Assembly: GCA_964348675.1 (NCBI GenBank)
Contig: CAYGDF010000002.1
Coordinates: 1 to 45,626 of the forward strand
Direction of reading: 5' to 3'
Origin: an uncultured Candidatus Saccharibacteria bacterium
GTDB taxonomy: Bacteria > Patescibacteriota > Minisyncoccia > Phycocordibacterales > UBA5272
Length of the DNA stretch: 45,626 bases
In this document: positions 1 to 45,626 of the stretch, piece after piece
How positions within the stretch are numbered: the first letter of the stretch is position 1
How the letters are laid out: the number at the start of each line of letters is the position of its first letter
The notes under the pieces: generated by a model
Seen by the model: the letters and a program-made list of their open reading frames with translations, nothing else
Told to the model about the DNA's origin: nothing
Databases searched by the model: none
Program-made: the position numbers and the translations under genes

Positions 1-573
1 GGTGTTAATAAAAAAGACTTCGCACAGTGTGTTAATTCTGGGGAACGTGCGCAGGCGGTTAACGATTCTGAAACAGACGGCGTAAAGGCCGGAGTAAACG
101 GAACTCCTTCAACTTTTATTCTTCGTGAAGAAAATGGAGTTTTGTATACCGTGGCAAATATCTCTGGCGCACAGAGTAAAGATTTATTTACTCAAGCAAT
201 CGAACAAGCTATTTCCCTAACTGATGTGAGCAAACTTGCAAAGTTTGCAGGACGCGATGTAGATGAAAACGATTTTGTGGAAGGAGGCTCATCTAAAGTA
301 TACGTCATAGAATATTCCGATGCGGAGTGTCCATTCTGTATGCGACTTCACCCAACCATGAAAGAACTAAGAACTGAATATGCCGATAGAATTTCTTTTG
401 TTTACCGCGACTTTCCACTTACAAGTATTCACCAACATGCCCAAAAAGAAGCCGAGATGATTTCTTGTGTTGGTAAACTCGCAGGAGCAAAAGCATACTA
501 TCAATTCATAGACTTAACGTATGATTATAAAATAAAAAATAATACTGGATATCTTCCTTGGGAAAATAACTAA
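1..573 (+). CDS. DsbA-family thioredoxin-fold protein, 5'-truncated by the window edge. It has the C-terminal half of one DsbA domain followed by a second CxxC domain that stops early.
   Basis: Frame 1 is open from nt 1. 'GVNGTPSTFI' is a DsbA C-terminal motif, followed by 'YSDAECPFCMRLHP' (CPFC redox motif). A hairpin follows the stop codon. Confidence 0.7.
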   Translation, partial: GVNKKDFAQCVNSGERAQAVNDSETDGVKAGVNGTPSTFILREENGVLYTVANISGAQSKDLFTQAIEQAISLTDVSKLAKFAGRDVDENDFVEGGSSKVYVIEYSDAECPFCMRLHPTMKELRTEYADRISFVYRDFPLTSIHQHAQKEAEMISCVGKLAGAKAYYQFIDLTYDYKIKNNTGYLPWENN

Positions 574-581
574 TTGAAGAA

Positions 582-614
582 AGGAAAAGTGGCGCCGTAG
601 GCGCTACTTTTCCT
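582..614. terminator. Terminator-like hairpin with a GGCGCCGTAGGCGC core. It is copy 1 of a repeated hairpin; copy 2 is at 12338-12380.
   Basis: Arms aggaaaagtggcgc / gcgctacttttcct with loop cgtag, followed by TTCACACCT (616-624). Confidence 0.6.
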
Positions 615-752
615 ATTCACACCTATTCCTTTACAAGTCAAGGGCTTAGGTATAGGATTACCCTGTGGCACTGATTATTTTCAGATTCCCCACACGCCAC
701 GACATGCCGAAAGCCTGCCGTAAAAATGTACATAACAGCAGAGGATAGAGAT

Positions 753-1145
753 ATGCAAGTGTTGGAAACACCCCGCGAAGCGACCCAGACACCGGCCAAG
801 CCGAAACGCGACCCGAAATCGCTCGAGTGCAAACTCGAAGCCCTGTTCGCAGCCGGCGCCGTCTTCAACTTCGGCCAAGCCCTACCGCCGAACATCAAGG
901 ACCGCAAGTACGAGCCCACGCAACCCGCCTTGAGTGGTCCAGTGGAAATCACCACCGCTCATGACGGCGGGGCGTGGATCGGCTTCACCTTGGCAAGTGG
1001 CATCCAGTGCCGCACCAAGTCTGGCGAAGACACGAAACGCCTGCGGGAACTCATCCAGAGCCCCGAGGTGCTCACGCAAGGATACCTGGGCAATGTCGGC
1101 GTCCACCTGGACCCGGTCACCCGTCTCGCAGGTTTCCTGAACTAG
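753..1145 (+). CDS. Hypothetical protein on GC-rich cassette 1 (alternative start at 726).
   Basis: GC-rich ORF in an AT-rich context. AGAGGA lies upstream of ATG 753, and a double hairpin terminator lies downstream. I recognise no family. Confidence 0.55.
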   Translation: MQVLETPREATQTPAKPKRDPKSLECKLEALFAAGAVFNFGQALPPNIKDRKYEPTQPALSGPVEITTAHDGGAWIGFTLASGIQCRTKSGEDTKRLRELIQSPEVLTQGYLGNVGVHLDPVTRLAGFLN

Positions 1146-1170
1146 TCGTCGACCCTTCGAGCCGACGACA

Positions 1171-1198
1171 AAAGCCGCCCCCTGGCGGCTTTTTTTTG
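1171..1198. terminator. Rho-independent terminator, bidirectional (A-tract / stem / T-tract).
   Basis: aaaagccgcc-ccct-ggcggctttttttt. It sits between the cassette-1 ORF (+) and bcp (-). Confidence 0.8.
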
Positions 1199-1206
1199 TT
1201 TATATT

Positions 1207-1662
1207 TTATTGCACATCTCCCTTAACTTCTTCTGCGTGCTCTTTTGATTTCACATCTTCGTAAATTTTTTCAATCTTTCCTTTCTCATCAATCAAAAAA
1301 CTTGTGCGAGCAATTCCCATATATTCACGTCCCATAAACTTTTTCTTTCCCCATACACCGTAGGCTTCGCAAACCTTCTTTTCTTCATCAGAAAGAATTG
1401 GAAAAGGTAAATCAAATTTCTCAGCAAATTTTTTATGACTCTTCACACTGTCTGCGCTTACTCCTAAAATAACTAGTCCGAGTTTTTCAAAATCCTTATA
1501 TCCGTCTCTAAAATTACAAGCCTCCGTGGTACACCCCGGGGTATCATCTTTGGGATAGAAATAAAGTAAAACCTTTTTTCCTAAATATTGTTTAAGAGTA
1601 TGAATCTCTCCATTTTGGTCTGGGAGTTTAAATTCTGGCGCTTTGTTTCCTATTTTTATCAT
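1207..1662 (-). CDS. bcp: Thiol peroxidase / peroxiredoxin Bcp (AhpC/TSA family).
   Basis: 'YFYPKDDTPGCTTEACNFRD' is the peroxiredoxin active-site motif. ATG 1662 is preferred over the upstream TTG at 1695. Confidence 0.9.
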   Translation of the reverse strand: MIKIGNKAPEFKLPDQNGEIHTLKQYLGKKVLLYFYPKDDTPGCTTEACNFRDGYKDFEKLGLVILGVSADSVKSHKKFAEKFDLPFPILSDEEKKVCEAYGVWGKKKFMGREYMGIARTSFLIDEKGKIEKIYEDVKSKEHAEEVKGDVQ

Positions 1663-1685
1663 ATGATTAGTATTTTTGACGAAAT

Positions 1686-2114
1686 CTATGCGCAAACCTT
1701 ACACACTCCATAAATTTCAATGGAGTGTGTCGTTGTATTTTTAAACTTCCTACTTTTACTCAACATTTTTTGCACCGCACCATCGATAGAAACCCCTTCT
1801 ATTTTTTCTATGGTTTCACATTTTCCACAAACAATTTGATGCGACGCACGCCCAGTTTCTAACTCATAATGCGCGTGCCCATGATTAAAATCTAACCTTC
1901 TTAAAATACCAGCTTCATGAAGTGAAGAAAGGTTTCTATAAATTGTCGCTTGGTCGATATTTTCTTTTTTGCGAAGCAACTCTACTAGTTCATAAACCGT
2001 AATTGGTTGTTTAATTTTAGCAACTGCGTTAAGCACGCTTAGTCTGTGCGGAGTAACTCGAAGTCCCGCTTCTTGAATCAATGTTTTTAAATCTTCAGTT
2101 GAATATTTCGCCAT
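1686..2114 (-). CDS. Fur-family metalloregulator, probably Zur-like.
   Basis: Winged-helix region 'TPHRLSVLNAV...TVYELV', 'HGHAHYEL', and CxxC pairs (CGKC, CKVC). It is divergent from a ZIP transporter gene. Confidence 0.85.
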   Translation of the reverse strand: MAKYSTEDLKTLIQEAGLRVTPHRLSVLNAVAKIKQPITVYELVELLRKKENIDQATIYRNLSSLHEAGILRRLDFNHGHAHYELETGRASHQIVCGKCETIEKIEGVSIDGAVQKMLSKSRKFKNTTTHSIEIYGVCKVCA

Positions 2115-2193
2115 GTGGGTAGTATAACATTCTCTGACAACTTGCGAAAGGTTTGCATGTAAGGAATATATACTGTAAACTGTCTTAATATAT

Positions 2194-2868
2194 ATGCCAT
2201 TACTCGAACCATCACTTATCCTTACTTTTCTTAGTGCGGCGGCGCTTCCTTTGCTTGCCGTTCTTGGAATTCTACTACGTCGCAACCTTTTTCAAGGCAA
2301 GCCTAAATGGATACTTCTTATACTTGGACTGGCACTTCTCGTGTATACGGTAGTGAGCACTTTTATAGAACATGGGGAAGAATTAGGGATATCGGATATC
2401 TTCATAGGGACAATTACTGCACTAATAACACTATTCATTCTTTCCCACTTCAAACATAATCATGTCCACGCAAAAGAAGAAGGTGGTGTAAGGGGTATAG
2501 TGATAAGCGAAGCCTTTCACTCACTTATCGATGGAGCAATTATCGGAGCTACGTATCTTATTAATCCAATCTTAGGTTCGGCAGCAACCATTGGTATTAT
2601 TATTCACGAACTACCAAAAATTATCGGGACTCTCACTGTTTTTAGAAGTTTAGGGCTTTCGATTCGACAAACTATTTTTTACGGAATATGTGCTCAAATC
2701 GGCTCGCCGATAGCTGCCGTATTCGTCTTTTTACTTGGCGCACAATTTAACGAAGAAAGTTTTCATACACTTGAAATTGCAAGCATCTCATCTTTGGGTG
2801 CAATCGTCCTTTGGATTATTTATCTTGAAGTTAGATATCACAAAAAGCACAAACATCACAACCACTAG
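2194..2868 (+). CDS. ZIP-family divalent metal transporter (ZupT-like).
   Basis: Multi-TM protein with 'GIIIHELPKIIG' and His-rich segments (HFKHNHVHAKEE and the HKKHKHHNH tail). Confidence 0.7.
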   Translation: MPLLEPSLILTFLSAAALPLLAVLGILLRRNLFQGKPKWILLILGLALLVYTVVSTFIEHGEELGISDIFIGTITALITLFILSHFKHNHVHAKEEGGVRGIVISEAFHSLIDGAIIGATYLINPILGSAATIGIIIHELPKIIGTLTVFRSLGLSIRQTIFYGICAQIGSPIAAVFVFLLGAQFNEESFHTLEIASISSLGAIVLWIIYLEVRYHKKHKHHNH

Positions 2869-3908
2869 TTGATAATTCCTCCACCAATACAACTATTCCC
2901 ATCATAGAGCACAAGAGACTGCCCAGATGCAGCGGTTAGTTCACCCTCGATTACTTTCACTTCTTTTTCACTCACGATTTGCACTTTCGCAAGCGGTGCA
3001 CGATAACGAGCGCGAGCTTCATATACTTCTCCGCTTTTTATATCCTTAGTCCAGTTGATTTTTTCTAAGTGTATAGTTTCACCCATCTTTTCGTGTGGAG
3101 CAGTGTGCGAAACCGTGAGAACGTTAGTGTCCGCATTTTTCGCTATGACAAAGTAGGGTGCATCGCTTGTAGATTTTTTTGTAATCATAAATCCGTGACG
3201 CTCACCGATCGTATAAAACATTGCGCCATTATGATAACCAATTATAAGCCCATCTTCATTTATTATGTCCCCTCTCTTTTCTTCTATGTAATTTTTAAGC
3301 AGTGTTTTAACATCGATTGTTCCCACAAAACATAACCCCTGACTGTCCTTCTTTTCACTTACTGGTAAATTAAAGTTACTCGCAAGTTCTCGCACTTCAC
3401 TTTTTTTCATCCCACCAACTGGAAAAAAGGTGCTTTGTAATTGTTCCTTGGTAAGTGTCCACAAAAAGTATGTCTGGTCTTTATTTTCATCTTTACTTTT
3501 TTTAAGCGAACCTTCTTCGTGTTCTGCATAATGTCCTGTTGCTATGAAAGCGTCTTTATCCTGCTCTTTTGCCCACTTAAAGAACGCGCCAAATTTTACC
3601 TCTCGGTTACACATAACATCGGGGTTCGGAGTACGTCCCTTTTTATATTCATCTATCATGTAATCAATCACACCTCTTTTGTATTCGTTCTCTAAATCAA
3701 GAGTTACAAAAGGAATATCAAGCGAGGAAGCGACTCTCATCGCATCTAATCTATCTTCTTTCCATGTGCATTCTATAAAGTCCGGTTGCCAAACTTTTAT
3801 AAATACTCCAGTAACATCATAACCTTGCTGTTTAAGTAAGGCAGCCGAAACAGACGAATCCACTCCGCCAGACATTCCCACATATACTTTTTTGCCATTA
3901 CTTATCAT
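2865..3908 (-). CDS. mnmA: tRNA 2-thiouridine(34) synthase MnmA.
   Basis: 'VGMSGGVDSSVSA' PP-loop and full-length similarity to the MnmA architecture. Confidence 0.9.
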   Translation of the reverse strand: MISNGKKVYVGMSGGVDSSVSAALLKQQGYDVTGVFIKVWQPDFIECTWKEDRLDAMRVASSLDIPFVTLDLENEYKRGVIDYMIDEYKKGRTPNPDVMCNREVKFGAFFKWAKEQDKDAFIATGHYAEHEEGSLKKSKDENKDQTYFLWTLTKEQLQSTFFPVGGMKKSEVRELASNFNLPVSEKKDSQGLCFVGTIDVKTLLKNYIEEKRGDIINEDGLIIGYHNGAMFYTIGERHGFMITKKSTSDAPYFVIAKNADTNVLTVSHTAPHEKMGETIHLEKINWTKDIKSGEVYEARARYRAPLAKVQIVSEKEVKVIEGELTAASGQSLVLYDGNSCIGGGIIN

Positions 3909-3992
3909 CGTTCTAATCTATCATCAACCCTACAAAAAGCCAAAGCACCACGTGAGAAGTGACGCGTTTGGTCATTCTCTCCCTGTGGTGCC

Positions 3993-4412
3993 TTATATTG
4001 TTGCGACTTGAAGCGCTACAATCCTTTCGAGTGCGTCTAAGCCTCTGCCCCCGTGTGGTACGACGTCATGAAGTTTCTTCTCTTGTGGTGCCGGCCACTC
4101 TTCCTCGCAGACCCAGGCCCCATCCTCCTTGTGGAAGGTAAAGATAGGCGTCACTGCATGAGGGCGAAGGTGCGAAGAGAACTCCTTGACCACGAACTTC
4201 ATTTCGTCACCATCTATCACCAGATACACGGAGTAGTCTTCCATATTCCTCTCGAAGGCAAACACGCCCTCAAGATGGAAGGTCTCTCGTTCTTCACTTC
4301 CTTTAAGTCTTCTGGGGTAGATGGCTTCCTCCCCTTCCCAACCCAAATGAAAGCGAAACTTCTCGTGATCCGGCGATCCGGTTGTTGTTACAATTGCGTA
4401 CTGGAAATGCAT
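3993..4412 (-). CDS. Hypothetical protein on GC-enriched cassette 2.
   Basis: 139-aa ORF at about 52% GC. A strong RBS (aaagggga) lies 6 nt upstream of the ATG. I recognise no family. Confidence 0.55.
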   Translation of the reverse strand: MHFQYAIVTTTGSPDHEKFRFHLGWEGEEAIYPRRLKGSEERETFHLEGVFAFERNMEDYSVYLVIDGDEMKFVVKEFSSHLRPHAVTPIFTFHKEDGAWVCEEEWPAPQEKKLHDVVPHGGRGLDALERIVALQVATI

Positions 4413-4618
4413 GGCTGTCCCCTTTCTTTTTGCCCTGCCTTACTATCAGTTTACACTTCCAAGATTATGCAAAAAGTGGACAACTTTTCGCTATTACCAC
4501 CATTAAGTGAAAATTCCTGGAGGTACGCAAAGAGCGCATGTTTTTGGAAGAAGTCGTACATTTAGTACGGCAACTGACAAAAACATGCGCTCGAGAAAGT
4601 AGATGCAGGGATTTTCGT

Positions 4619-5173
4619 TTAATGAGCGTTCATTAGTTTTTTGTAGACTTCAACTAAGGCTTTGGTGTCCGCTAGCGCTGTGTGAGCCTTACTGTTTTCT
4701 ACTTTAAGCAATTCACACAGATACTTAAGCGAAAATTTATCAGCCTGAGGAGCATCGTAAAGTCTAGCGAAAGCAATCGAAATGGTGTCTAACTTTGCGT
4801 AATGCATCCTACTTTCCACACCGGTTTCTTCAAATGCTTTTTGTACGAAAGCATAATCAAAAACTAAGTTGTGGGAAACAAAAGTACAACTCTGCGTCTT
4901 CTTAGCAAACTCTTCCATGGCTTTTTTCCTATCCACCGCAAACATCCAATCCACCTCGTTATATCCATTCACACGAAGTGCAGCGTCTTCGGCGATTTCA
5001 ATTCTTTCTGGTTTAATTTTCCATTCGCACTCTTCTAGGATTTCAATCTTCGGACCTTTTCCAGGTCTGTCAGTTTGTTTAACTATAATACATGCGAGTT
5101 CTATTATTTCATGTTTACTGGCGTCAGTCCCTGTGGTTTCTGTGTCTATAAATGCTAGGTTGTGGGTTTTCAT
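4619..5173 (-). CDS. DEDDh 3'-5' exonuclease (DnaQ / Pol III epsilon-like).
   Basis: 'FIDTETTG', 'HNLVFDYAF' and 'HTALADTKAL' are the Exo I/II/III motifs. Confidence 0.85.
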   Translation of the reverse strand: MKTHNLAFIDTETTGTDASKHEIIELACIIVKQTDRPGKGPKIEILEECEWKIKPERIEIAEDAALRVNGYNEVDWMFAVDRKKAMEEFAKKTQSCTFVSHNLVFDYAFVQKAFEETGVESRMHYAKLDTISIAFARLYDAPQADKFSLKYLCELLKVENSKAHTALADTKALVEVYKKLMNAH

Positions 5174-5201
5174 GTACTATCTGTTTAATTTTTCTATTAA
5201 C

Positions 5202-6113
5202 TTATTTAAGGTATTTCTGTATATTTCTTTTGTGTTCTTCAAACGTTTTTGAATAATGCATTATACCAGTTTTATCTGTCAGATAATAGAGATAACTCGA
5301 TGACGTTGGATTAAATGTAGCATCAAGCGCGATTATTCCGGGATTATTAATTGGTTCATTTGGTAATCCTCTACTTTTATAAGTTTCTTTTGCAACATCT
5401 ACCTGAAGAGCCATATTTATAGAGAGTCTTTTTAATAAAATACCAGACACCAATTTCATGTCTTCCTCTGTTTTAGCTTCGCCCTCTAAAAGAGAAGCTA
5501 GAATAATTACTTCTTGTTGATTTTTAAGTTGAGTGGGAATTTTTGATTTAGCAAAATACGCTTCGTACTTTCTGTTAAAAGTATCCATCATCATGCTTAC
5601 AATTTTTTCTTCGTCATATGATGGCAACAAGTAATATGTAGAAGGAAAAAGTTTACCATTAGCATCTTTCTCACTAACTTTCTTATTGAACACGTCTATC
5701 GAAAAATCAGGTAATACTTTTTTTATAATTTCCGCCGTCTCACCAGTTGTACTCCCTTCCGGCACAGTAATACTCAAAAGTGGAGCATCTGGATTTCCGT
5801 ATATCAACCTTTTCACAACCGAACCCAATGTAAGCGGTTCATCAAAAGAGTAAAGTCCTAATTGAACATGTCTATCACGTCCCAAAAAAGAAACCCACAT
5901 TCTAAAAAACAATGCTGAGTTTATATAATGCTCTGTTTCAAGACGCGCACTAATACTTTGTAAACTTTCCCCTTCATCAACTACGAAATTAGTTCCTACT
6001 GGAAAATTACTTGGTAAACTACTTATAGACCAGATGGCGAAAAAAATAAATATGACAACTATTCCGTAAGTGGTGTAGGCAACTCCATTCTTTTTTTTCG
6101 TATTTCGGTTCAT
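5202..6113 (-). CDS. mltG: Endolytic murein transglycosylase MltG (YceG-like).
   Basis: N-terminal TM segment, 'ILASLLEGEA' and 'YKSRGLPNEPINNPG' are YceG-family motifs. Confidence 0.8.
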   Translation of the reverse strand: MNRNTKKKNGVAYTTYGIVVIFIFFAIWSISSLPSNFPVGTNFVVDEGESLQSISARLETEHYINSALFFRMWVSFLGRDRHVQLGLYSFDEPLTLGSVVKRLIYGNPDAPLLSITVPEGSTTGETAEIIKKVLPDFSIDVFNKKVSEKDANGKLFPSTYYLLPSYDEEKIVSMMMDTFNRKYEAYFAKSKIPTQLKNQQEVIILASLLEGEAKTEEDMKLVSGILLKRLSINMALQVDVAKETYKSRGLPNEPINNPGIIALDATFNPTSSSYLYYLTDKTGIMHYSKTFEEHKRNIQKYLK

Positions 6114-6124
6114 TTCTGTCGTAT

Positions 6125-7648
6125 TTATTGTGGAAGGTTAGTTGGAGGAAGACTCTTGGCGCTGTCAATTCTAGGAAGAGTTGGAACTGACGCGGTTGCA
6201 CCTGGGAAGTGATAAAGCGTTGCTATTTCTTCCACATTTAAACAGAAAATCTCTTTTGAGGTTGGGTGATGAAAAGGGTGCAGTAACCCTTCATACATCA
6301 TGCGCCACATCTTTCTCGTTTTAAGTGAAAAATACCAAAATACTCTATCTTCCCATTTTTCAAGACTTGAACGATCTTCAAAATGAATGTGGAATCCGTC
6401 ACGTTCAACATATTCCTCGAACCATTCTTCTTTTCTCCACGGAGCTCTTCTATTTAACCAGTTTTGCCAAGGAAAATCATAATCATCCACCGGCACTGTA
6501 CTGTAGTTGTTGAAATAGTCCCCTGCTCCATTATAATTTTTCATTACATTAAATGTGTTCGAAATATACGATGGATTAAATACTTCTTTTTTGGCTGTAT
6601 AAACCACTCTCACAATTACACGCATTATTGGCTTAGAAAGCTTCAAGTTAATTCTTTCTACTTCCATCTTCTCTTCCTGAGTAAGTTGGTTTTCCTTCTT
6701 CTCATGCACCTCTCTTTCGTCTACATACATCAAAGCAACAGTCTCTGACCCAGAACCGTCTTTCTTCGGACGAGTTACTTCTTTTGGAATACCATTGTCA
6801 TCGTACACCAAGTCTCCCTTCTTTACTTTCTTAACTTTTCTAATCTGTTTTTTTCTTTCGTTCGCCAAGTCAGCTAAAGACCAATGATCGTGAGTCATCT
6901 TGTTTAAATACATTTTTGGAAATCTCGTACCGTTAAAGTTAGCTTCATCCTGAACTAAAACTTGGTACCACACATGCTCACCTTTACCAACACTACCCAT
7001 GAATTCCAAAAGTGGTACCATCGGGTCAACTTTAAATTCCTCCTTAGGATCACGATCTAAGCCGAAATCAACATAAGTTTTTATAGGTATATAGTCTGCA
7101 TTCATTTGATAACTTTTCCCTGGTTTATCTGGGTCATCCCAAGGCTTACCTGTTTCTGGATTCGTTGGTGTAAATTTTTTTGAAAGAGGATAATGCATGC
7201 TCCACGTTTCTACATCCTCAGAAAGGTGGTGATAGTGAATAAGTTTTGTATAGTCCTCTGCTTCTATTATTTCTATACCAGGATACTGAGCGTAAAGGTT
7301 TGATTCTACAAGATTCCTAAAACGACGCTGAACACGGAAATAAAAATGAATAGTTCCTTCGATGGAAGCGATTTCCATTGATGAAAAGATTGGTAAATTA
7401 CCTAAAATATTTCTCTTCCACCAAACAGGAACACCACTTGAGTGAAGTAGCGAAGTAAGGGCATTTTCCATAGCCAGTGGAGATTTGTGTATTTCGCGAG
7501 GGAGTTTTATTTCAAGCAAAACCCAATCTATTTTCGCTTGATGACGTTGGCGTGCGTATAAAAGCCAAAATCGCCAGACCCAAGCAAATACAAGCAAGGT
7601 AACTCCTGCGTAAACCAGAAGAAGTATGACATCAATCAAAAACTGCAT
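6125..7648 (-). CDS. Hypothetical membrane-anchored protein.
   Basis: 507-aa ORF with an N-terminal TM segment followed by 'LLEIKLPRE'. I cannot name a family with confidence. Confidence 0.6.
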   Translation of the reverse strand: MQFLIDVILLLVYAGVTLLVFAWVWRFWLLYARQRHQAKIDWVLLEIKLPREIHKSPLAMENALTSLLHSSGVPVWWKRNILGNLPIFSSMEIASIEGTIHFYFRVQRRFRNLVESNLYAQYPGIEIIEAEDYTKLIHYHHLSEDVETWSMHYPLSKKFTPTNPETGKPWDDPDKPGKSYQMNADYIPIKTYVDFGLDRDPKEEFKVDPMVPLLEFMGSVGKGEHVWYQVLVQDEANFNGTRFPKMYLNKMTHDHWSLADLANERKKQIRKVKKVKKGDLVYDDNGIPKEVTRPKKDGSGSETVALMYVDEREVHEKKENQLTQEEKMEVERINLKLSKPIMRVIVRVVYTAKKEVFNPSYISNTFNVMKNYNGAGDYFNNYSTVPVDDYDFPWQNWLNRRAPWRKEEWFEEYVERDGFHIHFEDRSSLEKWEDRVFWYFSLKTRKMWRMMYEGLLHPFHHPTSKEIFCLNVEEIATLYHFPGATASVPTLPRIDSAKSLPPTNLPQ

Positions 7649-7750
7649 GCTAAAAGTATATCATGTGCTAAGGTTCGTACGTCCACACATTTATGGTGAG
7701 TAAACAAGAAAACAAAAAAACGGACGCTTTGCATCCGTTTTTGTTTATCT

Positions 7751-8779
7751 TTAAGCTAATGTGTATTCACCGGCTACTTTCTTGAAAAACTTTCCGTTCT
7801 GAAGGTTAACTAGAACTGTGTTTGGCTTAACGATTCTCTTCGCCAAAACTCTCTTGATGACGTCATCTTTCGATAATGGACGTCCAGCTTCTTTCATTAC
7901 TTCTGTAATAACGTCGCGAACAACTCCTCCAGTGTGGCCCCAGTCACGCAATCCGTACATTCCGCGTCCAACTAGAACGAAACGGCTATCTTTAATGAGT
8001 TCATTATGACATGTGGCCACGTGAGCCTTCTTTCCGAAAGTTTTATTGATTTCACTTGCCACTTCTTTGAAGTGCATAGGGCGTCCAGCCTTACGCATAA
8101 TCAGATATGCATAGTCTTTTATACCACGAGCGCGAATGTGAGGAGAGGATGTGCGACCCCATTCTGATAATTGGTTCTTACCGATTACTTTTGAAAGTGC
8201 TAAGTATCTGTAAATTATTTCTTTGTTGCCTTTGTATTCCGCGACGACGTCTGAAAGATGAGAAAGAAAGCGTTCAAAAATTTCTTCTTCTTTAACTAGA
8301 TCCTCTTCATTAATTGTTGAATAAAGTTTAACTAGCGCTTCACGAACGTGTTCAGCCACGGCATCATCGGTTGTAAAGTGCGCCTGAAAATGATCATCCT
8401 CTTTATGCTTCTTAAAATCTTCACCGAGCGCTAAGTAAAGGTTAATGTGATTCTGAATAACTGGGTCCTTTGAAATAGAGCGCATTAGATGCTCTTCTCC
8501 AACAACCGTTCCTAGTTCCTTAAGAATCTGTTTTAACTCTTCAAAAATAAAAGCATGCTCTTTATAGTCCTTTGATTTCTTAATAGTGGCTAGGGCAAAG
8601 TTCTCAATCTGACGAACACGCTCACGAGTAATATCGTAAGTTTTTCCAATAGATTCGAGCGTCATGCGTTCAGTCTTTTCTAGTCCATAACGATTAACCA
8701 CGATTTCTCTAGTTCGTGGATTAAGCGTAGTTAAAAGCTTCTTTGATACCGCTTTGGGTTTGAAAGTGATTCCGGCCAT
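7751..8779 (-). CDS. Sigma-70 region-4-like HTH protein with C-terminal HARE-HTH-like repeats.
   Basis: 'TLESIGKTYDITRERVRQIENFALATIKK' is a sigma region 4.2 signature. Two C-terminal segments ('RPMHFKEV...GMYGLRDW') resemble HARE-HTH. Confidence 0.65.
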   Translation of the reverse strand: MAGITFKPKAVSKKLLTTLNPRTREIVVNRYGLEKTERMTLESIGKTYDITRERVRQIENFALATIKKSKDYKEHAFIFEELKQILKELGTVVGEEHLMRSISKDPVIQNHINLYLALGEDFKKHKEDDHFQAHFTTDDAVAEHVREALVKLYSTINEEDLVKEEEIFERFLSHLSDVVAEYKGNKEIIYRYLALSKVIGKNQLSEWGRTSSPHIRARGIKDYAYLIMRKAGRPMHFKEVASEINKTFGKKAHVATCHNELIKDSRFVLVGRGMYGLRDWGHTGGVVRDVITEVMKEAGRPLSKDDVIKRVLAKRIVKPNTVLVNLQNGKFFKKVAGEYTLA

Positions 8780-8821
8780 GTGTGTTTATATCTTATATAC
8801 TACTATAACTTGTCAAAAACG

Positions 8822-11800
8822 TCAAATTACGATATTGACCAGTTTTCCAGGGATAAAAATCTCTTTCTTAGGAATCTCCGTTCCGACGTATTTCGCATAG
8901 CCATCAAGGCTTTTTATGGCTTCTAGCACCTCTTCCTTGGTCGCCTCAGCCTTAAGTGATACTTCCCCTCTTAACTTCCCATTTACCTGAAGGGCGTAGA
9001 TTAGAGTGTCATTTATGAGTTTAGTTTCATCATATTTGGGCCAATTTTCGGTATGAATCGAGGTTTCCTCCCCAATATGCTTCCAGAGTTCCTCAGCGAT
9101 AAATGGAGCAAATGGCGAAAGCACTTTTATAAACATTTTGAAGTCATTTTTTGGTACGATTTCTTCTTTTTCATACTCATTTAGACAAATCATTAAAGAT
9201 GAAATGGCGGTATTGAATGCTGTTGTCTCAATATCATCTCCAACTTTTTTAATTGTCTTATGAGTGATAGAAAGTGTCTCGTCTTTATCTCCAACTTTTT
9301 CTTTGAGAGCATAAACTCTATCGATGAAGCGACGGATTCCGATTACTGATTTATCATCCCACGCCACCGCTTGGTCAAAAGGACCAATAAACATTTCATA
9401 CATACGAAGAGTGTCTGCTCCGAACTTTTTAACAATCTCATCTGGATTAATCACGTTACCAATCGACTTACTCATCTTCACTCCTCCTTTTCCAAGAATC
9501 ATTCCTTGTGAAGTTCTCTTAAAGTATGGCTCACTGGTCGGCGTCATGCCGATATCAAATAAAAATTTATACCAAAAACGAGAATAAAGTAAGTGAAGTG
9601 TGGTGTGTTCCATACCGCCGTTATACCAAGTAACAGGAAGCCATTTACTAAGCATTTCTTTTTCACCAATCTCCTTATCATTCTTTGGGTCAATATATCT
9701 CATGAAATACCACGACGAACCCGCCCACTGTGGCATAGTGTCTGTCTCACGACGAAACTCTTCTCCGTTTGGGTCGGTGTGGAAATATCCATCCTCATCA
9801 ATCCTCCCTTTTATGTGCACCCACTCTGGTACCTGATAAAGTGGAGACTCGCCGTTATCTGTTGGTTCATATTTATCTACCTGAGGCAGTGTGATTGGAA
9901 GTTCACTTTCATGAACTGGATGAAGTTTTCCTTCCTTATCATACACAAGAGGAATCGGTTCTCCCCAATAACGCTGGCGCGCGAAAACCCAATCGCGAAG
10001 TTTTGATTTCTTTACAAATCTACCACCAACACTTTCTGTAATTTTCTTTCTAGCTTCTTCACTTTCTAACCCGTCAAAATCACCTGAATTAAATAGAGTT
10101 CCATCTTCCGTCCAAACTTCTACACCTTTTAGATACTGTTCAAATAAAAATCTATGATGCTCCCAAGTTACTAAACCTAGAACCTCTTCCTTTTTAACTT
10201 TTAGCAACTCATGCTTTCCCTCTTCTACTTCACAGGTAACTCTTTTGTCGCTGTTTACTATGACCCCATACGCTGGACCGACCGTTCTTTGATTTTTACT
10301 CTTGGTGTGACGATACCCAAAACAAATAATTGATGGGGCAATTTTTTTAGCGATAGTAATATCTGTGAATCCTGTCTCTTCTGTTATTTCACGAGTAAGT
10401 GTTTCTTTATCTGTTTCACCTTCATCAACCCCACCCCCAGCAAGATGAATATGGTTTCCTTCTTTTTCTTTAATTAAATAATAATTACCGTCCTTATCAT
10501 ATAAAATTGGGTCAACAATATTTCTATATAGCGTTTCAACTCCGTCACGCTCTTTGTCATCACCGTCCAAAACATACTTCTTTCCAATAACGTCTATTAT
10601 TTCTATTCCATACTTCTTAGCAAATTCTCCGTCTCGCTCATCGTGCGCTGGAACTGCCATAATTGCACCCGTTCCGTAAGTGGCTAATACGTAGTCCGCG
10701 ATAAATACTGGAACTTCTTTTTTGTTTCCAGGATTAATAGCCATAACACCTTCTAACTTCACTCCAGTTTTTTCTTTTCCTTCTGCAGAACGGTCAATGT
10801 CTATTTTTTGAACTGCTTCATTTAGATATTTTTGTACCTCTTCTCTATTTTTTATTTTTCCTTCTGCGAGTAACTGCTTAACAAGCGCGTGCTCTGGGGC
10901 AAGTACACAATATGTACAACCAAACAAAGTATCCGCTCTTGTTGTATAGACAGTAAATGACTCATCGCCACTTAACCACTTTCTAAATTCTCTGTCTAAG
11001 TCATTAATTAAACCCGCATAACGAAACTCATTTGCTTGATCACCTTTGTATTCTTTCGTTTCAACGTCTAGTAGAAGTGACTCCGTTGGATATCCTTCCC
11101 AAAACTTTTCCGATTGAACTCCCTGAAGAACATATTTTCTTTGTAGTGAAACAAATCCTTTTGTACCTGTAGCGTCAGTGAAAGAAACTGCGTACTCAAA
11201 ATGCGCAGGTGAGTCCCCAACTTCTTTAACCCAATTCTTCAAAAATTCAATCACCTCTTCATCAGTTGCACGTTCAGAATCAGGATTCGCCTCTTTACGA
11301 AGATGAATCATGTAACCTTTATCCTTCGGCCATTTTTCAAGCCACAAGATATGGTCAGTAGAAATTGTGGGGATACCAGTAGCCTTGAAATAGAACTCTG
11401 ATTTTAATTTCGCATTTTCTTCAAAGTCCTGTCCTTCCACAAGTGAACTGTCGTCCACCTCAACGTCATTTAAACTTAGAAACTCAACATCTAAATCTTT
11501 CGGGAAGCACGCCGTCAACATTTGAAACTTAGCATTGTTCCTTGTTCCAATTAATATTTTCTTCTTTGAAACGAAACTTTCCGTTTTAATTTTAAAATCT
11601 ATCTCGCTTCCTTCTGAAAGTCCTATCCAATTTCTTTGTTGAATTTTTATTCTTTCCAAAAATTCCGTGTCGTCTAAATCTTTGGCTAACCTCTCAGCGT
11701 ATTTTGTAATGGCAAGCATCCATTGTTCTTTATTTCTTTTCTCAACCGGAGTTCCGCAACGTTCGCATTTTCCGTCCACCACTTCTTCGTTAGCCAGAAC

Positions 11801-12292
11801 ACACTTGTCTTTCGGACACCAGTTAACTGGCATCTCTTTTTTATAAGCCAAACCCTTTTCGTAAAGTTTAAGGAAAATCCACTGAGTCCATTTGTAATAC
11901 TCTGGATCTGTCGTATCTACTTCTCTATCCCAATCAAAAGAAAAACCGCAGGCTTTTAACTGTTCACGAAATGTACTTATATTTTCACGCGTTGTGATTG
12001 ATGGATGAATTCCAGTTTTAATGGCGTAATTTTCAGCAGGTAATCCAAAAGCGTCCCAGCCAATTGGAAACATGGTTTCAAATCCTTCCATGCGACGCTT
12101 TCTAACAATCACATCCATTCCCGTATAACTTCTAACATGCCCAACGTGAAGCCCGGCACCCGAAGGGTACGGAAATTCTACAAGACCGTAAAATGTTGGT
12201 TTAGAACTGTGAGTATCTGTTCTGTAGGTATTTTCTTTTTCCCATTTTTCTTTCCAATATTTTTCAACAGCAAGGTGATCGTAAGGATTCAT
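8822..12292 (-). CDS. leuS: Leucyl-tRNA synthetase with two large domain insertions (Ham1/ITPase-like and Nudix).
   Basis: 'PYPSGAGLHVGH' (HIGH), 'VKMSKS', editing-domain 'TTRADTLFG' and 'RDWVFARQRYWGEPIP'. At 1156 aa it is longer than the roughly 800-860 aa typical of bacteria. Confidence 0.95.
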   Translation of the reverse strand: MNPYDHLAVEKYWKEKWEKENTYRTDTHSSKPTFYGLVEFPYPSGAGLHVGHVRSYTGMDVIVRKRRMEGFETMFPIGWDAFGLPAENYAIKTGIHPSITTRENISTFREQLKACGFSFDWDREVDTTDPEYYKWTQWIFLKLYEKGLAYKKEMPVNWCPKDKCVLANEEVVDGKCERCGTPVEKRNKEQWMLAITKYAERLAKDLDDTEFLERIKIQQRNWIGLSEGSEIDFKIKTESFVSKKKILIGTRNNAKFQMLTACFPKDLDVEFLSLNDVEVDDSSLVEGQDFEENAKLKSEFYFKATGIPTISTDHILWLEKWPKDKGYMIHLRKEANPDSERATDEEVIEFLKNWVKEVGDSPAHFEYAVSFTDATGTKGFVSLQRKYVLQGVQSEKFWEGYPTESLLLDVETKEYKGDQANEFRYAGLINDLDREFRKWLSGDESFTVYTTRADTLFGCTYCVLAPEHALVKQLLAEGKIKNREEVQKYLNEAVQKIDIDRSAEGKEKTGVKLEGVMAINPGNKKEVPVFIADYVLATYGTGAIMAVPAHDERDGEFAKKYGIEIIDVIGKKYVLDGDDKERDGVETLYRNIVDPILYDKDGNYYLIKEKEGNHIHLAGGGVDEGETDKETLTREITEETGFTDITIAKKIAPSIICFGYRHTKSKNQRTVGPAYGVIVNSDKRVTCEVEEGKHELLKVKKEEVLGLVTWEHHRFLFEQYLKGVEVWTEDGTLFNSGDFDGLESEEARKKITESVGGRFVKKSKLRDWVFARQRYWGEPIPLVYDKEGKLHPVHESELPITLPQVDKYEPTDNGESPLYQVPEWVHIKGRIDEDGYFHTDPNGEEFRRETDTMPQWAGSSWYFMRYIDPKNDKEIGEKEMLSKWLPVTWYNGGMEHTTLHLLYSRFWYKFLFDIGMTPTSEPYFKRTSQGMILGKGGVKMSKSIGNVINPDEIVKKFGADTLRMYEMFIGPFDQAVAWDDKSVIGIRRFIDRVYALKEKVGDKDETLSITHKTIKKVGDDIETTAFNTAISSLMICLNEYEKEEIVPKNDFKMFIKVLSPFAPFIAEELWKHIGEETSIHTENWPKYDETKLINDTLIYALQVNGKLRGEVSLKAEATKEEVLEAIKSLDGYAKYVGTEIPKKEIFIPGKLVNIVI

Positions 12293-12337
12293 AGTCTTTA
12301 TATACTATCAAAAGATTGGGTGACAGTCGACATTTAT

Positions 12338-12380
12338 AAAAATAAAGAACGGCGCCGTAGGCGCCGTTCTTTATTTTTTC
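12338..12380. terminator. Bidirectional terminator hairpin with a GGCGCCGTAGGCGCC core (copy 2).
   Basis: aataaagaacggcgc-cgtag-gcgccgttctttatt followed by a T-run, then TTCACACCT (12378-12386). Confidence 0.7.
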
Positions 12381-12509
12381 ACACCTCGATAGTTTTTAAA
12401 ATTGTTTCAGATACGCGAAGCCTAGGAATTTTTCAAAGGAGATGTAGATAGAACTACATTGACTGAGAAAAATTCCGTAGCGACAAAGTAGATGGAATTA
12501 TTTTAAAGA

Positions 12510-13637
12510 CTAGCGCCCGTAGTACATGTCTGGAGAGATAATTCGCTTGAAACAAGTCTCCCCAATTCCATGATTCCAAAATGGTGACTGGTCTCCTTCA
12601 TAGTAATAATTCGAAACCGAATACATTGTGTCTATTCCGATTCCACCTTTAATTGGATAACTTGCTCCTCCACGGATACTGTTGGTATCACGAACGGTTT
12701 CGAAGGTAGAACAAATTTCAAAAATAGCGTTTGTAATCATCTCCTTTTTCTGGGTAGCGTAGTTTACTCTAACTTGTGGCTGTTGAAGCACTCTGTACAC
12801 GTAGTTTTCTTTCGTGACAGGATCTACCGGAACAGAGTAACCTTGGAAGGCATCATTTAGTTCAACTAACGTAAGCGGAAGTTTGTCCGTTGACTGGAAG
12901 CGATTAAACACTTGCTGTTGTATAGAAGATAAGTCTGATAATCTTGTGCTATCTAACCTCTTAGCACGCATCTCAACTGGTGTTCCCACAATTCCAATAC
13001 TCCAGACTAAAGATCCAACCACAACCGCTGCTGCCACGAGCGTTGAAATTAATGGAACAAAAGTTTTCTTAGAATAGTCCCTTCTTGCTGAGTAGAAGTA
13101 ATATCCGAAGACTGCAAGCGAAACTACAAACACAGCCGCAGCTTTATACATAAATCTTGCCGAAATTTCACCGCCTAAATAAGTGTAGATAATTGAAACC
13201 AAAGTTCCGATTAAACTTAAGATGGTTACGAATATCATCGTGTAGACCATTACTTTTCGTATTGTAAGATCACGCTTGTAAAGAAACTTTTCTATATCTT
13301 TCGCCACATACCATGAAAGCAGCAGATAAAGCGGGAACATTACCACGAGCATCGCGACTGCGAGACGCATATCGCTCTGATACATATCCACATAGGACGG
13401 ATTAAGTACGTCCGGGAATTTTTGATTGATAGCGGTAAACAGAATTTGGAGCAAGTTATAAACACTTGTTACCAAAGTTATTCCTATTCCTAAATACACA
13501 AACACATCGAGTGCCTTAGTTTTTGTATCTCCGTTCATGTTATTTTTTTTATTAATAATCCAATAAATAAAATATATGCCTCCTATGATAGCAAACAGGA
13601 AGAATATGCCGATAATGCCGAAAATTGTTGCTGCCAT
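12510..13637 (-). CDS. Multi-pass membrane protein with a C-terminal soluble domain (possibly DUF5671-like).
   Basis: 375-aa ORF with about 7 hydrophobic segments. The family assignment is tentative. Confidence 0.6.
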   Translation of the reverse strand: MAATIFGIIGIFFLFAIIGGIYFIYWIINKKNNMNGDTKTKALDVFVYLGIGITLVTSVYNLLQILFTAINQKFPDVLNPSYVDMYQSDMRLAVAMLVVMFPLYLLLSWYVAKDIEKFLYKRDLTIRKVMVYTMIFVTILSLIGTLVSIIYTYLGGEISARFMYKAAAVFVVSLAVFGYYFYSARRDYSKKTFVPLISTLVAAAVVVGSLVWSIGIVGTPVEMRAKRLDSTRLSDLSSIQQQVFNRFQSTDKLPLTLVELNDAFQGYSVPVDPVTKENYVYRVLQQPQVRVNYATQKKEMITNAIFEICSTFETVRDTNSIRGGASYPIKGGIGIDTMYSVSNYYYEGDQSPFWNHGIGETCFKRIISPDMYYGR

Positions 13638-13685
13638 TCCTATATACTAGCACTTTCATGTTATAGTGGAAACCATAGCAAAATC

Positions 13686-14099
13686 ATGGAAAAAACACCC
13701 TTAGAAACCCTAGAAGGCGTCGCCCTTGCCATAACTCGTGGCGTTGGCTCAGTTTGGTCGCTTATAATTCATACGCTTATCTTCATAGCGTCGTTTACTT
13801 TGGTGTTTTTTGGCATAAGACTAGAACTTGTTTTACTTGTACTTACAACCATTCTTTCATTGGAAGCAATTTATCTTTCTATTTTCATACAACTCTCTGT
13901 AAATCACCAGGCAAGACAATTGGCTAGTGTTGAAAAAGATATTGATGAAATCCAAGAAGATGTGGAGGAGATCGCCGAGGACGTAGAAGAAATTGCAGAA
14001 GATGTGGAGGATATTCAGGAAGATATTGATGAGATTCAAGAAGATGTGGAAGATATTCAAGAGGAGCACGGACCGAAAAATGTTGACGTTACGAGATAG
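13686..14099 (+). CDS. DUF1003-like small membrane protein with an acidic heptad-repeat tail.
   Basis: Two TM segments, 'LSLEAIYLSIFIQLSVNHQ', and a C-terminal (E/D)D(V/I)(E/D)(E/D)I(A/Q) x6 repeat. Confidence 0.6.
   Translation: MEKTPLETLEGVALAITRGVGSVWSLIIHTLIFIASFTLVFFGIRLELVLLVLTTILSLEAIYLSIFIQLSVNHQARQLASVEKDIDEIQEDVEEIAEDVEEIAEDVEDIQEDIDEIQEDVEDIQEEHGPKNVDVTR
13938..14063 (+). repeat. Six tandem 21-bp units encoding an acidic heptad repeat.
   Basis: The units gatattgatgaaatccaagaa, gatgtggaggagatcgccgag, gacgtagaagaaattgcagaa and three more can be read directly. Confidence 0.9.
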
Positions 14100-14125
14100 C
14101 GTCTATCAATTCCTGAGGATAGATT

Positions 14126-14758
14126 CTAGGCGAATATTATCTCTTCTCCTTCGCCGACCAACTTAGTGTCATCACCTAAAACGACAACAGCCTGGGTGTC
14201 AGTTAATATTTTTACAGAAAATTTTGTACCGGCAATTGATTCCCTAAGCACATCATCGTATTTAGAGTCATAGTGTACTGACATTAAAAATGGAACCAAG
14301 TTAAGAGCGGTTAAATCTTTCAATCCATTCACATTTCTGTCTCCATGCTTCCACCCAGCCGCTTCAATTGTTGGGCATGCCAAATAACTACCAGCACTTG
14401 AACCAATATAGATAACTCCTTTTTCTAAAAATTTTGAAGCAACTTCTGTAAACCCGCTAGACCTTGCTTTCTCCAATAAATAAAAAGTATTTCCACCACC
14501 CACAAAAATAATATCCGCTTTTTCTAAAGTTTCTTCTAATTCTCTTTTTAAACTATCTTTTAGAGATAATTCTATAATATTCTTAAATCCGAGACTTACT
14601 AATTTTTCTCTATCTCTATCAACAAACCACTTATCCTCATAAGGATCCGCTGCGGTTGGAATGAATACAACCGTCATTTCATTCGAAGGTCGCGGTAAAA
14701 TATCAAGCAACTTCTCTCCAACCTGACTAAAACTTGAAGTCAAAAATAACTTTTTCAT
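14126..14758 (-). CDS. Peptidase S51 (dipeptidase E-like).
   Basis: 'IFVGGGNTFYLL' and 'YIGSSAGS' are S51 motifs. Confidence 0.8.
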   Translation of the reverse strand: MKKLFLTSSFSQVGEKLLDILPRPSNEMTVVFIPTAADPYEDKWFVDRDREKLVSLGFKNIIELSLKDSLKRELEETLEKADIIFVGGGNTFYLLEKARSSGFTEVASKFLEKGVIYIGSSAGSYLACPTIEAAGWKHGDRNVNGLKDLTALNLVPFLMSVHYDSKYDDVLRESIAGTKFSVKILTDTQAVVVLGDDTKLVGEGEEIIFA

Positions 14759-14766
14759 TTTCTTTC

Positions 14767-15108
14767 TTACTTTTCAAACACGTGGAGTATCCAGTTTAGT
14801 ATTGAAAGTACAATTGCAAACCAGATTGCCATTAAAAATGATGGGATTGTAAATCCAGGAACAATATAACTAGCCAAAAGTATCATTAGTCCATTTATAA
14901 CAAGAGAGAAGAGCCCAAGGGTAAAGAAGTTAATCGGAATAGACACTAAGTCTATAATCGGCTTAATCGTATGGTTAATTACAGCAAGTGTAAGCGCCAC
15001 CAGAAGTGCCGTCCAACCTGTCTGCCAAGCCAAAACTATAGGCACCCCAACTTTAGTTATATAACTTGCGATAAGAACTGCTATTGTGCGGATTATTACG
15101 TAACTCAT
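14767..15108 (-). CDS. Phage holin family IV-like (YvlD-like) 4-TM membrane protein.
   Basis: 113 aa with four TM segments and a 'NHTIKPIIDLVSIPINFFTLGLF' pattern. Confidence 0.6.
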   Translation of the reverse strand: MSYVIIRTIAVLIASYITKVGVPIVLAWQTGWTALLVALTLAVINHTIKPIIDLVSIPINFFTLGLFSLVINGLMILLASYIVPGFTIPSFLMAIWFAIVLSILNWILHVFEK

Positions 15109-15110
15109 AA

Positions 15111-15374
15111 TTATAGTTTAACACCTTCTGATTTAAGTATGTCTATTTTCTTAGAAATACCACCTCGGTTATATCCACCCATTTTACCATCACTTCTGAT
15201 GACACGATGACATGGGATTTTTGGATTGTAATTTTTACTCAAAACTGTACCCACTGCGCGGAAAGCATTCGGCTTCCCGATTCTTTCCGCAACTTCCTTA
15301 TAAGTCATAAATTTTCCTTTCGGAATTTTCGCAACCACATCATAGACTGAATCAGTAAAAGAAATTTTTTTCAT
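15111..15374 (-). CDS. MGMT-family alkyltransferase, DNA-binding/active-site domain only.
   Basis: 'IPCHRVIRSDGKMGGY' (PCHRV motif). Confidence 0.85.
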   Translation of the reverse strand: MKKISFTDSVYDVVAKIPKGKFMTYKEVAERIGKPNAFRAVGTVLSKNYNPKIPCHRVIRSDGKMGGYNRGGISKKIDILKSEGVKL

Positions 15375-15376
15375 AA

Positions 15377-15760
15377 TTAATGCGCTAAAAGTTTCTGCAC
15401 CTCTTCAAGTTCGTCTTTAGTGGCTGCATAAACCAAAGCTTTGTCGAACTCTTCTGGTTTGTTGGTTGGAACCAAATGCACATGAACATGCGGTATTCCA
15501 TACCCTTCTACAAAAATACAAACTCTATTACAATCAAGTTTCCCTTTCAAAACTTGGGCTACATATCTGACCCTTCTCATCATGTGGTCATACATTTCTT
15601 CTGACAAATCGAAAATTTGGTCTACTTCTTGTTTAGGAATCACAAGAGTGTGTCCTTTTTGGATTGGGTTAAGGTCCAAAATCGCCACGACATAATCATC
15701 CTCATAAATTTTATAAGCTGGGATTTCTCCAGAAATTATTTTAGAAAAAATTGTAGACAT
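15377..15760 (-). CDS. HIT-family (histidine triad) protein.
   Basis: 'HVHVHLVP' histidine triad. Confidence 0.9.
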   Translation of the reverse strand: MSTIFSKIISGEIPAYKIYEDDYVVAILDLNPIQKGHTLVIPKQEVDQIFDLSEEMYDHMMRRVRYVAQVLKGKLDCNRVCIFVEGYGIPHVHVHLVPTNKPEEFDKALVYAATKDELEEVQKLLAH

Positions 15761-15777
15761 AGTTTAAGTATACTCTT

Positions 15778-16170
15778 TTATTTTTTCTCTTCAAAAGAAA
15801 GGCAAATTGAATTCATGCAGTACCTTTTTCCTGTTTCTGTTGGACCGTCTGGAAAAACATGTCCTAAGTGAGCGTGGCATGTAGCACAGCGTGCTTCTGT
15901 TCTTGTCATTCCTAAAGTAGAATCTTCTACATACTCAATAGCGCCTGGGAGAGACTGGTCAAATGATGGCCACCCGCTACCAGATTCAAATTTAGCGTCA
16001 GATGAAAATAAAGGAGTTCCGCAAACTTTACATTTAAACATTCCCTCTCTTTCCTCGTGTAAAAGTTCTCCAGTAAAGGGTGCTTCGGTTCCGCCCTCAA
16101 ATAGAACTTTCATTTCTTCTTCTGTTAATTCTTTTTTACGTGCTTCTACATCCATATTTTTATTATACAT
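15778..16170 (-). CDS. msrB: Peptide-methionine (R)-S-oxide reductase MsrB.
   Basis: CxxC zinc motifs, 'GSGWPSF' and 'RTEARCATCHAHLGHVF'. Confidence 0.9.
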   Translation of the reverse strand: MYNKNMDVEARKKELTEEEMKVLFEGGTEAPFTGELLHEEREGMFKCKVCGTPLFSSDAKFESGSGWPSFDQSLPGAIEYVEDSTLGMTRTEARCATCHAHLGHVFPDGPTETGKRYCMNSICLSFEEKK

Positions 16171-16709
16171 TAGTCACTCCAAACAATATGTTTCTCTTCA
16201 CGAATCGCACAAGTTCTATTCACAAAATTTTCTCGTCCGCTTCCTACTCGATATGCATTGTAGTGAGTAGGATTTTTCTCTGCATAATTCTGATGCTCTT
16301 CTTCGGCTTCATAAAAAAACTTACGCGGGAGTATTTCGACCACTGAGGGCACCGTGTATACACCACTTCTATCTAACTCGTTGATAACTCCTTCAGCTAC
16401 AATCTTCTCCGCTTCTGTTTCGTAAAAAATCGCAGATCGATAACTTGCGCCACGATCAGCAAACTGCCCTCCGTTATCTGTTGGATCGATGTGGTCTATA
16501 AAAAATTCTAAAAGTTTTTTATATGTTATACGAGTATCATCGTATTCAACCAATATTACTTCACGGTGACCATTATGATTTTTATAAGTAGGATTTTCCA
16601 TTTCTCCGCCAGAAAACCCTGAGGTAACAGAAGTTACCCCGTGCGCCTCGCGCATATCATGCTCCACACACCAAAAGCATCCACCCGCTAAAATTAATGA
16701 TTTAGTCAT
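16170..16709 (-). CDS. msrA: Peptide-methionine (S)-S-oxide reductase MsrA.
   Basis: 'AGGCFWCVE' active-site motif. It overlaps the msrB start by 1 nt. Confidence 0.9.
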   Translation of the reverse strand: MTKSLILAGGCFWCVEHDMREAHGVTSVTSGFSGGEMENPTYKNHNGHREVILVEYDDTRITYKKLLEFFIDHIDPTDNGGQFADRGASYRSAIFYETEAEKIVAEGVINELDRSGVYTVPSVVEILPRKFFYEAEEEHQNYAEKNPTHYNAYRVGSGRENFVNRTCAIREEKHIVWSD

Positions 16710-16753
16710 AGGGATAGTTTAATGCCTGCCTGATGAACAGGCAAGATTAATAG

Positions 16754-17161
16754 TTACTTGTTACTAGTTCTTGAATAATTCAAAATTTCTTCTTGAAGCG
16801 AAGGAATAGAATCGAAATTTACAAACTCTTCTGATTTAATCCATTTATAGTCAGTATGTTCAGAACTAAGAACAACATCTCCTCCTAAATATTTACAAAT
16901 AAACGTAATGCCAACCTTAAATTCTCCTGTATCTTTTTTGAATGTAAAAACATTGAAGGGATTTTTTACTTCAACCGATAAGCCTGTTTCTTCTATAATT
17001 TCTCGAGCAAGAGCCTGTTGTGGTGATTCCTTAATATCCATTCCACCACCAACAGTTTCCCAAACATTTGGTTTGTGATCATCTGTATTGCTTCGTTTTA
17101 CAATCAAAATTTCACCATTATTGTTTTCTATTATTCCTTTAACAGCAATAGGATACTCCAT
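16754..17161 (-). CDS. Nudix hydrolase.
   Basis: 'GGGMDIKESPQQALAREIIEETGL' Nudix box. The start is trimmed to ATG 17161 because the upstream ORF extension is actually tRNA-Tyr. Confidence 0.85.
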   Translation of the reverse strand: MEYPIAVKGIIENNNGEILIVKRSNTDDHKPNVWETVGGGMDIKESPQQALAREIIEETGLSVEVKNPFNVFTFKKDTGEFKVGITFICKYLGGDVVLSSEHTDYKWIKSEEFVNFDSIPSLQEEILNYSRTSNK

Positions 17162-17171
17162 ATCAATTTTG

Positions 17172-17254
17172 TGCGTCGGGCTGGATTTGAACCAGCGAAG
17201 CCCGAAGGCGATAGATTTACAGTCTATTGTGATTGACCACTCCACCACCGACGC
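17172..17254 (-). tRNA. tRNA-Tyr (GTA), with a long variable arm.
   Basis: Reverse complement gcgtcgg..tagactgtaaatcta..gctggttcaaatccagc ccgacgc a. Cloverleaf folded by hand. Confidence 0.85.
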
Positions 17255-17259
17255 TTATA

Positions 17260-17634
17260 TTAGTGCTTGTACATTCTATACTTTTCCGTCTCAATTGACA
17301 ACTCATTACGAAATGTAATTTTATCCCACGGAAGTAGATATTTTCCACCTTTAGCTGTGTAAACAAAAAGCAAATCAAAAGCATCTTGCTTGTATTTCTT
17401 TGTGTAATTGAAAGATTGATTTCCCCCAGTGATTCTTAAGCCAACTTTACATTTTCCGTTCGATTTATATAGCCCAGCATATTTAACTTGTACCTTTTTA
17501 AGCATTCCTTCTTTTTCTACAACCAAATCAAAATCACGTTTATCACCAATTGGTAAACAAACCTCATAACCATGATTCATAAAAAAGTTTATTGCTTGAC
17601 CAACTGCATGATCTCCACGTTCTTTTGTGTTCAT
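17260..17634 (-). CDS. PD-(D/E)XK endonuclease-fold protein (group I intron-associated endonuclease-like family).
   Basis: 'GDKRDFDLVVEKEG...KVQVK' matches a D...D/E-x-K nuclease core. It is 124 aa and sits 5 nt upstream of tRNA-Tyr. Confidence 0.55.
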   Translation of the reverse strand: MNTKERGDHAVGQAINFFMNHGYEVCLPIGDKRDFDLVVEKEGMLKKVQVKYAGLYKSNGKCKVGLRITGGNQSFNYTKKYKQDAFDLLFVYTAKGGKYLLPWDKITFRNELSIETEKYRMYKH

Positions 17635-17677
17635 ATATTACATTATAACAGACTAGTAGTCTGTTATAATGTGGAAA

Positions 17678-17710
17678 ACAAAAAAACCACTTTAGAGTGG
17701 TTTTTTTGTT
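17678..17710. terminator. Bidirectional rho-independent terminator downstream of clpB.
   Basis: acaaaaaaaccac-tttaga-gtggtttttttgt. Confidence 0.75.
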
Positions 17711-17715
17711 TATTA

Positions 17716-20421
17716 TTACTTCTTCTTAGCCATCCCCATATGATTACCTATAGGACTTACAATTTTCTTTGGCTTCTTGGCTTCCACCATAATCTCCCCT
17801 TTCTTATCTAGCGTAACTGACGCAATTCCACCCTTCATGAATTTTTTAGTAAGCATCAGTTGTGCTACTTTGTTTAGCACAACAGTTTGAATATATCTCT
17901 TTACAGGCCGCGCTCCGAAATGTGGGTCGTATGATTTCTCCGCTATGTGGTCAATCACGTCATCCGACATTTCAAGATTAATTTCTTTTGCGATTAATCT
18001 CTTAGCAACTTCAGCCACTTGGAGTTTCACAATTTTCTTAACTTCTTCTTTTGTTAGAACGTCAAAGATAATTGTGTCGTCAAGTCGGTTCAAGAATTCT
18101 GGTTTGAAATAATCTTTAAGTGCTTCACGGACACGTTCCTTAACCTGTGTGTATTCAGTTCCAGTTTCATTATTTCCGAAACCAATCTGTTCCATCTTCT
18201 GAATGTACTGACTGCCGACGTTTGAAGTCATGATAATCACGGTGTTCTTGAAGTTAACAACACGTCCTTTGTTATCAGTTAATCTTCCCTCATCAAGCAC
18301 CTGAAGTAAAATGTTAAACACTTCTGGGTGTGCCTTTTCAATTTCATCAAACAAAATTACAGAGTACGGACGATGGCGAACACTTTCTGTAAGTTGCCCC
18401 GCTTCGTCATATCCGACATATCCCGGAGGCGAACCAATCAACTTTGAAGTCGAATGCTTTTCCATGTATTCACTCATATCTACTTTGATGAGTGCTTTCT
18501 CATCATTAAACATAAACTCGGCGAGCGCTTTTGTAAGTTCTGTTTTCCCAACCCCTGTTGGACCTAAGAACATAAATGAACCTAATGGGCGTTCTGGGTC
18601 ATTAATGCCTGCGCGTGAACGACGAACTGCGTCTGAAACCTTTCCGATTGCCTCTCGCTGGCCAATTACACGCTTTCCAAGTTCTTCTTCCATACGTGAA
18701 AGCTTCTCTTCTTCCTCTTCCAGCATTCTAACAACTGGGATTCCAGTCCAACGCGCTACAACAGATGCTATATCCTCTTCTGTAATTTCTTCACGTAGAA
18801 TTCTGCGACTCTTTTGTGTTTTCTTTAATTTCTCCATTCTCTCATTTAATTCGCGTGTGAGTTCTGGAATCTGACCATATCTAATCTCTGCCACACGGGT
18901 TAAGTCTGCACGCATCTCTGCATTTTCTCCTTCAACACGAAGTGCTTCTAAAGATTTCTTTAATTCTCCGATTTCGCCCAAAATCTTCTTTTCATTTCCC
19001 CACTTTAGTTCAAGTTCTCGAGTTTTTTCTTTTACATTCGCAATTTCTTCTTCAATTGCATTAATTCGCTTTTTTGTTTTATGACCACCTTCATCGTCAC
19101 CCTGCTCCGCAACCAGCTCTTTAGTGAGCGCCTCCTTTTCAATTTCCAAACGCATTATTTTGCGATGCGCTTCTTCAAGCACTGGAGGTTTATTCTCAAG
19201 TGCTATACGAAGTGAACTCGCGGCTTCATCCACAAGGTCAATCGCCTTGTCTGGCAAAAAGCGAGAAGTAATGTAACGAGTCGAGAGATTTACCGCAGCC
19301 ACAAGCGCGTCATCTGTAATTCTAACTCCATGAAACAGTTCATATTTTTCTTTCAGTCCGCGCAAAATAGCGAGAGCATCTTCCTCGGAAGGTTCTTCAA
19401 TAAATACCGGTTGAAAACGACGAGCGAGCGCTGGATCTTTTTCAATATGCTTTTGATACTCCTTTAAAGTAGTTGCACCGATGGCGCGAAGTTCGCCACG
19501 AGAAAGTGCTGGCTTAAGCAAGTTAGCAGCGTCTGCTGAACCTTCGGCTTGTCCTGCTCCCACAATTGTGTGAATCTCATCGATAAATAGAATGATGCCA
19601 CCCTCTGAACGTTCGATTTCCTTCATGATGGCTTTTAGGCGCTCTTCGAATTCTCCACGGAACTTTGTTCCTGCGATAAGCATTCCTAAGTCAAGCGACA
19701 CAAGTTCTTTATTTTTTAAACTCTCTGGAACGTCACCCTTTGCCATACGAATCGCCAGCCCCTCAACAACGGCAGTTTTACCAGTTCCTGCTTCTCCGAT
19801 TAATATAGGGTTGTTTTTGGTACGACGAGAAAGAATCTGCATTAAGCGCATGATCTCAGTGTCGCGTCCTATTACTGGGTCGAGTTTATCCGCGCGCGCC
19901 ATGTCTGTGAAGTTACGCGTGTATTTTGCGAGGGCTTTATTTTTCTTTGGACTCTGTGCTTCTGTTACATTATTTGCACGAAGTTCTTCTAATATATGAT
20001 AAGCAGAATCTCTATCGATTCTAAATCGCGCTAAAATTTCGCGAACTTGTCCCGTTGATTCAAGTAATGCTAAGAAAAGATGCTCCGTTGAAACGAATTC
20101 ATCTGAAAGGGATTGAGCAACTTTAAGAGAACCTTCAAGAGTAGCAGCAAGTTCTGGTGTTAAATACATTTGGTACGACGGGCTCATTGTTGATGAACCT
20201 CCTGGGACTTCGATGGCGTCCACAATGGTGTCCGTTAGATGAATCACGTCGATATCCAATTTTTCTAAAATGGCGTGCACCAAAGATTCCTCTTGTACCA
20301 AAATCGCACCGAGAAGGTGTAGCGGACTCACTTGATTCTGACCGCGTTCAATGGCGAGTTCATGTGCTCTACGAATTACTTCCTTGGCTTTAGTTGTGAA
20401 ATTATTAAATGATGGGGGCAT
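17716..20421 (-). CDS. clpB: ATP-dependent chaperone ClpB.
   Basis: Clp N-domain, two AAA+ modules ([18 protein letters not shown]) and a long coiled-coil middle domain. Confidence 0.95.
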
Positions 20422-20699
20422 AGAGATTTTAGATGTTAGACGTTAAATTTTTTAAATAAAAGACTAACAAAATTCAAATTCATAATTCAATTCTGGAATA
20501 CTTACTATTACTGACGTGCGGGAAATTTATTTCTTTCACTTATTAAGTGTATCAGTCATGTATATGCGTTCGTGGTGGATAATCGGTCTTTACGGTATCT
20601 ATTATTTCTAACAAATGTGGGGAGAAAGTCAAACGAAAATTAAATACCCCAACGCTGAGCATTGAGGTATTTAATTTTCTCTTTATTTATTTAGAGTTT

Positions 20700-22157
20700 T
20701 TACTGCATGTCGAAGAATGAATCCATGTAGTGAACGGCAGTTCCGCCATACTGAGAGTAACTACCAAAAGCAGTGTTTATAGTGTCTAATGCACTAAATA
20801 GAGCCGCCTTTGTAGAACCAAAATATGTCACGTATGCTGGATCCACGTTTCCTGTCTCTTGAGAGACAATCACTTCTGTGTGGAAACCATTTGAGGCTTC
20901 TTTAATTTCGGTTTCAGAAATGGCACGAGTACCATTTGTACCTTCGAAGAAATCTCTATACGACATTATGAGAATCTTACTTCCTTGTTTCTTTTCTAAG
21001 ATTGTTAGAAGATGGTTGTAAGTAAAATTTGAAACACCGTTATAAGTAATTTTTGGTGTCCAAGCATTTACATCATCGTAGAAATGCGGAATAACAATTG
21101 AGAACACAACATCAAACCCCGCGAATCGTGCAACGGATTGGTCAATGAACGTCACGAAGTCGGTAAGTACTGGGCCCTTATTGGTTTCGTATTCAGGCAA
21201 GAGATACGGTTCTACGTCGTACTGGAATCCGCGAAGTTTAGCGTTAGGGTAAAGAGAGTTGTATTCCTTTACCGCATCAATAAGTGCGAAGCCTTTCCAT
21301 CTATTAGCACTTTGTGCCCAGTCTCTCCATCCACCTTCGGCATCAACTGCAATTCCTAAAGAGTTGGCTTTCGTAACTACTTTAGAAAGATTGGCGAAGT
21401 AGGTTGCCTTGGCAGAATTTTTTGCTGTTCCATCTGGCATACTTGCTATATCAATGTAATCGTCGATTGTGATATAAACCGCATTGAAACCATAACTAGA
21501 GAGCGTTTGTAATTGCTGAAAGCCAGTTGTTGTATTCATTTGAGATGGAAAATTCCAAATCCAGATTCCTTTTTCCTTCACGCCAACTGGGACTGGACTA
21601 ATAACTACAGTTGTGGAAGTAGAAGTTGTTGATGTAGAAACTATCGGGATAACTGGTGCTGGCGCAATTGGTGTACTTGATGCGGTTCCGCCAGTTGACT
21701 CCACTACAGGGATTATCGAAGCAACACATGAATCCTGCGCGGAAGTAGCCGACGCACATGCTTCTGTTATTAATTCTGTATCTGCTCCAGAAGAAATTTG
21801 GCGGGTTGTTACTTTAATTGTGTTTCTTTTATTCGCACCAAGGTTTCCAACATAGAAATAATAATTCGATGCTGTTGGGACTGGAGCGGAAGAAACGAAA
21901 CTTTCATTTGCTCCGTAAAAAACAGAATAAGATGTGTTTCGACATGTCGTTCGTCCGTTATTTTTAACTGTGAACGTGCGAGTAATTGAGTCTCCGTTTG
22001 TAATAGAAGTTTTATCTGATGTAACCGAAAGTGAAAGTTTACATGGAGTCGCAGCAGAAACTTTTGTGGTTGTTAAAAACACTGATAAAAGAATTAATAA
22101 AGTTAAATTGGTAAAAAGAAAAAACGGTGATTTAGATTTTGTTATTTTTTTGTACAT
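20700..22157 (-). CDS. Secreted protein with an N-terminal Ig-like/CARDB-like module, a Ser/Thr-rich linker and a C-terminal TIM-barrel glycoside-hydrolase-like domain.
   Basis: Signal/TM segment 'FFLFTNLTLLILLSVFLTTTKVSA', 'TFTVKNNGRTTC', a poly-S/T linker and 'GIWIWNF...YGFNAVYITIDDY'. The functional call is tentative. Confidence 0.55.
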   Translation of the reverse strand: MYKKITKSKSPFFLFTNLTLLILLSVFLTTTKVSAATPCKLSLSVTSDKTSITNGDSITRTFTVKNNGRTTCRNTSYSVFYGANESFVSSAPVPTASNYYFYVGNLGANKRNTIKVTTRQISSGADTELITEACASATSAQDSCVASIIPVVESTGGTASSTPIAPAPVIPIVSTSTTSTSTTVVISPVPVGVKEKGIWIWNFPSQMNTTTGFQQLQTLSSYGFNAVYITIDDYIDIASMPDGTAKNSAKATYFANLSKVVTKANSLGIAVDAEGGWRDWAQSANRWKGFALIDAVKEYNSLYPNAKLRGFQYDVEPYLLPEYETNKGPVLTDFVTFIDQSVARFAGFDVVFSIVIPHFYDDVNAWTPKITYNGVSNFTYNHLLTILEKKQGSKILIMSYRDFFEGTNGTRAISETEIKEASNGFHTEVIVSQETGNVDPAYVTYFGSTKAALFSALDTINTAFGSYSQYGGTAVHYMDSFFDMQ

Positions 22158-22440
22158 ACGTTCCGCACCTATCTCGGAACGTCGTGTCTTCACGAGAAAA
22201 TAGTGTCAGTGAGATTGTAGCCGTCACACACTTCAAAGTCAATGAAGAATTTTCCCCTTATTCGATAGTATTTTTTTGAACGTAACACCTAAAAAAACGT
22301 TACAGAAATCAACTTTTAAAAAAAATGAATTGATTCTCTTTATTTTTCAAATGTTTTTCTAAGAAAGTGTGGAAAATAAAAAAATAATTTCAGTGAAAAA
22401 TTATTTTTTATTTGTTTTTTAATTTTATTTTCAGAAAAAA

Positions 22441-23004
22441 TTACAATCTCTCCTCTACTGCGTGCCAATCAATACACTTAACGAATGCATTAATATAATC
22501 TGCTTTCTTTATTCCATAGTCAGTCATATATGCATGTTCCCAGCAGTCCATCACAAGAAGCACTTTGCAATTAACTGGAAGCCCCTGCTCGTGTTCACGT
22601 ATCCATGTCGTGAATAATTCTCCATTTGTCGGATCTTCAAACAAAACAACCCACCCAATGCCACGCATCATTCCTTTTTGTTTGAAGCATTCAAGCCACT
22701 TATCGTAACTTCCATAACTGTGTACGATTTTTTCTTTAAGCCTCCTGTCGCTTAGTTGGACTCCTCCCTTAATCATGTTTCCGAAATATAATTCATGCAT
22801 TCTCATACCATCAAACTCCCAACCGAAGCGACGTTCGAGTTCACTTGCTTCTACAGTAGACTGGTCTTCGAGTGCCATCAATTTCTCCAGCAGTGTATTT
22901 ACGTTCTTCACATACCCTTGATAAAGGGTGAAGTGGTTATTCAGCATTACATCTGAAAAACCTTCTGTTCCTAACAAATGCGAAAAATCTTTAGGTGTGT
23001 ACAT
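22441..23004 (-). CDS. Fe/Mn-family superoxide dismutase-like protein.
   Basis: C-terminal 'DCWEHAYMTDYG...YINAF...IDWHAVEERL' matches the SOD D-x-WEHAYY motif. The N-terminal domain is divergent. Confidence 0.75.
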   Translation of the reverse strand: MYTPKDFSHLLGTEGFSDVMLNNHFTLYQGYVKNVNTLLEKLMALEDQSTVEASELERRFGWEFDGMRMHELYFGNMIKGGVQLSDRRLKEKIVHSYGSYDKWLECFKQKGMMRGIGWVVLFEDPTNGELFTTWIREHEQGLPVNCKVLLVMDCWEHAYMTDYGIKKADYINAFVKCIDWHAVEERL

Positions 23005-23064
23005 AGTTAAAAATATTATTTGATAAATATAAGTGTATTACAATAAATGACGTGTAGCCAGCGG

Positions 23065-24261
23065 TTATCTTGCAAATTTTTCTTTAATTTCTTTGATTGC
23101 GATAATGAGTTTTTCTAAATCCGGTTTAGTGGTGTTTCTACCTAAAGTTATACGTACGTTCTCAAGCGACTCATTTACTGTAGCACCTAATGCTTGCACT
23201 ACATAACTTCCACCAGTTTCAGCGGATGCACAAGCGGACTTATGTGACACTGCGAAACCCTTTGCATCTAACCGCAAAATCATCTCATCTGATGGAATAT
23301 TTGGAACACGGATATTTATATTATTGGGAAGTCTTTCTTTCCTGTCACCATAAATTGTTACATCAGGAATTTCTTTTGAAATTTTATCAAAGAAAAAATC
23401 ACGAAGTTCAATTAGTCTGGCAGATTCTTTTTCTTTTATTTCTTGCGCTTCGATAAGTGCCTCTGCAAAACTTCTCGCAAGAGCAACCGATTCTGTGCCA
23501 CTACGGAGTCCACGCTCTTGTCCTCCTCCATAATTTATTTCATGCAATTTAATTCCTTCACGTTTGTATAAAAGTGCGATTCCTTTTGGACCATAAACTT
23601 TACTGCTGTTTACAGTCATTAAATGCGCACGAAGTCGAACCGCATCTAGGTTGCAATAATTCGCTGTTTGACACGCATCAGTATGAAAGTATGGGTAATC
23701 AGTGTGAATGCGATTATTTTCTTTTTTCCATTCTTCGATTGCTCGACCGATTTCTTTGACGGGTTGAATAGTTCCGATTTCGTTGTTCGCATACATTACA
23801 GAAACCAAAATCGTGTCTTCACTTAACGCTTCGCGAATATCATTTAATTTAACAATTCCACTTTCACCAACTGGTAAATAAGTCACACGGATTTTGCCTG
23901 CTTTTTCTAAATGACGAATTGGCTCTAAAACTGCCGGGTGTTCGATTGAAGATGTAATGATATGCGGTTTAGAAATTTTATCTACTCCGAAATAAGTTCC
24001 TAAGATTGCCAAGTTACAACTCTCTGTTCCAGACGAAGTGAAATATATTTCGTATGAGTGGGCGTTTAAAATTTTTGCACACATATTGCGAGATTCTTGA
24101 AGTAGTTTCGAAGCCGAACTTCCTTCAGCATGAATCGCGGACGGGTTTCCATAAATTTCTAGAGCGTCTGTAAGCGCGCGCTTCGCGCGCGCCGAAACTG
24201 CAGTCGCCCCAGCGTTATCTAAATAAACTCTTTGATTTTTGCTTTTAAGAAAAGAAAACAT
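23065..24261 (-). CDS. Cysteine desulfurase (class V aminotransferase, NifS/IscS-like).
   Basis: 'SSIEHPAVL', 'NSSKVYGPKGIALLY' (PLP lysine region) and 'HKSACAS' (catalytic Cys region). Confidence 0.85.
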   Translation of the reverse strand: MFSFLKSKNQRVYLDNAGATAVSARAKRALTDALEIYGNPSAIHAEGSSASKLLQESRNMCAKILNAHSYEIYFTSSGTESCNLAILGTYFGVDKISKPHIITSSIEHPAVLEPIRHLEKAGKIRVTYLPVGESGIVKLNDIREALSEDTILVSVMYANNEIGTIQPVKEIGRAIEEWKKENNRIHTDYPYFHTDACQTANYCNLDAVRLRAHLMTVNSSKVYGPKGIALLYKREGIKLHEINYGGGQERGLRSGTESVALARSFAEALIEAQEIKEKESARLIELRDFFFDKISKEIPDVTIYGDRKERLPNNINIRVPNIPSDEMILRLDAKGFAVSHKSACASAETGGSYVVQALGATVNESLENVRITLGRNTTKPDLEKLIIAIKEIKEKFAR

Positions 24262-24285
24262 ATTAATAATTGTACTCTAACATAA

Positions 24286-24333
24286 AAATTAAAAAGCGCC
24301 TGCGATAGCGGTTCGGATGAACATATCGCAGGC
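24286..24333 (-). terminator. Rho-independent terminator of the cassette-3 secreted-protein gene.
   Basis: Minus strand reads gcctgcgat-loop-atcgcaggc followed by gctttttaattttt. Confidence 0.7.
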
Positions 24334-24368
24334 ACTCTTGCGGACTTGGGGGCCGCACCCGAAGTGGG

Positions 24369-24923
24369 TCAGGCCGAGGCGTCGGGCCGTTCGACGCTGG
24401 CGATGACCACGCCACGGCGGTGAGCCATGTCAGCGCCGTACTGCTGGCCCGTGCCGCGGACCTTGTCGCTGGAGCCGTTCGTGGCGTTCACCCAGAGCGA
24501 CTTCTTCGACGGCGGAGCCAGGTCGACTGTCTTCATCTTGGTGAGGCCGCCCACCGCGCCGTCGCGCTTCACGTCCATCAGGTACACCGCGCCGACGTCT
24601 TCGGTCGTGATGAAAAAGGCCTTCTGGATGTCGCTCTTGTCGACGCCGGTGCGCTTCAGCCCCGTGTAGTGCTTGGTGGCGCCGGCGCAACTTGCGCAGG
24701 TGCAGCCAGCGGTGCAGGCCGAGGCATACTTCGAGGTCTTCTTGGTCGCGGCCAGGGCCTGGGCAGTCGACGATTCGGCGTTGGTCAGCGTGATGGCCGG
24801 CGTTCGCGTCTCGTGCAGGCCCAGGGCGATGGTGGTGTTGTCAGCCGCAATCGCCGTGGCGACGCCGGACAGCAGTGCGCAAGCCAGCAGGGCGCTGGAT
24901 TTTCTCAGGGTTCCGAGTTTCAT
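24369..24923 (-). CDS. Hypothetical secreted Cys-rich protein on GC-rich cassette 3.
   Basis: RBS ggaga 6 nt upstream of the ATG, signal peptide 'MKLGTLRKSSALLACALLSGVATAIA', a 'CTAGCTCASCAG' motif and high third-position GC. Confidence 0.65.
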   Translation of the reverse strand: MKLGTLRKSSALLACALLSGVATAIAADNTTIALGLHETRTPAITLTNAESSTAQALAATKKTSKYASACTAGCTCASCAGATKHYTGLKRTGVDKSDIQKAFFITTEDVGAVYLMDVKRDGAVGGLTKMKTVDLAPPSKKSLWVNATNGSSDKVRGTGQQYGADMAHRRGVVIASVERPDASA

Positions 24924-25489
24924 GGATATTCTCCAATTACTAACGGTTGGTTTTTTGAAGCAAAAGAACTTTCGTGCAAGCACGATTATCCTCGTACTCC
25001 GCGATGTGCGGGTTTGTCCCCTCACACTTTAAGCCTAGCATTTTAACAATATATAAAACAAGGTTATGCACAGAAATAATTTTTATATAAAAATATCAGC
25101 CAGAGGCTGATTAACCTCTGGCTGAAAAAACAAAGGCCCCACGGTGTGGGGCCTTGGCTGTGATCACTCTTTGGGGGCGAGGTTTAAAATGCTCGCGCCG
25201 TCAGAAGCACAGCAGAAACAAATGGAGATGACTTGAACCACATTCATACCTTGCGGACACTTTTCTGCAATCCATTAAGTTCTGAATGTAAGTGCTATCG
25301 GACCATTTTTTTCTAAAAGAACACCTAATGATTGGCATCTGAATAATTTCGTCGTATGGGCCGAAGGCCAGCAACGAAAGTTCAGATTATTAGGTTTGAC
25401 TCCGCGGCGAAGCCTCGCCGATTGGCCGGCGGCACTCGGGCCGGCGACTAATTAGCAGAAGGTTTCACCGCGTCGCCGTTCAGGTCGGT

Positions 25490-25915
25490 TCAGGCCGCCG
25501 TGGCGTGCTGGCCGGCGCCGGTGCCCTTGGAGGAAACGAAATAAGGCATCCCGGCCGGCGGCACGTTGATGTGGCGGTTCAGGTCACTGGCTTGCGGGTG
25601 TTCCCCGCCGCCGCCCGAACTGCCGCCCATGCACTGGCCGAAGGCGAATTCGCGCGTCGCGCGCTGCTGGTCACCCTTGCGCTGGCGGCCGCGTTCCTTG
25701 GCCAGGCCATGCTTGGTGCCGGCGGTGTCGTCGCCCTTGTCGTTCGCGGTATAGGCAATCCCACTCGTGCTGACGGCGGTCGGGCGGTCGCTGGAATGGC
25801 GGCCGTGGCCGGCGCGGTGGCGACGCGAGTTGCTGGCGGTCATCGCGGCGGGCGAACGGTGCTTGCCGGAACGGGTGGCGGGTTTTTTCGTCTCACTGGT
25901 CTTCGTTTTGGCCAT
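25490..25915 (-). CDS. Hypothetical highly basic, low-complexity protein on GC-rich cassette 3.
   Basis: Perfect RBS aaggaga 5 nt upstream of the ATG. 142 aa rich in K/R/G/S/T/H. I recognise no family. Confidence 0.55.
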   Translation of the reverse strand: MAKTKTSETKKPATRSGKHRSPAAMTASNSRRHRAGHGRHSSDRPTAVSTSGIAYTANDKGDDTAGTKHGLAKERGRQRKGDQQRATREFAFGQCMGGSSGGGGEHPQASDLNRHINVPPAGMPYFVSSKGTGAGQHATAA

Positions 25916-26136
25916 GGGATTTCTCCTTGTTGTGGCTTGTTGACGTTGAACTGATGAAAGTTTAGAATCACGTCGTCGGACTTCCGCTTGCGCGGCTCCT
26001 AAACGTAAAAGAAATACTACACCCACAAACAAAACTTGTCAAGGGACAAGATGTGTGGTGTTATGAAAGTGTTAATTTAAATACATGCTAAAACTTTTCC
26101 ACAATAGAAAGTTTTAGCATGTTACACTTTCCTCAC

Positions 26137-26619
26137 ATGAATCTTTCTTATTTATTAAATCTAGTAGAAACGTTTCCAATCATCCCTCTCGGTATTGCTG
26201 TGGTAATCCTTTTAATATACGTCGTACATTTACATACAAAAATAAATCGCTTTACTCGCGGAGAAACAGGAGCGTCCCTTGAATCTTTAATTCAAAAATG
26301 TGTAGACTCAGTTTCGGAAATTGAAAAAAGAAATGAACTTATATCTAAACACGCACTACATTTAGATAACCGTGTATCTCAAGCACTTCGCAATGCTCAA
26401 ACCATTCGCTACAAAGCATTTGAAGCGGGCGGGTCAAATCAGAGTTTCTCTATTGCCTTACTTAACGAAATAGGAGATGGTGTAATCATAACCTCCCTCC
26501 ATGCTCGCGACCGCATCAGTACTTTTGCAAAACCAGTTGAAAAATATTTAAGTTCATATGATTTAACAGAAGAAGAGCAATTAGTAATTGAAGAAAGTAA
26601 AAAAGCGCACAAAAAATAA
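26137..26619 (+). CDS. DUF4446-family protein (alternative start at 26119).
   Basis: N-terminal TM segment followed by 'RYKAFEAGGSNQSFSIALLNEIGDGVIITSLHARD', typical of DUF4446. Confidence 0.75.
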   Translation: MNLSYLLNLVETFPIIPLGIAVVILLIYVVHLHTKINRFTRGETGASLESLIQKCVDSVSEIEKRNELISKHALHLDNRVSQALRNAQTIRYKAFEAGGSNQSFSIALLNEIGDGVIITSLHARDRISTFAKPVEKYLSSYDLTEEEQLVIEESKKAHKK

Positions 26620-26693
26620 TTTAGAGGTTTAAGTTTCTCCGTATTTACATATATCTTTTATTGACATTCTATGTTAGAATTGTCTTTACAATT

Positions 26694-28208
26694 ATGTCAA
26701 AAACCTCTGAAAGTAAGCCTGTTTCTCGCCAACCCGTTATAGCGGTACTTGGTCACGTCGACCATGGTAAATCTTCACTCCTTGATTTCATTCGCAAATC
26801 AAATGTAGTAGAGGGTGAAGCAGGAGGTATCACTCAGCGTATTTCTGCGTACGAAGTTACTCCAAAACTAACAAGTGGCGAAACAAAATCAATAACATTC
26901 CTAGACACCCCGGGGCATGCGGCTTTTCAGTCTATGCGCGAACGAGGGGCTGAAATCGCAGACATCGCTATCTTAATCGTCTCTGCAGAAGACGGAGTAA
27001 AGGCTCAAACTCTTGAAGCCTGGAAAACAATCGACGCCCACAAACTACCTTTCGTAGTTGCAATTAATAAAATCGACAAGCCAGGGAGCGATATTCAGAA
27101 AACAAAAAACTCTCTTGTTGAAAACGGTATTTATGTTGAAGGTTACGGAGGAGATATTCCTTGTGTGGAAATTTCTGCTAAGACTGGTCAGGGTGTGGAC
27201 TTCCTTCTGGAAACTCTTTTACTTTTGGTAGATATGAATGAACTCAAAGCGAACCTCGAAACCGAAGCCACTGGTTATGTACTTGAGAGTTTCGTGGACC
27301 AGAAGCGTGGAATATCCGCCACATTAATTCTAAAAGATGGAACACTTCCATCAAGTGGAGCAATTGTTTCCGGGACTTCCATGTCCCCTATTCGTATTAT
27401 CGAAGACTTCGCTGGACGTACGATTAAAAATCCACACGCAGGGCAACCAATCAAAGTTACTGGCTTTGATGAGATTCCTTCTGCTGGCGCAATCTTCGTA
27501 TCATCGGCGGACAAGAAAACTATGGAGGCACTGCTTTCTGAAACCAAATCAAATGCGGTGAAGGTTGTGATGGATCCACGTATTTATCGTAATGCGAAAG
27601 TCGTCGTACCTGTCGTTATAAAAGCAGATTCACTCGGGACACTGGACGCTGTAAAGATGGAACTTAAGAAACGCGAGACGGAGGATGTGAAAATAAAAAT
27701 AATCGCCGAAGGAGTAGGGACAATTTCTGAAGGAGATATCATGCTCGCTTCATCTGATGAAAAAACTGTGATCATCGGTTTCGCCGTTAAATTAGAAGCA
27801 AAGGCACGCGACCAAGCTGACCGTTTCAAAATTGAACCTCATCTTTTCGATATTATTTATAAACTATCAGAGTGGTTCGACACATTAGTTGAGAGTCGTC
27901 TTCCATTTGAAGAAAAAGAAGTTGTTCTCGGAACACTAAAAATACTTCGTAACTTTAGTTCACAAAAAGATAGACACGTAATCGGAGGTCGTGTAGAAAC
28001 TGGAAAGATTCAAAATAATACCGTTGTAAAAGTCATTCGTCGTGGTGTAGAACTTGGACGTGGAAGAATAGTTGAACTTCAATCACAAAAAATTAAAACA
28101 GATGTAGTGAACGAAGGAAATGAGTGCGGACTCATGGTGGAAAGTAAAGTTGAGATGATTCCTGGAGATGTCCTCGAGGTTATTTTGGTAGAAAAACTTC
28201 GCATTTAA
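26694..28208 (+). CDS. infB: Translation initiation factor IF-2, short form.
   Basis: 'VLGHVDHGKSSLLD' and 'LDTPGHAAF' G-domain motifs plus the C-terminal IF-2 domains. Confidence 0.95.
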   Translation: MSKTSESKPVSRQPVIAVLGHVDHGKSSLLDFIRKSNVVEGEAGGITQRISAYEVTPKLTSGETKSITFLDTPGHAAFQSMRERGAEIADIAILIVSAEDGVKAQTLEAWKTIDAHKLPFVVAINKIDKPGSDIQKTKNSLVENGIYVEGYGGDIPCVEISAKTGQGVDFLLETLLLLVDMNELKANLETEATGYVLESFVDQKRGISATLILKDGTLPSSGAIVSGTSMSPIRIIEDFAGRTIKNPHAGQPIKVTGFDEIPSAGAIFVSSADKKTMEALLSETKSNAVKVVMDPRIYRNAKVVVPVVIKADSLGTLDAVKMELKKRETEDVKIKIIAEGVGTISEGDIMLASSDEKTVIIGFAVKLEAKARDQADRFKIEPHLFDIIYKLSEWFDTLVESRLPFEEKEVVLGTLKILRNFSSQKDRHVIGGRVETGKIQNNTVVKVIRRGVELGRGRIVELQSQKIKTDVVNEGNECGLMVESKVEMIPGDVLEVILVEKLRI

Positions 28209-28227
28209 TTGTTAATATAATTATTAT

Positions 28228-28635
28228 ATGGACGCAAACAAACCACTTTCAAAAAGACAAATACAAATTTCACTCGAAGTTCAAGCAATCGCTCAGGATT
28301 TTTTCCAGCGTGAATCTTCAGGCGCGTCGCTTATCACAGTTACTCGCGCAGAGGTTTCTTCTGACATGAAGCATGGAACAGTTTTTATCACAGCACTTCC
28401 TGAAAGCAAAGAACCTGCCGCACTAGACTTTGCAAAGCGTATGCGAAGCGAACTTCGTCATTACGTCATGAAGAGACTTCCAGTAAAAGTAATTCCATTT
28501 TTTGAAGTAGAGATAGACTACGGAGAAAAGAATCGCCTACACGTAGACGAACTATTAAGAAAAGAAAAGCAATCAAATAAGGAATATCAGGAGAAACATA
28601 AAGACGTTTTAGAAAGTATGAAGGAGGAAAACTAA
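28228..28635 (+). CDS. rbfA: Ribosome-binding factor A.
   Basis: Position after infB, 'LITVTRAEVSSDMKHGTVFI', and a downstream bidirectional terminator (28636-28668). Confidence 0.85.
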   Translation: MDANKPLSKRQIQISLEVQAIAQDFFQRESSGASLITVTRAEVSSDMKHGTVFITALPESKEPAALDFAKRMRSELRHYVMKRLPVKVIPFFEVEIDYGEKNRLHVDELLRKEKQSNKEYQEKHKDVLESMKEEN

Positions 28636-28670
28636 AAAACACGAACTTGTCACAAGTTTGTGTTTTTTAG

Positions 28671-28840
28671 TTCATGTGCCCAGGGCGGGACTCGGTCACA
28701 AAACTACCTCGTCGCAAGCTCCTCGAAGTAGTTTCGCGACCCCTATTCTCGTCCCCGCAAATGACGAAGGTCATTTGCTCTCAATTGACACAGTGAATAC
28801 AAAAGAGCCAACAAAATCAGTTGGCTCTTTTGTATTCATG
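28671..28840 (-). other. Structured element A, downstream of tRNA-Leu(TAA). It ends in a 24-nt exact copy of the tRNA 3' end.
   Basis: 28671-28694 is identical to 28835-28858 (ttcatgtgcccagggcgggactcg). It has a 17-18 bp hairpin at 28795-28837 and shares conserved blocks with element B (ggtcacaaa; ttcgcgacccctattc at 28733-28748). Confidence 0.7.
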
Positions 28841-28923
28841 TGCCCAGGGCGGGACTCGAACCCGCACGCTGTAACCAGCTGAGGATTTTAAGTCCTCTAT
28901 GTCTACCATTCCATCACCCGGGC
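28841..28923 (-). tRNA. tRNA-Leu (TAA).
   Basis: Reverse complement gcccgggtgatggaatggtagac..ggacttaaaatcc..long variable arm..gcgggttcgagtcccgc cctgggc a. Confidence 0.9.
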
Positions 28924-28954
28924 AAATAATAACAAAGTCTATTCTAACACAGTT

Positions 28955-29581
28955 CTAATTTTTCCTCCTCCCTACAACCAAATAAAGGATAGTCGCGAAT
29001 AATCCACCGGACGTATCCATGAGTATGTCTTTTTGTGCATCCCAAATATCACCCTGTGACCCAAGCACCGCAAGACCCGCCTCTGGGTCTCCACTTATTG
29101 CATAGCGCCATTCAAATAACTCATAAAAGGCAGCTATGGCTGGTATTATCATAAACGCAGAAAAATATGCATACCATTTCTTATTCACGACTTTATATTT
29201 TAAGAGCGCCTCTATAAGAGGGTATGCATATAATCCGACGGTGGCATGCGCTACACGGTCGTACATATTTCTTTCGAAGCCGAAAAAGTTGTTAAACCAA
29301 TCAAACGGCACCAACGCAAATGTGTAATGTCCTCCCCATGTGTGCATGAATATAAGGATACTCATCAAGAGGTAGGAAATATTAGAAAACCTCACCTTCT
29401 TGTAATACAAGATTATAAGTATCAAAACTATTGGGATGATGGTAAGGTTTTCTATACGCCACGCATCTCTGTCATAAGGCGATATTGCCAGTAAAGAAAA
29501 TTCCACTATATAAACTAAAAGTAGTGCGTGAGGAAAATATTTTTGTATTACTTGCATATATTTAGTATAGCAAGTAAACAT
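28955..29581 (-). CDS. DUF2238 (YjdF-like) inner membrane protein.
   Basis: Multi-TM protein with 'HTWGGHYTFALVPFDWF...FERNMYDRVAH'. The real start may be the internal ATG at 29557. Confidence 0.7.
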   Translation of the reverse strand: MFTCYTKYMQVIQKYFPHALLLVYIVEFSLLAISPYDRDAWRIENLTIIPIVLILIILYYKKVRFSNISYLLMSILIFMHTWGGHYTFALVPFDWFNNFFGFERNMYDRVAHATVGLYAYPLIEALLKYKVVNKKWYAYFSAFMIIPAIAAFYELFEWRYAISGDPEAGLAVLGSQGDIWDAQKDILMDTSGGLFATILYLVVGRRKN

Positions 29582-29588
29582 TTATTCG

Positions 29589-29727
29589 TGAGACGCAGGC
29601 GGGAGTCGGTCACAAAGTCTAGTTTCGCGAGTACGCGAAACAGAAGACTTCGCGACCCCTATTCGACACCCGACAGAAATGAAGCAGTTCATTTCTTCCT
29701 GCGTCTTAAAAAACGCTTCGCTTATTT
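29589..29727 (-). other. Structured element B, downstream of tRNA-Cys. It ends in a 20-nt exact copy of the tRNA 3' end.
   Basis: 29589-29608 is identical to 29728-29747 (tgagacgcaggcgggagtcg). It shares ggtcacaaa and ttcgcgacccctattc (29649-29664) with element A and has covarying stems. Confidence 0.7.
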
Positions 29728-29729
29728 TG

Positions 29730-29803
29730 AGACGCAGGCGGGAGTCGAACCCGCGAATGGTGGTTTTGCAAACCACAGCGTTAGGCCACTTCGCCACTGC
29801 GTC
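29730..29803 (-). tRNA. tRNA-Cys (GCA).
   Basis: Reverse complement gacgcag tg gcgaagtggc..ggtttgcaaaacc..gcgggttcgactcccgc ctgcgtc t. U73 is the discriminator expected for Cys. Confidence 0.9.
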
Positions 29804-29902
29804 TTATCTTTTTCTTTCAAAAAGTTTTTCTATTTTAGCACATTTAACTAAACTACTCTAGAAAAATTTCTCGTGGCGTGGTATAGTATCCTCCACATAA
29901 AT

Positions 29903-29975
29903 GCCCCTATAGCTCAGCTGGTAGAGCATCGGACTCTTAATCCGCAGGTCGTAGGTTCGATCCCTACTGGGGGCA
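29903..29975 (+). tRNA. tRNA-Lys (CTT).
   Basis: gcccctatagctcagctggtagagc..ggactcttaatccg..gtaggttcgatccctac tgggggc a. Confidence 0.9.
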
Positions 29976-29978
29976 CAA

Positions 29979-30653
29979 TTAAAAAGTTTCAGGGATTTCT
30001 GCTTGGAATGTAAACCCCTTTTCTCCCACCTTAAATATAAGACCACAGGCGTGTAACATTATACGCTCCCCGACCATTTTACTTCCGTATGCCCTGTCGC
30101 CGATTATTGGGTGACCGATGTATGCCATGTGGGCACGCAACTGGTGTGTACGACCAGTCTTTGGAGTTAATTCTAAAAGAGTAAAGTTGTCTCCTTTTTC
30201 TAAAACTTTAACCTCAGTTATTGCTTCGCGCAATTCCCCTCGTGGATTTGTAGGATTAACTGTTTGTTTATAATCTTTTTTATTTCTCCCAAGTGGTGCA
30301 TCAATAGTAAAGATGTTTTCAGCCACGTCACCTTCAACTTTCGCTAAATAAACTTTTTTAATCGTGTGATTCGTAAACTGGTTTTTCAGATCATCAAATA
30401 CCTTTTTGTTTTTTGCGATAACCATTACCCCAGAAGTATCTCTGTCTAATTTATGGACAACTCCCCCTAAATTAATAGTTCTACCATCCTGAAGTTTAAT
30501 TTCGTTTGTAATAGAAAAAATTTCTGGGACATGCCCGACTAAAAAATCCAAAAGAGTTTCTTCGGTGGAGTTATCAAATGGGTGAACAACCACGCCTGAC
30601 GGCTTGTCTATAACTAGAATATTTTTATCCTCGAATATGACAGGGATAATCAT
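29979..30653 (-). CDS. RluA-family pseudouridine synthase.
   Basis: 'VHKLDRDTSGVMVIAKN' (catalytic Asp motif) and 'HQLRAHMAYIGHPIIGDRAYG'. Confidence 0.85.
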   Translation of the reverse strand: MIIPVIFEDKNILVIDKPSGVVVHPFDNSTEETLLDFLVGHVPEIFSITNEIKLQDGRTINLGGVVHKLDRDTSGVMVIAKNKKVFDDLKNQFTNHTIKKVYLAKVEGDVAENIFTIDAPLGRNKKDYKQTVNPTNPRGELREAITEVKVLEKGDNFTLLELTPKTGRTHQLRAHMAYIGHPIIGDRAYGSKMVGERIMLHACGLIFKVGEKGFTFQAEIPETF

Positions 30654-30807
30654 GGTGCACGCTATTATACTGCACTTGAACTTTTCGCGGTACTGTCTGA
30701 GGAGGTAAGTGGCTTTCAGGAATGGAACCATATAATGTCTGAGTTTATCAGCTCTGAGAGGAAAAAGGCAGTATTAGAGGTAGTTTTTTGATAAACTAGG
30801 AGAGTAT

Positions 30808-30924
30808 ATGAAAAAGGACAACCTCACAGATGTAGTACAAGCCTTGCCAAACGTTCCAGTAGCACCACCACAGCAACAAGTTGTTGCAAATAACGGTGAT
30901 GTTATCACTCTAGGTAACAAATAG
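30808..30924 (+). CDS. Small ORF (38 aa), hypothetical.
   Basis: Good RBS aggaga 5 nt before the ATG. Sequence MKKDNLTDVVQALPNVPVAPPQQQVVANNGDVITLGNK. It falls below the ORF-track cutoff. Confidence 0.35.
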   Translation: MKKDNLTDVVQALPNVPVAPPQQQVVANNGDVITLGNK

Positions 30925-30996
30925 TCGTGGCTTTTTAATAGGGGTAAATGTATTGAACTTATTTATATAAGGGAGTTTTATTTGTATACTTAGATA

Positions 30997-31446
30997 GTGA
31001 AAGGAATACCAACAAATACCAAAAGAACTCAAAAACCTTATCGTAAGGAAGTATTTGAAAGTTATCTAATCTGGCGCTCTGTACAAGGCTTTATGGGCCA
31101 AACAAAAGCACAAGAAGTGGTCCGAAAAGCTGGTGGTAGTAATGTGCAGTTATTTTCTATACGTAACCAAACAGAGTTCGCAAAAACGTACAGTGTAGAG
31201 AACTCCACTTTAACGAATTGGAACAAGTTGATTGATAGAGAAGATCTACTTAAAGACGTTTTGATGCCAGCTAAGAGATTAACTAGGAATGTTATCTTTT
31301 CTTTATATAGAAACATACTTGCAAATGGACGTGCAAATGAAGTTCGCTTATGGCTTCAACTCGTAGAAAGCTGGAACTATACAGGTAGTAGGTACCGAGA
31401 GAAAACACCTACGACAGTGGCCAAAATCACTTACGCTACAACGTAA
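30997..31446 (+). CDS. HTH-containing DNA-binding protein (phage/terminase-small-subunit-like or regulator), GTG start.
   Basis: 'NQTEFAKTYSVENSTLTNW' is a helix-turn-helix-like segment. The protein is basic and its context is a mobile island. Confidence 0.45.
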   Translation: MKGIPTNTKRTQKPYRKEVFESYLIWRSVQGFMGQTKAQEVVRKAGGSNVQLFSIRNQTEFAKTYSVENSTLTNWNKLIDREDLLKDVLMPAKRLTRNVIFSLYRNILANGRANEVRLWLQLVESWNYTGSRYREKTPTTVAKITYATT

Positions 31447-31455
31447 AAAGACCTA

Positions 31456-31483
31456 TTGACTTTTATTAAAAATATGCTATAAT
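31456..31483 (+). promoter_or_regulatory. Near-consensus sigma70-type promoter (TTGACT, 16-nt spacer, TGcTATAAT) driving GC-rich cassette 4.
   Basis: ttgact at 31456-31461 and an extended -10 tgctataat at 31475-31483. Confidence 0.65.
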
Positions 31484-31530
31484 TATATATGGAACAATCC
31501 CCACAACCCTCTTTCACAAAGGAAGAAACG

Positions 31531-31989
31531 ATGTTTACCAAAATTGACCGCAAGTCCCCCGAAATCCTGTCGGCTTTGGCCACGGCCCAAGTCTTCAAGA
31601 AGCAGGGCCAGGTGCAAGGCCGTCCGGCAGTCGTCGGCGAGAAAATCGCCACGGTCCTCGCCAGCGGCGCAACCGAAACCACCAACACGGCCAAGGAAGG
31701 CGACTGGGTGATGACCAACCCCTCTGGGGAACAGTACATCATCGCTGAAGCCAAGTTCCTCGGCCGGTACGAAGCCACGGAAACCCCGGGCGTCTACCAG
31801 GCCAAGGGGTACTGCCGCGCGATCCCGAACCCGTTCGGCAAGCCGGTGGAGATCCTCGCCTCGTGGGGTGAACCCCAGACCGGCGACGAGAACTGCCTGT
31901 TCGCGGATGTGTGCGACGCCGACGGCAACAATATGGGCGGGGAACCGTACATCATCGAAGCCAAAGCGTTCGCCGAAACCTACAAGTAA
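31531..31989 (+). CDS. Hypothetical protein on GC-rich cassette 4, nested inside the mobile island.
   Basis: RBS aaggaag upstream of the ATG, strong GC3 bias in this frame, and a terminator at 32010-32037 (ccaccga-tgctttg-tcggtgg-tttt). Confidence 0.7.
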   Translation: MFTKIDRKSPEILSALATAQVFKKQGQVQGRPAVVGEKIATVLASGATETTNTAKEGDWVMTNPSGEQYIIAEAKFLGRYEATETPGVYQAKGYCRAIPNPFGKPVEILASWGEPQTGDENCLFADVCDADGNNMGGEPYIIEAKAFAETYK

Positions 31990-32270
31990 GCGACGCACCA
32001 CCACCGAGAAAGCCACCGATGCTTTGTCGGTGGTTTTCATTTCAAGATAACTATATTAAGTATGTTAAAATATATGAACAATTAAATATTGGGACCTAAC
32101 CCCTTCGTAAGAAGGATATGGTCTAAAATCCGTCCAAAGTAAAGATCTCCTAGTCAGAGGCTACTTTGGACGGTTATGCTCGGAAACGGGTATAGGCACT
32201 CCCTACGGGGTTTGCCGGCGCTGGCTAGGAGTTTTTTGCTACCTGGCTATTATTAAATAAAACCGTCCAA

Positions 32271-32699
32271 ATGAGTAAGAAATTAAAAGTTCTATTAGGG
32301 GTCTTAGCGTTTTCTCTTTTTATAGTATTTATTAGTGGAGGGTTTAGCCCTTCAACTAACACAAGTGCGGATGTCGCATCTGGTCCTGCTACACCCGTAG
32401 TAGAAAAGTTGAATGTTGGGGAAGAGGGTTACGTTTCTGTGGGGACCTCCACAACTAAAGTAGTTTTAATGGGAGGCACAAAAGAAGATTATGAGGAAAT
32501 GTTTAAGCTTATTATAGCTAGGGACGATCTTGGTGTTTCTAAAATGGTTCTAGACGGAAGAGTATTAATGGTAGAACCTGGCACCAAGGTAAAGGTTATA
32601 GGCACAAAAATTGGCTCTAGAGAGGTCCGAATTATGTCTGGTAAGTATCTTAGTCAATCAGGTTGGGTGCCTAATGAAATGGTCCATCGGACCCCTTAA
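32271..32699 (+). CDS. Hypothetical secreted or membrane-anchored protein.
   Basis: N-terminal signal/TM segment 'KVLLGVLAFSLFIVFISGG'. I recognise no family. Confidence 0.6.
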   Translation: MSKKLKVLLGVLAFSLFIVFISGGFSPSTNTSADVASGPATPVVEKLNVGEEGYVSVGTSTTKVVLMGGTKEDYEEMFKLIIARDDLGVSKMVLDGRVLMVEPGTKVKVIGTKIGSREVRIMSGKYLSQSGWVPNEMVHRTP

Positions 32700-32702
32700 A
32701 CG

Positions 32703-32711
32703 TGGTATAAT
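32703..32711 (+). promoter_or_regulatory. Extended -10 element (TGgTATAAT) upstream of the TIR-like/caspase-like gene pair.
   Basis: tggtataat lies immediately after the stop of the preceding gene. Confidence 0.45.
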
Positions 32712-32746
32712 AGAGGTAGATTATCAACCTAATAACCGTCCATTTT

Positions 32747-33157
32747 ATGAATGAACCAAGAACGTTCATCAGTTTTGATTTTGATCATAACGAGAACGAA
32801 AAGATATTGTTTGCTGGGCAAGCTAAACACTCTAAAACACCTTTTAATATTAGTGACTGGTCCTCAAAGTCTCACCTGCCTCAATCTCAATGGGAAGCAC
32901 TTATTGAGGATAAAATTAGTAAGTGCCATCTTCTGATTGTGCTTGTTGGAAAGTCTATGGGATCTGCTGGTGGTGTTGCTAAAGAGATTGCATTTGCACG
33001 TAAGCACAATGTGCCGTTTTTTGGGGTGTATGTTGATGGTGCAAGCAGTTCTTACACCCTTCCTACGGGGTTAGCAAGTAACAGAGTTATTTCTTGGGGG
33101 TGGGATGATATTGCTTCTGCAATAAAGCAAATGATGGGAGAAGGTAAAAATAAATAA
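32747..33157 (+). CDS. TIR-like domain protein (DUF1863 / ThsB-like).
   Basis: 'TFISFDFDHNENEKILF', 'CHLLIVLVGKS' and 'GVAKEIAFARKHNVPFFGVYV' (candidate catalytic Glu80). It is a 136-aa single-domain protein. Confidence 0.65.
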   Translation: MNEPRTFISFDFDHNENEKILFAGQAKHSKTPFNISDWSSKSHLPQSQWEALIEDKISKCHLLIVLVGKSMGSAGGVAKEIAFARKHNVPFFGVYVDGASSSYTLPTGLASNRVISWGWDDIASAIKQMMGEGKNK

Positions 33158-33159
33158 AT

Positions 33160-34101
33160 ATGAAGAAAGCTCTAGCGATAGGTATTGATAACTACCCCAC
33201 TTCACCCTTAACGGGGTGCGCTAATGACGCTTCTTCATTTGCCGCAATTATAGAAAGTAACGGAGATGGATCTCCAAACTTTGATATTGTGGTACAGAAT
33301 AATGTTGCCACTAAAGCGGAACTAAAGAAAGCCATTGTAGAGCTCTTCAGTGGAGATAACGATACCGCTATCTTTTATTTTTCAGGACACGGCACTATGA
33401 ATGGCTTAGGTGGATATATCGTTACGCCAGACGCCCAACAATATGATGAAGGGGTTTCAATGGATGAAATTCTAGTTATTGCAAATAAGTCTAAAACAAA
33501 AAACAAGATCATAATTTTAGATTGTTGTTATTCAGGCGCTATGGGTTCACCTGAATTCTTAGGAGGATCTACTTCACAAATAAATGAAGGTCTTGTTATT
33601 CTTACTGCTTCCAAGAAAGACGAACTTGCCACTATGTCTAACGGGCGAAGCCTATTCACAGATCTTCTTCTAGATGGTCTACAGGGTGGCGCCGCTGATC
33701 TTATGGGGAGCGTAACACCTGGTAGTTTATACGCATACATTGATCAAGCGCTTGGTGCGTGGGAGCAAAGACCTGTTTTCAAAACTAACGTTACAAATTT
33801 TACTGCATTAAGAGTAGTTTCGGCAAAAGTGCCGATAGCAAATTTAAGGAAACTAACTACCTACTTTCCTAATCCTACAGATGTATATCAACTTGATCCC
33901 AGTTATGAGTTTACAAATACGGGTGTTGCTATTGATGCAAACGTGGCTATTTTCAAAGATCTTCAAAAGTTTCAGAGTGTAAATCTTGTTGTGCCAGTTG
34001 ATGCAGAATTTATGTATTTCGCTGCCCAGAATTCCAAATCTTGTAAGCTAACAGCTTTAGGGGCGCATTACTGGAGGTTAGTTAAGAATAAGCGCATTTA
34101 G
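33160..34101 (+). CDS. Caspase-like (peptidase C14 / metacaspase-fold) protease with an uncharacterised C-terminal domain.
   Basis: 'AIFYFSGHG' (His77) and 'IIILDCCYSGAMG' (Cys122/123) form the catalytic dyad. The ATG is 2 nt after the TIR-like stop. Confidence 0.8.
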   Translation: MKKALAIGIDNYPTSPLTGCANDASSFAAIIESNGDGSPNFDIVVQNNVATKAELKKAIVELFSGDNDTAIFYFSGHGTMNGLGGYIVTPDAQQYDEGVSMDEILVIANKSKTKNKIIILDCCYSGAMGSPEFLGGSTSQINEGLVILTASKKDELATMSNGRSLFTDLLLDGLQGGAADLMGSVTPGSLYAYIDQALGAWEQRPVFKTNVTNFTALRVVSAKVPIANLRKLTTYFPNPTDVYQLDPSYEFTNTGVAIDANVAIFKDLQKFQSVNLVVPVDAEFMYFAAQNSKSCKLTALGAHYWRLVKNKRI

Positions 34102-34107
34102 TATGTT

Positions 34108-35745
34108 ATGGCCTCTCCTACGTCACCAGAGGAACTCCTAGAGCTCCTAAAATCGGCCCAGAATGAAAAAGATGCTTATACCCCTGAAAAGTATAAGTAT
34201 GTAATTTATGTTCGTAAATCAACAGATGAAACCGGAAAGCAAATCCGGTCTATTGATGACCAGATAGCTGAGTGTAAGGATTTTGCAGAAAGGAATGACT
34301 TAAAGTTTATAGACATAATTGCTGAAGCAGAAAGCGCAAAGGAGCCAGGAATACGTCCTAAGTTTGCAAAAATGCTTCAAGAAATAAATACAGGTAAATA
34401 CCAAGGTATTATAGCTTGGCACCCGGATAGACTTGCTCGCAATATGAAAGAAGCTGGGGAAGTAATAGACCTTGTAGATAAAGATATAATTAAGGATCTA
34501 AAGTTTGTTAGTTTCACTTTTAATAATGATCCAAGTGGAAAACTTTTGCTTGGTATCACTTTTGCTCTATCAAAAGAATATTCTGACAAGTTAAGCATAA
34601 ATGTTAAAAGAGGTAATCGGCAAAGTATCGGTGAAGGCAAGTATGTAAACAAATCTAAACACGGATATATAAAGGATGTAAATGGTTACCTAAGACCTGA
34701 TGAAAATAATTTTGTATTACTGAAAACTGCTTTTCAAATGAGGTTAAAAGGCTCAACATTAGAGCAACTATCTGATTTTCTTATCTCTAACAGCTATTTT
34801 CATCGGAATACTGTGGACGCAAGTAAGTATTACAAGATGAACAAAGCAAAAATGCAGGTAATTCTTAAAGATCCTGTATATACAGGAGTTTTACAATATG
34901 GAGAAAATGTAGTGAACCTTATGGACCATTATGATTTTATTCCGATGGTTACCGTTAATGAGTTTATGCAGATAAATAACCTTTCGGCCAATAGCCAGTT
35001 AATTAAGTTGGCAAAGAGTTATAAGAAAGGTGAAGATGTTAAGGCTAATCTCTTACGGGACGCGGTAATTTGTGGGGAATGCAACGAACCAATGACAGCC
35101 GGTATTACGAATAAAAAGAACAAGAATACTGGCAAGATCACCAGATACTTCTATTACAGATGTGATACCGAAGATTGTATTAGGGAAGGTAAATCAGTGA
35201 GAGCAAAGGTTATAGTTAGTTATGTCTTAAATCTACTAAAGAAAAAACCTTTTTCTTCTGTGGAAAGCTATGACCACTACAAGGAGGAAATCAAGAAAGT
35301 AAACAAGGAACGTATTGTAACAGCTAAGCATAAGCTTCTTTCTCTTCAAACAGAAAGAGGAAAGGCTAATGAGAGAATTGAGAAAATTAAGGATGTTTTT
35401 CTAGATAGAGAAATAGGAGATGAGATGAAAAGGCATTACTCGGGTGATATAGAAAAGATAGAAAAGAGGTTAGTTGAAATTGAGGAAGAAGAAAAGAAAA
35501 CACGAAAAATCTATGAGAATGACAAGGAAAGTATCTTAACTCAAGAAAAGTTCCTTGAACTTATGGATAATACCCATACAATACTAGCTTCTATCAAGAA
35601 TATGGCTGAATTAGACTTTTACTTGAGAAAGTTCTTCTTGAACTTTACTATAAAAGACGAAATAGTATATAAATCAACGTTTAATAAACCTTTTGACCGC
35701 CTTGCGGACCAAAAAGTATTGAATGGTGCCCGGGAAAGGACTTGA
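34108..35745 (+). CDS. Large serine recombinase (resolvase domain, recombinase domain, zinc ribbon and coiled coil).
   Basis: 'YVIYVRKSTDETGKQ..SIDDQ' catalytic Ser region, 'AWHPDRLARN', and 'CGECNEPM...YYRCDTEDC'. Its 3' end overlaps tRNA-Leu(TAG). Confidence 0.85.
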   Translation: MASPTSPEELLELLKSAQNEKDAYTPEKYKYVIYVRKSTDETGKQIRSIDDQIAECKDFAERNDLKFIDIIAEAESAKEPGIRPKFAKMLQEINTGKYQGIIAWHPDRLARNMKEAGEVIDLVDKDIIKDLKFVSFTFNNDPSGKLLLGITFALSKEYSDKLSINVKRGNRQSIGEGKYVNKSKHGYIKDVNGYLRPDENNFVLLKTAFQMRLKGSTLEQLSDFLISNSYFHRNTVDASKYYKMNKAKMQVILKDPVYTGVLQYGENVVNLMDHYDFIPMVTVNEFMQINNLSANSQLIKLAKSYKKGEDVKANLLRDAVICGECNEPMTAGITNKKNKNTGKITRYFYYRCDTEDCIREGKSVRAKVIVSYVLNLLKKKPFSSVESYDHYKEEIKKVNKERIVTAKHKLLSLQTERGKANERIEKIKDVFLDREIGDEMKRHYSGDIEKIEKRLVEIEEEEKKTRKIYENDKESILTQEKFLELMDNTHTILASIKNMAELDFYLRKFFLNFTIKDEIVYKSTFNKPFDRLADQKVLNGARERT

Positions 35746-35808
35746 ACCTTCATGAGTTGCCTCGCTTGCTCCTAAGGCAAGTGCGTCTACCAATTTCGCC
35801 ACCCGGGC
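35724..35808 (-). tRNA. tRNA-Leu (TAG), with CCA encoded.
   Basis: Reverse complement gcccgggtggcgaaattggtagacgc a cttgc cttagga gcaag ..variable arm.. gaaggttcaagtccttt cccgggc a cca. Confidence 0.9.
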
Positions 35809-35858
35809 ATATTTAATTAATTAACAGTTTGATGATTATACATTAAAATCATATTTTT

Positions 35859-35895
35859 GAAAACAAAATGGACTGGTCTCACGCGACCAGTCCAT
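35859..35895 (-). terminator. Rho-independent terminator of the cassette-5 membrane-protein gene.
   Basis: Minus strand reads atggactggtc-gcgtga-gaccagtccat followed by tttgttttc. Confidence 0.75.
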
Positions 35896-35906
35896 AACCC
35901 ACGTTC

Positions 35907-37091
35907 CTAGAAATCGAACCTAAACGAACCGCGTCCGCCGTTGTGGAACGATTCCCAAATTCGCTCCGCGTCATCCCTGGTGGCTCCTGGCTCAAACTGA
36001 CGCAAGATGAGGAGAAGTTGGCGCATTTCACCTTCTTTCATGGACTGGCTCATGCCACGCAGGTCACGGCTAGCCCACTCCTGAAAGAGTCGTTGCATGG
36101 AGTCGTCCTTGAAGCCCATCCACACAAAGCCGACATTCGTGAACTTCACCCCAAAGAAGTCAGGATTCATGGATCGCAGAATCTTCGCGCCCACGTGGTC
36201 GTCCCCCTCCACTTGCCACCAAGTGAGCCGAGAGAGGAGAGTGTTCGCAGACTCATTGAACGTCTGCATCATGACTTCCTTCAAGGACTTTCTCGGGTCT
36301 TCTGCAAGGTCGTCGATCAGGTCATCAAACTTCGCCGGGTCGACGATTTTCGCCAAACCGCTTGCTTCGAACACTACGAACTTGTGGTCCATGGTTCTAG
36401 CAACGAACATTCCTGAGAATGCGATTGGCGCTAAGATGAACGCACGTGTCGAACCGAAGAAGAGTGAAAATCGGAAGAGCGCATAGAATGTCACCTGAAA
36501 CAGAAGCGGTGCCATCCCTGGTATGGCATTTATCCCCTCCTTCAGACTTTGACCCGTGCGCTTACCGCCCACGAAAGTCACGACCTCGGCGAATTTAGCC
36601 AGCACATTGCGATGGTTACCGACATACTCACTGATAAACATCACAGCGAAAACCATTCCGGCAATTTGTGGTGACGTGTTGGTCATCTTTTGCGTCCCGA
36701 AGAACTCAAAAGTAACTGGCCCAACTTTGTACACGATTGCTGAGAGGAGGCCGGCCCAAAGAAGTGCGGGTCCGATGATGAGGAGTTGTCCCACACGCGG
36801 TGAAAAGCGGAATCCATTTCGCGAGGCAACCACAATACCGCACGAGGAGATAAGGGCTCCCGCGACCGCTGTCACCGCTAGGCTGGTAAGTGGCCAGTCA
36901 AAACCGTGCGGAATCAGAGTCTCAACATCTGTCCAGAAGTGGACAAGTGCGAATGTGGCCAAGCCGGCGGGTAAACCCACGATGGCGAAAGCCACGAACT
37001 CCCTCTTGAAAAGCAGGTACAGCGCACGACTCCACATCAGCACCACCGCAATAATTGCGAGGAAGTACAGAGGAGTAATAATCTGGTTCAT
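35907..37091 (-). CDS. Hypothetical polytopic membrane protein with a C-terminal soluble domain, on GC-rich cassette 5.
   Basis: 395 aa from ATG 37091. The N-terminal half has several TM segments. High GC3. I recognise no family. Confidence 0.65.
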   Translation of the reverse strand: MNQIITPLYFLAIIAVVLMWSRALYLLFKREFVAFAIVGLPAGLATFALVHFWTDVETLIPHGFDWPLTSLAVTAVAGALISSCGIVVASRNGFRFSPRVGQLLIIGPALLWAGLLSAIVYKVGPVTFEFFGTQKMTNTSPQIAGMVFAVMFISEYVGNHRNVLAKFAEVVTFVGGKRTGQSLKEGINAIPGMAPLLFQVTFYALFRFSLFFGSTRAFILAPIAFSGMFVARTMDHKFVVFEASGLAKIVDPAKFDDLIDDLAEDPRKSLKEVMMQTFNESANTLLSRLTWWQVEGDDHVGAKILRSMNPDFFGVKFTNVGFVWMGFKDDSMQRLFQEWASRDLRGMSQSMKEGEMRQLLLILRQFEPGATRDDAERIWESFHNGGRGSFRFDF

Positions 37092-37250
37092 GAGGAACCC
37101 CCGTTTTGAAGTTAATGATCTAATATCTTGCTTTTGCAAGCTTGCGCGTATTCTGACACAAAAAATTATAAAAGCAAAAATAGGTTGTAATTGAAACTGT
37201 TTTATAGTAGATTTTAAATGATTGAACAAACTCAAGAAAGGTGGACAACC

Positions 37251-37574
37251 ATGGCGACAACTCAAATGGATGTGAGAGTAGAACCGCGGTGGGGATTCTG
37301 GAATATCATCTCCAGCGCTATGGGGATACTGCTTGTGGTAGGGGTTCTGCTCTATGCATTTTTCAGGGCATTCCTCTGGGTGTGGCCCACACTCACATGG
37401 CTCTTGCCGGTGAGCCTCTACGTTGCATTCACCACGTGGATGCTGTACAAGTCAACCCAAATACCTGACGAAGTCGCGAGGAGCCACCGCCAGTACCAAA
37501 CGGTGATAGTGGTCCTGCGAACATTCATAATCCTGATCATTTTCTTCGCGAACACGCGATCGGTCGGGCCATGA
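37251..37574 (+). CDS. Hypothetical small 3-TM membrane protein on cassette 5.
   Basis: RBS aaaggtgga upstream of the ATG, and a hairpin terminator at 37580-37632. Confidence 0.6.
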   Translation: MATTQMDVRVEPRWGFWNIISSAMGILLVVGVLLYAFFRAFLWVWPTLTWLLPVSLYVAFTTWMLYKSTQIPDEVARSHRQYQTVIVVLRTFIILIIFFANTRSVGP

Positions 37575-37659
37575 AAAAGAAGGCGCGATCGAAATGTTGT
37601 TTACAACAATTAGAAAATCGAACGCGCCTTTTGATATGGATTTTTTAATAATATAAAAG

Positions 37660-37687
37660 TTGACATTATCAATATTTAGTGTAGAGT
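37660..37687 (+). promoter_or_regulatory. Sigma70-type promoter (TTGACA, 16-nt spacer, TAGAGT) for the 37801-38394 two-gene operon.
   Basis: ttgaca at 37660-37665 and tagagt at 37682-37687, in an AT-rich patch between GC-rich genes. Confidence 0.5.
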
Positions 37688-37800
37688 TTTAAATAGGAGT
37701 ACGTTTAATCGATTACGTGTTCCTAAGGTTGGAGGCGGACAGCCGTCTCCAGTTTTTAAAATCAAACACCGGTCCAACGGGCCGGAGGAGAAAGAGCATA

Positions 37801-38067
37801 ATGGTCGATCCGGCCACCAAGGCCGCCATACGCCACGAGCGTGCGAAGATTGTTGCGAAAGCGGCAATAGCGTCAGTGATCGGTGCCTGCATTTTGGGAA
37901 CCGTGCTGATTTACTCGATCCACGAGGAGGGAACTCCCGCGGGTCAGGCCAACTTGAAGGAGCGCGAAGAAACACGTCGCTTCAACAAGCAAAAAGAGGT
38001 CGAGCTTGAGCAAATCAAGCTCGAACGCGCTAAACTCGAAGCTACACAAGCGGCTAAGGAGAACTGA
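37801..38067 (+). CDS. Hypothetical single-TM protein with a charged coiled-coil tail, on cassette 5.
   Basis: RBS ggaggag upstream of the ATG, TM segment 'AAIASVIGACILGTVLIY', then a K/E-rich helix. Confidence 0.6.
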   Translation: MVDPATKAAIRHERAKIVAKAAIASVIGACILGTVLIYSIHEEGTPAGQANLKEREETRRFNKQKEVELEQIKLERAKLEATQAAKEN

Positions 38068-38394
38068 ATGGCTGATACAGCCCATGGCGAAGGCGAAAAG
38101 AAGCCTTCACACTTCACCCCAATTATCCTGGCGGCGGCAGTACTCGCGCTCATCGCGTTTGTCCTGCCCATGGCGGGCACGGGCATCGGGGATTTCGTGC
38201 GCAACATCGGCAACGGTGTGGCCGAGGGTGCGGGAAACATCAACTCGCAACGCAACTCCCTCATCGCCATCGGCGTGGGTGCGGGCTTCATGATTGCTGC
38301 ACTCTTCGGTCTGATAGCCTTGGGCTTGCACTGGATGGCAGCTGGAACCAGACCGCCTGCACCACCTGCACCCCCGGCCGGCGGACACCACTAA
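38068..38394 (+). CDS. Hypothetical 2-TM Gly-rich membrane protein with a Pro-rich tail, on cassette 5.
   Basis: The ATG directly follows the stop of the preceding gene (tgaATG), so the two are translationally coupled. Confidence 0.6.
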   Translation: MADTAHGEGEKKPSHFTPIILAAAVLALIAFVLPMAGTGIGDFVRNIGNGVAEGAGNINSQRNSLIAIGVGAGFMIAALFGLIALGLHWMAAGTRPPAPPAPPAGGHH

Positions 38395-38619
38395 CACGCG
38401 AGCAAGCGTACAAAAGAGGGATGATAACCTCTCCAGAAAATTATCCGGGAGAAATTCCGAGCGACGGGCCAACTACCCTTCCCTGAAAAACGTGCGCCAC
38501 CCTTCTTTCCAGCTGGATGGCATATGTCAATCGCGGAAGAAACGGAGTTGGCCCGTTTTTTATTTTATAAAAAAAGAAATACACAGAAATGCTTTCACTT
38601 ATCACGCTATACTTTTTAT

Positions 38620-39507
38620 ATGCAGATAATTCCTCGAAGCGAATTTGAAAATCATAAACTACTTTCCCGTTTACTTGAATTACACGACATACCAGAACAC
38701 ATTTATATAGAAGGAGAATTACCTGATGTGCAAATAGACGAATACGGACGCGCCACTCCACGCATACTCACAATCGTTGGCTCTCGCAAACATACCACCT
38801 ATGCCAAAGATGTAATCGAACACTTAACCAGAAATCTTTCGGGGTCACCTGTAATAATAGTCTCTGGTCTCGCCTTAGGGGTAGATGGGCTTTCTCACAA
38901 GTCCGCACTTAAATATAATTTAAAAACAATCGCAATCCCTGGAAGCGGACTTGATAAAAAAGTTTTATACCCACGAAGTAATCTGTCACTTGCTGAAGAG
39001 ATAATTTCATCTGGAGGAATCCTTCTCTCTGAATTTGACCCTCTTACCCCACCTGCCCCGTGGACATTCCCCGCTCGTAATCGAATCATGGCTGCCTTAT
39101 CTGATGCCGTCCTTATAATAGAAGCCGAAGAAAAATCCGGCACTCTAGTCACCGCTAGACACGCACTTGAACTCGGTCGCGACATGGGAGCCATTCCTGG
39201 AAATATTTTCTCTCCAAATTCCGAAGGCACGAACATGCTCATAAAAGAAGGTGCTTATGTCATTAGAAACATAAAAGATTTGATGGACCTACTCCATTTA
39301 TCTTATGAAGAAAAAGAAAATGTAAGTACAAAAGAATTTTCTCCTCAAGAAAAAATAATAATAGATTTATTAAATGAACCAAAAGAAAAAGATGCTCTTT
39401 TAATCGAAAGCAAACTCTCACCAACAGATTTTTTAATCACACTTTCATCGCTCGAAATGCGAGGTGTTGTACAAGAAACATTTGGCGAAATAAGAATCAT
39501 AGTGTAA
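38620..39507 (+). CDS. dprA: DNA-processing protein DprA (Smf).
   Basis: 'IVSGLALGVDGLSHKSAL' and 'FPARNRIMAALSDAVLIIEAEEKSGTLVTARHALELGRD'. The start is trimmed to ATG 38620, preceded by a TATACT -10 element. Confidence 0.9.
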   Translation: MQIIPRSEFENHKLLSRLLELHDIPEHIYIEGELPDVQIDEYGRATPRILTIVGSRKHTTYAKDVIEHLTRNLSGSPVIIVSGLALGVDGLSHKSALKYNLKTIAIPGSGLDKKVLYPRSNLSLAEEIISSGGILLSEFDPLTPPAPWTFPARNRIMAALSDAVLIIEAEEKSGTLVTARHALELGRDMGAIPGNIFSPNSEGTNMLIKEGAYVIRNIKDLMDLLHLSYEEKENVSTKEFSPQEKIIIDLLNEPKEKDALLIESKLSPTDFLITLSSLEMRGVVQETFGEIRIIV

Positions 39508-39523
39508 AGTACACACCACAAGC

Positions 39524-41749
39524 ATGAAATTACTTATCGTAGAAAGCCCGTCGAAGGCTAAAACAATTGCGAAATATTTAGGAAGCGAGTACGAAGTACG
39601 CGCCTCTGTTGGTCATATCAGAGATTTGCCAAAGAGTAATAAGAAAGCAATCGATATCGAAGGTGGTTTTATTCCTCACTATGAAGTATCTCCTGGGAAA
39701 GAAAAAGTTGTAAGCGAACTTAAATCCCTTTCAAAAAAGGCTTCAGAAATTCTCCTCGCAACCGACCCCGACCGTGAAGGAGAGGCTATCGCTTGGCACA
39801 TAAAAGAAGCAATTGGTCTAAAGGATGCCAAACGTGTTGCCTTCCATGAAATTACCGAAAGTGCTATTAAAGAAGCGATTAAACACCCTCGTGAAATAGA
39901 TAACAATTTAAAAGAAGCCCAGGAAGCACGTCGCGTACTAGATAGACTTGTAGGTTATGACTTGTCTGGAATCATTTGGAAAAAAGTTCGATACGGACTT
40001 TCTGCAGGTCGTGTACAATCCCCCGCGCTTCGCATAGTCATGGAACGCGAACGCGAAATCCGCGCGTTTATTCCTGAGACATATTTCGTCTTAGCTGGTG
40101 AATGGAAGACAGAAGGAAAAATAAAAGAAAGCAAAACCTACACCCTTGCTATGGAGTGCGAGGAACAACCAAAAGTAAAAGATGAGGCCGAGAGAATTGT
40201 AAAACTTGGTCGCGCACACGAATGGGAAGTAACCGCACTTGATAGTACAGAGGTCTCTCGCTCCCCTCGTGCGCCATTTACTACTTCCACCCTTCAGCAA
40301 ACCGCTAGTTCACGTTTAGGATACGCTCCATCACGCACGATGGGTATCGCGCAGAAACTTTATGAAAAAGGTTTGATTACCTACATGCGTACAGACAGCA
40401 CCACTCTTTCAAACCAAGCGCTTGGTGAAATCGCCACAACCGTTGAAAGCATGTTCGGTAAAAATTTCTTGGAAGTTAGAACATACAAAACAAAATCAAA
40501 AAACGCCCAAGAAGCCCATGAAGCGATTCGTCCGACTCATGCGAGCACTCGTAATGGCGGAACAACTGACGATGAAAAAAGATTATATTCTCTAATTTGG
40601 GAAAGAACTGTCGCGTCACAAATGAAAGATGCGAAATTAAAGAGAAGCAAAGTAACTACAAACATTATAGGCTCAAAAGAAAAAATCCCAGACTTTTCTG
40701 TAACTGGTTCAGTGGTAACTTTCCAAGGATGGTTAATCGCTGATCCAGATGCCAAAGGTGATGATGTACAACTTCCAGAACTTACTATCAGCGACCCACT
40801 TAAACTTCTCACCCTTCAATCAATAGAAAAGCAAACTCAACCGCCTTCACGTTATACAGAAGCTGGATTAATCAAAGAACTTGAAAAGCGTGGAATCGGA
40901 CGCCCTTCTACTTATGCTTCTATCATTTCTACTATCGAAGACCGTGGGTATGTAGATAAGATAAATAAAGCACTTCATCCAACAGATACAGGTGAAGTGG
41001 TTACGACATTTCTAGAACAAGAACTTGGTCAGTACATTTCAGATACTTTCACGGCAGACATGGAAGACAAGTTGGATAAGATTGCCAATGGTGAAGCAAC
41101 ATATTTAAAAACTCTCACGGATTTCTACGGACCATTTTTGAAAGATGTTAAGAGTAAGGACAAATTAGAAAAAGCGACAAATCTAGGTGAAGCACCTGAC
41201 GATTTGCTTTGTCCACTTTGTGATTCAAAGATGGTGATTAAACTCGCAAAGAATGGAAAGTTTTATTCCTGTTCAAAATATCCAGAGTGTAAGGGTGCAC
41301 GTAAAATAGACGGCACAATAATGGAAGGGCCAAAGATGCTAGGAAGAGAATGTCCGAAGTGTGGAAAAGGAGAACTCATGGAGCGTGACGGACGATACGG
41401 TAAATTCATAGCGTGTTCAAACTATCCAAAGTGTAAATATATAGAACAAGATGAAGAACTAAGAAAAGCCAACTCAACCGGAGTAAGTTGTAATAAATGT
41501 AAAGACGGATACATGGAAGAAAGAAAAGGACGTTTCGGGGTATTCTATTCTTGTTCAAACTACCCTGACTGTAAACACATTATAAAAACCAGACCCACTG
41601 GCCATCGTTGTAATTACAAAAAAGCCGACGGCACTATTTGTGGAGAACTAATGATGGAAGGGACAAAGACGATTCCAGAGCGTTGCAGTGATAAACTCTG
41701 CCCCAATCACAACCCCCACAAGCTCGAGCAAGATAAGAGTAAGAAATAA
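39524..41749 (+). CDS. topA: DNA topoisomerase I with C-terminal zinc-ribbon repeats. The last roughly 25 codons are a GC-recoded replacement.
   Basis: TOPRIM 'LLIVESPSKAKTI' and 'DPDREGEAI', catalytic Tyr region 'ITYMRTDS', and four CxxC...CxxC fingers. Confidence 0.95.
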   Translation: MKLLIVESPSKAKTIAKYLGSEYEVRASVGHIRDLPKSNKKAIDIEGGFIPHYEVSPGKEKVVSELKSLSKKASEILLATDPDREGEAIAWHIKEAIGLKDAKRVAFHEITESAIKEAIKHPREIDNNLKEAQEARRVLDRLVGYDLSGIIWKKVRYGLSAGRVQSPALRIVMEREREIRAFIPETYFVLAGEWKTEGKIKESKTYTLAMECEEQPKVKDEAERIVKLGRAHEWEVTALDSTEVSRSPRAPFTTSTLQQTASSRLGYAPSRTMGIAQKLYEKGLITYMRTDSTTLSNQALGEIATTVESMFGKNFLEVRTYKTKSKNAQEAHEAIRPTHASTRNGGTTDDEKRLYSLIWERTVASQMKDAKLKRSKVTTNIIGSKEKIPDFSVTGSVVTFQGWLIADPDAKGDDVQLPELTISDPLKLLTLQSIEKQTQPPSRYTEAGLIKELEKRGIGRPSTYASIISTIEDRGYVDKINKALHPTDTGEVVTTFLEQELGQYISDTFTADMEDKLDKIANGEATYLKTLTDFYGPFLKDVKSKDKLEKATNLGEAPDDLLCPLCDSKMVIKLAKNGKFYSCSKYPECKGARKIDGTIMEGPKMLGRECPKCGKGELMERDGRYGKFIACSNYPKCKYIEQDEELRKANSTGVSCNKCKDGYMEERKGRFGVFYSCSNYPDCKHIIKTRPTGHRCNYKKADGTICGELMMEGTKTIPERCSDKLCPNHNPHKLEQDKSKK

Positions 41750-41883
41750 ACTGGCTCTGGAAAGTAGACAACCTGCGTTGTCTACGACGTCTTTGTCTGG
41801 CGGAGAGTTATGAGGCTAGCAAGCCGAATCGCGAGCCGGGGTCGAGGAAATTTCGAGCGACGGCGAGAAATTAACCGTGACCG

Positions 41884-41958
41884 AAGACGATTCCAGAAAG
41901 ATGTTCTAACAAAACTTGTCCAAATCATAATCCTCATAAACTAGAAACTAAGAAATAG
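41884..41958 (+). pseudogene. Displaced native 3' end of topA (AT-rich remnant).
   Basis: It encodes KTIPERCSNKTCPNHNPHKLETKK*, compared with the functional end KTIPERCSDKLCPNHNPHKLEQDKSKK*. The 14-nt repeat aagacgattccaga occurs at 41666-41679 and 41884-41897. Confidence 0.8.
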
Positions 41959-42100
41959 AATTTCAAAATTCTTTCTTATTAACCTTTACCATCGAACTGT
42001 ACGCTGTCTTTTTCTGCTGAAAAAGCATCTCGTTCTCGCACCGTCGCGCTCCGAAAGCCAGTTCTCACGGAAAAGGTTGGTGTAGTCTAATACAAAATAT

Positions 42101-42129
42101 TTGCATTTCATCTTCATTTTTTATAGAGT
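42101..42129 (+). promoter_or_regulatory. Putative promoter (TTGCAT, 17-nt spacer, TAGAGT) for the small RHH-like gene.
   Basis: ttgcat at 42101-42106 and tagagt at 42124-42129. Confidence 0.4.
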
Positions 42130-42177
42130 ACTTCCTAACCCCTGTTCTCAGGCTTTCAACTTTGACGGAGTATTGCC

Positions 42178-42357
42178 ATGATTACCATCAGAATCCCAAA
42201 GCGAGTTAATGACGCTGTCGATTTCTACAGGTTGGTAGAAATCGCAGAGATACGCTTCAACCAGATGAGCCACGACGAACGCGTTGCTTTGCTGGGTAAA
42301 TTGTCCGAGCAACGCAACAATAGTCTGCGCGAACTGGTACAACTGCTCGCCAACTAA
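42178..42357 (+). CDS. Small (59 aa) ribbon-helix-helix-like protein on GC-rich cassette 6.
   Basis: RBS ggag upstream of the ATG. 'MITIRIPKRVNDAVDFYRLVE' has a beta-strand-then-helix pattern. The plus-strand terminator at 42398-42428 fixes the orientation. It falls below the ORF-track cutoff. Confidence 0.5.
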   Translation: MITIRIPKRVNDAVDFYRLVEIAEIRFNQMSHDERVALLGKLSEQRNNSLRELVQLLAN

Positions 42358-42397
42358 AGAAACGAGCTGCGACGGTCGTCGCGACAAACCCGCCGCC

Positions 42398-42428
42398 AAA
42401 GCCACGCGCAGACGTGGCTTTTCTTTTT
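42398..42428 (+). terminator. Rho-independent terminator.
   Basis: aaagccacg-cgcaga-cgtggcttt followed by tctttttg. Confidence 0.8.
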
Positions 42429-42445
42429 GCTATACTAATTTGATT

Positions 42446-43159
42446 ATGTTGGCTTTCTACGCCCTAGCACTCATTGTGGTTTTTCTAGGGATGATTCTAA
42501 ATCTTCCAGGTTCTCTTCATATAAACCCGATTCTTCTTCATTTCTATGAACCTCACCTAGTAGTTTTTCTTACGATGGTGTTCTTAGTTTTAGGAGCAAT
42601 CAGTAGAATTATAATTTTATGGGAGCATGTACTGTGGAAAGAGGCGGTCCATTTGGCCGTGTGGGGATTTTTCGGTGGAATACTCGGAGGATATTTCGTG
42701 GGAATTATTCCACAAAAAATAATTGTCCTTGTGTTTTTTATTTCTGGGTTAAGTTATATTTATAGATTTTATAAAAGGCACAAAGGAGAAGAAATAAAGA
42801 AGCACGGCGCTTTTCTTTCCGGATTCGTAACAGCATTTTTACAATCCTTCGGAATATCTGTTGGGGTACTGAGACAAGGATATTTATTTTCTCGCGGACA
42901 CGATTTAGTAACTGTTCAAGCAACCGCTGCAGTTGTTTTCATAACTGGAGGAATCGCGACAATTGTAACTCGAATGTTTCATGAACAGTTTTTTGTTAAA
43001 GACACCATTTCTATTTTAGGATTATTCCCTTTAATGCTTTTAACTGTGTATTTAGCAAAGAAGACTGTTTATAAAATGCCTAAAAAAATTCAAGATGGAA
43101 TTATTATTTACTCCCTTGTTTTATCGCTTTTATTTGCTGTTCCGTATTTATTTAAATAG
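42446..43159 (+). CDS. Polytopic membrane protein, TauE/SafE (TSUP)-like.
   Basis: 237 aa with 7-8 TM segments. The start is trimmed to ATG 42446, after an extended -10 tgctatact. The family call is tentative. Confidence 0.5.
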   Translation: MLAFYALALIVVFLGMILNLPGSLHINPILLHFYEPHLVVFLTMVFLVLGAISRIIILWEHVLWKEAVHLAVWGFFGGILGGYFVGIIPQKIIVLVFFISGLSYIYRFYKRHKGEEIKKHGAFLSGFVTAFLQSFGISVGVLRQGYLFSRGHDLVTVQATAAVVFITGGIATIVTRMFHEQFFVKDTISILGLFPLMLLTVYLAKKTVYKMPKKIQDGIIIYSLVLSLLFAVPYLFK

Positions 43160-43198
43160 GAACTTGAAACTAAAAATCAGAAGCGGTATAGTGGATAT

Positions 43199-44665
43199 AT
43201 GGACACGTCACCAACGCGCATATTTGCGCTACTGCCCAATCTGAATCAGAAAGACAAAAACCTCATAACCCGCGCTTGTGAGTTTGCAAAGAAAGCGCAC
43301 GAAGGCCAACTCAGAAACTCTGGTGAACCCTACTTTAATCACGTTTTCTCTACAGGACTGAATCTAGCACAGCTAAAAATGGATGCCGATACAATCGCTG
43401 CTGGAATAATGCACGATGTACTTGAAGATACCAATGTCACCGCCAAAGAGATGACTGAGGAATTTGGTGAACATATTACTAAACTAGTTGAAGGAGTAAC
43501 AAAACTTGGAAAACTGCGCTACTCCGGAATGGAGCGTCACGTAGAATCTCTACGTAAATTCTTCGTCGCTATGGCAGATGATATTCGTGTGGTCATCATT
43601 AAACTCTGCGATAGGCTTCATAATATTCAAACACTAGAATACGTTCGCCCAGAAAAACAAAAAAGAATTGCGCTTGAAACAATCGAACTTCACGCCAGAC
43701 TTGCGGACCGTCTAGGAATGGGAAGATTAAAAGCAGAACTTGAAGACGCCGCTTTTCCGTATGTCTATCCTGAAGAATTTAAACAGACCGTAGAACTATT
43801 CCGTACTCTTAATCCAATATCTGAAAAAGCCATTGAGAACGTTGTAAGCAAACTTGAAGAAGAGTTGGGTGTGTTTGACGTTCACATTGAGCGAATAGAC
43901 TACCGCATAAAACATTTATATTCATTGTGGCAAAAGTTGAAACGTTACAAAATGGATACTAGTAAAATTTATGATGTCGTAGCGCTTCGTATACTCGTGC
44001 CTAACGTCGCTGACTGTTATCAAGCACTAGGTGTTATTCATGGTTTATATAGACCAGTACCAGGAAGATTTAAAGATTATATTGCCGTACCAAAACCAAA
44101 CGGATACCGCTCACTTCATACAACAATTTTCTCAGGAGACGGAGACACTTTGGAAATACAAATTCGCACAAACGAAATGCACAACGAAGCCGAGTACGGT
44201 ATCGCTTCGCATTTGGGATATAAGGAAGTTGGAAAGAACGTCAGCGAACAAGACATCAAACAAAAAATCGGCTGGACCAAAGAATTACTAGAATGGCAGA
44301 AAGATGTAGAGCATCATCAAGAATTTATGAGTAACTTGCGCACTGACTTTTTCCAAAACCGTGTATTCGTTTTTACTCCAAAAGGAGATGTGATTGACTT
44401 ACCGGACGGATCAACTGCGATTGATTTCGCTTATGCTATTCACTCAAAAATCGGCGACCATATTTCTGGGGCAAAAATAAATGGCAAACTGGTTCCACTT
44501 GAAACTACTTTAAAAAATCGTGACGTTATAGAAATAGAAGTGAAAGATAGTGCTTCACCAAAACGTAAGTGGATAGATATGGCTAGGACAACAGTAGCAA
44601 AAAGAAAAATCAGACAATACATTAGAGAGCACGGAGGACTTATTGATAAATTCTTAACGCGATAA
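43199..44665 (+). CDS. RelA/SpoT-homolog bifunctional (p)ppGpp synthetase/hydrolase (HD, synthetase and TGS domains, no ACT).
   Basis: 'HDVLEDT' (HD domain), 'YRSLHTTI' (synthetase) and 'VFVFTPKGDVIDLPDGSTAIDFAYAIH' (TGS). Confidence 0.9.
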   Translation: MDTSPTRIFALLPNLNQKDKNLITRACEFAKKAHEGQLRNSGEPYFNHVFSTGLNLAQLKMDADTIAAGIMHDVLEDTNVTAKEMTEEFGEHITKLVEGVTKLGKLRYSGMERHVESLRKFFVAMADDIRVVIIKLCDRLHNIQTLEYVRPEKQKRIALETIELHARLADRLGMGRLKAELEDAAFPYVYPEEFKQTVELFRTLNPISEKAIENVVSKLEEELGVFDVHIERIDYRIKHLYSLWQKLKRYKMDTSKIYDVVALRILVPNVADCYQALGVIHGLYRPVPGRFKDYIAVPKPNGYRSLHTTIFSGDGDTLEIQIRTNEMHNEAEYGIASHLGYKEVGKNVSEQDIKQKIGWTKELLEWQKDVEHHQEFMSNLRTDFFQNRVFVFTPKGDVIDLPDGSTAIDFAYAIHSKIGDHISGAKINGKLVPLETTLKNRDVIEIEVKDSASPKRKWIDMARTTVAKRKIRQYIREHGGLIDKFLTR

Positions 44666-44666
44666 T

Positions 44667-44927
44667 TTAATACGGCGCAATCAGTGTGAACCTCTGTACT
44701 TTTTCTTTTACGTCTTCCCATTCACAAAGTTCATACCACTCTTCAAGAGGTCGAGTGAAGTACGGAGCGTCTGGATTATCATACATAGGCTCATAAACAA
44801 CCATCCAAATCTCTTCGTCAGAATGAAGAGCAAGTGCTTTAACTTTATAATAATCCCCCTTGAAGTGCCGATACACTTCTCCTTCCTTTGGATATTTAGT
44901 TGGCAGGTCTACTTTGTTTCCTTTCAT
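44667..44927 (-). CDS. DUF1653 domain protein.
   Basis: The 'YRHFKGDYYKV...VVYEPMY' pattern is typical of DUF1653. Confidence 0.7.
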   Translation of the reverse strand: MKGNKVDLPTKYPKEGEVYRHFKGDYYKVKALALHSDEEIWMVVYEPMYDNPDAPYFTRPLEEWYELCEWEDVKEKVQRFTLIAPY

Positions 44928-45114
44928 ATAATAAGTATATACCCTACATGCAATTATTCCATATGTAAATATTACACAAAAAACCCTTATAAATTAAGGT
45001 TTTTTGTGACTTTTAGTTATTTAAAATAAATATATTAATTTAGATTCGATGCACAGAGAAGCGAGCGAGATAGGCTCCGTAACAAAGAAAAATAAACTGA
45101 GTAATATATTTGTT

Positions 45115-45626
45115 TTAAACAGAAAAATTCTTTACGTTGTATAAATCTTCACTCTGTTCATCTGTTTTAACTTCATCTATTGATCTATCATCTAAAGACG
45201 CATCAGTGGCCATGTACATATCTTCAATATCTTCTGGCAATATATCTTCTTCGATTGCTTCACTACTTGTTTGTATTGCGGCATTATCTACCAATTCCTT
45301 CACCTCCTCCTCAGTTACTACTTGTCCAGAAATATTTCCTAGATGTGTTAATTCTTTTTCAGTTACCGGTTCTACATATCTCGGCGTATCAGGAACGGCT
45401 TTTAAAGTTTCCATATCTTCTTCACGGATTGTATCGAACATTCCTTTGTGAGTTTTCGCTTCGCCAGCTTTTCTAATCGCTACAGAAAGAGCTAATAGTT
45501 CTTCGTGAGAAAAATAATCAATCCAAATTCTACCCCCGCGTTCACGTGGTTCGATTTGAACACGAGTACCGAGTGTCTCTGCAAGTTTTTCTTCCATGTC
45601 CACTACTTCAGGTGTCATAAAGTGGT
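45115..45626 (-). CDS. ParB/Spo0J-like protein C-terminal part with a long acidic tail, 5'-truncated by the window edge.
   Basis: 'LAETLGTRVQIEPRERGGRIWIDYFSHEELLAL' resembles the ParB C-terminal dimerisation region. The ORF runs off the window. Confidence 0.55.
   Translation of the reverse strand, partial: HFMTPEVVDMEEKLAETLGTRVQIEPRERGGRIWIDYFSHEELLALSVAIRKAGEAKTHKGMFDTIREEDMETLKAVPDTPRYVEPVTEKELTHLGNISGQVVTEEEVKELVDNAAIQTSSEAIEEDILPEDIEDMYMATDASLDDRSIDEVKTDEQSEDLYNVKNFSV

Follow-up and report, generated by a model that had tools for sequence, protein, structure and literature searches.

The window, a 45,626-nucleotide stretch of DNA, carries about ten small GC-rich protein genes in at least nine units (c1 to c10; Table 1). 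We consider it probable (roughly 0.6) that these are self-contained accessory units that entered intergenic positions in an ancestor of today's congeners, have passed down vertically from then on, and have had their GC-rich, Shine-Dalgarno (SD)-led style maintained. Core genes are AT-rich and of leaderless type, with a −10 box about 6 nt before the ATG and no SD. Under this proposal, each unit would have a promoter of sigma-70 type that includes a −35 box, a 5' leader, an SD, a GC-rich ORF and, in eight of nine cases, its own intrinsic terminator, insulating it from its neighbours. The exception is c5, carried by a serine-recombinase island at a tRNA.

The backbone is the chromosome of a member of Ca. 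Nomurabacteria (Paceibacteria, CPR/Patescibacteria). Its TopA is 90% identical to that of Ca. Nomurabacteria UBA11704, with common synteny. Backbone GC content is 0.385 (38.5%), and 300-nt windows have a median of 0.393 and a robust standard deviation of 0.04. The neighbours of the GC-rich units are housekeeping genes (mnmA, bcp, nifS, dprA, topA and the genes for LeuRS and ClpB), and the window contains no phage structural genes.

The compositional mosaic described by a sequence-only reading of this DNA is real. The segments have 48 to 66% GC (z of 2 to 6.6) and a tetranucleotide make-up unlike that of the backbone, with correlations of −0.35 to 0.18 for the main segments, whereas 200 backbone pieces taken as controls all reach 0.53 or more. 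Named cassette ORFs have a GC3 of 0.56 to 0.87, against 0.24 to 0.41 in backbone genes (n = 40), and c1, c3, c4 and c5 have a C3 of 0.47 to 0.56 and a T3 of 0.06 to 0.11. Two details changed. The supposed single block at 24290-26035 does hold GC-rich genes, but they are two genes with a 46% GC spacer between them. The last pair of segments (41680-42428) is atypical, but weakly, with a tetranucleotide correlation of 0.41 for 41990-42428.

Table 1. GC-rich segments, units and predicted signals in the window
Feature	Position	Strand	Remarks
Segment	640-1198		GC 0.587, z 4.9
Segment	3945-4435		GC 0.517, z 3.1
Segment	24290-24925		GC 0.656, z 6.6
Segment	25490-26035		GC 0.639, z 6.2
Segment	31490-32037		GC 0.600, z 5.2
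Segment	35860-37100		GC 0.530, z 3.5
Segment	37218-37574		GC 0.515, z 3.1
Segment	37700-38560		GC 0.562, z 4.3
Segment	41680-41883		GC 0.520, z 3.2
Segment	41990-42428		GC 0.476, z 2.1, weak
c1 unit	630-1193	+	GC 0.59, GC3 0.76
c1 promoter-like site	630-658	+	
c1 SD AGAGGA	~6-14 nt 5' of start	+	
c1 ORF	753-1145	+	130 aa, conserved HDGGAWIGFTL motif
c1 terminator	1170-1193	+	
c2 unit	3945-4430	-	GC3 0.56
c2 SD (AAAGGGGA)	upstream of ORF	-	
c2 ORF	3993-4412	-	139 aa
c2 terminator	3965-3945	-	
c3 unit	24284-25050	-	GC3 0.87
c3 leader	24924-25050	-	~125 nt, nearly invariant, fold predicted
c3 SD GGAG and ORF	24369-24923	-	184 aa, signal peptide, Cys-rich motif
c3 terminator	~24333-24284	-	z = -5.2
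c4 unit	25490-26042	-	GC3 0.84
c4 promoter TTGACA-17-TAGTAT	26042-26014	-	
c4 leader		-	conserved hairpin, then SD AAGGAGA
c4 ORF	25490-25915	-	141 aa, basic, low complexity
Spacer after c4	25096-25489	-	conserved, non-coding; long hairpins, then two terminators
c4 terminators	25155-25133 and 25125-25096	-	
c5 unit	31456-32040	+	
c5 promoter TTGACT-16-TGcTATAAT	31456-31483	+	
c5 ORF	31531 (or 31489)-31989	+	PGDYG-domain protein
c5 terminator	~32000-32035	+	z = -3.8
c5 integrative island	30732-35808	.	~5 kb; Pfam, PHROG, PADLOC, Rfam matches
LOOT RNA in c5 island	32093-32212		Rfam match
ORF in c5 island	32271-32699		
ThsB-like TIR gene in c5 island	32747-33157		
Caspase C14 gene in c5 island	33160-34101		
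Large serine recombinase in c5 island	34108-35745		
tRNA-Leu(tag)	35724-35808		end of c5 island
c6 unit	35868-37091	-	GC3 0.63
c6 SD GGGGG and ORF	35907-37091	-	394 aa, N-terminal TM segments and soluble domain
c6 terminator	35895-35868	-	
c7 unit	37251-37632	+	divergent from c6; GC3 0.67, SD
c7 ORF	37251-37574	+	107 aa; stretches that look hydrophobic and TM-like by eye
c7 hairpin and T-tract	~37578-37632	+	z = -4.0
c8-c9 operon	37660-38394	+	GC3 0.63 and 0.68
c8-c9 promoter TTGACA-16-TAGAGT	37660-37687	+	then ~110-nt leader, SD GGAGGAG
c8 ORF	37801-38067	+	1 TM and coiled coil
c9 ORF	38068-38394	+	2 TM, Pro-rich tail; start overlaps c8 stop
Possible SD-led Arg-rich ORF	41810-41944	+	44 aa, 3' of topA terminator; uncertain; GC 0.52 (41680-41883)
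c10 unit	42178-42421	+	GC 0.48, GC3 0.60; weakest member
c10 SD GGAG and ORF	42178-42357	+	59 aa
c10 terminator	42398-42421	+	

The earlier reading also held that cassette genes have SDs and backbone genes do not, the latter being of leaderless type, and both observations held up. Counting a site as SD-like if its anti-SD duplex is at least as stable as −5 kcal/mol, we found one at 10 of 10 cassette starts but at just 4 of the 37 starts in the backbone (Fisher p = 2e-7; Mann-Whitney p = 2e-6), some of the cassette starts being that reading's choice and those of c1 and c7 being backed by orthologs. The SD motif is kept in every ortholog, and the rest of the c1 leader is variable. Of 1697 core ORFs in relatives, 10% have a −10 box whose last base lies exactly 6 nt from the ATG on its 5' side, versus a background of 1.2%, and in 132 Paceibacteria loci this peak is restricted to core genes. 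Across those loci (2.25 Mb), GC3 excess goes with SD use: strong SDs rise from 5% at a GC3 excess below 0.05 to 29% at 0.15 to 0.25, with a null of 9 to 10%.

Eight of nine units end in a hairpin and T-tract, in line with the earlier claim for most of them (c1, c2, c3, c5, c6, c7, c10 and, with two terminators past a 330-nt spacer, c4). No terminator was found for c8-c9 before dprA. Good promoter consensus matches (10 or 11 of 12 positions) lie upstream of c4, c5 and c8, and relatives share the one at c4. The total count of promoter-like sites equals the shuffled-sequence expectation, so the promoters are only plausible. Promoters, SDs and terminators are all putative signals, predicted from sequence.

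Synteny bore out the intergenic placement of the units. In every congener contig recovered, c1 to c4 are at the same loci, as are c6 and c7 in L001 and L003 (L-numbers denote loci of related genomes used for comparison). The only relatives that lack them are more distant ones, whose MnmA identity does not exceed 77%. Each cassette family comprises three to five sequences, most on 1- to 3-kb contigs. Orthologs of c1 in L083, L084 and L085 are flanked by a thioredoxin-like gene and bcp, and GC3 is 0.69 to 0.79 in all four copies. Their dS is 0.40 versus L084 and at least 1 versus L083 and L085, values that are imprecise near saturation, and dN/dS is 0.3 to 0.5. In a collection of 1.84 billion proteins, 12 representative clusters belong to the c1 family. 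Orthologs of c2 lie between RNase T and mnmA in L166 and L167 (dS of at least 1.07, dN/dS of 0.10), with a GC3 of 0.51 to 0.61 across copies. Synonymous divergence has reached saturation in c1 and c2 and is lower in c3 and c4.

The RNase T-mnmA spacer is an "empty" 59 to 190 bp in at least 10 distant Paceibacteria and holds unrelated inserts in other relatives. It is an insertion hot spot, and c2 is the only unit that demonstrably entered a site that was empty in the ancestor. An AF2 model predicts c2 to be a β-barrel with a C-terminal helix (pLDDT of 75), with no fold match in the PDB. Some cassette products may be secreted, others may reside in the membrane, and others may be small and soluble.

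In L081, L082, L168 and L169, the c4-c3 module is flanked by a DUF4446 gene and nifS. All five members of the c3 family are upstream of nifS, with a GC3 of 0.85 to 0.88; c4 in L081 and L082 has a GC3 of 0.87 and a dN/dS of 0.64 to 0.72, and all copies of the two genes fall between 0.84 and 0.88. The c4-c3 spacer is better conserved than either ORF and, in a comparison of three sequences, seven predicted pairs keep pairing through two-sided changes. The spacer has no match in Rfam. Together with the c3 leader, it looks like conserved structured RNA.

Homologs of c6 are at the same place in L001 and L003 (37 to 41% identity, SD kept), with a GC3 of 0.40 to 0.44 versus 0.24 to 0.35 for topA. The phage, plasmid and IMG/VR collections contained no match to c6. 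Homologs of c7 in L001 and L003 have an AAGGAG(G) SD. In L001, the GC3 of c6 and c7 is much lower (0.40 to 0.43), so high GC is not equally maintained everywhere. GC-rich TM proteins occupy the c8-c9 place in L001, and one of these proteins weakly resembles c9 (27% identity, E = 0.001). The c6-c9 cluster was found in the closest relatives only. Around c10, relatives differ in the length of the spacer from topA to the next gene, which is anything from 0 to 1.2 kb.

Only c5 sits on a mobile island, with a serine recombinase adjoining a tRNA. The island is missing between the same flanks in L004 and L027 and is AT-rich overall, c5 being its only GC-rich part. The sequence-only reading recognised no known family among the cassette proteins, which is incorrect for c5. 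It matches PGDYG (PF14083) above the Pfam gathering threshold (47.1 bits, cut-off of 27, E = 3.3e-12) and is 33 to 37% identical to Xanthomonas and Yersinia phage proteins (record lengths of 249 to 385 kb) and a Robbsia plasmid protein. An alternative c5 start at 31489 would be leaderless.

Searching 5.8 billion proteins with c1, c2 and c3 revealed two to four homologs each and none that was donor-like. All of those looked up are in the same AT-rich CPR context. Because they occupy the same loci, have saturated or diverged sites and have hardly any homologs elsewhere, we interpret the units as old, lineage-restricted, self-contained accessory units. The original donor was not found, and their presumed acquisition from outside therefore rests on the empty c2 sites and on composition.

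It is unlikely that recombination keeps renewing the cassettes from a GC-rich pool that escaped detection (a plasmid, phage or partner organism), with conserved promoter, leader and terminator flanks as anchors, so that GC stays high and alleles look fast-evolving. Non-coding flanks and leaders are better conserved than the ORFs, and c3 and c4 have a high dN/dS (0.5 to 0.8) and a dS below that of flanking genes. Furthermore, the organism encodes DprA, which makes DNA uptake plausible. However, the collections searched held no copy outside a chromosomal context, and synonymous sites of c1 are saturated like those of its flanking genes.

The sequence-only reading favoured repeated acquisition from a GC-rich donor. 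A recent, unameliorated import of this kind from a host, partner or mobile element is quite unlikely overall and largely refuted for c1 to c4. The composition and codon style do resemble those of GC-rich Proteobacteria or Actinobacteria, the units are at variable intergenic sites, and the c5 family occurs in Proteobacteria phages and a plasmid, c5 itself being on an integrative island. However, related species keep several of the other genes in the same style at the same sites, and these are therefore not recent imports or assembly errors. Saturated c1 and c2 retain an unchanged GC3, and sister copies of c1 to c4 keep a high GC3 rather than a backbone-like composition. A single mobile-element family, also suggested, does not fit either: the units in the window share no repeats, inverted repeats or common ends, and c1 to c4 and c6 to c10 have no integrases, repeats or tRNA links.

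How the composition has persisted was addressed with a two-state decay model calibrated on flanking genes. If the cassettes date back to the split and experience the mutation regime of the backbone, as the model assumes, GC3 today would be at most 0.59 to 0.75 even from an ancestor with a GC3 of 1.00. The c2 values still fit slow neutral decay. The model indicates that the GC-rich, SD-led style would be a maintained equilibrium, not a fading import trace. The cause could be codon or mRNA selection or biased gene conversion at fast-evolving loci.

There is very little chance that the segments are structured non-coding RNAs whose ORFs are a by-product of low stop-codon density, even though the islands contain many overlapping ORFs on both strands and the c4-c3 spacer and c3 leader resemble structured RNA. 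One frame of the cassette ORFs has strong three-base periodicity (GC3), dN/dS is below 1 (0.1 to 0.8 across c1 to c4, versus 0.01 to 0.11 in flanking genes), and orthologs conserve frame, start codon and SD. These are genuine protein genes. No Rfam family matched inside the cassettes. A chimeric assembly or engineered construct, suggested by the sharp composition steps and neat promoter-gene-terminator modules, can practically be dismissed, and for c1 to c4 it is refuted, because naturally diverged copies with the same junctions recur in independent Logan, ENA and JGI assemblies of congeners from different runs and projects (SRR31375405, SRR30728736, SRR22388057, SRR22388086, SRR22388231, ERZ27247837 and JGI 3300042876) and GC-rich ORFs are present in many related MAGs.

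An extension of the accessory-unit reading, which we regard as doubtful, is that Paceibacteria have two separately maintained expression "dialects," an AT-rich leaderless core and a GC-rich SD-led set under selection. The SD-led genes could form a regulon that is kept apart at the level of translation and turned on or off together (for example on host contact or stress) through 30S/SD-dependent initiation. An anti-SD was detected in only 48% of Parcubacteria 16S rRNAs, about half having no detectable one (PMC9297842), and the window and 179 related loci examined contain no 16S rRNA gene. If the 16S rRNA of this lineage lacks an anti-SD, the signals would be tuned for a GC-rich, SD-using partner cell after nucleic-acid transfer. 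T-DNA genes, which carry their recipient's expression signals, would then have a bacterial analogue.

The very large group CPR/Patescibacteria consists of episymbionts, most of them uncultured, whose host-interaction genes are largely uncharacterised. In this window, base composition and start-signal type sort the genes into a core and a lineage-specific accessory class, a simple way to candidate interaction genes, many of which are so small that a gene caller trained on an AT-rich core easily overlooks them. The accessory class keeps GC-rich codons through saturated synonymous divergence in a 38% GC genome, which is at odds with the usual view of foreign genes as ameliorating and of atypical genes as AT-rich. 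Because the style persists, it offers a clean natural test case for the old question of how bacterial GC content is maintained, by selection or by biased gene conversion, against AT-biased mutation. It also predicts that CPR ribosomes still read the SDs of a special gene set, or that these SDs are read elsewhere.

The units share features with several known systems. Phage "morons" (Hendrix/Juhala 2000) are reportedly additional genes, each with a promoter and terminator of its own, that lie among the conserved genes of a phage. Like them, these are autonomous one- or two-gene units of gene, factor-independent terminator and putative promoter, inserted between conserved neighbours of different base composition. 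Unlike them, they reside in a CPR chromosome beside housekeeping genes and outside any prophage, occupy the same sites across species and keep their odd composition. Integron cassettes are also small and mostly single-gene, but our units have no attC-like shared repeats, array or integrase, are scattered over 42 kb and have their own predicted promoters. The c5/LOOT/TIR/caspase block, bounded by a recombinase and tRNA-Leu, resembles tRNA-adjacent serine-recombinase islands, a likeness that holds for c5 only.

Lawrence and Ochman, and Daubin and Ochman, are said to have described compositionally atypical acquired genes and the amelioration model. Our units resemble such islets in being narrowly distributed, in their unusual GC and codon usage, in occupying variable intergenic hot spots and in having empty counterparts in relatives. 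However, c1 to c4, c6 and c7 are present in close relatives, mobility signatures are confined to the c5 island, all homologs of c1 to c3 that were looked up are in a CPR context, and c5 has distant phage or plasmid relatives. Atypical genes have a GC content "frequently lower" than that of their genome (PMC6028130), whereas these are 10 to 30 points GC-richer and have not ameliorated despite saturated synonymous divergence. Finally, as in SD-poor systems (Bacteroidota and some Parcubacteria), a core without SDs coexists with a minority of genes with strong SDs, but in this genome the genes of that minority also stand out in composition and are specific to the lineage.

The sequence-only reading described a mosaic of GC-rich, terminated genes led by Shine-Dalgarno (SD) sites, here called cassettes (c1 to c10), within an AT-rich, SD-poor backbone. 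This was confirmed by GC windows, GC3, and tetranucleotide comparison. The backbone has a GC content of 0.385; over 300-nt windows, the median is 0.393 (robust standard deviation, 0.04). The flagged segments have a GC content of 0.52 to 0.66 (z of 3.1 to 6.6), except for 41990-42428, which is weakly atypical (GC 0.476, z 2.1). Their tetranucleotide correlation with the backbone is −0.35 to 0.18, whereas 200 control backbone pieces never fell below 0.53. GC3 is 0.56 to 0.87 in the cassette ORFs that were named in that reading and 0.24 to 0.41 in 40 backbone genes, and the codon-position pattern of the cassette ORFs is that of true GC-rich genes. At third positions of c1, c3, c4, and c5, C rises to 0.47 to 0.56 and T falls to 0.06 to 0.11. 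All 10 cassette genes have an SD-like site, compared with 4 of 37 backbone genes (Fisher p = 2e-7), and the anti-SD duplexes at the ten cassette starts are −5.6 to −9.5 kcal/mol. Hairpins with a T-tract, of the intrinsic terminator type, lie 3' of c1, c2, c3, c4 (two), c5, c6, c7, and c10, so that most cassettes do appear to be terminated, but none was found after c8-c9. The cassettes occupy approximately 6.4 kb (14% of the window). The stretch 24290-26035, previously read as one GC-rich segment, is really two genes parted by a spacer with 46% GC. For c5, an alternative, leaderless start is possible at 31489, 5 nt past a TGcTATAAT box.

Positions of the cassettes and other features in the window and in related loci (L numbers)
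Feature	Position	Strand	Remark
c1	753-1145	+	small soluble protein
c2	3993-4412	-	small soluble protein
leucyl-tRNA synthetase	8822-12292	-	1156 aa; Ham1-like (residues 246-374) and NUDIX (592-649) Pfam matches inside
ORF with repeats	13686-14099		five 21-nt tandem repeats at 13936-14065
c3	24369-24923	-	predicted signal peptide
c3 leader	24924-25050	-	last hairpin can pair with SD
spacer after c4	25096-25489	-	long conserved hairpins
c4	25490-25915	-	basic, low-complexity
partial tRNA copies	28671-28702; 29585-29616		GGTCACAAA tail common to both
tRNA-Leu(taa)	28840-28923
c5 block	30732-35808		approximately 5 kb
c5	31531-31989	+	small soluble protein
LOOT RNA	32093-32212		RF03000, 73.8 bits; contains TGGACGGTT
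AACCGTCCA site	32261-32269		1 nt upstream of start codon of ORF 32271-32699
AACCGTCCA site	32734-32742		4 nt upstream of start codon of ThsB-like TIR gene
c6	35907-37091	-	predicted hydrophobic TM-like segments
c7	37251-37574	+	predicted hydrophobic TM-like segments
c8	37801-38067	+	predicted hydrophobic TM-like segments
c9	38068-38394	+	predicted hydrophobic TM-like segments
topA	39524-41749
Arg-rich ORF	41810-41944		44 codons; GGCGGAGAG site 6 nt upstream
c10	42178-42357	+
RNase T-mnmA spacer proteins	L086 9196-9765; L099 6405-6719; L100 9181-9432	opposite	small, Pro/Tyr/Gln-rich
Lys-rich family	L029 1907-3562; L012 3272-4666; L027 4136-5086		317-552 aa

The window backbone is that of a bacterial chromosome. 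TopA is 90% identical to its counterpart in the Ca. Nomurabacteria MAG UBA11704 (L001) and 78 to 90% identical to those of approximately 27 other Nomurabacteria/Paceibacterota MAGs, which also have the same gene order around dprA-topA. Housekeeping genes include mnmA, bcp, a thioredoxin-like gene, RNase T, nifS (cysteine desulfurase), a DUF4446 gene, LeuRS, ClpB, MsrA/MsrB, DprA, and five tRNAs. Therefore, the window comes from the chromosome of a CPR/Patescibacteria bacterium and is neither a phage nor a construct. It contains no ribosomal protein cluster, no 16S 3' end was present among all fetched relatives' loci, and exact-protein look-ups with c1 and MnmA returned no match on record. The Ham1-like and NUDIX matches within LeuRS are an unusual domain insertion. 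Elsewhere in the backbone, one ORF has tandem repeats that encode an acidic seven-residue (E/D-rich) protein repeat. Two partial copies resemble the 3' part of tRNA-Leu(taa), one 164 bp from the tRNA and the other adjoining a DUF2238 gene start; these may be old attachment-site remnants. Directly past the topA terminator hairpin is the short Arg-rich ORF, possibly a further mini-cassette.

We compared the cassettes with related genomes, and c1 to c4, c6, and c7 were at the same loci; the block that holds c5 was missing between the same flanks in L004 and L027. Among 5.8 billion proteins, c3 has only four homologs, on contigs L081, L082, L168, and L169 from four different projects. All four are preceded by the c3 leader, and in the first three the nifS start lies directly 3' of the homolog, exactly as in the window. 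L081 and L082 also have a c4 homolog, the predicted promoter (TTGACA-17-TAGTAT), and the spacer, all as in the window. In the same collection, the three c1 homologs are each upstream of a convergent bcp, and in two cases the thioredoxin-like gene precedes the homolog. The two c2 homologs are directly upstream of mnmA, with RNase T on the other side in one contig. Homologs of c6/c7 in L001 and L003 lie between the tRNA-Leu side and dprA. At the c8/c9 position, L001 encodes small membrane proteins in GC-rich genes, and one of these proteins has weak similarity to c9. L081, L084, and L166 all come from run SRR31375405 and probably represent one second genome in which c1 to c4 occupy the same loci as in the window, four in all. 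SD motifs are conserved: AGAGGA in c1 (the remaining leader is variable), AGAAAGGRRA in c2, GGAG in c3, AGGAG in c4, and AAAGG/AAGGAG in c6/c7.

Between the window and its relatives, c2 has 61 to 81% amino acid identity, dS of 1.07 to saturated, and dN/dS of 0.10. The values for c1 are 48 to 82%, 0.4 to 1.24, and 0.3 to 0.5, and those for c3 and c4 are 60 to 70%, 0.32 to 0.49, and 0.5 to 0.8. The flanking genes NifS, Bcp, and RNase T have 85 to 97% identity, dS of 0.77 to saturated, and dN/dS of 0.01 to 0.11. Therefore, all cassettes compared (c1 to c4) are under some purifying selection, which is strong on c2, and c3 and c4 are fast-evolving. The cassettes are genuine genes, and old ones.

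Their GC-richness is maintained rather than the fading signal of an import. GC3 is 0.69 to 0.79 in all four copies of c1 and 0.84 to 0.88 in all copies of c3 and c4, compared with 0.22 to 0.44 in adjacent genes. In a two-state (GC/AT) decay model calibrated on synonymous third positions of flanking genes, 35 to 65% of any GC3 excess should be lost per lineage since the split. An ancestor at a GC3 of 1.00 would reach at most 0.59 to 0.75 today, a ceiling that comes from small families, with dS imprecise near saturation and the cassettes assumed to be as old as the split. The observed GC3 of c1, c3, and c4 is higher than this ceiling, but c2 is still compatible with decay. G-to-C and C-to-G changes make up 18 to 50% of synonymous third-position differences in c1, c3, and c4 and 2 to 3% in flanking genes, as a GC-rich stationary state predicts. 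The excess of c6/c7 in L001 and L003 is smaller (0.40 to 0.58 versus 0.24 to 0.35 in topA), so the GC3 level is not uniform. The high GC might be kept up by selection acting on codons or mRNA, by biased gene conversion (the loci evolve fast and possibly recombine), or by replenishment from an unseen pool.

We extended the analysis to 132 related Paceibacteria loci (among L001 to L165; 2.25 Mb, 2182 ORFs of at least 80 aa), scoring GC3 excess relative to the locus median. The share of ORFs whose first start has a strong SD is 5% for an excess below 0.05, 18% at 0.05 to 0.15, and 29% at 0.15 to 0.25 (Spearman p = 2e-19); the null at internal start-like codons is 9 to 10%. Upstream of core starts, strong SD-like sites are scarcer than at internal ATGs (5% versus 9%). 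In 10% of 1697 core ORFs, the distance from the end of a -10 box (at least 5 of 6 matches to TATAAT) to the start codon is exactly 6 nt, where the background is 1.2%, and 25% of core ORFs have a box 4 to 10 nt before the start. A start-proximal box is present in 0 to 2% of the GC3-rich class. Judged by these promoter positions, Paceibacteria core genes look leaderless, as do the backbone genes of the window. GC3-rich ORFs are short (median 134 versus 292 aa) and mostly orphans, with no TM enrichment in relatives (38% versus 35%, p = 0.36). Thus, Paceibacteria genomes have two gene classes that differ in composition and initiation mode, and the window is a dense example. In a published survey (PMC9297842), fewer than half (48%) of the 16S sequences from Parcubacteria had an anti-SD motif. 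No open paper links leaderless genes or GC-rich islets to Parcubacteria/Patescibacteria. Near the same region in several relatives, we also observed a recurrent GC3-rich, SD-led family with a Lys-rich N-terminus (MGKTFKERKG...).

Repeated acquisition from a GC-rich donor had been proposed. Recent import of this kind is rejected for c1 to c4, which are old and at the same loci in relatives, and is kept only for c5. Donor searches with c1, c2, c3, and c6 found no GC-rich source. In 5.8 billion proteins, the families of c1, c2, and c3 hardly extend beyond this genus-level clade. A full HMMER scan of 1.84 billion proteins with the c1 profile yielded just 12 representative clusters; 10 are small proteins (111 to 147 aa), and an HDGG/HDGK-x-W motif is common to the seven whose sequences were read. 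There were no relatives of c6 in phage, plasmid, or IMG/VR collections. Core genes of GC-richer Paceibacteria are unlikely donors, because SD use is no more frequent in their loci. The cassettes are not one mobile-element family, because a repeat search around them found no common ends, attC-like sites, or direct repeats. The reading as an assembly or construction artefact is rejected: related contigs carry homologs of c1 to c4, c6, and c7 at the same loci, which excludes chimeric assembly for these units; c5 and c8 to c10 have no independent copies among the contigs compared.

The nearest relatives of c5 in phage and plasmid collections (33 to 37% identity) are from Xanthomonas and Yersinia phages (genomes of 249 to 385 kb), an uncultured phage, and a Robbsia plasmid; IMG/VR has one weak locus. 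Its block contains the PGDYG gene (c5), a LOOT RNA, an ORF of no assigned function, a ThsB-like TIR gene, a caspase C14-like gene, and, at its end, a large serine recombinase adjoining tRNA-Leu(tag). The caspase-like gene has phage relatives (43 to 49% identity on 9 IMG/VR contigs), beside which the LOOT RNA is absent. This integrative island could be a defence island, carried here by a CPR genome. The complement of TGGACGGTT, AACCGTCCA, occurs at only two further window sites, at the starts of the next two genes (3 matches versus 0.29 expected; 0 of 100 shuffles reached 3). This suggests that the LOOT RNA may base-pair with the initiation regions of these genes.

The cassettes occupy genomic positions that read as insertion sites. 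Paceibacteria have a conserved RNase T-mnmA junction, with a spacer of 59 to 190 bp in at least 10 distant loci and unrelated inserts of 300 to 1435 bp elsewhere. Several inserts are themselves predicted to encode SD-led small secreted proteins. Those in L086, L099, and L100 have signal-peptide-like N-termini and are SD-led in L099 and L100. Therefore, this hot spot appears to recruit different small secreted proteins by lineage. The spacer between topA and the next gene also varies, from 0 to 1.2 kb in relatives.

The claim that no cassette protein belongs to a recognisable family held for nine; in Pfam, PHROGs, NCBIfam, and PADLOC searches of all ten, the sole real match was c5 to PGDYG (PF14083). 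Weak matches to SPATA3, Yip1, DUF1617, Band_7 (0.011, one member), and OhrB (0.33) were dismissed as noise. Sequence searches of the PDB that used c1, c2, and c6 profiles had no significant match, and Foldseek searches of the PDB with AF2 models of c2 (pLDDT 75) and c1 (pLDDT 69) gave no match with E <0.1. No Rfam family was found inside the cassettes at gathering or E-value thresholds. Across 5 genomes, the c3 leader hardly changes, and three sequences of the spacer after c4 show 7 compensatory pairs. Conservation is higher in these two elements than in the ORFs beside them, and Rfam has no entry for either. This suggests that the c4-c3 module might be regulated at the RNA level.

The cassettes are best described as old, lineage-restricted, moron-like accessory units that maintain a GC-rich, SD-led style inside an AT-rich, leaderless CPR genome. 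We found no open paper that describes such units, and they are an unusual twist on atypical accessory genes. Each would be an autonomous, insulated expression module, with a predicted promoter that includes a -35 box, a leader, an SD, an ORF, and a terminator (except for c8-c9), which would have been dropped between core genes and then retained vertically. The phage "moron" has the same architecture, an autonomous module between core genes.

Follow-up and report, generated by a model that had tools for sequence, protein, structure and literature searches.

In tRNA-targeting integrative elements (islands, prophages and CIME-type remnants, some with a T-loop att sublocation), an element-borne 3' segment regenerates the tRNA, the displaced segment persists as a direct repeat starting in the T-loop, and elements accrete in tandem. 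In integron attC sites and CTX-phage attP(+), inverse and direct target-like core copies, separated by a spacer, pair within one strand; such sites occur in arrays and are served by an enzyme acting in trans. The ends of IS200/IS605 elements combine hairpins with guide pairing to the cleavage or target site, and short non-autonomous copies of them exist. In the bridge RNAs of IS110/IS1111 and in the EBS-IBS pairings of group II introns, the target is chosen by guide base-pairing around a hairpin or internal loop.

The window (the whole stretch of 45,626 nucleotides analysed here) contains three copies of an element that recalls each of these systems in part. The earlier note had described two of them, behind tRNA-Leu(TAA) and tRNA-Cys(GCA), as homologous structured elements with a boundary formed by a tRNA 3' end copied from the T-loop onwards, and this description was confirmed. 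The repeats are exact (28671-28694 equals 28835-28858, 24 nt; 29589-29608 equals 29728-29747, 20 nt) and both start at T-loop position C56 (TT|CGA). Within the window the shared 16-mer GAATAGGGGTCGCGAA occurs at these two sites only, against a chance expectation of 0.23 matches at ≤3 mismatches, and a second common sequence, TTTGTGACCGA, is present in both elements. No ORF was found inside elements A and B (139-164 nt). The features of the three copies are as follows.

28840..28923, minus strand: tRNA-Leu(TAA) (ARAGORN and Rfam), whose final 18 nt (C56 on) are part of the proximal repeat X (DR1)
28695..28858, minus strand: element A, inserted unit of 164 nt (sequence, repeats, fold, covariance-model hit of 95.8 bits)
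28835-28858, minus strand: X/DR1 of element A
28794-28812 and 28820-28838, minus strand: arms of H0, the terminator-like hairpin of element A
about 28781-28793, minus strand: X'a of element A, degenerate
28757-28778, minus strand: H1 of element A
28747-28756, minus strand: X'b of element A
28695-28746, minus strand: core of element A, an AUAGGG bulge and the P2 hairpin with the end UUUGUGAC
28671..28694, minus strand: DR2-A, displaced tRNA-Leu 3' end (C56 to A73 plus CATGAA; 24-nt exact repeat and inverted repeat I1)
28630-28672: second terminator, bidirectional, after DR2-A
28955-29581: ORF called as the DUF2238 gene
29729..29803, minus strand: tRNA-Cys(GCA) (ARAGORN and Rfam)
29609..29747, minus strand: element B, inserted unit of 139 nt (sequence, repeats D2 and I4, covariance-model hit of 88.3 bits, fold z = -7.9)
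29728-29747, minus strand: X/DR1 of element B
about 29708-29727, minus strand: spacer of element B, a GCGAAGC mini-hairpin
29698-29707, minus strand: X'a of element B, AAGACGCAGG
29675-29696, minus strand: H1 of element B
29663-29674, minus strand: X'b of element B
29609-29662, minus strand: core of element B
29589..29608, minus strand: DR2-B, displaced tRNA-Cys 3' end, adjoining the start codon of the DUF2238 gene
41664..41958, plus strand: third copy, inside the topA 3' end (covariance-model hit of 21.9 bits; sequence, translations)
41664-41749, plus strand: DR1 of the topA copy (in-frame C-terminal 28 codons and stop)
41755-41762, plus strand: X'a of the topA copy, CUCUGGAA
41765-41784, plus strand: H1 of the topA copy
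41787-41795, plus strand: X'b of the topA copy, ACGUCUUUG
41796-41881, plus strand: core of the topA copy, larger, with the end CCGUGAC
41882-41958, plus strand: DR2 of the topA copy, a second intact C-terminal coding copy, TIPERCSNKTCPNHNPHKLETKK*

Read in tRNA sense, the unit runs from X through the terminator-like hairpin H0, X'a, H1, X'b and the core hairpin to the displaced tRNA end. At tRNA genes X comprises the segment from C56 to the 3' end, the trailer and H0, and at topA the last ~28 codons and the stop. The segments X'a and X'b, arranged as X'a - AG - H1 - CG - X'b, are 8-10 nt long and complementary to the first ~17-20 nt of X; H1 is a conserved hairpin with a variable stem and the loop CUGC. 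The core consists of a GAAUAGGG bulge and the P2 hairpin, which has two fixed G-U pairs and the end YUGUGAC. The unit lies directly 5' of C-R-A in its target (tRNA position 56; CAA in topA), and therefore the resident gene end is displaced downstream as DR2, while the gene is kept intact by X. The right junction (core|C56) is fixed, and the distal repeat is 8 to 24 nt long at tRNAs and about 77-86 nt at topA. The earlier note had seen a retained T-stem 5' strand and an acceptor-like 5' strand in these elements. Neither was copied from the 5' strands of the tRNA itself: both are Watson-Crick complements of the tRNA 3' strand, and this complementarity extends across the discriminator, the CA after it and the trailer. 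The view that the element is in essence a tRNA acceptor/T-arm mimic was not supported either. The acceptor-like helix is not conserved, 5' complement and distal acceptor copy show a bimodal distribution and in many copies exclude each other, and no conserved acceptor helix stacked on a T-arm with T-loop was found; the core replaces the T-loop. The same architecture occurs inside topA without any tRNA likeness, and tRNA mimicry is therefore a special case.

The covariance-model search that had been suggested for these elements did reveal further homologs (103 copies in 533 kb), and a core pattern matched 67 loci, 65 of them with the full architecture and all 65 in CPR MAGs; the host genomes are CPR/Patescibacteria, mostly Paceibacteria-type. 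Most copies have a same-strand tRNA 32-97 nt upstream of the core, and at least 13 tRNA identities are hit (Lys, Pro, Gly, Asp, Cys, Leu, Ser, Trp, Val, Arg, Gln, Glu and Met), the distal repeat at tRNA loci always starting at C56. A downstream copy of the C56 12-mer accompanies 66 of 133 distinct tRNAs, compared with 3/129 in the upstream control, in a sample that is biased, the loci having been retrieved because they carry an element; about half of their tRNA genes are occupied. GTGAC precedes 46 of these 66 copies. Element-free tRNAs have neither the H0 palindrome nor its trailer, and the trailer in DR2-B (CACGAA) is that of tRNA-Cys in other genomes. Where proximal and distal repeats differ, they do so from position 56/57 onward, a start as early as this being seen in four loci, and X'b is closer to the proximal repeat (8.5 of 10 positions matched) than to the distal one (7.2 of 10; p = 8e-6). 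No credible family was found when all three window copies and the larger-core copies were searched against Rfam (gathering score, E ≤ 10), another check that the earlier note had proposed; at E ≤ 10 there were overlaps only with far-sub-threshold eukaryotic miRNA, lncRNA and unrelated sRNA models. Searches of viral contigs, GenBank phages and PLSDB plasmids were negative, the literature searched contained nothing relevant, and the LOOT RNA paper does not include this element. The elements thus form a large family in candidate-phyla-radiation bacteria that has apparently not been described before: insertion elements of 100-170 nt, protein-less and strongly folded.

The earlier note had relied on two helices, a 9-bp hairpin (H1) and a long G-U stem (P2). 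Both were confirmed, with covariation over 102 distinct copies from other genomes. Paired cells amount to 96.1%, against 76.5% in shuffles (0/500 reached the observed value) and 38-45% in slid controls, and 580 double compensatory changes were counted, affecting 9/9 pairs of H1, 4/5 of P1 and 9/13 of P2; an alignment fitted with a covariance model is biased towards the modelled structure, and an independent MAFFT/RNAalifold run agrees. The fold is specific to the tRNA-sense strand, as had been suspected: sense folds better than antisense, with RNA fold z-scores of -5.3 and -7.9 for window copies A and B, respectively. The two G-U pairs are conserved in 100/102 and 90/102 copies, and elsewhere in the fold G-U exceeds A-C by 69:36. 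The near-invariant G-U pairs and the tandem G-A motifs of the element count against a recombination site, as such features are associated rather with functional RNAs. Many loops are C-GNA-G triloops, e.g. GCGAAGC, which are best known as very stable DNA mini-hairpins. Identical inner-hairpin variants are common to different tRNA types and different MAGs. Of the origins that had been suggested, decayed GC-rich cassette ends were rejected. The idea of attR-type scars of a miniature tRNA-targeting integrative element comes closest to the evidence as regards the integrative element, and fails as regards the scars, the fold being strongly constrained.

The topA copy has the same layout as the tRNA copies, and its X' segments covary with synonymous topA variants (in the window and two further loci). 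The first 14 nt of its DR1 and DR2 are identical; over 19 codons of the window copy, 12 differ synonymously and 2 non-synonymously. Between genomes, displaced copies differ with a non-synonymous/synonymous codon ratio of 0.16, in-ORF copies with one of 0.11 and empty sites with one of 0.12. These codon comparisons indicate that X at topA is of foreign (horizontally derived) origin and not a fresh target-site duplication. Three close relatives have empty topA sites, and a further topA locus carries a tandem array. A metagenome scan with the topA-type core yielded two identical loci only, beside a tRNA.

The architecture, the occupation of at least 13 tRNA identities and topA, the strand-specific covarying fold, presence/absence polymorphism and tandem arrays are thus observed features of this family. 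The comparison with orthologous tRNA loci, which had also been proposed, was informative: at about 80% protein identity, such loci differ in element presence and core type. Tandem copies and 5'-truncated remnants are common. No strain-level relatives of the window were found in the protein collection searched. Neither an excised form nor a circle junction was observed, nor any polymorphism within a population, and no recombinase, transposase or reverse transcriptase could be linked to the element. We consider it probable (roughly 0.58) that these are multi-copy, protein-less, site-specific insertion elements, mobile and non-autonomous, whose folded single strand is the mobility module. Pairing of X with X'a and X'b would give a three-way junction with ...GUGAC|C at the base of P2; in the excised element, this pairing would present a duplex copy of the target beside the conserved core, and a trans-acting enzyme could swap strands with the target at that junction. 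The folded strand may be RNA, or else ssDNA of the kind known from integron attC, CTX-phage attP and IS200/IS605 ends; we lean slightly towards ssDNA. Tentatively, insertion might even be programmed by base pairing, with X'a and X'b around H1 as the guide by which 17-20 nt of the target strand are read, the insertion point being set at the foot of the core hairpin and the enzyme supplied in trans. Changed X'a/X'b segments could then retarget a 100-170-nt single-stranded element (DNA or RNA) to any tRNA or protein gene, e.g. topA.

The covariation is very strong and the G-U pairs are fixed, which would also suit a host-beneficial structured ncRNA. Such an RNA would be transcribed together with tRNAs and other genes or directly after them, its basal helices would imitate the tRNA 3' end or sequester it, and its repeats would exist because the RNA needs the pairing; it might regulate the folding of precursors, or serve RNase P, RNase Z or the CCA-adding enzyme as a decoy or tRNA-like substrate. 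All genomes examined have an element at tRNA-Cys, which could alternatively have been kept there for a host function; at four tRNA-Cys loci no terminator precedes the element, and in some copies (such as window B) acceptor-like and T-like helices can both form. However, the acceptor helix is missing in most copies, a terminator-like hairpin with a U-run stands between most tRNAs and the element, and a region scan, itself uninformative, found no promoter-like site on the tRNA-sense strand around copies A and B. Tandem arrays and truncated remnants, the presence of the same element in topA, where relatives have empty sites and the gene-end copy was acquired horizontally, and the fit of X'b to the proximal repeat, not to the distal one with which a stand-alone RNA would pair, likewise argue against a host RNA, which we regard as unlikely. 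The fixed G-U pairs would equally be expected of an RNA-based mobile element, a bacterial SINE-like or guide-programmed retroelement whose transcript (X' - core - X tail) would recognise its target by exchanging the X:X' stem with the identical DNA duplex and insert either through target-primed reverse transcription or with its 3' end (..GUGAC-OH) attacking the bond 5' of C56 in a reverse-splicing-like manner. A fixed core|C56 junction with a variable distal repeat length, the bipartite complement directly 3' of the insertion point in both kinds of target, and the folding of the element's 3' end beside the 5' end of X are consistent with it. Such an element is nonetheless quite improbable: the scanned loci hold no recurrent reverse-transcriptase gene, no ribozyme or intron family resembles the element, topA has a foreign proximal repeat, and the many C-GNA-G triloops also speak against it.

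Insertion elements of this size might instead be leftover ends or internal-deletion derivatives of larger integrative elements of known type, their fold being perhaps a single-strand replication origin or att flank. The candidates are ~5-kb MGEs with a large serine recombinase and a G2P-type rolling-circle Rep in tRNA genes of the same genomes. A type I element stands at the tRNA-distal border (tRNA sense) of such MGEs in four loci, among them L028; large-serine-recombinase MGEs also occupy tRNA-Leu(TAG) in the window and tRNA-Leu(TAA) in another locus, and a strand-specific ssDNA fold would suit a rolling-circle replicon. Yet about half of the sampled tRNAs carry the mini-element, so its presence behind 4/6 MGEs is what nested insertion would give, and the serine-recombinase MGE of the window and two others have no element at their borders. 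Moreover, a conserved pseudo-tRNA end of the MGE stands between MGE and element, X'b matches the local tRNA, and serine recombinases use double-stranded att sites, which would not select compensatory changes. This origin, too, is quite improbable. The 3-kb insert of L028 was considered as an autonomous version of the element and set aside, as further loci revealed a separate serine-recombinase/G2P MGE family with its own conserved pseudo-tRNA end before the element; the arrangement is read as nested insertion. All-against-all clustering of the ORFs of the genome-scan loci recovered only syntenic housekeeping genes and no recurrent linked mobility gene. A TnpB/Cas12-like scaffold with a 3' guide was rejected because it would target its own intact proximal copy (TT + X) and because X' would mask the guide. 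An intron was likewise rejected, given that X, not splicing, completes the gene and that the boundaries are unlike group I/II rules; for a self-cleaving ribozyme at GAC|C, neither a motif nor a family was matched.

As mobile elements, the copies described here share with tRNA-targeting integrative elements the flanking direct repeat of a tRNA 3' segment and an intact tRNA at one end. They differ from islands in their size of 100-170 nt, the lack of an integrase, the covarying single-strand fold, the internal segments complementary to the repeat, a junction that appears to lie at the very edge of the repeat and not inside it, and the use of a protein-gene 3' end (topA) as a target. With attC and CTX attP(+) they have in common a strand-specific imperfect hairpin in which structure is conserved over sequence, but the consensus holds no RYYYAAC/GTTRRRY boxes, and neither a dif site nor a recurrent IntI gene was found nearby; here the paired arm is 17-20 nt of tRNA or topA sequence, which changes with the target, and an additional hairpin, H1, splits the inverse copy. 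Single-strand hairpins, short internal guide pairing and non-autonomous copies recall IS200/IS605 ends and their miniature derivatives (PATEs, REP/RAYT), which, in contrast, have guides of about 4 nt, recognise a sequence located 5' of where they insert and lack long direct repeats; the long repeats argue against membership of an IS200/IS605-derived PATE, and no Y1 transposase was seen. Base-pairing guide segments around a hairpin or internal loop resemble IS110/IS1111 bridge (seek) RNAs and EBS-IBS pairings, but those lie inside 1.2-2.5-kb elements with a recombinase or RT, whereas here there is no such ORF and no catalytic-core likeness, and the two guide halves read one and the same strand. 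Similarly short, multi-copy, non-coding and strongly folded are bacterial MITEs (Correia, ERIC, RUP, bcr1 etc.), which are mobilised in trans, as would probably hold here. Unlike them, the present elements end in X and ..GUGAC without terminal inverted repeats, have repeats of 18-86 nt instead of a 2-10-bp target duplication, and are inserted strictly in gene 3' regions with replacement of the gene end.

Three features are thus combined that are not known together: gene-end replacement, a covarying strand-specific fold, and target-complementary segments that change with the target and follow even synonymous codon changes in topA. If the base-pair-programmed reading is true, these elements would be guide-directed mobile elements of a new class and might amount to a minimal programmable integration module; they would also provide a very small natural template for programmable insertion. 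Guide-directed mobility of this kind would also give a new view of CPR genome dynamics; should the elements be host RNAs instead, they would be among the most abundant unknown RNA families in CPR.

The window is a chromosome segment of the CPR/Patescibacteria type, in which LeuRS, ClpB, a short IF2, RbfA, TopA, DprA and RelA are encoded. Two of its tRNA genes are followed by elements A and B, respectively:

28840-28923, minus strand: tRNA-Leu(TAA), site of element A
29729-29803, minus strand: tRNA-Cys(GCA), site of element B

The earlier note had described exact tRNA-end repeats at both genes, and these were confirmed (28671-28694 = 28835-28858 for Leu and 29589-29608 = 29728-29747 for Cys), as was their start inside the T-loop, since both open at C56. 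The 16-mer GAATAGGGGTCGCGAA is indeed common to both elements and, together with TTTGTGACCGA, confined to them, while no Rfam family was found over either one, even at E <= 10. The LeuRS gene (8822-12292, minus strand, 1156 aa) shows Ham1-like and NUDIX domain matches inserted between the catalytic and editing parts.

A search of one-genome-per-species bacterial and archaeal contigs with the core pattern ATAGGGGTCGCGAA-N15-45-TTGTGAC revealed 67 loci, several of which share a genome. CPR MAGs, with the labels Paceibacterota, Nomurabacteria, Parcubacteria, TPA 'Saccharibacteria' or Gracilibacteria, account for 65 of these, and the architecture is missing from the remaining pair, L050 and L004 (the latter from a Pseudomonas genome). 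Viral contigs gave zero matches to the pattern, and no match to the element family was found in phages, plasmids, viral contigs or Rfam. In most copies the core lies 32-97 nt (most commonly about 90-95 nt) downstream of the end of a same-strand tRNA, and the tRNA targets cover 13 amino-acid identities; the terminal ..GTGAC is followed by a copy of the upstream tRNA from C56, with 3-24 nt identical. With a covariance model (CM) made from 70 copies, 103 copies were detected across 533 kb, and about 30 lack an exact pattern match. Within the fetched loci, which are a biased sample, a downstream copy of the C56 12-mer accompanies 66 of 133 distinct tRNAs (upstream control: 3 of 129).

In the tRNA sense, a tRNA-targeted unit is ordered as follows: (i) the tRNA to T55, then X, the proximal, element-borne copy of the gene end (C56 to the discriminator, CA and an A-rich trailer), (ii) H0, a terminator-like hairpin with a U-run, (iii) X'a, complementary to the acceptor 3' strand together with discriminator, CA and trailer, (iv) AG, the conserved hairpin H1 (8-9 bp, loop CUGC) and CG, (v) X'b, the complement of positions 56-65, and (vi) A, an AUAGGG bulge and helix P2 (GUCGCGAA.../...UUUGUGAC), surrounding a variable hairpin that occurs as discrete sequence variants, followed by DR2, the displaced resident gene end. 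In one subfamily, found at six tRNA types, the unit ends in ..GUGAC-CGAAY and the tRNA continues from position 59. X'a genuinely complements the tRNA 3' strand and does not copy the 5' strand; at the tRNA-Lys pair U6-G67 the element has C, unlike the tRNA 5' strand. The element-free tRNAs of the window (Tyr, Leu-TAG and Lys) lack the trailer/H0 palindrome, and therefore trailer and H0 belong to the element. The CACGAA trailer behind the window's DR2-B matches the tRNA-Cys trailer of other genomes, and the GCGAAGC spacer behind the window tRNA-Cys accompanies elements in other places. X'b can pair with the proximal repeat at more positions than with DR2 (8.5/10 vs 7.2/10, p = 8e-6), and differences between the proximal and distal repeats begin at position 56/57 (L008, L017, L022 and L063); thus the unit is [X - H0 - X'a - H1 - X'b - core], inserted precisely at the junction of T55 with the resident C56. 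The proposed resemblance to a tRNA acceptor/T-arm stems from X and X' consisting of tRNA sequence wherever a tRNA is targeted. X'a and the acceptor portion of DR2 match bimodally (10/10 or about 5/10) and are often mutually exclusive, and therefore the acceptor-like helix is not a conserved feature.

The helices are well supported by covariation. In the CM alignment 96.1% of cells pair, compared with 76.5% in column shuffles (the observed value was reached in 0 of 500) and 38-45% in a slid-partner control, and double-change cells number 580 against 186 expected. Compensatory changes affect 9/9 pairs of H1, 4/5 of P1 and 9/13 of P2, and the same helices were obtained from an independent MAFFT/RNAalifold run. 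Two G-U pairs of P2 are retained in 100/102 and 90/102 copies, and elsewhere the G-U to A-C ratio is 69:36. As the sense strand also folds better than the antisense strand, the fold is a property of the tRNA-sense single strand.

Elements that share the H1, X' and P1 layout but have a bigger core, ..GAA GGGCCGCAG(..GCUAGCAAGC..)CGAGGGGCGG GCUGCGAG...CUUGUAGC, came up among the weaker CM matches; their P2 shows compensatory swaps (GUC/GAC to GCU/AGC) with G-U pairs retained. One is the third copy in the window:

41664-41958, plus strand: larger-core element with its flanking repeats, inside the topA 3' end (part from the stop to DR2, 41750-41881)

Here topA reads ...GGGA/CAAAGACGAUUCCAGAG... 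up to the stop codon (41747-41749), directly followed by X'a CUCUGGAA, H1, X'b ACGUCUUUG, a core ending in CCGUGAC and a second intact C-terminal coding region (41882-41958). X'a and X'b complement CAAAGACG-A-UUCCAGAG, the 17 nt that directly follow the insertion point on its 3' side. L025, L063 and L074 show the same arrangement, where X' tracks the local synonymous topA variants (UUCCCGAG, UACCCGAG and CAAAGACCA), and L074 has three C-terminal copies in tandem; empty sites were found in relatives at 67-90% identity (L071, L072 and L073). Displaced copies differ between genomes by 103 synonymous and 16 non-synonymous codons (ratio 0.16, compared with 0.11 for in-ORF copies and 0.12 for empty-site genes), and the two window copies differ by 12 synonymous and 2 non-synonymous changes in 19 codons. 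Given that the displaced copy shows no relaxed constraint, the insertions are recent and recurrent, or reversible, and from the codon differences the proximal copy came in with the element. Hairpin-only insertions of 32-45 nt between two topA C-terminal copies (L003, about 4905-4950; L074, about 1396-1436) may represent a minimal version of the element or one shortened by deletion. In L072 (1-1179) and L073 (74-2271) topA is predicted as two or three consecutive ORFs, which may stem from frameshifts, assembly errors or further insertions.

The tRNA genes of these genomes also house mobile genetic elements (MGEs) encoding a large serine recombinase and a G2P-Rep protein:

L077 4501-6470, L078 4501-7288, L081 6001-8900, L080 4501-7058, L079 4501-7359, L028 751-1790: MGE family of ~5 kb

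The gene order is G2P/Phage_CRI rolling-circle Rep, then recombinase, and a tRNA gene adjoins the MGE in L078, L080 and L081. A type I mini-element lies at the distal MGE border in L028, L077, L078 and L081. In L028, L045, L077 and L081 the mini-element follows a conserved pseudo-tRNA end (ACTTTAAAAGTTCKGAAASCCAC..GCACA). Because such an MGE-borne end intervenes between MGE and mini-element, and half of the tRNAs in the biased sample carry an element anyway, the four adjacencies are read as probable nested insertions, in which the MGE might have a helper role. In the window, a large serine recombinase gene (34108-35745, plus) ends within the 3' end of tRNA-Leu(TAG) (35724-35808, minus), accompanied by a caspase-like C14 peptidase gene (33160-34101). 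This locus looks like a separate integrated MGE, and no second copy of the tRNA-Leu(TAG) end was found within the window. A LOOT RNA (RF03000, 73.8 bits; 32093-32212, plus), unrelated in sequence to the elements, lies upstream of genes adjoining this serine-recombinase MGE.

Orthologous tRNA-Cys, tRNA-Lys and tRNA-Leu loci vary in element presence and core type (with a neighbouring protein about 80% identical), and 5'-truncated and tandem units are common. The tRNA-Cys/tRNA-Lys pair of L068 (2199-2881) is inverted relative to the window (29589-29976) and L069, and is flanked by two elements of opposite orientation, which may have mediated the inversion. Other small elements, in L039 (minus, near 1150-1420, some 300 nt beyond the 3' end of tRNA-Gly(gcc)) and L069 (2432-2521, minus), consist of a tRNA 3'-end complement, an unrelated core and a tRNA 3'-end copy. 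The tRNA 3' ends of these genomes seem to house several such families. In L045 (3100-5180), downstream of tRNA-Leu(caa), two element copies enclose 2 kb of sequence that has GNAT/ASCH-like genes and lacks a recombinase, a hint that units can carry cargo.

Integron attC and CTX attP(+) sites function as folded single-stranded DNA, and their inverse-core/core arrangement is formally the same as the X'/X plus core layout. If the element is excised, pairing of X with X' would give a duplex target copy beside the conserved core, and a conserved three-way junction is predicted to place the element 3' end (..GUGAC) beside the first base of X. Leanings exist towards both ssDNA and RNA as the folded strand. 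The former is favoured by frequent C-GNA-G triloops (e.g. GCGAAGC), which are very stable DNA mini-hairpins, by the terminator-like hairpin between most tRNAs and the element, and by the fact that the element's strand has no promoter-like sites near window copies A and B; fixed G-U pairs and tandem G-A motifs speak for RNA.

No recurring mobility gene was found near the elements in the loci scanned, and a literature search found nothing on the family. We rate it as a form of miniature non-autonomous integrative elements, a known kind, with a substantial, though less than even, chance that it is a novel kind of guide-directed insertion system. The data fit non-autonomous, horizontally moving, site-specific insertion elements, which preserve the host gene by supplying a replacement 3' end.

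Follow-up and report, generated by a model that had tools for sequence, protein, structure and literature searches.

[quoted passage not shown] The locus raises the question of whether this pair forms a signaling defense module of the Thoeris type, as an earlier note on the same DNA proposed, and, if so, whether the module is new or belongs to a system already described. Judged by its homologies, the gene pair clearly belongs to type IV Thoeris, and the mechanism worked out for that type is, by analogy, the best explanation of the locus, with a probability of about 0.9. [quoted passage not shown] The system is already known, and the locus adds one instance of it, in a Patescibacteria/CPR genome.

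Assignment of the gene pair to type IV Thoeris

[quoted passage not shown] (bioRxiv 10.1101/2024.10.24.620036; Science 387:510, 2025), with the systems of Pseudomonas sp. 1-7 (PsTIR and PsCaspase) and E. coli 328 (EcTIR and EcCaspase) as the characterized examples. In response to infection, the TIR protein makes N7-cADPR, which activates a caspase-like, arginine-specific protease. The protease then cleaves promiscuously after arginine, with EF-Tu among the proteins that are cut, and the infection is aborted. Defense is abolished by the E79Q substitution in PsTIR and by the C129A substitution in PsCaspase. The system has been reported from hundreds of genomes of bacteria and archaea, and Table S1 of the same study lists two Parcubacteria (bioRxiv 10.1101/2024.10.24.620036). 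In a later preprint, type IV is one of eleven verified Thoeris types, and its effector is named ThsD or ThsE. The Thoeris variant with a TIR protein and a caspase-like protein, which the earlier note had mentioned, is this published and experimentally characterized type.

For the comparison with the characterized systems, the sequence of the PsTIR gene was taken from Table S2 of bioRxiv 10.1101/2024.10.24.620036, and the complete E. coli operon was located in a RefSeq genome using the EcTIR fragment, so that EcCaspase provided the effector reference. Residues 1 to 313 of the window effector align with residues 1 to 321 of EcCaspase over the full length, with 44% identity and an E value of 1e-93, and the window protein has the same combination of a caspase-like domain and a family-specific C-terminal domain. 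The published detection rule, written for MacSyFinder, asks for a caspase profile and a ThsB or TIR_2 HMM within one gene of each other (bioRxiv 10.1101/2024.10.24.620036), and in substance the window pair has this configuration: the TIR protein is recognized by the ThsB HMM (PF08937, the alternative being TIR_2, PF13676), and the two genes, for which the definition of the type tolerates at most one intervening gene, are separated by 2 nt. In addition, Glu80 of the window TIR aligns with PsTIR E79, and Cys123 of the window effector would be the counterpart of PsCaspase C129.

No architectural difference from the characterized type IV systems was found. They share with the window locus a two-gene operon with a short TIR gene upstream (136 amino acids [aa] in the window protein, 123 aa in PsTIR, and 133 aa in EcTIR), an effector of about 313 to 321 aa with an N-terminal caspase-like domain and a C-terminal domain, and the catalytic Glu, His, and Cys residues at equivalent positions. 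The window system differs from them in its Patescibacteria/CPR-type host and its divergent TIR protein. The logic of the other Thoeris systems is also the same, in that a TIR protein of the ThsB family senses infection and makes an NAD-derived signal, which acts on a separate, sensor-bearing effector and leads to abortive infection, and the window TIR matches the same Pfam and PADLOC ThsB models as theirs. However, the effector is a protease here and a SIR2 NADase or a membrane pore in those systems, the presumed sensor domain belongs to neither the SLOG nor the Macro type, and the signal is, by homology, N7-cADPR rather than 3'cADPR or His-ADPR. Type I Thoeris, with a ThsA effector that combines SIR2 or transmembrane segments with SLOG, was rejected as an assignment, since the window effector is a Peptidase_C14 protein with no SIR2 or SLOG match.

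The TIR protein

The upstream gene (positions 32747 to 33157, plus strand, with a TAA stop codon at 33155 to 33157) encodes a single-domain TIR protein of 136 aa. It is a real gene of the ThsB type, as had been suggested from its letters: the protein scores 29.9 bits against the Pfam ThsB_TIR family (PF08937), above the cut-off of 21.2 bits (E = 7.7e-7), matches three PADLOC ThsB models, and gives a weaker match of 17.9 bits to PF13676 (TIR_2). The TIR motifs named before, TFISFDFD, LLIVLVG, and AKEIAFARKHNVPFFGVYV with Glu80, are all present in the sequence. A full-length match to the phage protein family phrog_6988 was also obtained. With ThsB_TIR and the PADLOC ThsB models as the best matches, the identification of the protein as a nucleoside deoxyribosyltransferase or another non-TIR protein was rejected; the Pfam STALD/SLOG match is insignificant, and the NCBIfam matches are noise far below their cut-offs.

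PsTIR aligns with the window TIR from end to end with 25% identity (pairwise E = 5e-11), and its catalytic Glu79 lies exactly opposite Glu80 of the window protein. In addition, Glu80 is invariant in all 81 TIR proteins encoded next to caspase genes. On this conservation, Glu80 is the predicted catalytic residue of the window TIR, and the protein is predicted to be both the phage sensor and the N7-cADPR synthase of the system. EcTIR shares 19% identity with the window TIR over a partial stretch only. So weak a match is as expected for fast-evolving sensor TIRs, and low identity is usual for Thoeris sensors.

The caspase-like protease domain

The second gene (positions 33160 to 34101, plus strand), likewise real and not a chance ORF, starts with an ATG 2 nt after the TIR stop codon and encodes a 313-aa protein. 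The Peptidase_C14 protease domain, which is supported by Pfam, by the family profile, and by a structural model, covers residues 1 to 199 (positions 33160 to 33756, plus strand) and contains the dyad His77/Cys123. The Pfam score for PF00656 is 66 bits (cut-off, 21.4 bits), and the YFSGHG (His77) and ILDCCYSG (Cys122/Cys123) motifs are present as described before. The PADLOC "caspase" model also matches the protein. The PADLOC library of 2023 has no dedicated type IV model, and the PADLOC matches of the window pair are to the generic ThsB and "caspase" models only. More than 7,400 relatives of the effector were found in the database at E values of ≤0.001, and the best of them are 62% to 70% identical across 100% of its length. 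Full-length similarity was found as well to the phage protein family phrog_18397 (E = 1e-88). The full-length matches of both the effector and the TIR protein to phage protein families indicate that carriage by phages or prophages is common.

His77 and Cys123 align with H82 and C132 of EcCaspase and do not vary among the 83 effectors compared, whereas Cys122 is present in only 70% of them, which indicates that Cys123 is the catalytic nucleophile. The dyad proposed previously had left the choice between Cys122 and Cys123 open; the histidine and Cys123 stand, and Cys122 falls away.

The AF2 model of the full-length effector has a pLDDT of 84.6 and a pTM of 0.81. In a Foldseek search with this model, the top matches were MALT1 paracaspase and caspases, with E values from 1e-13 to 1e-9, and the probability was 1.00 for MALT1, for caspase-7, -9, and -11, and for the bacterial protein GSU0716. 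As modeled, the effector has the caspase/paracaspase fold, and it combines the two features of Peptidase_C14 members, the caspase-hemoglobinase fold and a His-Cys dyad. A search of the PDB with the family profile retrieved metacaspase and MALT1 chains that match residues 2 to 165, within the protease domain only, which indicates that the PDB copy searched holds no structure of a type IV effector. Searches of the PDB with the single sequences of the two proteins were set aside, as they returned only marginal metacaspase matches and a spurious match to CTP synthase.

Eukaryotic and bacterial metacaspases and MALT1 thus share the fold of the protease domain and the His-Cys dyad with the window effector, and the family is, like metacaspases and paracaspases, arginine specific, as measured for PsCaspase (bioRxiv 10.1101/2024.10.24.620036). 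However, the identity in structural alignments is only about 15% to 18%, and the effector has the family-specific C-terminal domain in place of a p10 or Ig-like accessory domain. Activation also differs, being brought about by a small nucleotide in type IV Thoeris (bioRxiv 10.1101/2024.10.24.620036) and by Ca2+, scaffolds, or proteolytic processing in metacaspases and MALT1. The best NCBIfam match of the effector is caspase_w_EACC1 (NF047832), which covers residues 3 to 198 with 101.4 bits. The EACC1-associated caspase subtype was rejected because this score lies under the cut-off of 140 and because the partner is a TIR protein, with no EACC1 partner present.

The C-terminal domain of the effector

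Residues 200 to 313 of the effector (positions 33757 to 34101, plus strand) form a C-terminal domain that the earlier note had regarded as an orphan. It is homologous to the C-terminal domain of EcCaspase, which makes it the signature domain of the family. The identity between the two proteins is higher in this half (53%) than in the N-terminal protease domain (42%), and long blocks, including QRPVFKTNV, LDPS.E, and LTALG, are common to both. Across the family, the two domains are equally conserved (mean frequency of the top residue, 0.67 in the C-terminal domain and 0.66 in the protease domain). About 25 positions of the C-terminal domain are near-invariant across phyla, and W201, Q203, R204, P205, F207, T209, E250, Q269, T298, and Y304 are among its invariant residues.

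In terms of fold, the domain still lacks a significant match in the PDB, and in this respect the earlier description holds. No sequence relative of the domain was found in the PDB with the family profile, and a model of the domain alone (AF2, pLDDT 81.9) gave no match at E values of ≤0.001 in a fold search of the PDB. No fold is assigned, as the best hits, winged-helix-like resemblances to MarR and PadR regulators and to the ribosomal protein eS10, are marginal (TM score of about 0.45 and E values of ≥0.05). The lack of an assigned fold agrees with the literature, in which the region is called a domain of unknown function. Rousset et al. hypothesized that it binds the ligand (bioRxiv 10.1101/2024.10.24.620036), and by analogy the domain of the window protein is presumed to be the N7-cADPR sensor and to mediate dimerization.

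The identity of the signal depends on the TIR protein as well as on this domain. With the same wiring, a TIR as divergent as that of the window might make a signal other than N7-cADPR, to which the C-terminal domain would be tuned. In favor of such a variant signal are the identities of 25% to PsTIR and 19%, over a partial alignment, to EcTIR, the several products known to be made by the TIRs of different Thoeris types, and the hypothetical status of ligand binding by the C-terminal domain. However, the window effector and EcCaspase resemble each other more in the C-terminal domain than in the protease domain, with long identical blocks, and the near-invariant positions of the C-terminal domain across phyla argue for one ligand shared by the family. 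Moreover, metabolites derived from EcTIR were used to activate PsCaspase, which indicates that divergent TIRs of the family share their signal (bioRxiv 10.1101/2024.10.24.620036). We therefore regard a variant signal as very unlikely and N7-cADPR as the signal expected by homology. Only marginally better is the chance we give to a broader proposal, in which the TIR would make another signal or sense a trigger specific to CPR phages and the C-terminal domain would represent a new fold class of nucleotide sensors. If the domain did have a new sensor fold, the locus would be a minimal, compact example of how a C-terminal domain switches a protease on. The question of how the C-terminal domain would bind N7-cADPR and activate the protease concerns the whole family and is not specific to this locus.

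Operon structure and co-conservation

The TIR and effector genes lie on the same strand with a gap of 2 nt, and the previously given coordinates of the TIR stop codon (33157) and the effector ATG (33160) were confirmed. An extended -10 promoter-like motif, TGGTATAAT, was found upstream of the pair by pattern search (positions 32703 to 32711, plus strand), as had been noted before, and is a candidate promoter of the operon. It sits 36 nt before the TIR start codon and immediately past the stop codon of the gene that precedes the pair, and a consensus scan found no -35 hexamer for it. The window contains five extended -10 motifs, with 1.9 expected, and 4 of 100 shuffled sequences reach five.

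To describe the conservation of the pair, one genome per species was scanned, which yielded 80 loci with effector relatives of 48% to 68% identity. Together with the closest relative on a long contig (L001) and the E. coli operon, the set comprises 82 loci. The hosts of the 80 loci include Bacteroidota, Firmicutes, Proteobacteria, Elusimicrobia, Cyanobacteria, Methanosarcinales, and other groups. In 76 of the 82 loci, the caspase gene has a short TIR-like ORF (median, 136 aa) as its immediate neighbor on the same strand; 52 of these ORFs are upstream of the caspase gene and 24 are downstream, and most gaps measure between -4 and +14 nt. In two further loci, the TIR ORF is on the other strand at a distance of 33 nt, and the one locus without a TIR has just 429 nt of upstream sequence. 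Many of the loci contain a second TIR gene. The check on co-conservation that the earlier note had called for is thus answered by a pair kept together in 76 of 82 homologous loci. That note had also named three outcomes that would speak against its reading, namely, a non-TIR profile for the first ORF, a pair not conserved together, and variable catalytic residues. None of the three was observed: a TIR profile is the best match, the pair is co-conserved, and both the dyad and Glu80 are invariant.

The TIR and the caspase of L001 share 73% and 70% identity, respectively, with the window proteins, whereas the serine recombinases beside the two pairs share only 26%, which indicates that the gene pair travels as a unit on different backbones. 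A LOOT RNA was also considered as a part of the system and rejected, since 10 other loci with a TIR-caspase pair lack it.

Proposed mechanism

The steps of the mechanism are drawn by homology from the Pseudomonas sp. 1-7 and E. coli 328 systems. Phage infection would be detected by the 136-aa ThsB-type TIR protein, which, through catalysis at Glu80, would convert NAD+ to the cyclic signal N7-cADPR. The signal would be bound by the 313-aa effector in a dimer, most probably via the C-terminal domain (residues 200 to 313), and binding would switch on the N-terminal caspase-like protease (His77/Cys123). The activated protease would then cut many cellular proteins after arginine, including EF-Tu, and the cell would stop growing or die before phage replication is completed, resulting in abortive infection.

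The direction of signaling in a pair of this kind is not fixed by sequence alone, and TIR domains act as NADase effectors in other defense systems (bioRxiv 10.1101/2024.10.24.620036). The wiring might thus be reversed, so that the caspase-like protein would do the sensing or activating and the TIR would be an effector that depletes NAD+, as in CBASS, Pycsar, and pAgo systems. However, this order was tested and rejected for PsTIR (bioRxiv 10.1101/2024.10.24.620036), and both window proteins are homologous to the characterized ones along their full length, which leaves the reversed wiring with hardly any probability. The locus can confidently be annotated as type IV Thoeris (a thsB gene and a gene for the caspase-like effector), and it has little import beyond annotation.

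Genomic context and host

A large serine recombinase (integrase) gene follows the effector gene after 6 nt (positions 34108 to 35745, plus strand). The 545-aa protein matches the Pfam families Resolvase, Recombinase, and Zn_ribbon_recom and the integrase family phrog_95 (E = 6e-58). The last 22 nt of the gene overlap the 3' end of a tRNA-Leu(tag) gene (positions 35724 to 35808, minus strand), which was predicted by ARAGORN and scores 58 bits with the Rfam tRNA model. The position of the pair beside a recombinase gene that overlaps tRNA-Leu indicates that the pair is probably the cargo of a small integrative element, with tRNA-Leu(tag) as the probable integration target. The recombinase is probably the enzyme that mobilizes the element and belongs to the context rather than to the defense system; as a system component it was rejected, since a recombinase homolog within 5 kb was found in only 4 of the 82 related loci.

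The claim that the pair sits on a serine-recombinase island next to a tRNA is borne out in part. The recombinase and the tRNA are adjacent, but neither boundaries nor an empty site were recovered, and just 4 of the 82 loci have a recombinase near the pair; the island reading of the locus is plausible. No direct repeats of the att type were found that link tRNA-Leu(tag) to the left boundary of the island. Long repeats are not an expected product of serine recombinases, so that this negative result carries no weight. In the search for an empty site, the contig of one IF-2 relative ended too early and another relative had no synteny, and the flanking pseudouridine synthase, used as a query against metagenomes, yielded no relatives. 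The TIR gene, the caspase gene, and the candidate island show no compositional anomaly (G+C content of 0.40, with 0.41 for the window), except for the PGDYG gene.

The adjoining integrase gene on a probable mobile element also bears on the function of the pair, which might be an addiction or stabilization module of the element or a host cell-death module or might no longer function in this host. Abortive-infection modules can stabilize elements, and CPR physiology is unusual, from which we infer some room for such a role. However, both ORFs are intact, have the length typical of the family, and keep all invariant catalytic residues; recombinases are unrelated or absent in 78 of the 82 loci with the cassette; and homologous systems protect against phage T6 in experiments (bioRxiv 10.1101/2024.10.24.620036). 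Addiction or decay is therefore extremely unlikely, and a type IV Thoeris system used in defense remains the preferred reading.

The window pair is thus probably carried on a mobile element, as is the E. coli copy, which belongs to a lambdoid prophage and has the lysis genes on one side and the Q antiterminator on the other. The window copy differs from it in lying beside an integrase, on a probable large-serine-recombinase element by tRNA-Leu. The instance fits a picture in which diverse mobile elements spread the cassette horizontally among bacteria and archaea.

The flanking housekeeping genes encode LeuRS, ClpB, IF-2, an RluA-type pseudouridine synthase, DprA, TopA, and RelA/SpoT. The named relatives of the short IF-2 (about 504 aa), which are 81% to 84% identical, belong to Candidatus Pacebacteria and Gracilibacteria and support the CPR-type host that the earlier note had suspected. 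Effector relatives with 64% to 66% identity bear the annotation "caspase family protein" in metagenome-assembled genomes of Candidatus Pacebacteria and Patescibacteria. The same locus was also assembled independently in two other data sets, an ENA assembly and a Logan assembly, in identical form.

Genetic content of the putative island

The PGDYG-domain gene at 31489-31989 on the forward strand (PF14083, 47 bits) is a sharp compositional outlier, with a G+C content of 60% versus approximately 40% in its surroundings. The same arrangement recurs in two independent assemblies, and an assembly chimera in this region was therefore ruled out. Upstream of the gene lies a near-consensus promoter (TTGACT, a 16-nt spacer, and TGcTATAAT), the -10 element of which ends just 6 nt ahead of the ATG; this short distance suggests that the mRNA is leaderless.

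A full-length match to the LOOT RNA family (Rfam RF03000) was found at 32093-32212 on the forward strand, with a score of 73.8 bits versus a gathering score of 46.4 (E value, 6.9e-13). It is located within the putative island, the candidate integrative element carrying the TIR-caspase pair, between the GC-rich PGDYG gene and the gene for a 142-aa protein that precedes the TIR gene. The LOOT RNA was not found at 10 other TIR-caspase loci that were checked, which rules it out as a component of the Thoeris system. LOOT is an orphan RNA family, and its occurrence on a Patescibacteria-type contig may aid in assigning its host.

Gene order in the type IV Thoeris family was compared across homologous TIR-caspase loci (L003 to L082, exemplified by L016, L025, L030, and L071). 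The position of the TIR gene is variable: it precedes the effector gene in 52 loci and follows it in 24. At many loci, a single effector is accompanied by at least two short TIR genes. TIRs encoded downstream of the effector resemble the window TIR less closely, with a median identity of 20% versus 32%.

tRNA-associated features

At 35724-35745, the serine recombinase gene shares its final seven codons and its stop codon with the 3' end of tRNA-Leu(tag), which is encoded on the other strand. This overlap is consistent with integration into the tRNA-Leu(tag) gene, with the element providing the tRNA 3' end. Searches for an empty site and att sites at this tRNA found none. Just past tRNA-Leu(tag), GC-rich stretches at 35907-37265 (reverse strand) and 37750-38500 form a second anomaly in base composition beside the tRNA, with a G+C content of 50 to 58% versus 41% for the window. 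This region encodes a 452-aa protein, apparently a multipass membrane protein, which had no match in Pfam or PHROG.

Segments of approximately 140 to 165 nt lie 3' of tRNA-Leu(taa) and tRNA-Cys (28655-28866 and 29570-29760, respectively). Each starts with a duplicate of approximately 20 to 24 nt of the adjoining tRNA's own 3' end, after which both contain GGTCACAAA. They also share an identical 16-nt block, TTCGCGACCCCTATTC, and an AAATGA...TCATTT hairpin. These segments look like one small element or remnant inserted at two tRNA 3' ends with att-like duplications.

Leucyl-tRNA synthetase

The leucyl-tRNA synthetase gene at 8822-12292 on the reverse strand encodes an unusually long product of 1,156 aa, in which Pfam detected, above the cutoff, a Ham1p_like (ITPase) domain (residues 246 to 374) and a NUDIX domain (residues 592 to 649), both inserted between the canonical domains for catalysis, editing, and anticodon binding.

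What the first reader, a model, noticed from the sequence alone, without database searches (positions are those of the whole stretch)
41666..41958. topA 3' end duplicated: GC-recoded functional terminus plus displaced native remnant, bounded by a 14-bp direct repeat
The last roughly 25 codons of topA (41666-41749) are repeated about 218 nt downstream (41884-41958) as an AT-rich, backbone-style copy. That copy encodes nearly the same peptide: KTIPERCSNKTCPNHNPHKLETKK* against KTIPERCSDKLCPNHNPHKLEQDKSKK*. Both copies begin with the identical 14-mer aagacgattccaga. The in-gene copy differs mostly at synonymous sites, with GC-richer codons. It is followed by about 135 nt of GC-rich non-coding sequence that includes a 9-bp hairpin (gtagacaac-ctgc-gttgtctac). 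This is the footprint of an insertion into the 3' end of an essential gene that brought its own replacement terminus, apparently derived from a GC-richer topA. It parallels the tRNA 3'-end duplications at 28.7-29.7 kb.
Basis: seen in the sequence. Interest (0 to 1): 0.7.

Follow-up and report, generated by a model that had tools for sequence, protein, structure and literature searches.

The report
Guide-bearing mini mobile element in topA
The duplicated end of the topoisomerase I gene is real: a 218-base, protein-less mobile element carrying a folded RNA-like domain inserted there and brought its own replacement gene end, and the same previously uncatalogued element family sits behind tRNA genes across the candidate phyla radiation bacteria.

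Summary
topA (39524-41749) ends in a GC-rich terminus (41666-41749). An AT-rich copy of the same 24-27 residues lies 218 nt downstream (41884-41958): tblastn E=1.6e-12, with 13 synonymous and 2 non-synonymous codon changes.

Relatives show that the downstream copy is the native end and that 41666-41883 is an insertion. Close relatives have empty sites. The in-gene copy clusters with the in-gene copies of other occupied genomes (84% identity), and the remnant clusters with native ends (83%).

The "GC-rich spacer" is not a scar. It is a full-length member (80.9 bits, E=2.6e-24) of a structured, ORF-less element family, modelled here only from copies that sit behind tRNA genes. The family forms a three-way junction with strong covariation. 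It contains an antisense "guide" matching the target across the insertion point, and it always ends ...GTGACCG directly before the displaced target 3' end.

I found more than 140 copies, mostly in Patescibacteria plus two proteobacterial MAGs. They follow tRNAs of 17 specificities (insertion in the T-loop) and recur in topA. The two tRNA duplications in this window are members.

The family has no Rfam match, no viral hits and no encoded enzyme. The mobilising enzymology is unknown. The 14-bp repeat is incidental.

The parts
39524..41749 (+). topA (type IA DNA topoisomerase I, 741 aa); a functional gene whose last 28 codons are element-derived
   Evidence: Pfam Toprim, Topoisom_bac and 3x Zn_ribbon_Top1. 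Homologs at 70-94% identity in Ca. Nomurabacteria/Paceibacteria.
41666..41749 (+). S1: replacement 3' terminus carried by the element (27 codons plus stop). The left boundary may lie a few nt upstream, within GGGACA 41660-41665.
   Evidence: GC3 is 0.67 against 0.32 for the rest of topA. It is 84% identical to the in-gene termini of L001 and L005, and 68% identical to its own remnant and to the empty-site relative L002.
41755..41762 (+). Guide, 5' part (CTCTGGAA), complementary to TTCCAGAG of the target (41673-41680; also the remnant 41891-41897)
   Evidence: Read from the sequence and the fold. An equivalent acceptor-strand complement occurs in tRNA-type copies.
41764..41785 (+). P1 hairpin (9 bp, CUGC loop) that splits the guide
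   Evidence: Fold. G-C/A-U and G.U exchanges relative to L001 keep the stem. The same hairpin type, with a CUGC/CUUC loop, occurs in most tRNA-type copies.
41788..41797 (+). Guide, 3' part (CGTCTTTGTC), complementary to GACA|AAGACG (41662-41671), i.e. spanning the left insertion junction; it also pairs with the right end plus remnant (CGAAGACG)
   Evidence: The equivalent stem G covaries in 42 tRNA-type copies.
41799..41837 (+). P2 stem with a GGA/GA internal loop and a variable apical hairpin
   Evidence: The base pairs GNC/GN'C covary (GC 21, AU 11, CG 7, UA 1). There is a compensatory U-A to G-C change between L129 and the window.
41840..41882 (+). P3 long hairpin (invariant GGUCG...UGACC base including an invariant G.U; tandem G.A near the tip)
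   Evidence: 17 pairs, 10 with compensatory changes, 98% of cells paired.
41877..41883 (+). Invariant right end GTGACCG; the element ends at G41883
   Evidence: Invariant in all family members and always directly followed by the displaced target sequence.
41782..41897 (+). Full-length match to covariance model R1 (built only from tRNA-associated copies)
   Evidence: 80.9 bits, E=2.6e-24, model positions 1-118 of 118.
41884..41958 (+). S2: displaced native topA terminus (24 codons plus stop), now a non-coding remnant followed by the native weak terminator
   Evidence: GC3 is 0.14. It is 83% identical to the native termini of the empty-site relatives L002 and L130. In L129 the equivalent remnant carries a frameshift, and its downstream flank aligns with the flank of the empty site.
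28671..28839 (-). E1: family member (subtype without P2) inserted in the T-loop of tRNA-Leu(taa) (gene 28840-28923). It includes its own terminator, guide, P1, P3 and right end (GTGACCGA 28699-28692), followed by the tRNA remnant 28692-28671.
   Evidence: R1 scores 34.3 bits, E=5.8e-9, at 28679-28761.
29589..29728 (-). E2: family member inserted in the T-loop of tRNA-Cys (gene 29729-29803). Its guide is GACGCAGG-[P1]-CGGGTGTCGAA, its right end is GTGACCGA 29613-29606, and the remnant is 29606-29589.
   Evidence: R1 scores 29.6 bits, E=2e-7, at 29593-29677.

Best explanation
Positions 41666-41883 are one intact copy of a widespread, ORF-less mobile element. The element inserts into very conserved sequences: the T-loop of tRNA genes and the ...GT|KTIPERC... 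codons of topA.

Each copy has three modules:
1. A sense cassette that re-creates the 3' end of the interrupted gene. Here that is 27 recoded codons plus a stop codon; in tRNA copies it is the T-loop-to-3'-end segment plus a terminator.
2. An antisense guide, usually split by hairpin P1, complementary to the target across the insertion point.
3. A conserved ~90-nt two-hairpin scaffold (P2, P3) that ends ...GTGACCG exactly at the junction with the displaced native 3' end.

The guide pairs either with the left junction or with the right end plus remnant, closing a three-way junction. This places both element ends, or the element end and the target, next to each other.

Shown here: the insertion and empty-site polymorphism, horizontal co-travel of cassette and scaffold, the strand-specific conserved structure, guide-target covariation, and the absence of any encoded protein.

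Inferred: target choice is by base-pairing of the guide as RNA or single-stranded DNA. Strand transfer is done by an enzyme supplied in trans, or by the folded nucleic acid itself. The cassette makes insertion into essential genes harmless.

The 14-bp repeat in this window is shared homology, probably a co-conversion tract, and not a recombination core.
For: Insertion versus empty sites. These give occupied sites in the window, L001, L129 and L005/6, and empty sites in L002-4, L130/131 and L127/128. The flank downstream of the L129 remnant aligns with the flank of the L130 stop codon.

Foreign S1 and native S2: (84% against 68% identity for S1; 83% for S2; GC3 0.67 against 0.14).

Family membership:
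- In 63 loci the motif ends 97-190 nt after a same-strand tRNA of 17 specificities, and GTGACCG is followed by that tRNA's T-loop-to-3' end.
- A covariance model built from tRNA-associated copies only hits the topA copy at 80.9 bits and finds 140 significant copies in 120 loci. None of these is in the high-GC loci that had matched the pattern by chance.

Structure: 95% of cells are paired against 81% in shuffles, and the covariation score is 0.44 against 0.17 (0 of 500 shuffles reach it). Slid controls give 34-50% pairing. An invariant G.U pair fixes the structured strand.

Guide:
- The longest guide-by-remnant helix averages 7.4 nt against 5.6 +/- 0.2 nt for permuted partners.
- The element contains its own tRNA's acceptor 7-mer in 10 of 63 copies, against 0.44 expected.
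- By my reading of the sequences, about 7 of the 9 topA-type copies examined have 9 or more nt complementary to the uninterrupted site across the left junction.

No protein partner in cis.

Not in Rfam. Not in 2.9 million viral contigs.

Tandem arrays, as expected if the target is regenerated on insertion.
Against: - No mobilising enzyme, circular junction or de novo insertion event has been seen, so the mechanism is inferred from anatomy alone.
- Part of the guide-target covariation at tRNA sites could arise trivially, because a T-stem 5' strand is also the complement of the 3' strand. The topA copies and the covariation at loop position 59 argue against this, but there are only 9 topA copies.
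- In L001 the guide matches the in-gene copy and not the remnant. It is therefore unclear which pairing is the functional one.
- Most tRNA-type copies have a strong terminator between the cassette and the scaffold, and I noticed no obvious promoter in that stretch. The formal promoter scan was run only on the topA copy, where it found none. This is awkward for an RNA-level role and leaves single-stranded DNA as an alternative.
- How a matching cassette and guide are generated for a new target is not explained.
Confidence: 0.6

Rival explanations
1. Decayed classical integrative element. A tyrosine or serine integrase island integrated at the gene's 3' end with an attP that carried a substitute terminus. 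Internal deletion later left only attL, about 130 nt, and attR.
For: - Restoring the 3' end of a tRNA or protein gene, and crossover in the T-loop, are classic integrase signatures (established knowledge).
- A 14-bp direct repeat is present in this window.
- Large-serine-recombinase islands do sit at tRNA 3' ends in this window and in L088, L119 and L121.
Against: - More than 140 copies in 120 loci are all about 110-190 nt and ORF-less, and they share one conserved structured domain with compensatory changes and a strand-specific G.U pair.
- The targets span 17 tRNA specificities plus topA with a fixed right end. That leaves no symmetric core site for one integrase to recognise.
- The 14-mer is not conserved as a repeat in L001.
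- No scaffold is found at the far ends of the serine-recombinase islands.
- No integrase recurs near copies.
Confidence: 0.08
2. Intron-like, self-processing RNA. The segment S1...GTGACCG is excised from the transcript, or reverse-spliced into it, by the folded scaffold itself. The guide acts like a group I internal guide sequence, pairing first with the 5' junction and then with the 3' exon (the remnant). DNA copies arise through reverse transcription or recombination.
For: - The guide is complementary to both flanks of the insertion point, in the same 5'-to-3' order as the P10/P1 pairings of a group I intron.
- The element ends in an invariant G.
- Both junctions are brought to one three-way junction with invariant unpaired nucleotides.
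- In topA no terminator or promoter separates the gene from the scaffold, so the two are co-transcribed.
Against: - No match to any ribozyme or intron family in Rfam.
- The scaffold is only about 90 nt.
- Many remnants are degenerate or frameshifted, so a spliced product is not needed.
- Most tRNA-type copies carry a terminator upstream of the scaffold.
- No reverse transcriptase is encoded nearby.
Confidence: 0.15
3. Host-serving RNA module rather than a parasite. It would be a tRNA-like 3' trailer or 3'-UTR structure: an acceptor-like and a T-like stem formed by guide and remnant. It would act as an RNA processing, stability or termination signal, and spread between relatives by ordinary homologous recombination after DNA uptake.
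For: - Guide plus remnant mimic the acceptor/T minihelix of a tRNA.
- Copies are very frequent at tRNA genes, with several per 8 kb in some genomes.
- dprA is adjacent to topA, and competence genes are typical of these bacteria.
Against: - Presence/absence varies among close relatives, and the cassettes look foreign and recoded.
- Tandem and nested copies occur.
- Remnants decay.
- Creating the duplication in the first place still requires an insertion mechanism.
Confidence: 0.1
4. Diversity-generating retroelement. The downstream copy would be a template repeat and the in-gene copy a variable repeat at the 3' end of the target gene.
For: A near-identical repeat of a gene's 3' end a few hundred nt downstream is the DGR layout. 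DGRs are common in these bacteria (general knowledge).
Against: - The differences are not confined to adenines of the downstream copy; for example TGT to TGC, CAT to CAC and TCT to AGT. 13 of the 15 changed codons are synonymous.
- No reverse transcriptase was found among the window ORFs scanned against Pfam.
- The same element sits at tRNA genes.
Confidence: 0.01
5. Assembly artefact or simple local tandem duplication.
For: The sequence is a single metagenome-style contig, and no read data are available here.
Against: - The same architecture is present at the same site in independent assemblies: L001 (GCA_040384045.1), L129 (ENA), L005/L006, and five more distant genomes.
- The two copies are only 68% identical and differ in codon usage, so this is not a recent duplication or a collapsed repeat.
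Confidence: 0.01

Closest known systems
Integrase-type genomic islands and prophages that integrate into the 3' end of tRNA, tmRNA or protein genes (e.g. P4-like T-loop integrators)
   Same: - Insertion into the T-loop or a gene's 3' end.
- The element supplies a substitute 3' end, so the gene stays functional.
- The native 3' end is displaced to the far junction.
- The target is regenerated, which allows tandem arrays.
   Different: - About 130-220 nt with no integrase or any other ORF.
- One conserved structured scaffold serves at least 17 different tRNA targets plus topA.
- The fixed right end does not mirror the target half-site.
- It contains an antisense copy of the target.
IS110/IS1111 elements with bridge RNA or seekRNA
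   Same: - A compact (~100-180 nt) structured non-coding segment inside the element carries short segments complementary to the target.
- Specificity appears programmable.
- Insertion is precise, without classical target-site duplication.
   Different: - No DEDD recombinase gene in or near any copy.
- A single guide pairs with one strand across the junction, rather than separate target- and donor-binding loops addressing both strands.
- The element carries a gene-end replacement cassette.
- No sequence or structure match was found in Rfam.
IS200/IS605 family (TnpA recognises cleavage sites through base-pairing with guide nucleotides next to end hairpins; ORF-less PATE derivatives; TnpB omega-RNA whose guide is the DNA flanking the right end)
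   Same: - Strand-specific hairpin structures at the ends.
- Recognition of junction sequences by nucleic-acid pairing.
- Non-autonomous ORF-less derivatives exist.
- The sequence directly 3' of the right end is the target.
   Different: - The guide is 7-20 nt rather than 4 nt.
- No tnpA or tnpB gene is nearby.
- No hits to the Rfam omega-RNA families.
- The regenerated target would be self-targeted by a TnpB-type nuclease.
- The cassette restores the interrupted gene.
Group I introns and engineered trans-splicing ribozymes
   Same: - An internal guide is complementary to both flanks of the insertion point, in the same order as P10/P1.
- The terminal nucleotide is G.
- They home to extremely conserved sites, tRNA genes included.
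- The layout guide-core-'3' exon' resembles a trans-splicing ribozyme.
   Different: - No group I core and no Rfam hit.
- The scaffold is only about 90 nt.
- There is no U.G pair at the 5' junction.
- The element carries a full duplicate of the 3' exon, and the remnant is dispensable.
R2 retrotransposons, whose 5' HDV-like ribozyme folds with flanking 28S rRNA sequence
   Same: - A site-specific element in a conserved RNA gene.
- It is co-transcribed with the host gene.
- Flanking target sequence forms part of the element's functional fold.
   Different: The element encodes no reverse transcriptase or endonuclease, it is bacterial, and ribozyme activity is unproven.

Membership tests
New structured element family defined here (model R1; T-loop/topA-targeting mini element) | Full-length match to a covariance model built from independent, tRNA-associated copies only | tested here: met
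   The window copy at 41782-41897 scores 80.9 bits, E=2.6e-24, over model positions 1-118 of 118. Typical members score 60-119 bits.
New structured element family defined here (model R1) | Invariant right end GTGACCG directly abutting a displaced copy of the target gene's 3' segment, co-oriented with the gene | tested here: met
   41877-41883 is followed by the remnant 41884-41958. The same arrangement holds in 63 tRNA loci and 8 other topA loci.
New structured element family defined here (model R1) | Internal antisense segment complementary to the target next to the junction | tested here: met
   In the window, CGTCTTTGTC pairs with GACAAAGACG and CTCTGGAA pairs with TTCCAGAG.
Integrase-mediated integrative element (tyrosine or serine recombinase island) | Integrase gene within the element | tested here: not met
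   There is no ORF in 41750-41883. No recombinase lies inside any of the mini copies.
Integrase-mediated integrative element | Identical att core repeated at both junctions | tested here: inconclusive
   An identical 14-mer is present in the window. The corresponding 14-mers differ at 4 of 14 positions in L001 and at 1 of 14 in L129.
Integrase-mediated integrative element | Target gene 3' end reconstituted by element sequence | tested here: met
Diversity-generating retroelement | Template/variable repeat mismatches confined to template adenines, with a reverse transcriptase nearby | tested here: not met
   T-to-C and multi-base synonymous changes are present. No reverse transcriptase was found in the Pfam scans of the window ORFs tested.
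IS110/IS1111 (bridge/seek RNA) | DEDD transposase encoded next to the guide RNA | tested here: not met
   No such ORF in the window or in 92 related loci.
IS110/IS1111 (bridge/seek RNA) | Two internal loops, each with guides addressing both strands of target and donor | tested here: not met
   The consensus is a three-way junction with one guide pairing to a single strand.
IS200/IS605 / TnpB omega-RNA | tnpA (Y1 HUH) and/or tnpB in autonomous copies; match to the omega-RNA families | tested here: not met
   No OrfB/Y1 domains. No Rfam hit at E<=10.
Group I intron / known small ribozymes | Match to the catalytic-core covariance models | tested here: not met
   No Rfam match at E<=10 in 41500-42400 or 28400-32400, and none at E<=1 in five other loci.
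Group I intron / known small ribozymes | Self-cleavage or self-splicing activity | not testable with these tools
   Requires in vitro transcription assays or end-mapping RNA-seq.
MITE (miniature inverted-repeat transposable element) | Terminal inverted repeats of the parent IS and a fixed-length target-site duplication | tested here: not met
   There are no element-specific terminal inverted repeats. The duplicated segment length varies from 12-25 nt at tRNAs to 75-84 nt, diverged, at topA.

The most novel reading that the evidence does not exclude
The element is a new class of programmable mobile nucleic acid. The ~120-nt guide-plus-scaffold domain would be either the guide RNA or guide DNA of an undiscovered, chromosomally encoded recombinase or nuclease, or itself a catalytic RNA. 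It would select any site matching its 7-20-nt guide and insert a payload (here a gene-end cassette) precisely at ...GTGACCG|target. That would make it the smallest known self-targeting insertion system and a natural 'cleave/insert-and-rescue' design for essential genes.
Probability: 0.3. Interest if true: 0.92.

Novelty: new variant of a known kind. Interest (0 to 1): 0.78.

Why it matters
- It shows how a selfish element can colonise the most conserved and essential sequences of tiny CPR genomes (tRNA T-loops and topoisomerase I) without harm, by carrying a ready-made replacement for the gene end it displaces.
- It defines an abundant structured nucleic-acid family that has no match in Rfam 15 and was not found in my literature searches. 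I found more than 140 copies in 120 sampled loci, often several per tRNA cluster.
- Annotators will otherwise misread these copies as tRNA fragments, pseudogenes or intergenic GC islands.
- If the antisense segment really programmes the insertion site, the family points to a compact guide scaffold and an unknown partner enzyme, or a ribozyme, of obvious interest for genome engineering.
- For CPR biology, it provides markers of horizontal exchange between lineages.

Tried and rejected
- **Known RNA families.** Rfam gathering and permissive scans of the window and five other loci found only tRNAs and one LOOT RNA.
- **DGR reading.** Rejected on the substitution pattern.
- **GC-rich islands of the window as autonomous copies.** The two I read in full (24.4-26.0 kb and 0.7-1.15 kb) look like foreign protein genes. 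None of the islands shares sequence with the element or gives a significant CM hit. The 11-bit CM hit at 1088-1171 lies in the 3' end of one of these genes and is treated as chance.
- **A protein partner encoded in cis.**
  - ORFs in loci with unusually long tRNA-to-element distances are an IS3 nested insertion, a 163-aa LPD3-like protein, or unknowns (L105, L122, L034, L074).
  - All-against-all clustering of ORFs from 92 loci gave only housekeeping genes.
  - The PD-(D/E)XK gene and the serine recombinase of the window are not linked to copies.
- **Phage origin.** 0 hits in the viral contigs.
- **Presence in E. coli genomes or plasmids.** None found.
- **Literature.** Six searches, including sequence strings, returned nothing relevant; a seventh was rejected as malformed.
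- **Fixed-length target-site duplication.** Rejected because repeat lengths vary and the topA copies are diverged.
- **TnpB-type RNA-guided nuclease homing.** Considered unlikely, because the regenerated tRNA target would be cut by its own guide and no tnpB gene exists nearby.
- **Hammerhead-like three-way junction.** I compared the junction by eye: the topology is similar, but the conserved core nucleotides do not match.
Full report
**1. The observation**

topA is the ORF 39524-41749, with Toprim, Topoisom_bac and three Zn-ribbon domains. Its last 27 codons (41666-41749) are repeated at 41884-41958, in frame and ending in a stop codon.
- tblastn of the C-terminal peptide against the window gives E=1.6e-12 for the second copy; the next best hit is E=0.2.
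- Of the 21 colinear codons, 6 are identical, 13 differ synonymously and 2 non-synonymously.
- GC3 is 0.67 in the in-gene copy, 0.14 in the downstream copy and 0.32 in the rest of topA.
- Both copies start with the same 14-mer.

The description is accurate, and the duplication is far beyond chance.

**2. Which copy is native?**

The topA homologs place the window in Candidatus Nomurabacteria/Paceibacteria (Patescibacteria, CPR). The motif LMMEGTKTIPERCS.K.CPNHNPHKL is almost invariant in this clade. I fetched the topA loci of relatives.
- Occupied at the same site: L001 (94% protein identity) and L129 (78%) carry the same insert. L005/L006 (81%) carry a variant.
- Empty: L002-L004 (90%), L130/131 (90%) and L127/128 (86%). 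In these, topA ends once and no remnant follows.
- In an alignment of empty L130 with occupied L129, the flank after L130's stop codon aligns with the flank after L129's downstream copy. That copy is therefore the original end in its original context, and about 220 nt were inserted in front of it.
- Identity matrix: the window's in-gene terminus is 84% identical to the in-gene termini of L001 and L005, but only 68% identical to its own downstream copy and to the empty relative L002. The downstream copy is 83% identical to the native termini of L002 and L130.
- In L129 the remnant has a frameshift, so it is decaying.

**3. The spacer is a conserved structured element, the same one as at the tRNA sites**

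The sequences downstream of tRNA-Leu(taa) (28840-28923, minus strand) and tRNA-Cys (29729-29803, minus strand) show the same layout. In each, the gene is complete. It is followed by about 140-165 nt, then by the motif GGGGTCGNG...GTGACCGA, then by a copy of the tRNA from the T-loop to the 3' end.

- In 63 loci the motif ends 97-190 nt after a same-strand tRNA gene.
- These tRNAs cover 17 amino-acid specificities.
- GTGACCG is followed by that tRNA's own T-loop-to-3'-end segment.
- Hits in high-GC actinobacteria are chance matches; the covariance model later found none of them.

I aligned 42 tRNA-associated copies with no topA copy included (A2). The consensus is a three-way junction:
- Stem G is formed by an internal antisense segment and the sequence just after GTGACCG. 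It has 6 pairs, 5 of them with compensatory changes. The pair involving T-loop position 59 reads AU 17, UA 9, CG 6, GC 2.
- P2 has a base GNC/GN'C that covaries: GC 21, AU 11, CG 7, UA 1.
- P3 is a long hairpin of 17 pairs, 10 of them compensatory, with an invariant GGUCG/UGACC base that includes an invariant G.U pair.

Overall, 95% of cells are paired against 81% in shuffles. The covariation score is 0.44 against 0.17, and 0 of 500 shuffles reach it. With partners slid by 1-3 columns, pairing falls to 34-50%. The invariant G.U pair, and further G.U pairs, mean that the structured strand is the one co-oriented with the target gene.

The model R1 built from this tRNA-only alignment gave these hits:

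| Copy | Bits | E-value |
|---|---|---|
| Window topA spacer 41782-41897 (full length) | 80.9 | 2.6e-24 |
| L001 | 82.5 | 7.7e-25 |
| L129 | 81.9 | 2.5e-25 |
| Window E1 (tRNA-Leu), a shorter subtype lacking P2 | 34.3 | 5.8e-9 |
| Window E2 (tRNA-Cys), same subtype | 29.6 | 2e-7 |

With filters off, the window holds no further significant copy. Across the 120 fetched loci, R1 finds 140 significant copies. Several loci hold 3-6 copies, including tandem arrays behind one tRNA.

Two copies lie in long proteobacterial contigs at tRNA-Pro(cgg) (L044, L050).

Other topA-type copies occur in more distant Patescibacteria: L041, L048, L070, L117 and L124.

**4. Anatomy of the topA copy**

Reading 5' to 3' on the plus strand:

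| Coordinates | Feature |
|---|---|
| 41666-41749 | S1, the replacement terminus |
| 41755-41762 | Guide 5' part, CTCTGGAA |
| 41764-41785 | P1 hairpin |
| 41788-41797 | Guide 3' part, CGTCTTTGTC |
| 41799-41837 | P2 |
| 41840-41882 | P3 |
| G41883 | Terminal base of the element |
| 41884-41958 | S2, the native remnant |

- The guide is the reverse complement of GACA|AAGACG-A-TTCCAGAG. This is the target read through the left junction, and it equally matches the right end plus remnant.
- By my reading of the sequences, about 7 of the 9 topA-type copies examined have 9 or more contiguous complementary bases across the left junction. L048 instead matches the right-end/remnant junction best.
- In L001 the guide matches the in-gene copy (AAGACGATTCCAGAG) and not the native remnant (AAAACCATACCCGA). 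Guide and cassette therefore travel together, and the 14-bp "direct repeat" of this window is not a required feature. Most simply it is a stretch where donor and recipient sequence coincide, or a co-conversion tract.
- In tRNA-type copies the guide 3' part is the complement of the T-stem 3' strand plus T-loop (for example GGGAATCGAA for TTCGATTCCC), and the 5' part is the complement of the acceptor 3' strand. Most copies also carry their own terminator right after the tRNA.
- The guide-by-remnant helix is longer than with permuted partners: 7.4 against 5.6 +/- 0.2 nt.

**5. What it is not**

- It is not a known RNA family. Rfam 15 gives nothing at permissive thresholds.
- It is not a DGR. The substitutions are not adenine-specific, and no reverse transcriptase was found among the window ORFs scanned.
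- It is not phage-borne: 0 hits in 2.9 million viral contigs.
- It was not found in E. coli genomes or plasmids.
- It encodes no protein, and no recombinase, transposase, nuclease or reverse transcriptase recurs near the copies.
- The window's large serine recombinase (34108-35745) belongs to a separate island type. Its gene abuts tRNA 3' ends in several genomes, but it is not associated with the scaffold.
- A classical decayed integrase island is unlikely. More than 140 uniformly small copies share a covarying, strand-specific structure and a fixed right end while targeting many different tRNAs.

**6. Most likely mechanism**

What is shown: this is a mobile, ORF-less insertion. It is always co-oriented with its target and always places ...GTGACCG against the displaced target 3' end. 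It always carries a functional replacement for that end and an antisense match to the site. It occurs in tandem where the regenerated target has been hit again.

What is inferred:
- The folded top strand, as RNA or single-stranded DNA, uses the guide to pair with the target across the insertion point.
- This brings the target, or the element's own left junction, next to the right end at the three-way junction.
- Strand transfer is catalysed by a factor supplied in trans, or by the fold itself.
- The cassette neutralises the fitness cost, which is why conserved essential sequences can serve as homing sites across species.
- Homology between donor remnant and recipient end probably assists resolution, which would explain the shared 14-mer.

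I put about 0.9 on the statement [quoted passage not shown]. I put about 0.5 on guide-directed targeting, and I regard the enzymology as open.

An intron-like, self-processing RNA is the main mechanistic rival. It shares the guide order of the group I P10/P1 pairings and the terminal G. It is weakened by the internal terminators, the dispensable remnants and the lack of any ribozyme match.

**7. Comparison and novelty**

Functionally the element combines three things:
- the gene-end replacement of integrase islands;
- the small size and non-autonomy of MITEs/PATEs;
- an internal target-complementary segment reminiscent of IS110 bridge RNAs, IS200/IS605 guide nucleotides and group I internal guide sequences.

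It fails the defining tests of each of those families (see the membership table). Six literature searches found no description, so absence from the literature remains unproven. I therefore class it as a new variant of known kinds of site-specific mobile elements. There is a realistic chance, about 0.3, that it represents a new programmable insertion system.

Noticed in passing
window 32093-32212 (+): A full-length LOOT RNA (RF03000, 73.8 bits against a gathering score of 46.4) in a Patescibacteria genome. From memory, this motif was described only from tunicate-associated metagenome DNA of unknown origin, so CPR-like bacteria may be its carriers.
   Followed up: no
window ~31400-35810: An apparent integrated island containing:
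- a GC-rich ORF with a PGDYG domain (31489-31989);
- the LOOT RNA;
- a ThsB-TIR-like protein (32747-33157);
- a caspase-like peptidase (33160-34101);
- a large serine recombinase (34108-35745) whose 3' end abuts or overlaps tRNA-Leu(tag) (35724-35808, minus strand).

The same recombinase-to-tRNA tail-to-tail arrangement occurs in L088, L119 and L121. No tRNA-Leu(tag) remnant was found in the window.
   Followed up: partly
window 17260-17634 (-): A 124-aa PD-(D/E)XK endonuclease of family PF11645 lies 6 nt upstream of tRNA-Tyr (17171-17254). From memory, this is the family of the tRNA-intron homing endonuclease I-Ssp6803I. It is not recurrent near element copies in other loci.
   Followed up: partly
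window 726-1145, 24369-24922, 25490-25915, 35900-38470: Islands of 50-66% GC in a ~38% GC backbone. The three small ones, read in full, are foreign-looking ORFs (a secreted protein, a KGG-like basic protein, and others) with no Pfam hits. The 35.9-38.5 kb island was judged only from its ORFs having no Pfam hits. They are probably genes acquired from high-GC bacteria and are unrelated to the element family.
   Followed up: partly
L031 4083-4495, L008 4232-4529, L044 2118-2461, L094 3742-4184; L105 1530-3068: Tandem arrays of two or three element copies behind a single tRNA. In L044 the array can also be explained by unequal crossing-over. In L105 an IS3-family insertion sequence is nested inside one copy.
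   Followed up: partly
window 42000-42090 (minus strand): A GC-rich stretch just downstream of the topA remnant resembles the P2 hairpin (GATGCTTTTTCAGCAGAAAAAG) and the P3 tip (TTTCGGAGCGCGACGGTGCGAGAA) of the family, but in a different order and without a covariance-model hit. It may be a degenerate or rearranged fragment.
   Followed up: no
window 8822-12292 (-): The leucyl-tRNA synthetase ORF is unusually long (1156 aa) and carries Ham1-like and NUDIX domains inserted within it.
   Followed up: no
window 13936-14065 (+): Five tandem 21-nt (7-residue, acidic E/D-rich) repeats inside a 137-aa ORF.
   Followed up: no
L034 3134-3625 and L074 5402-5893: A conserved 163-aa protein (weak LPD3 hit) lies within 1-1.5 kb of element copies in two unrelated loci. 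Its significance is unknown.
   Followed up: partly
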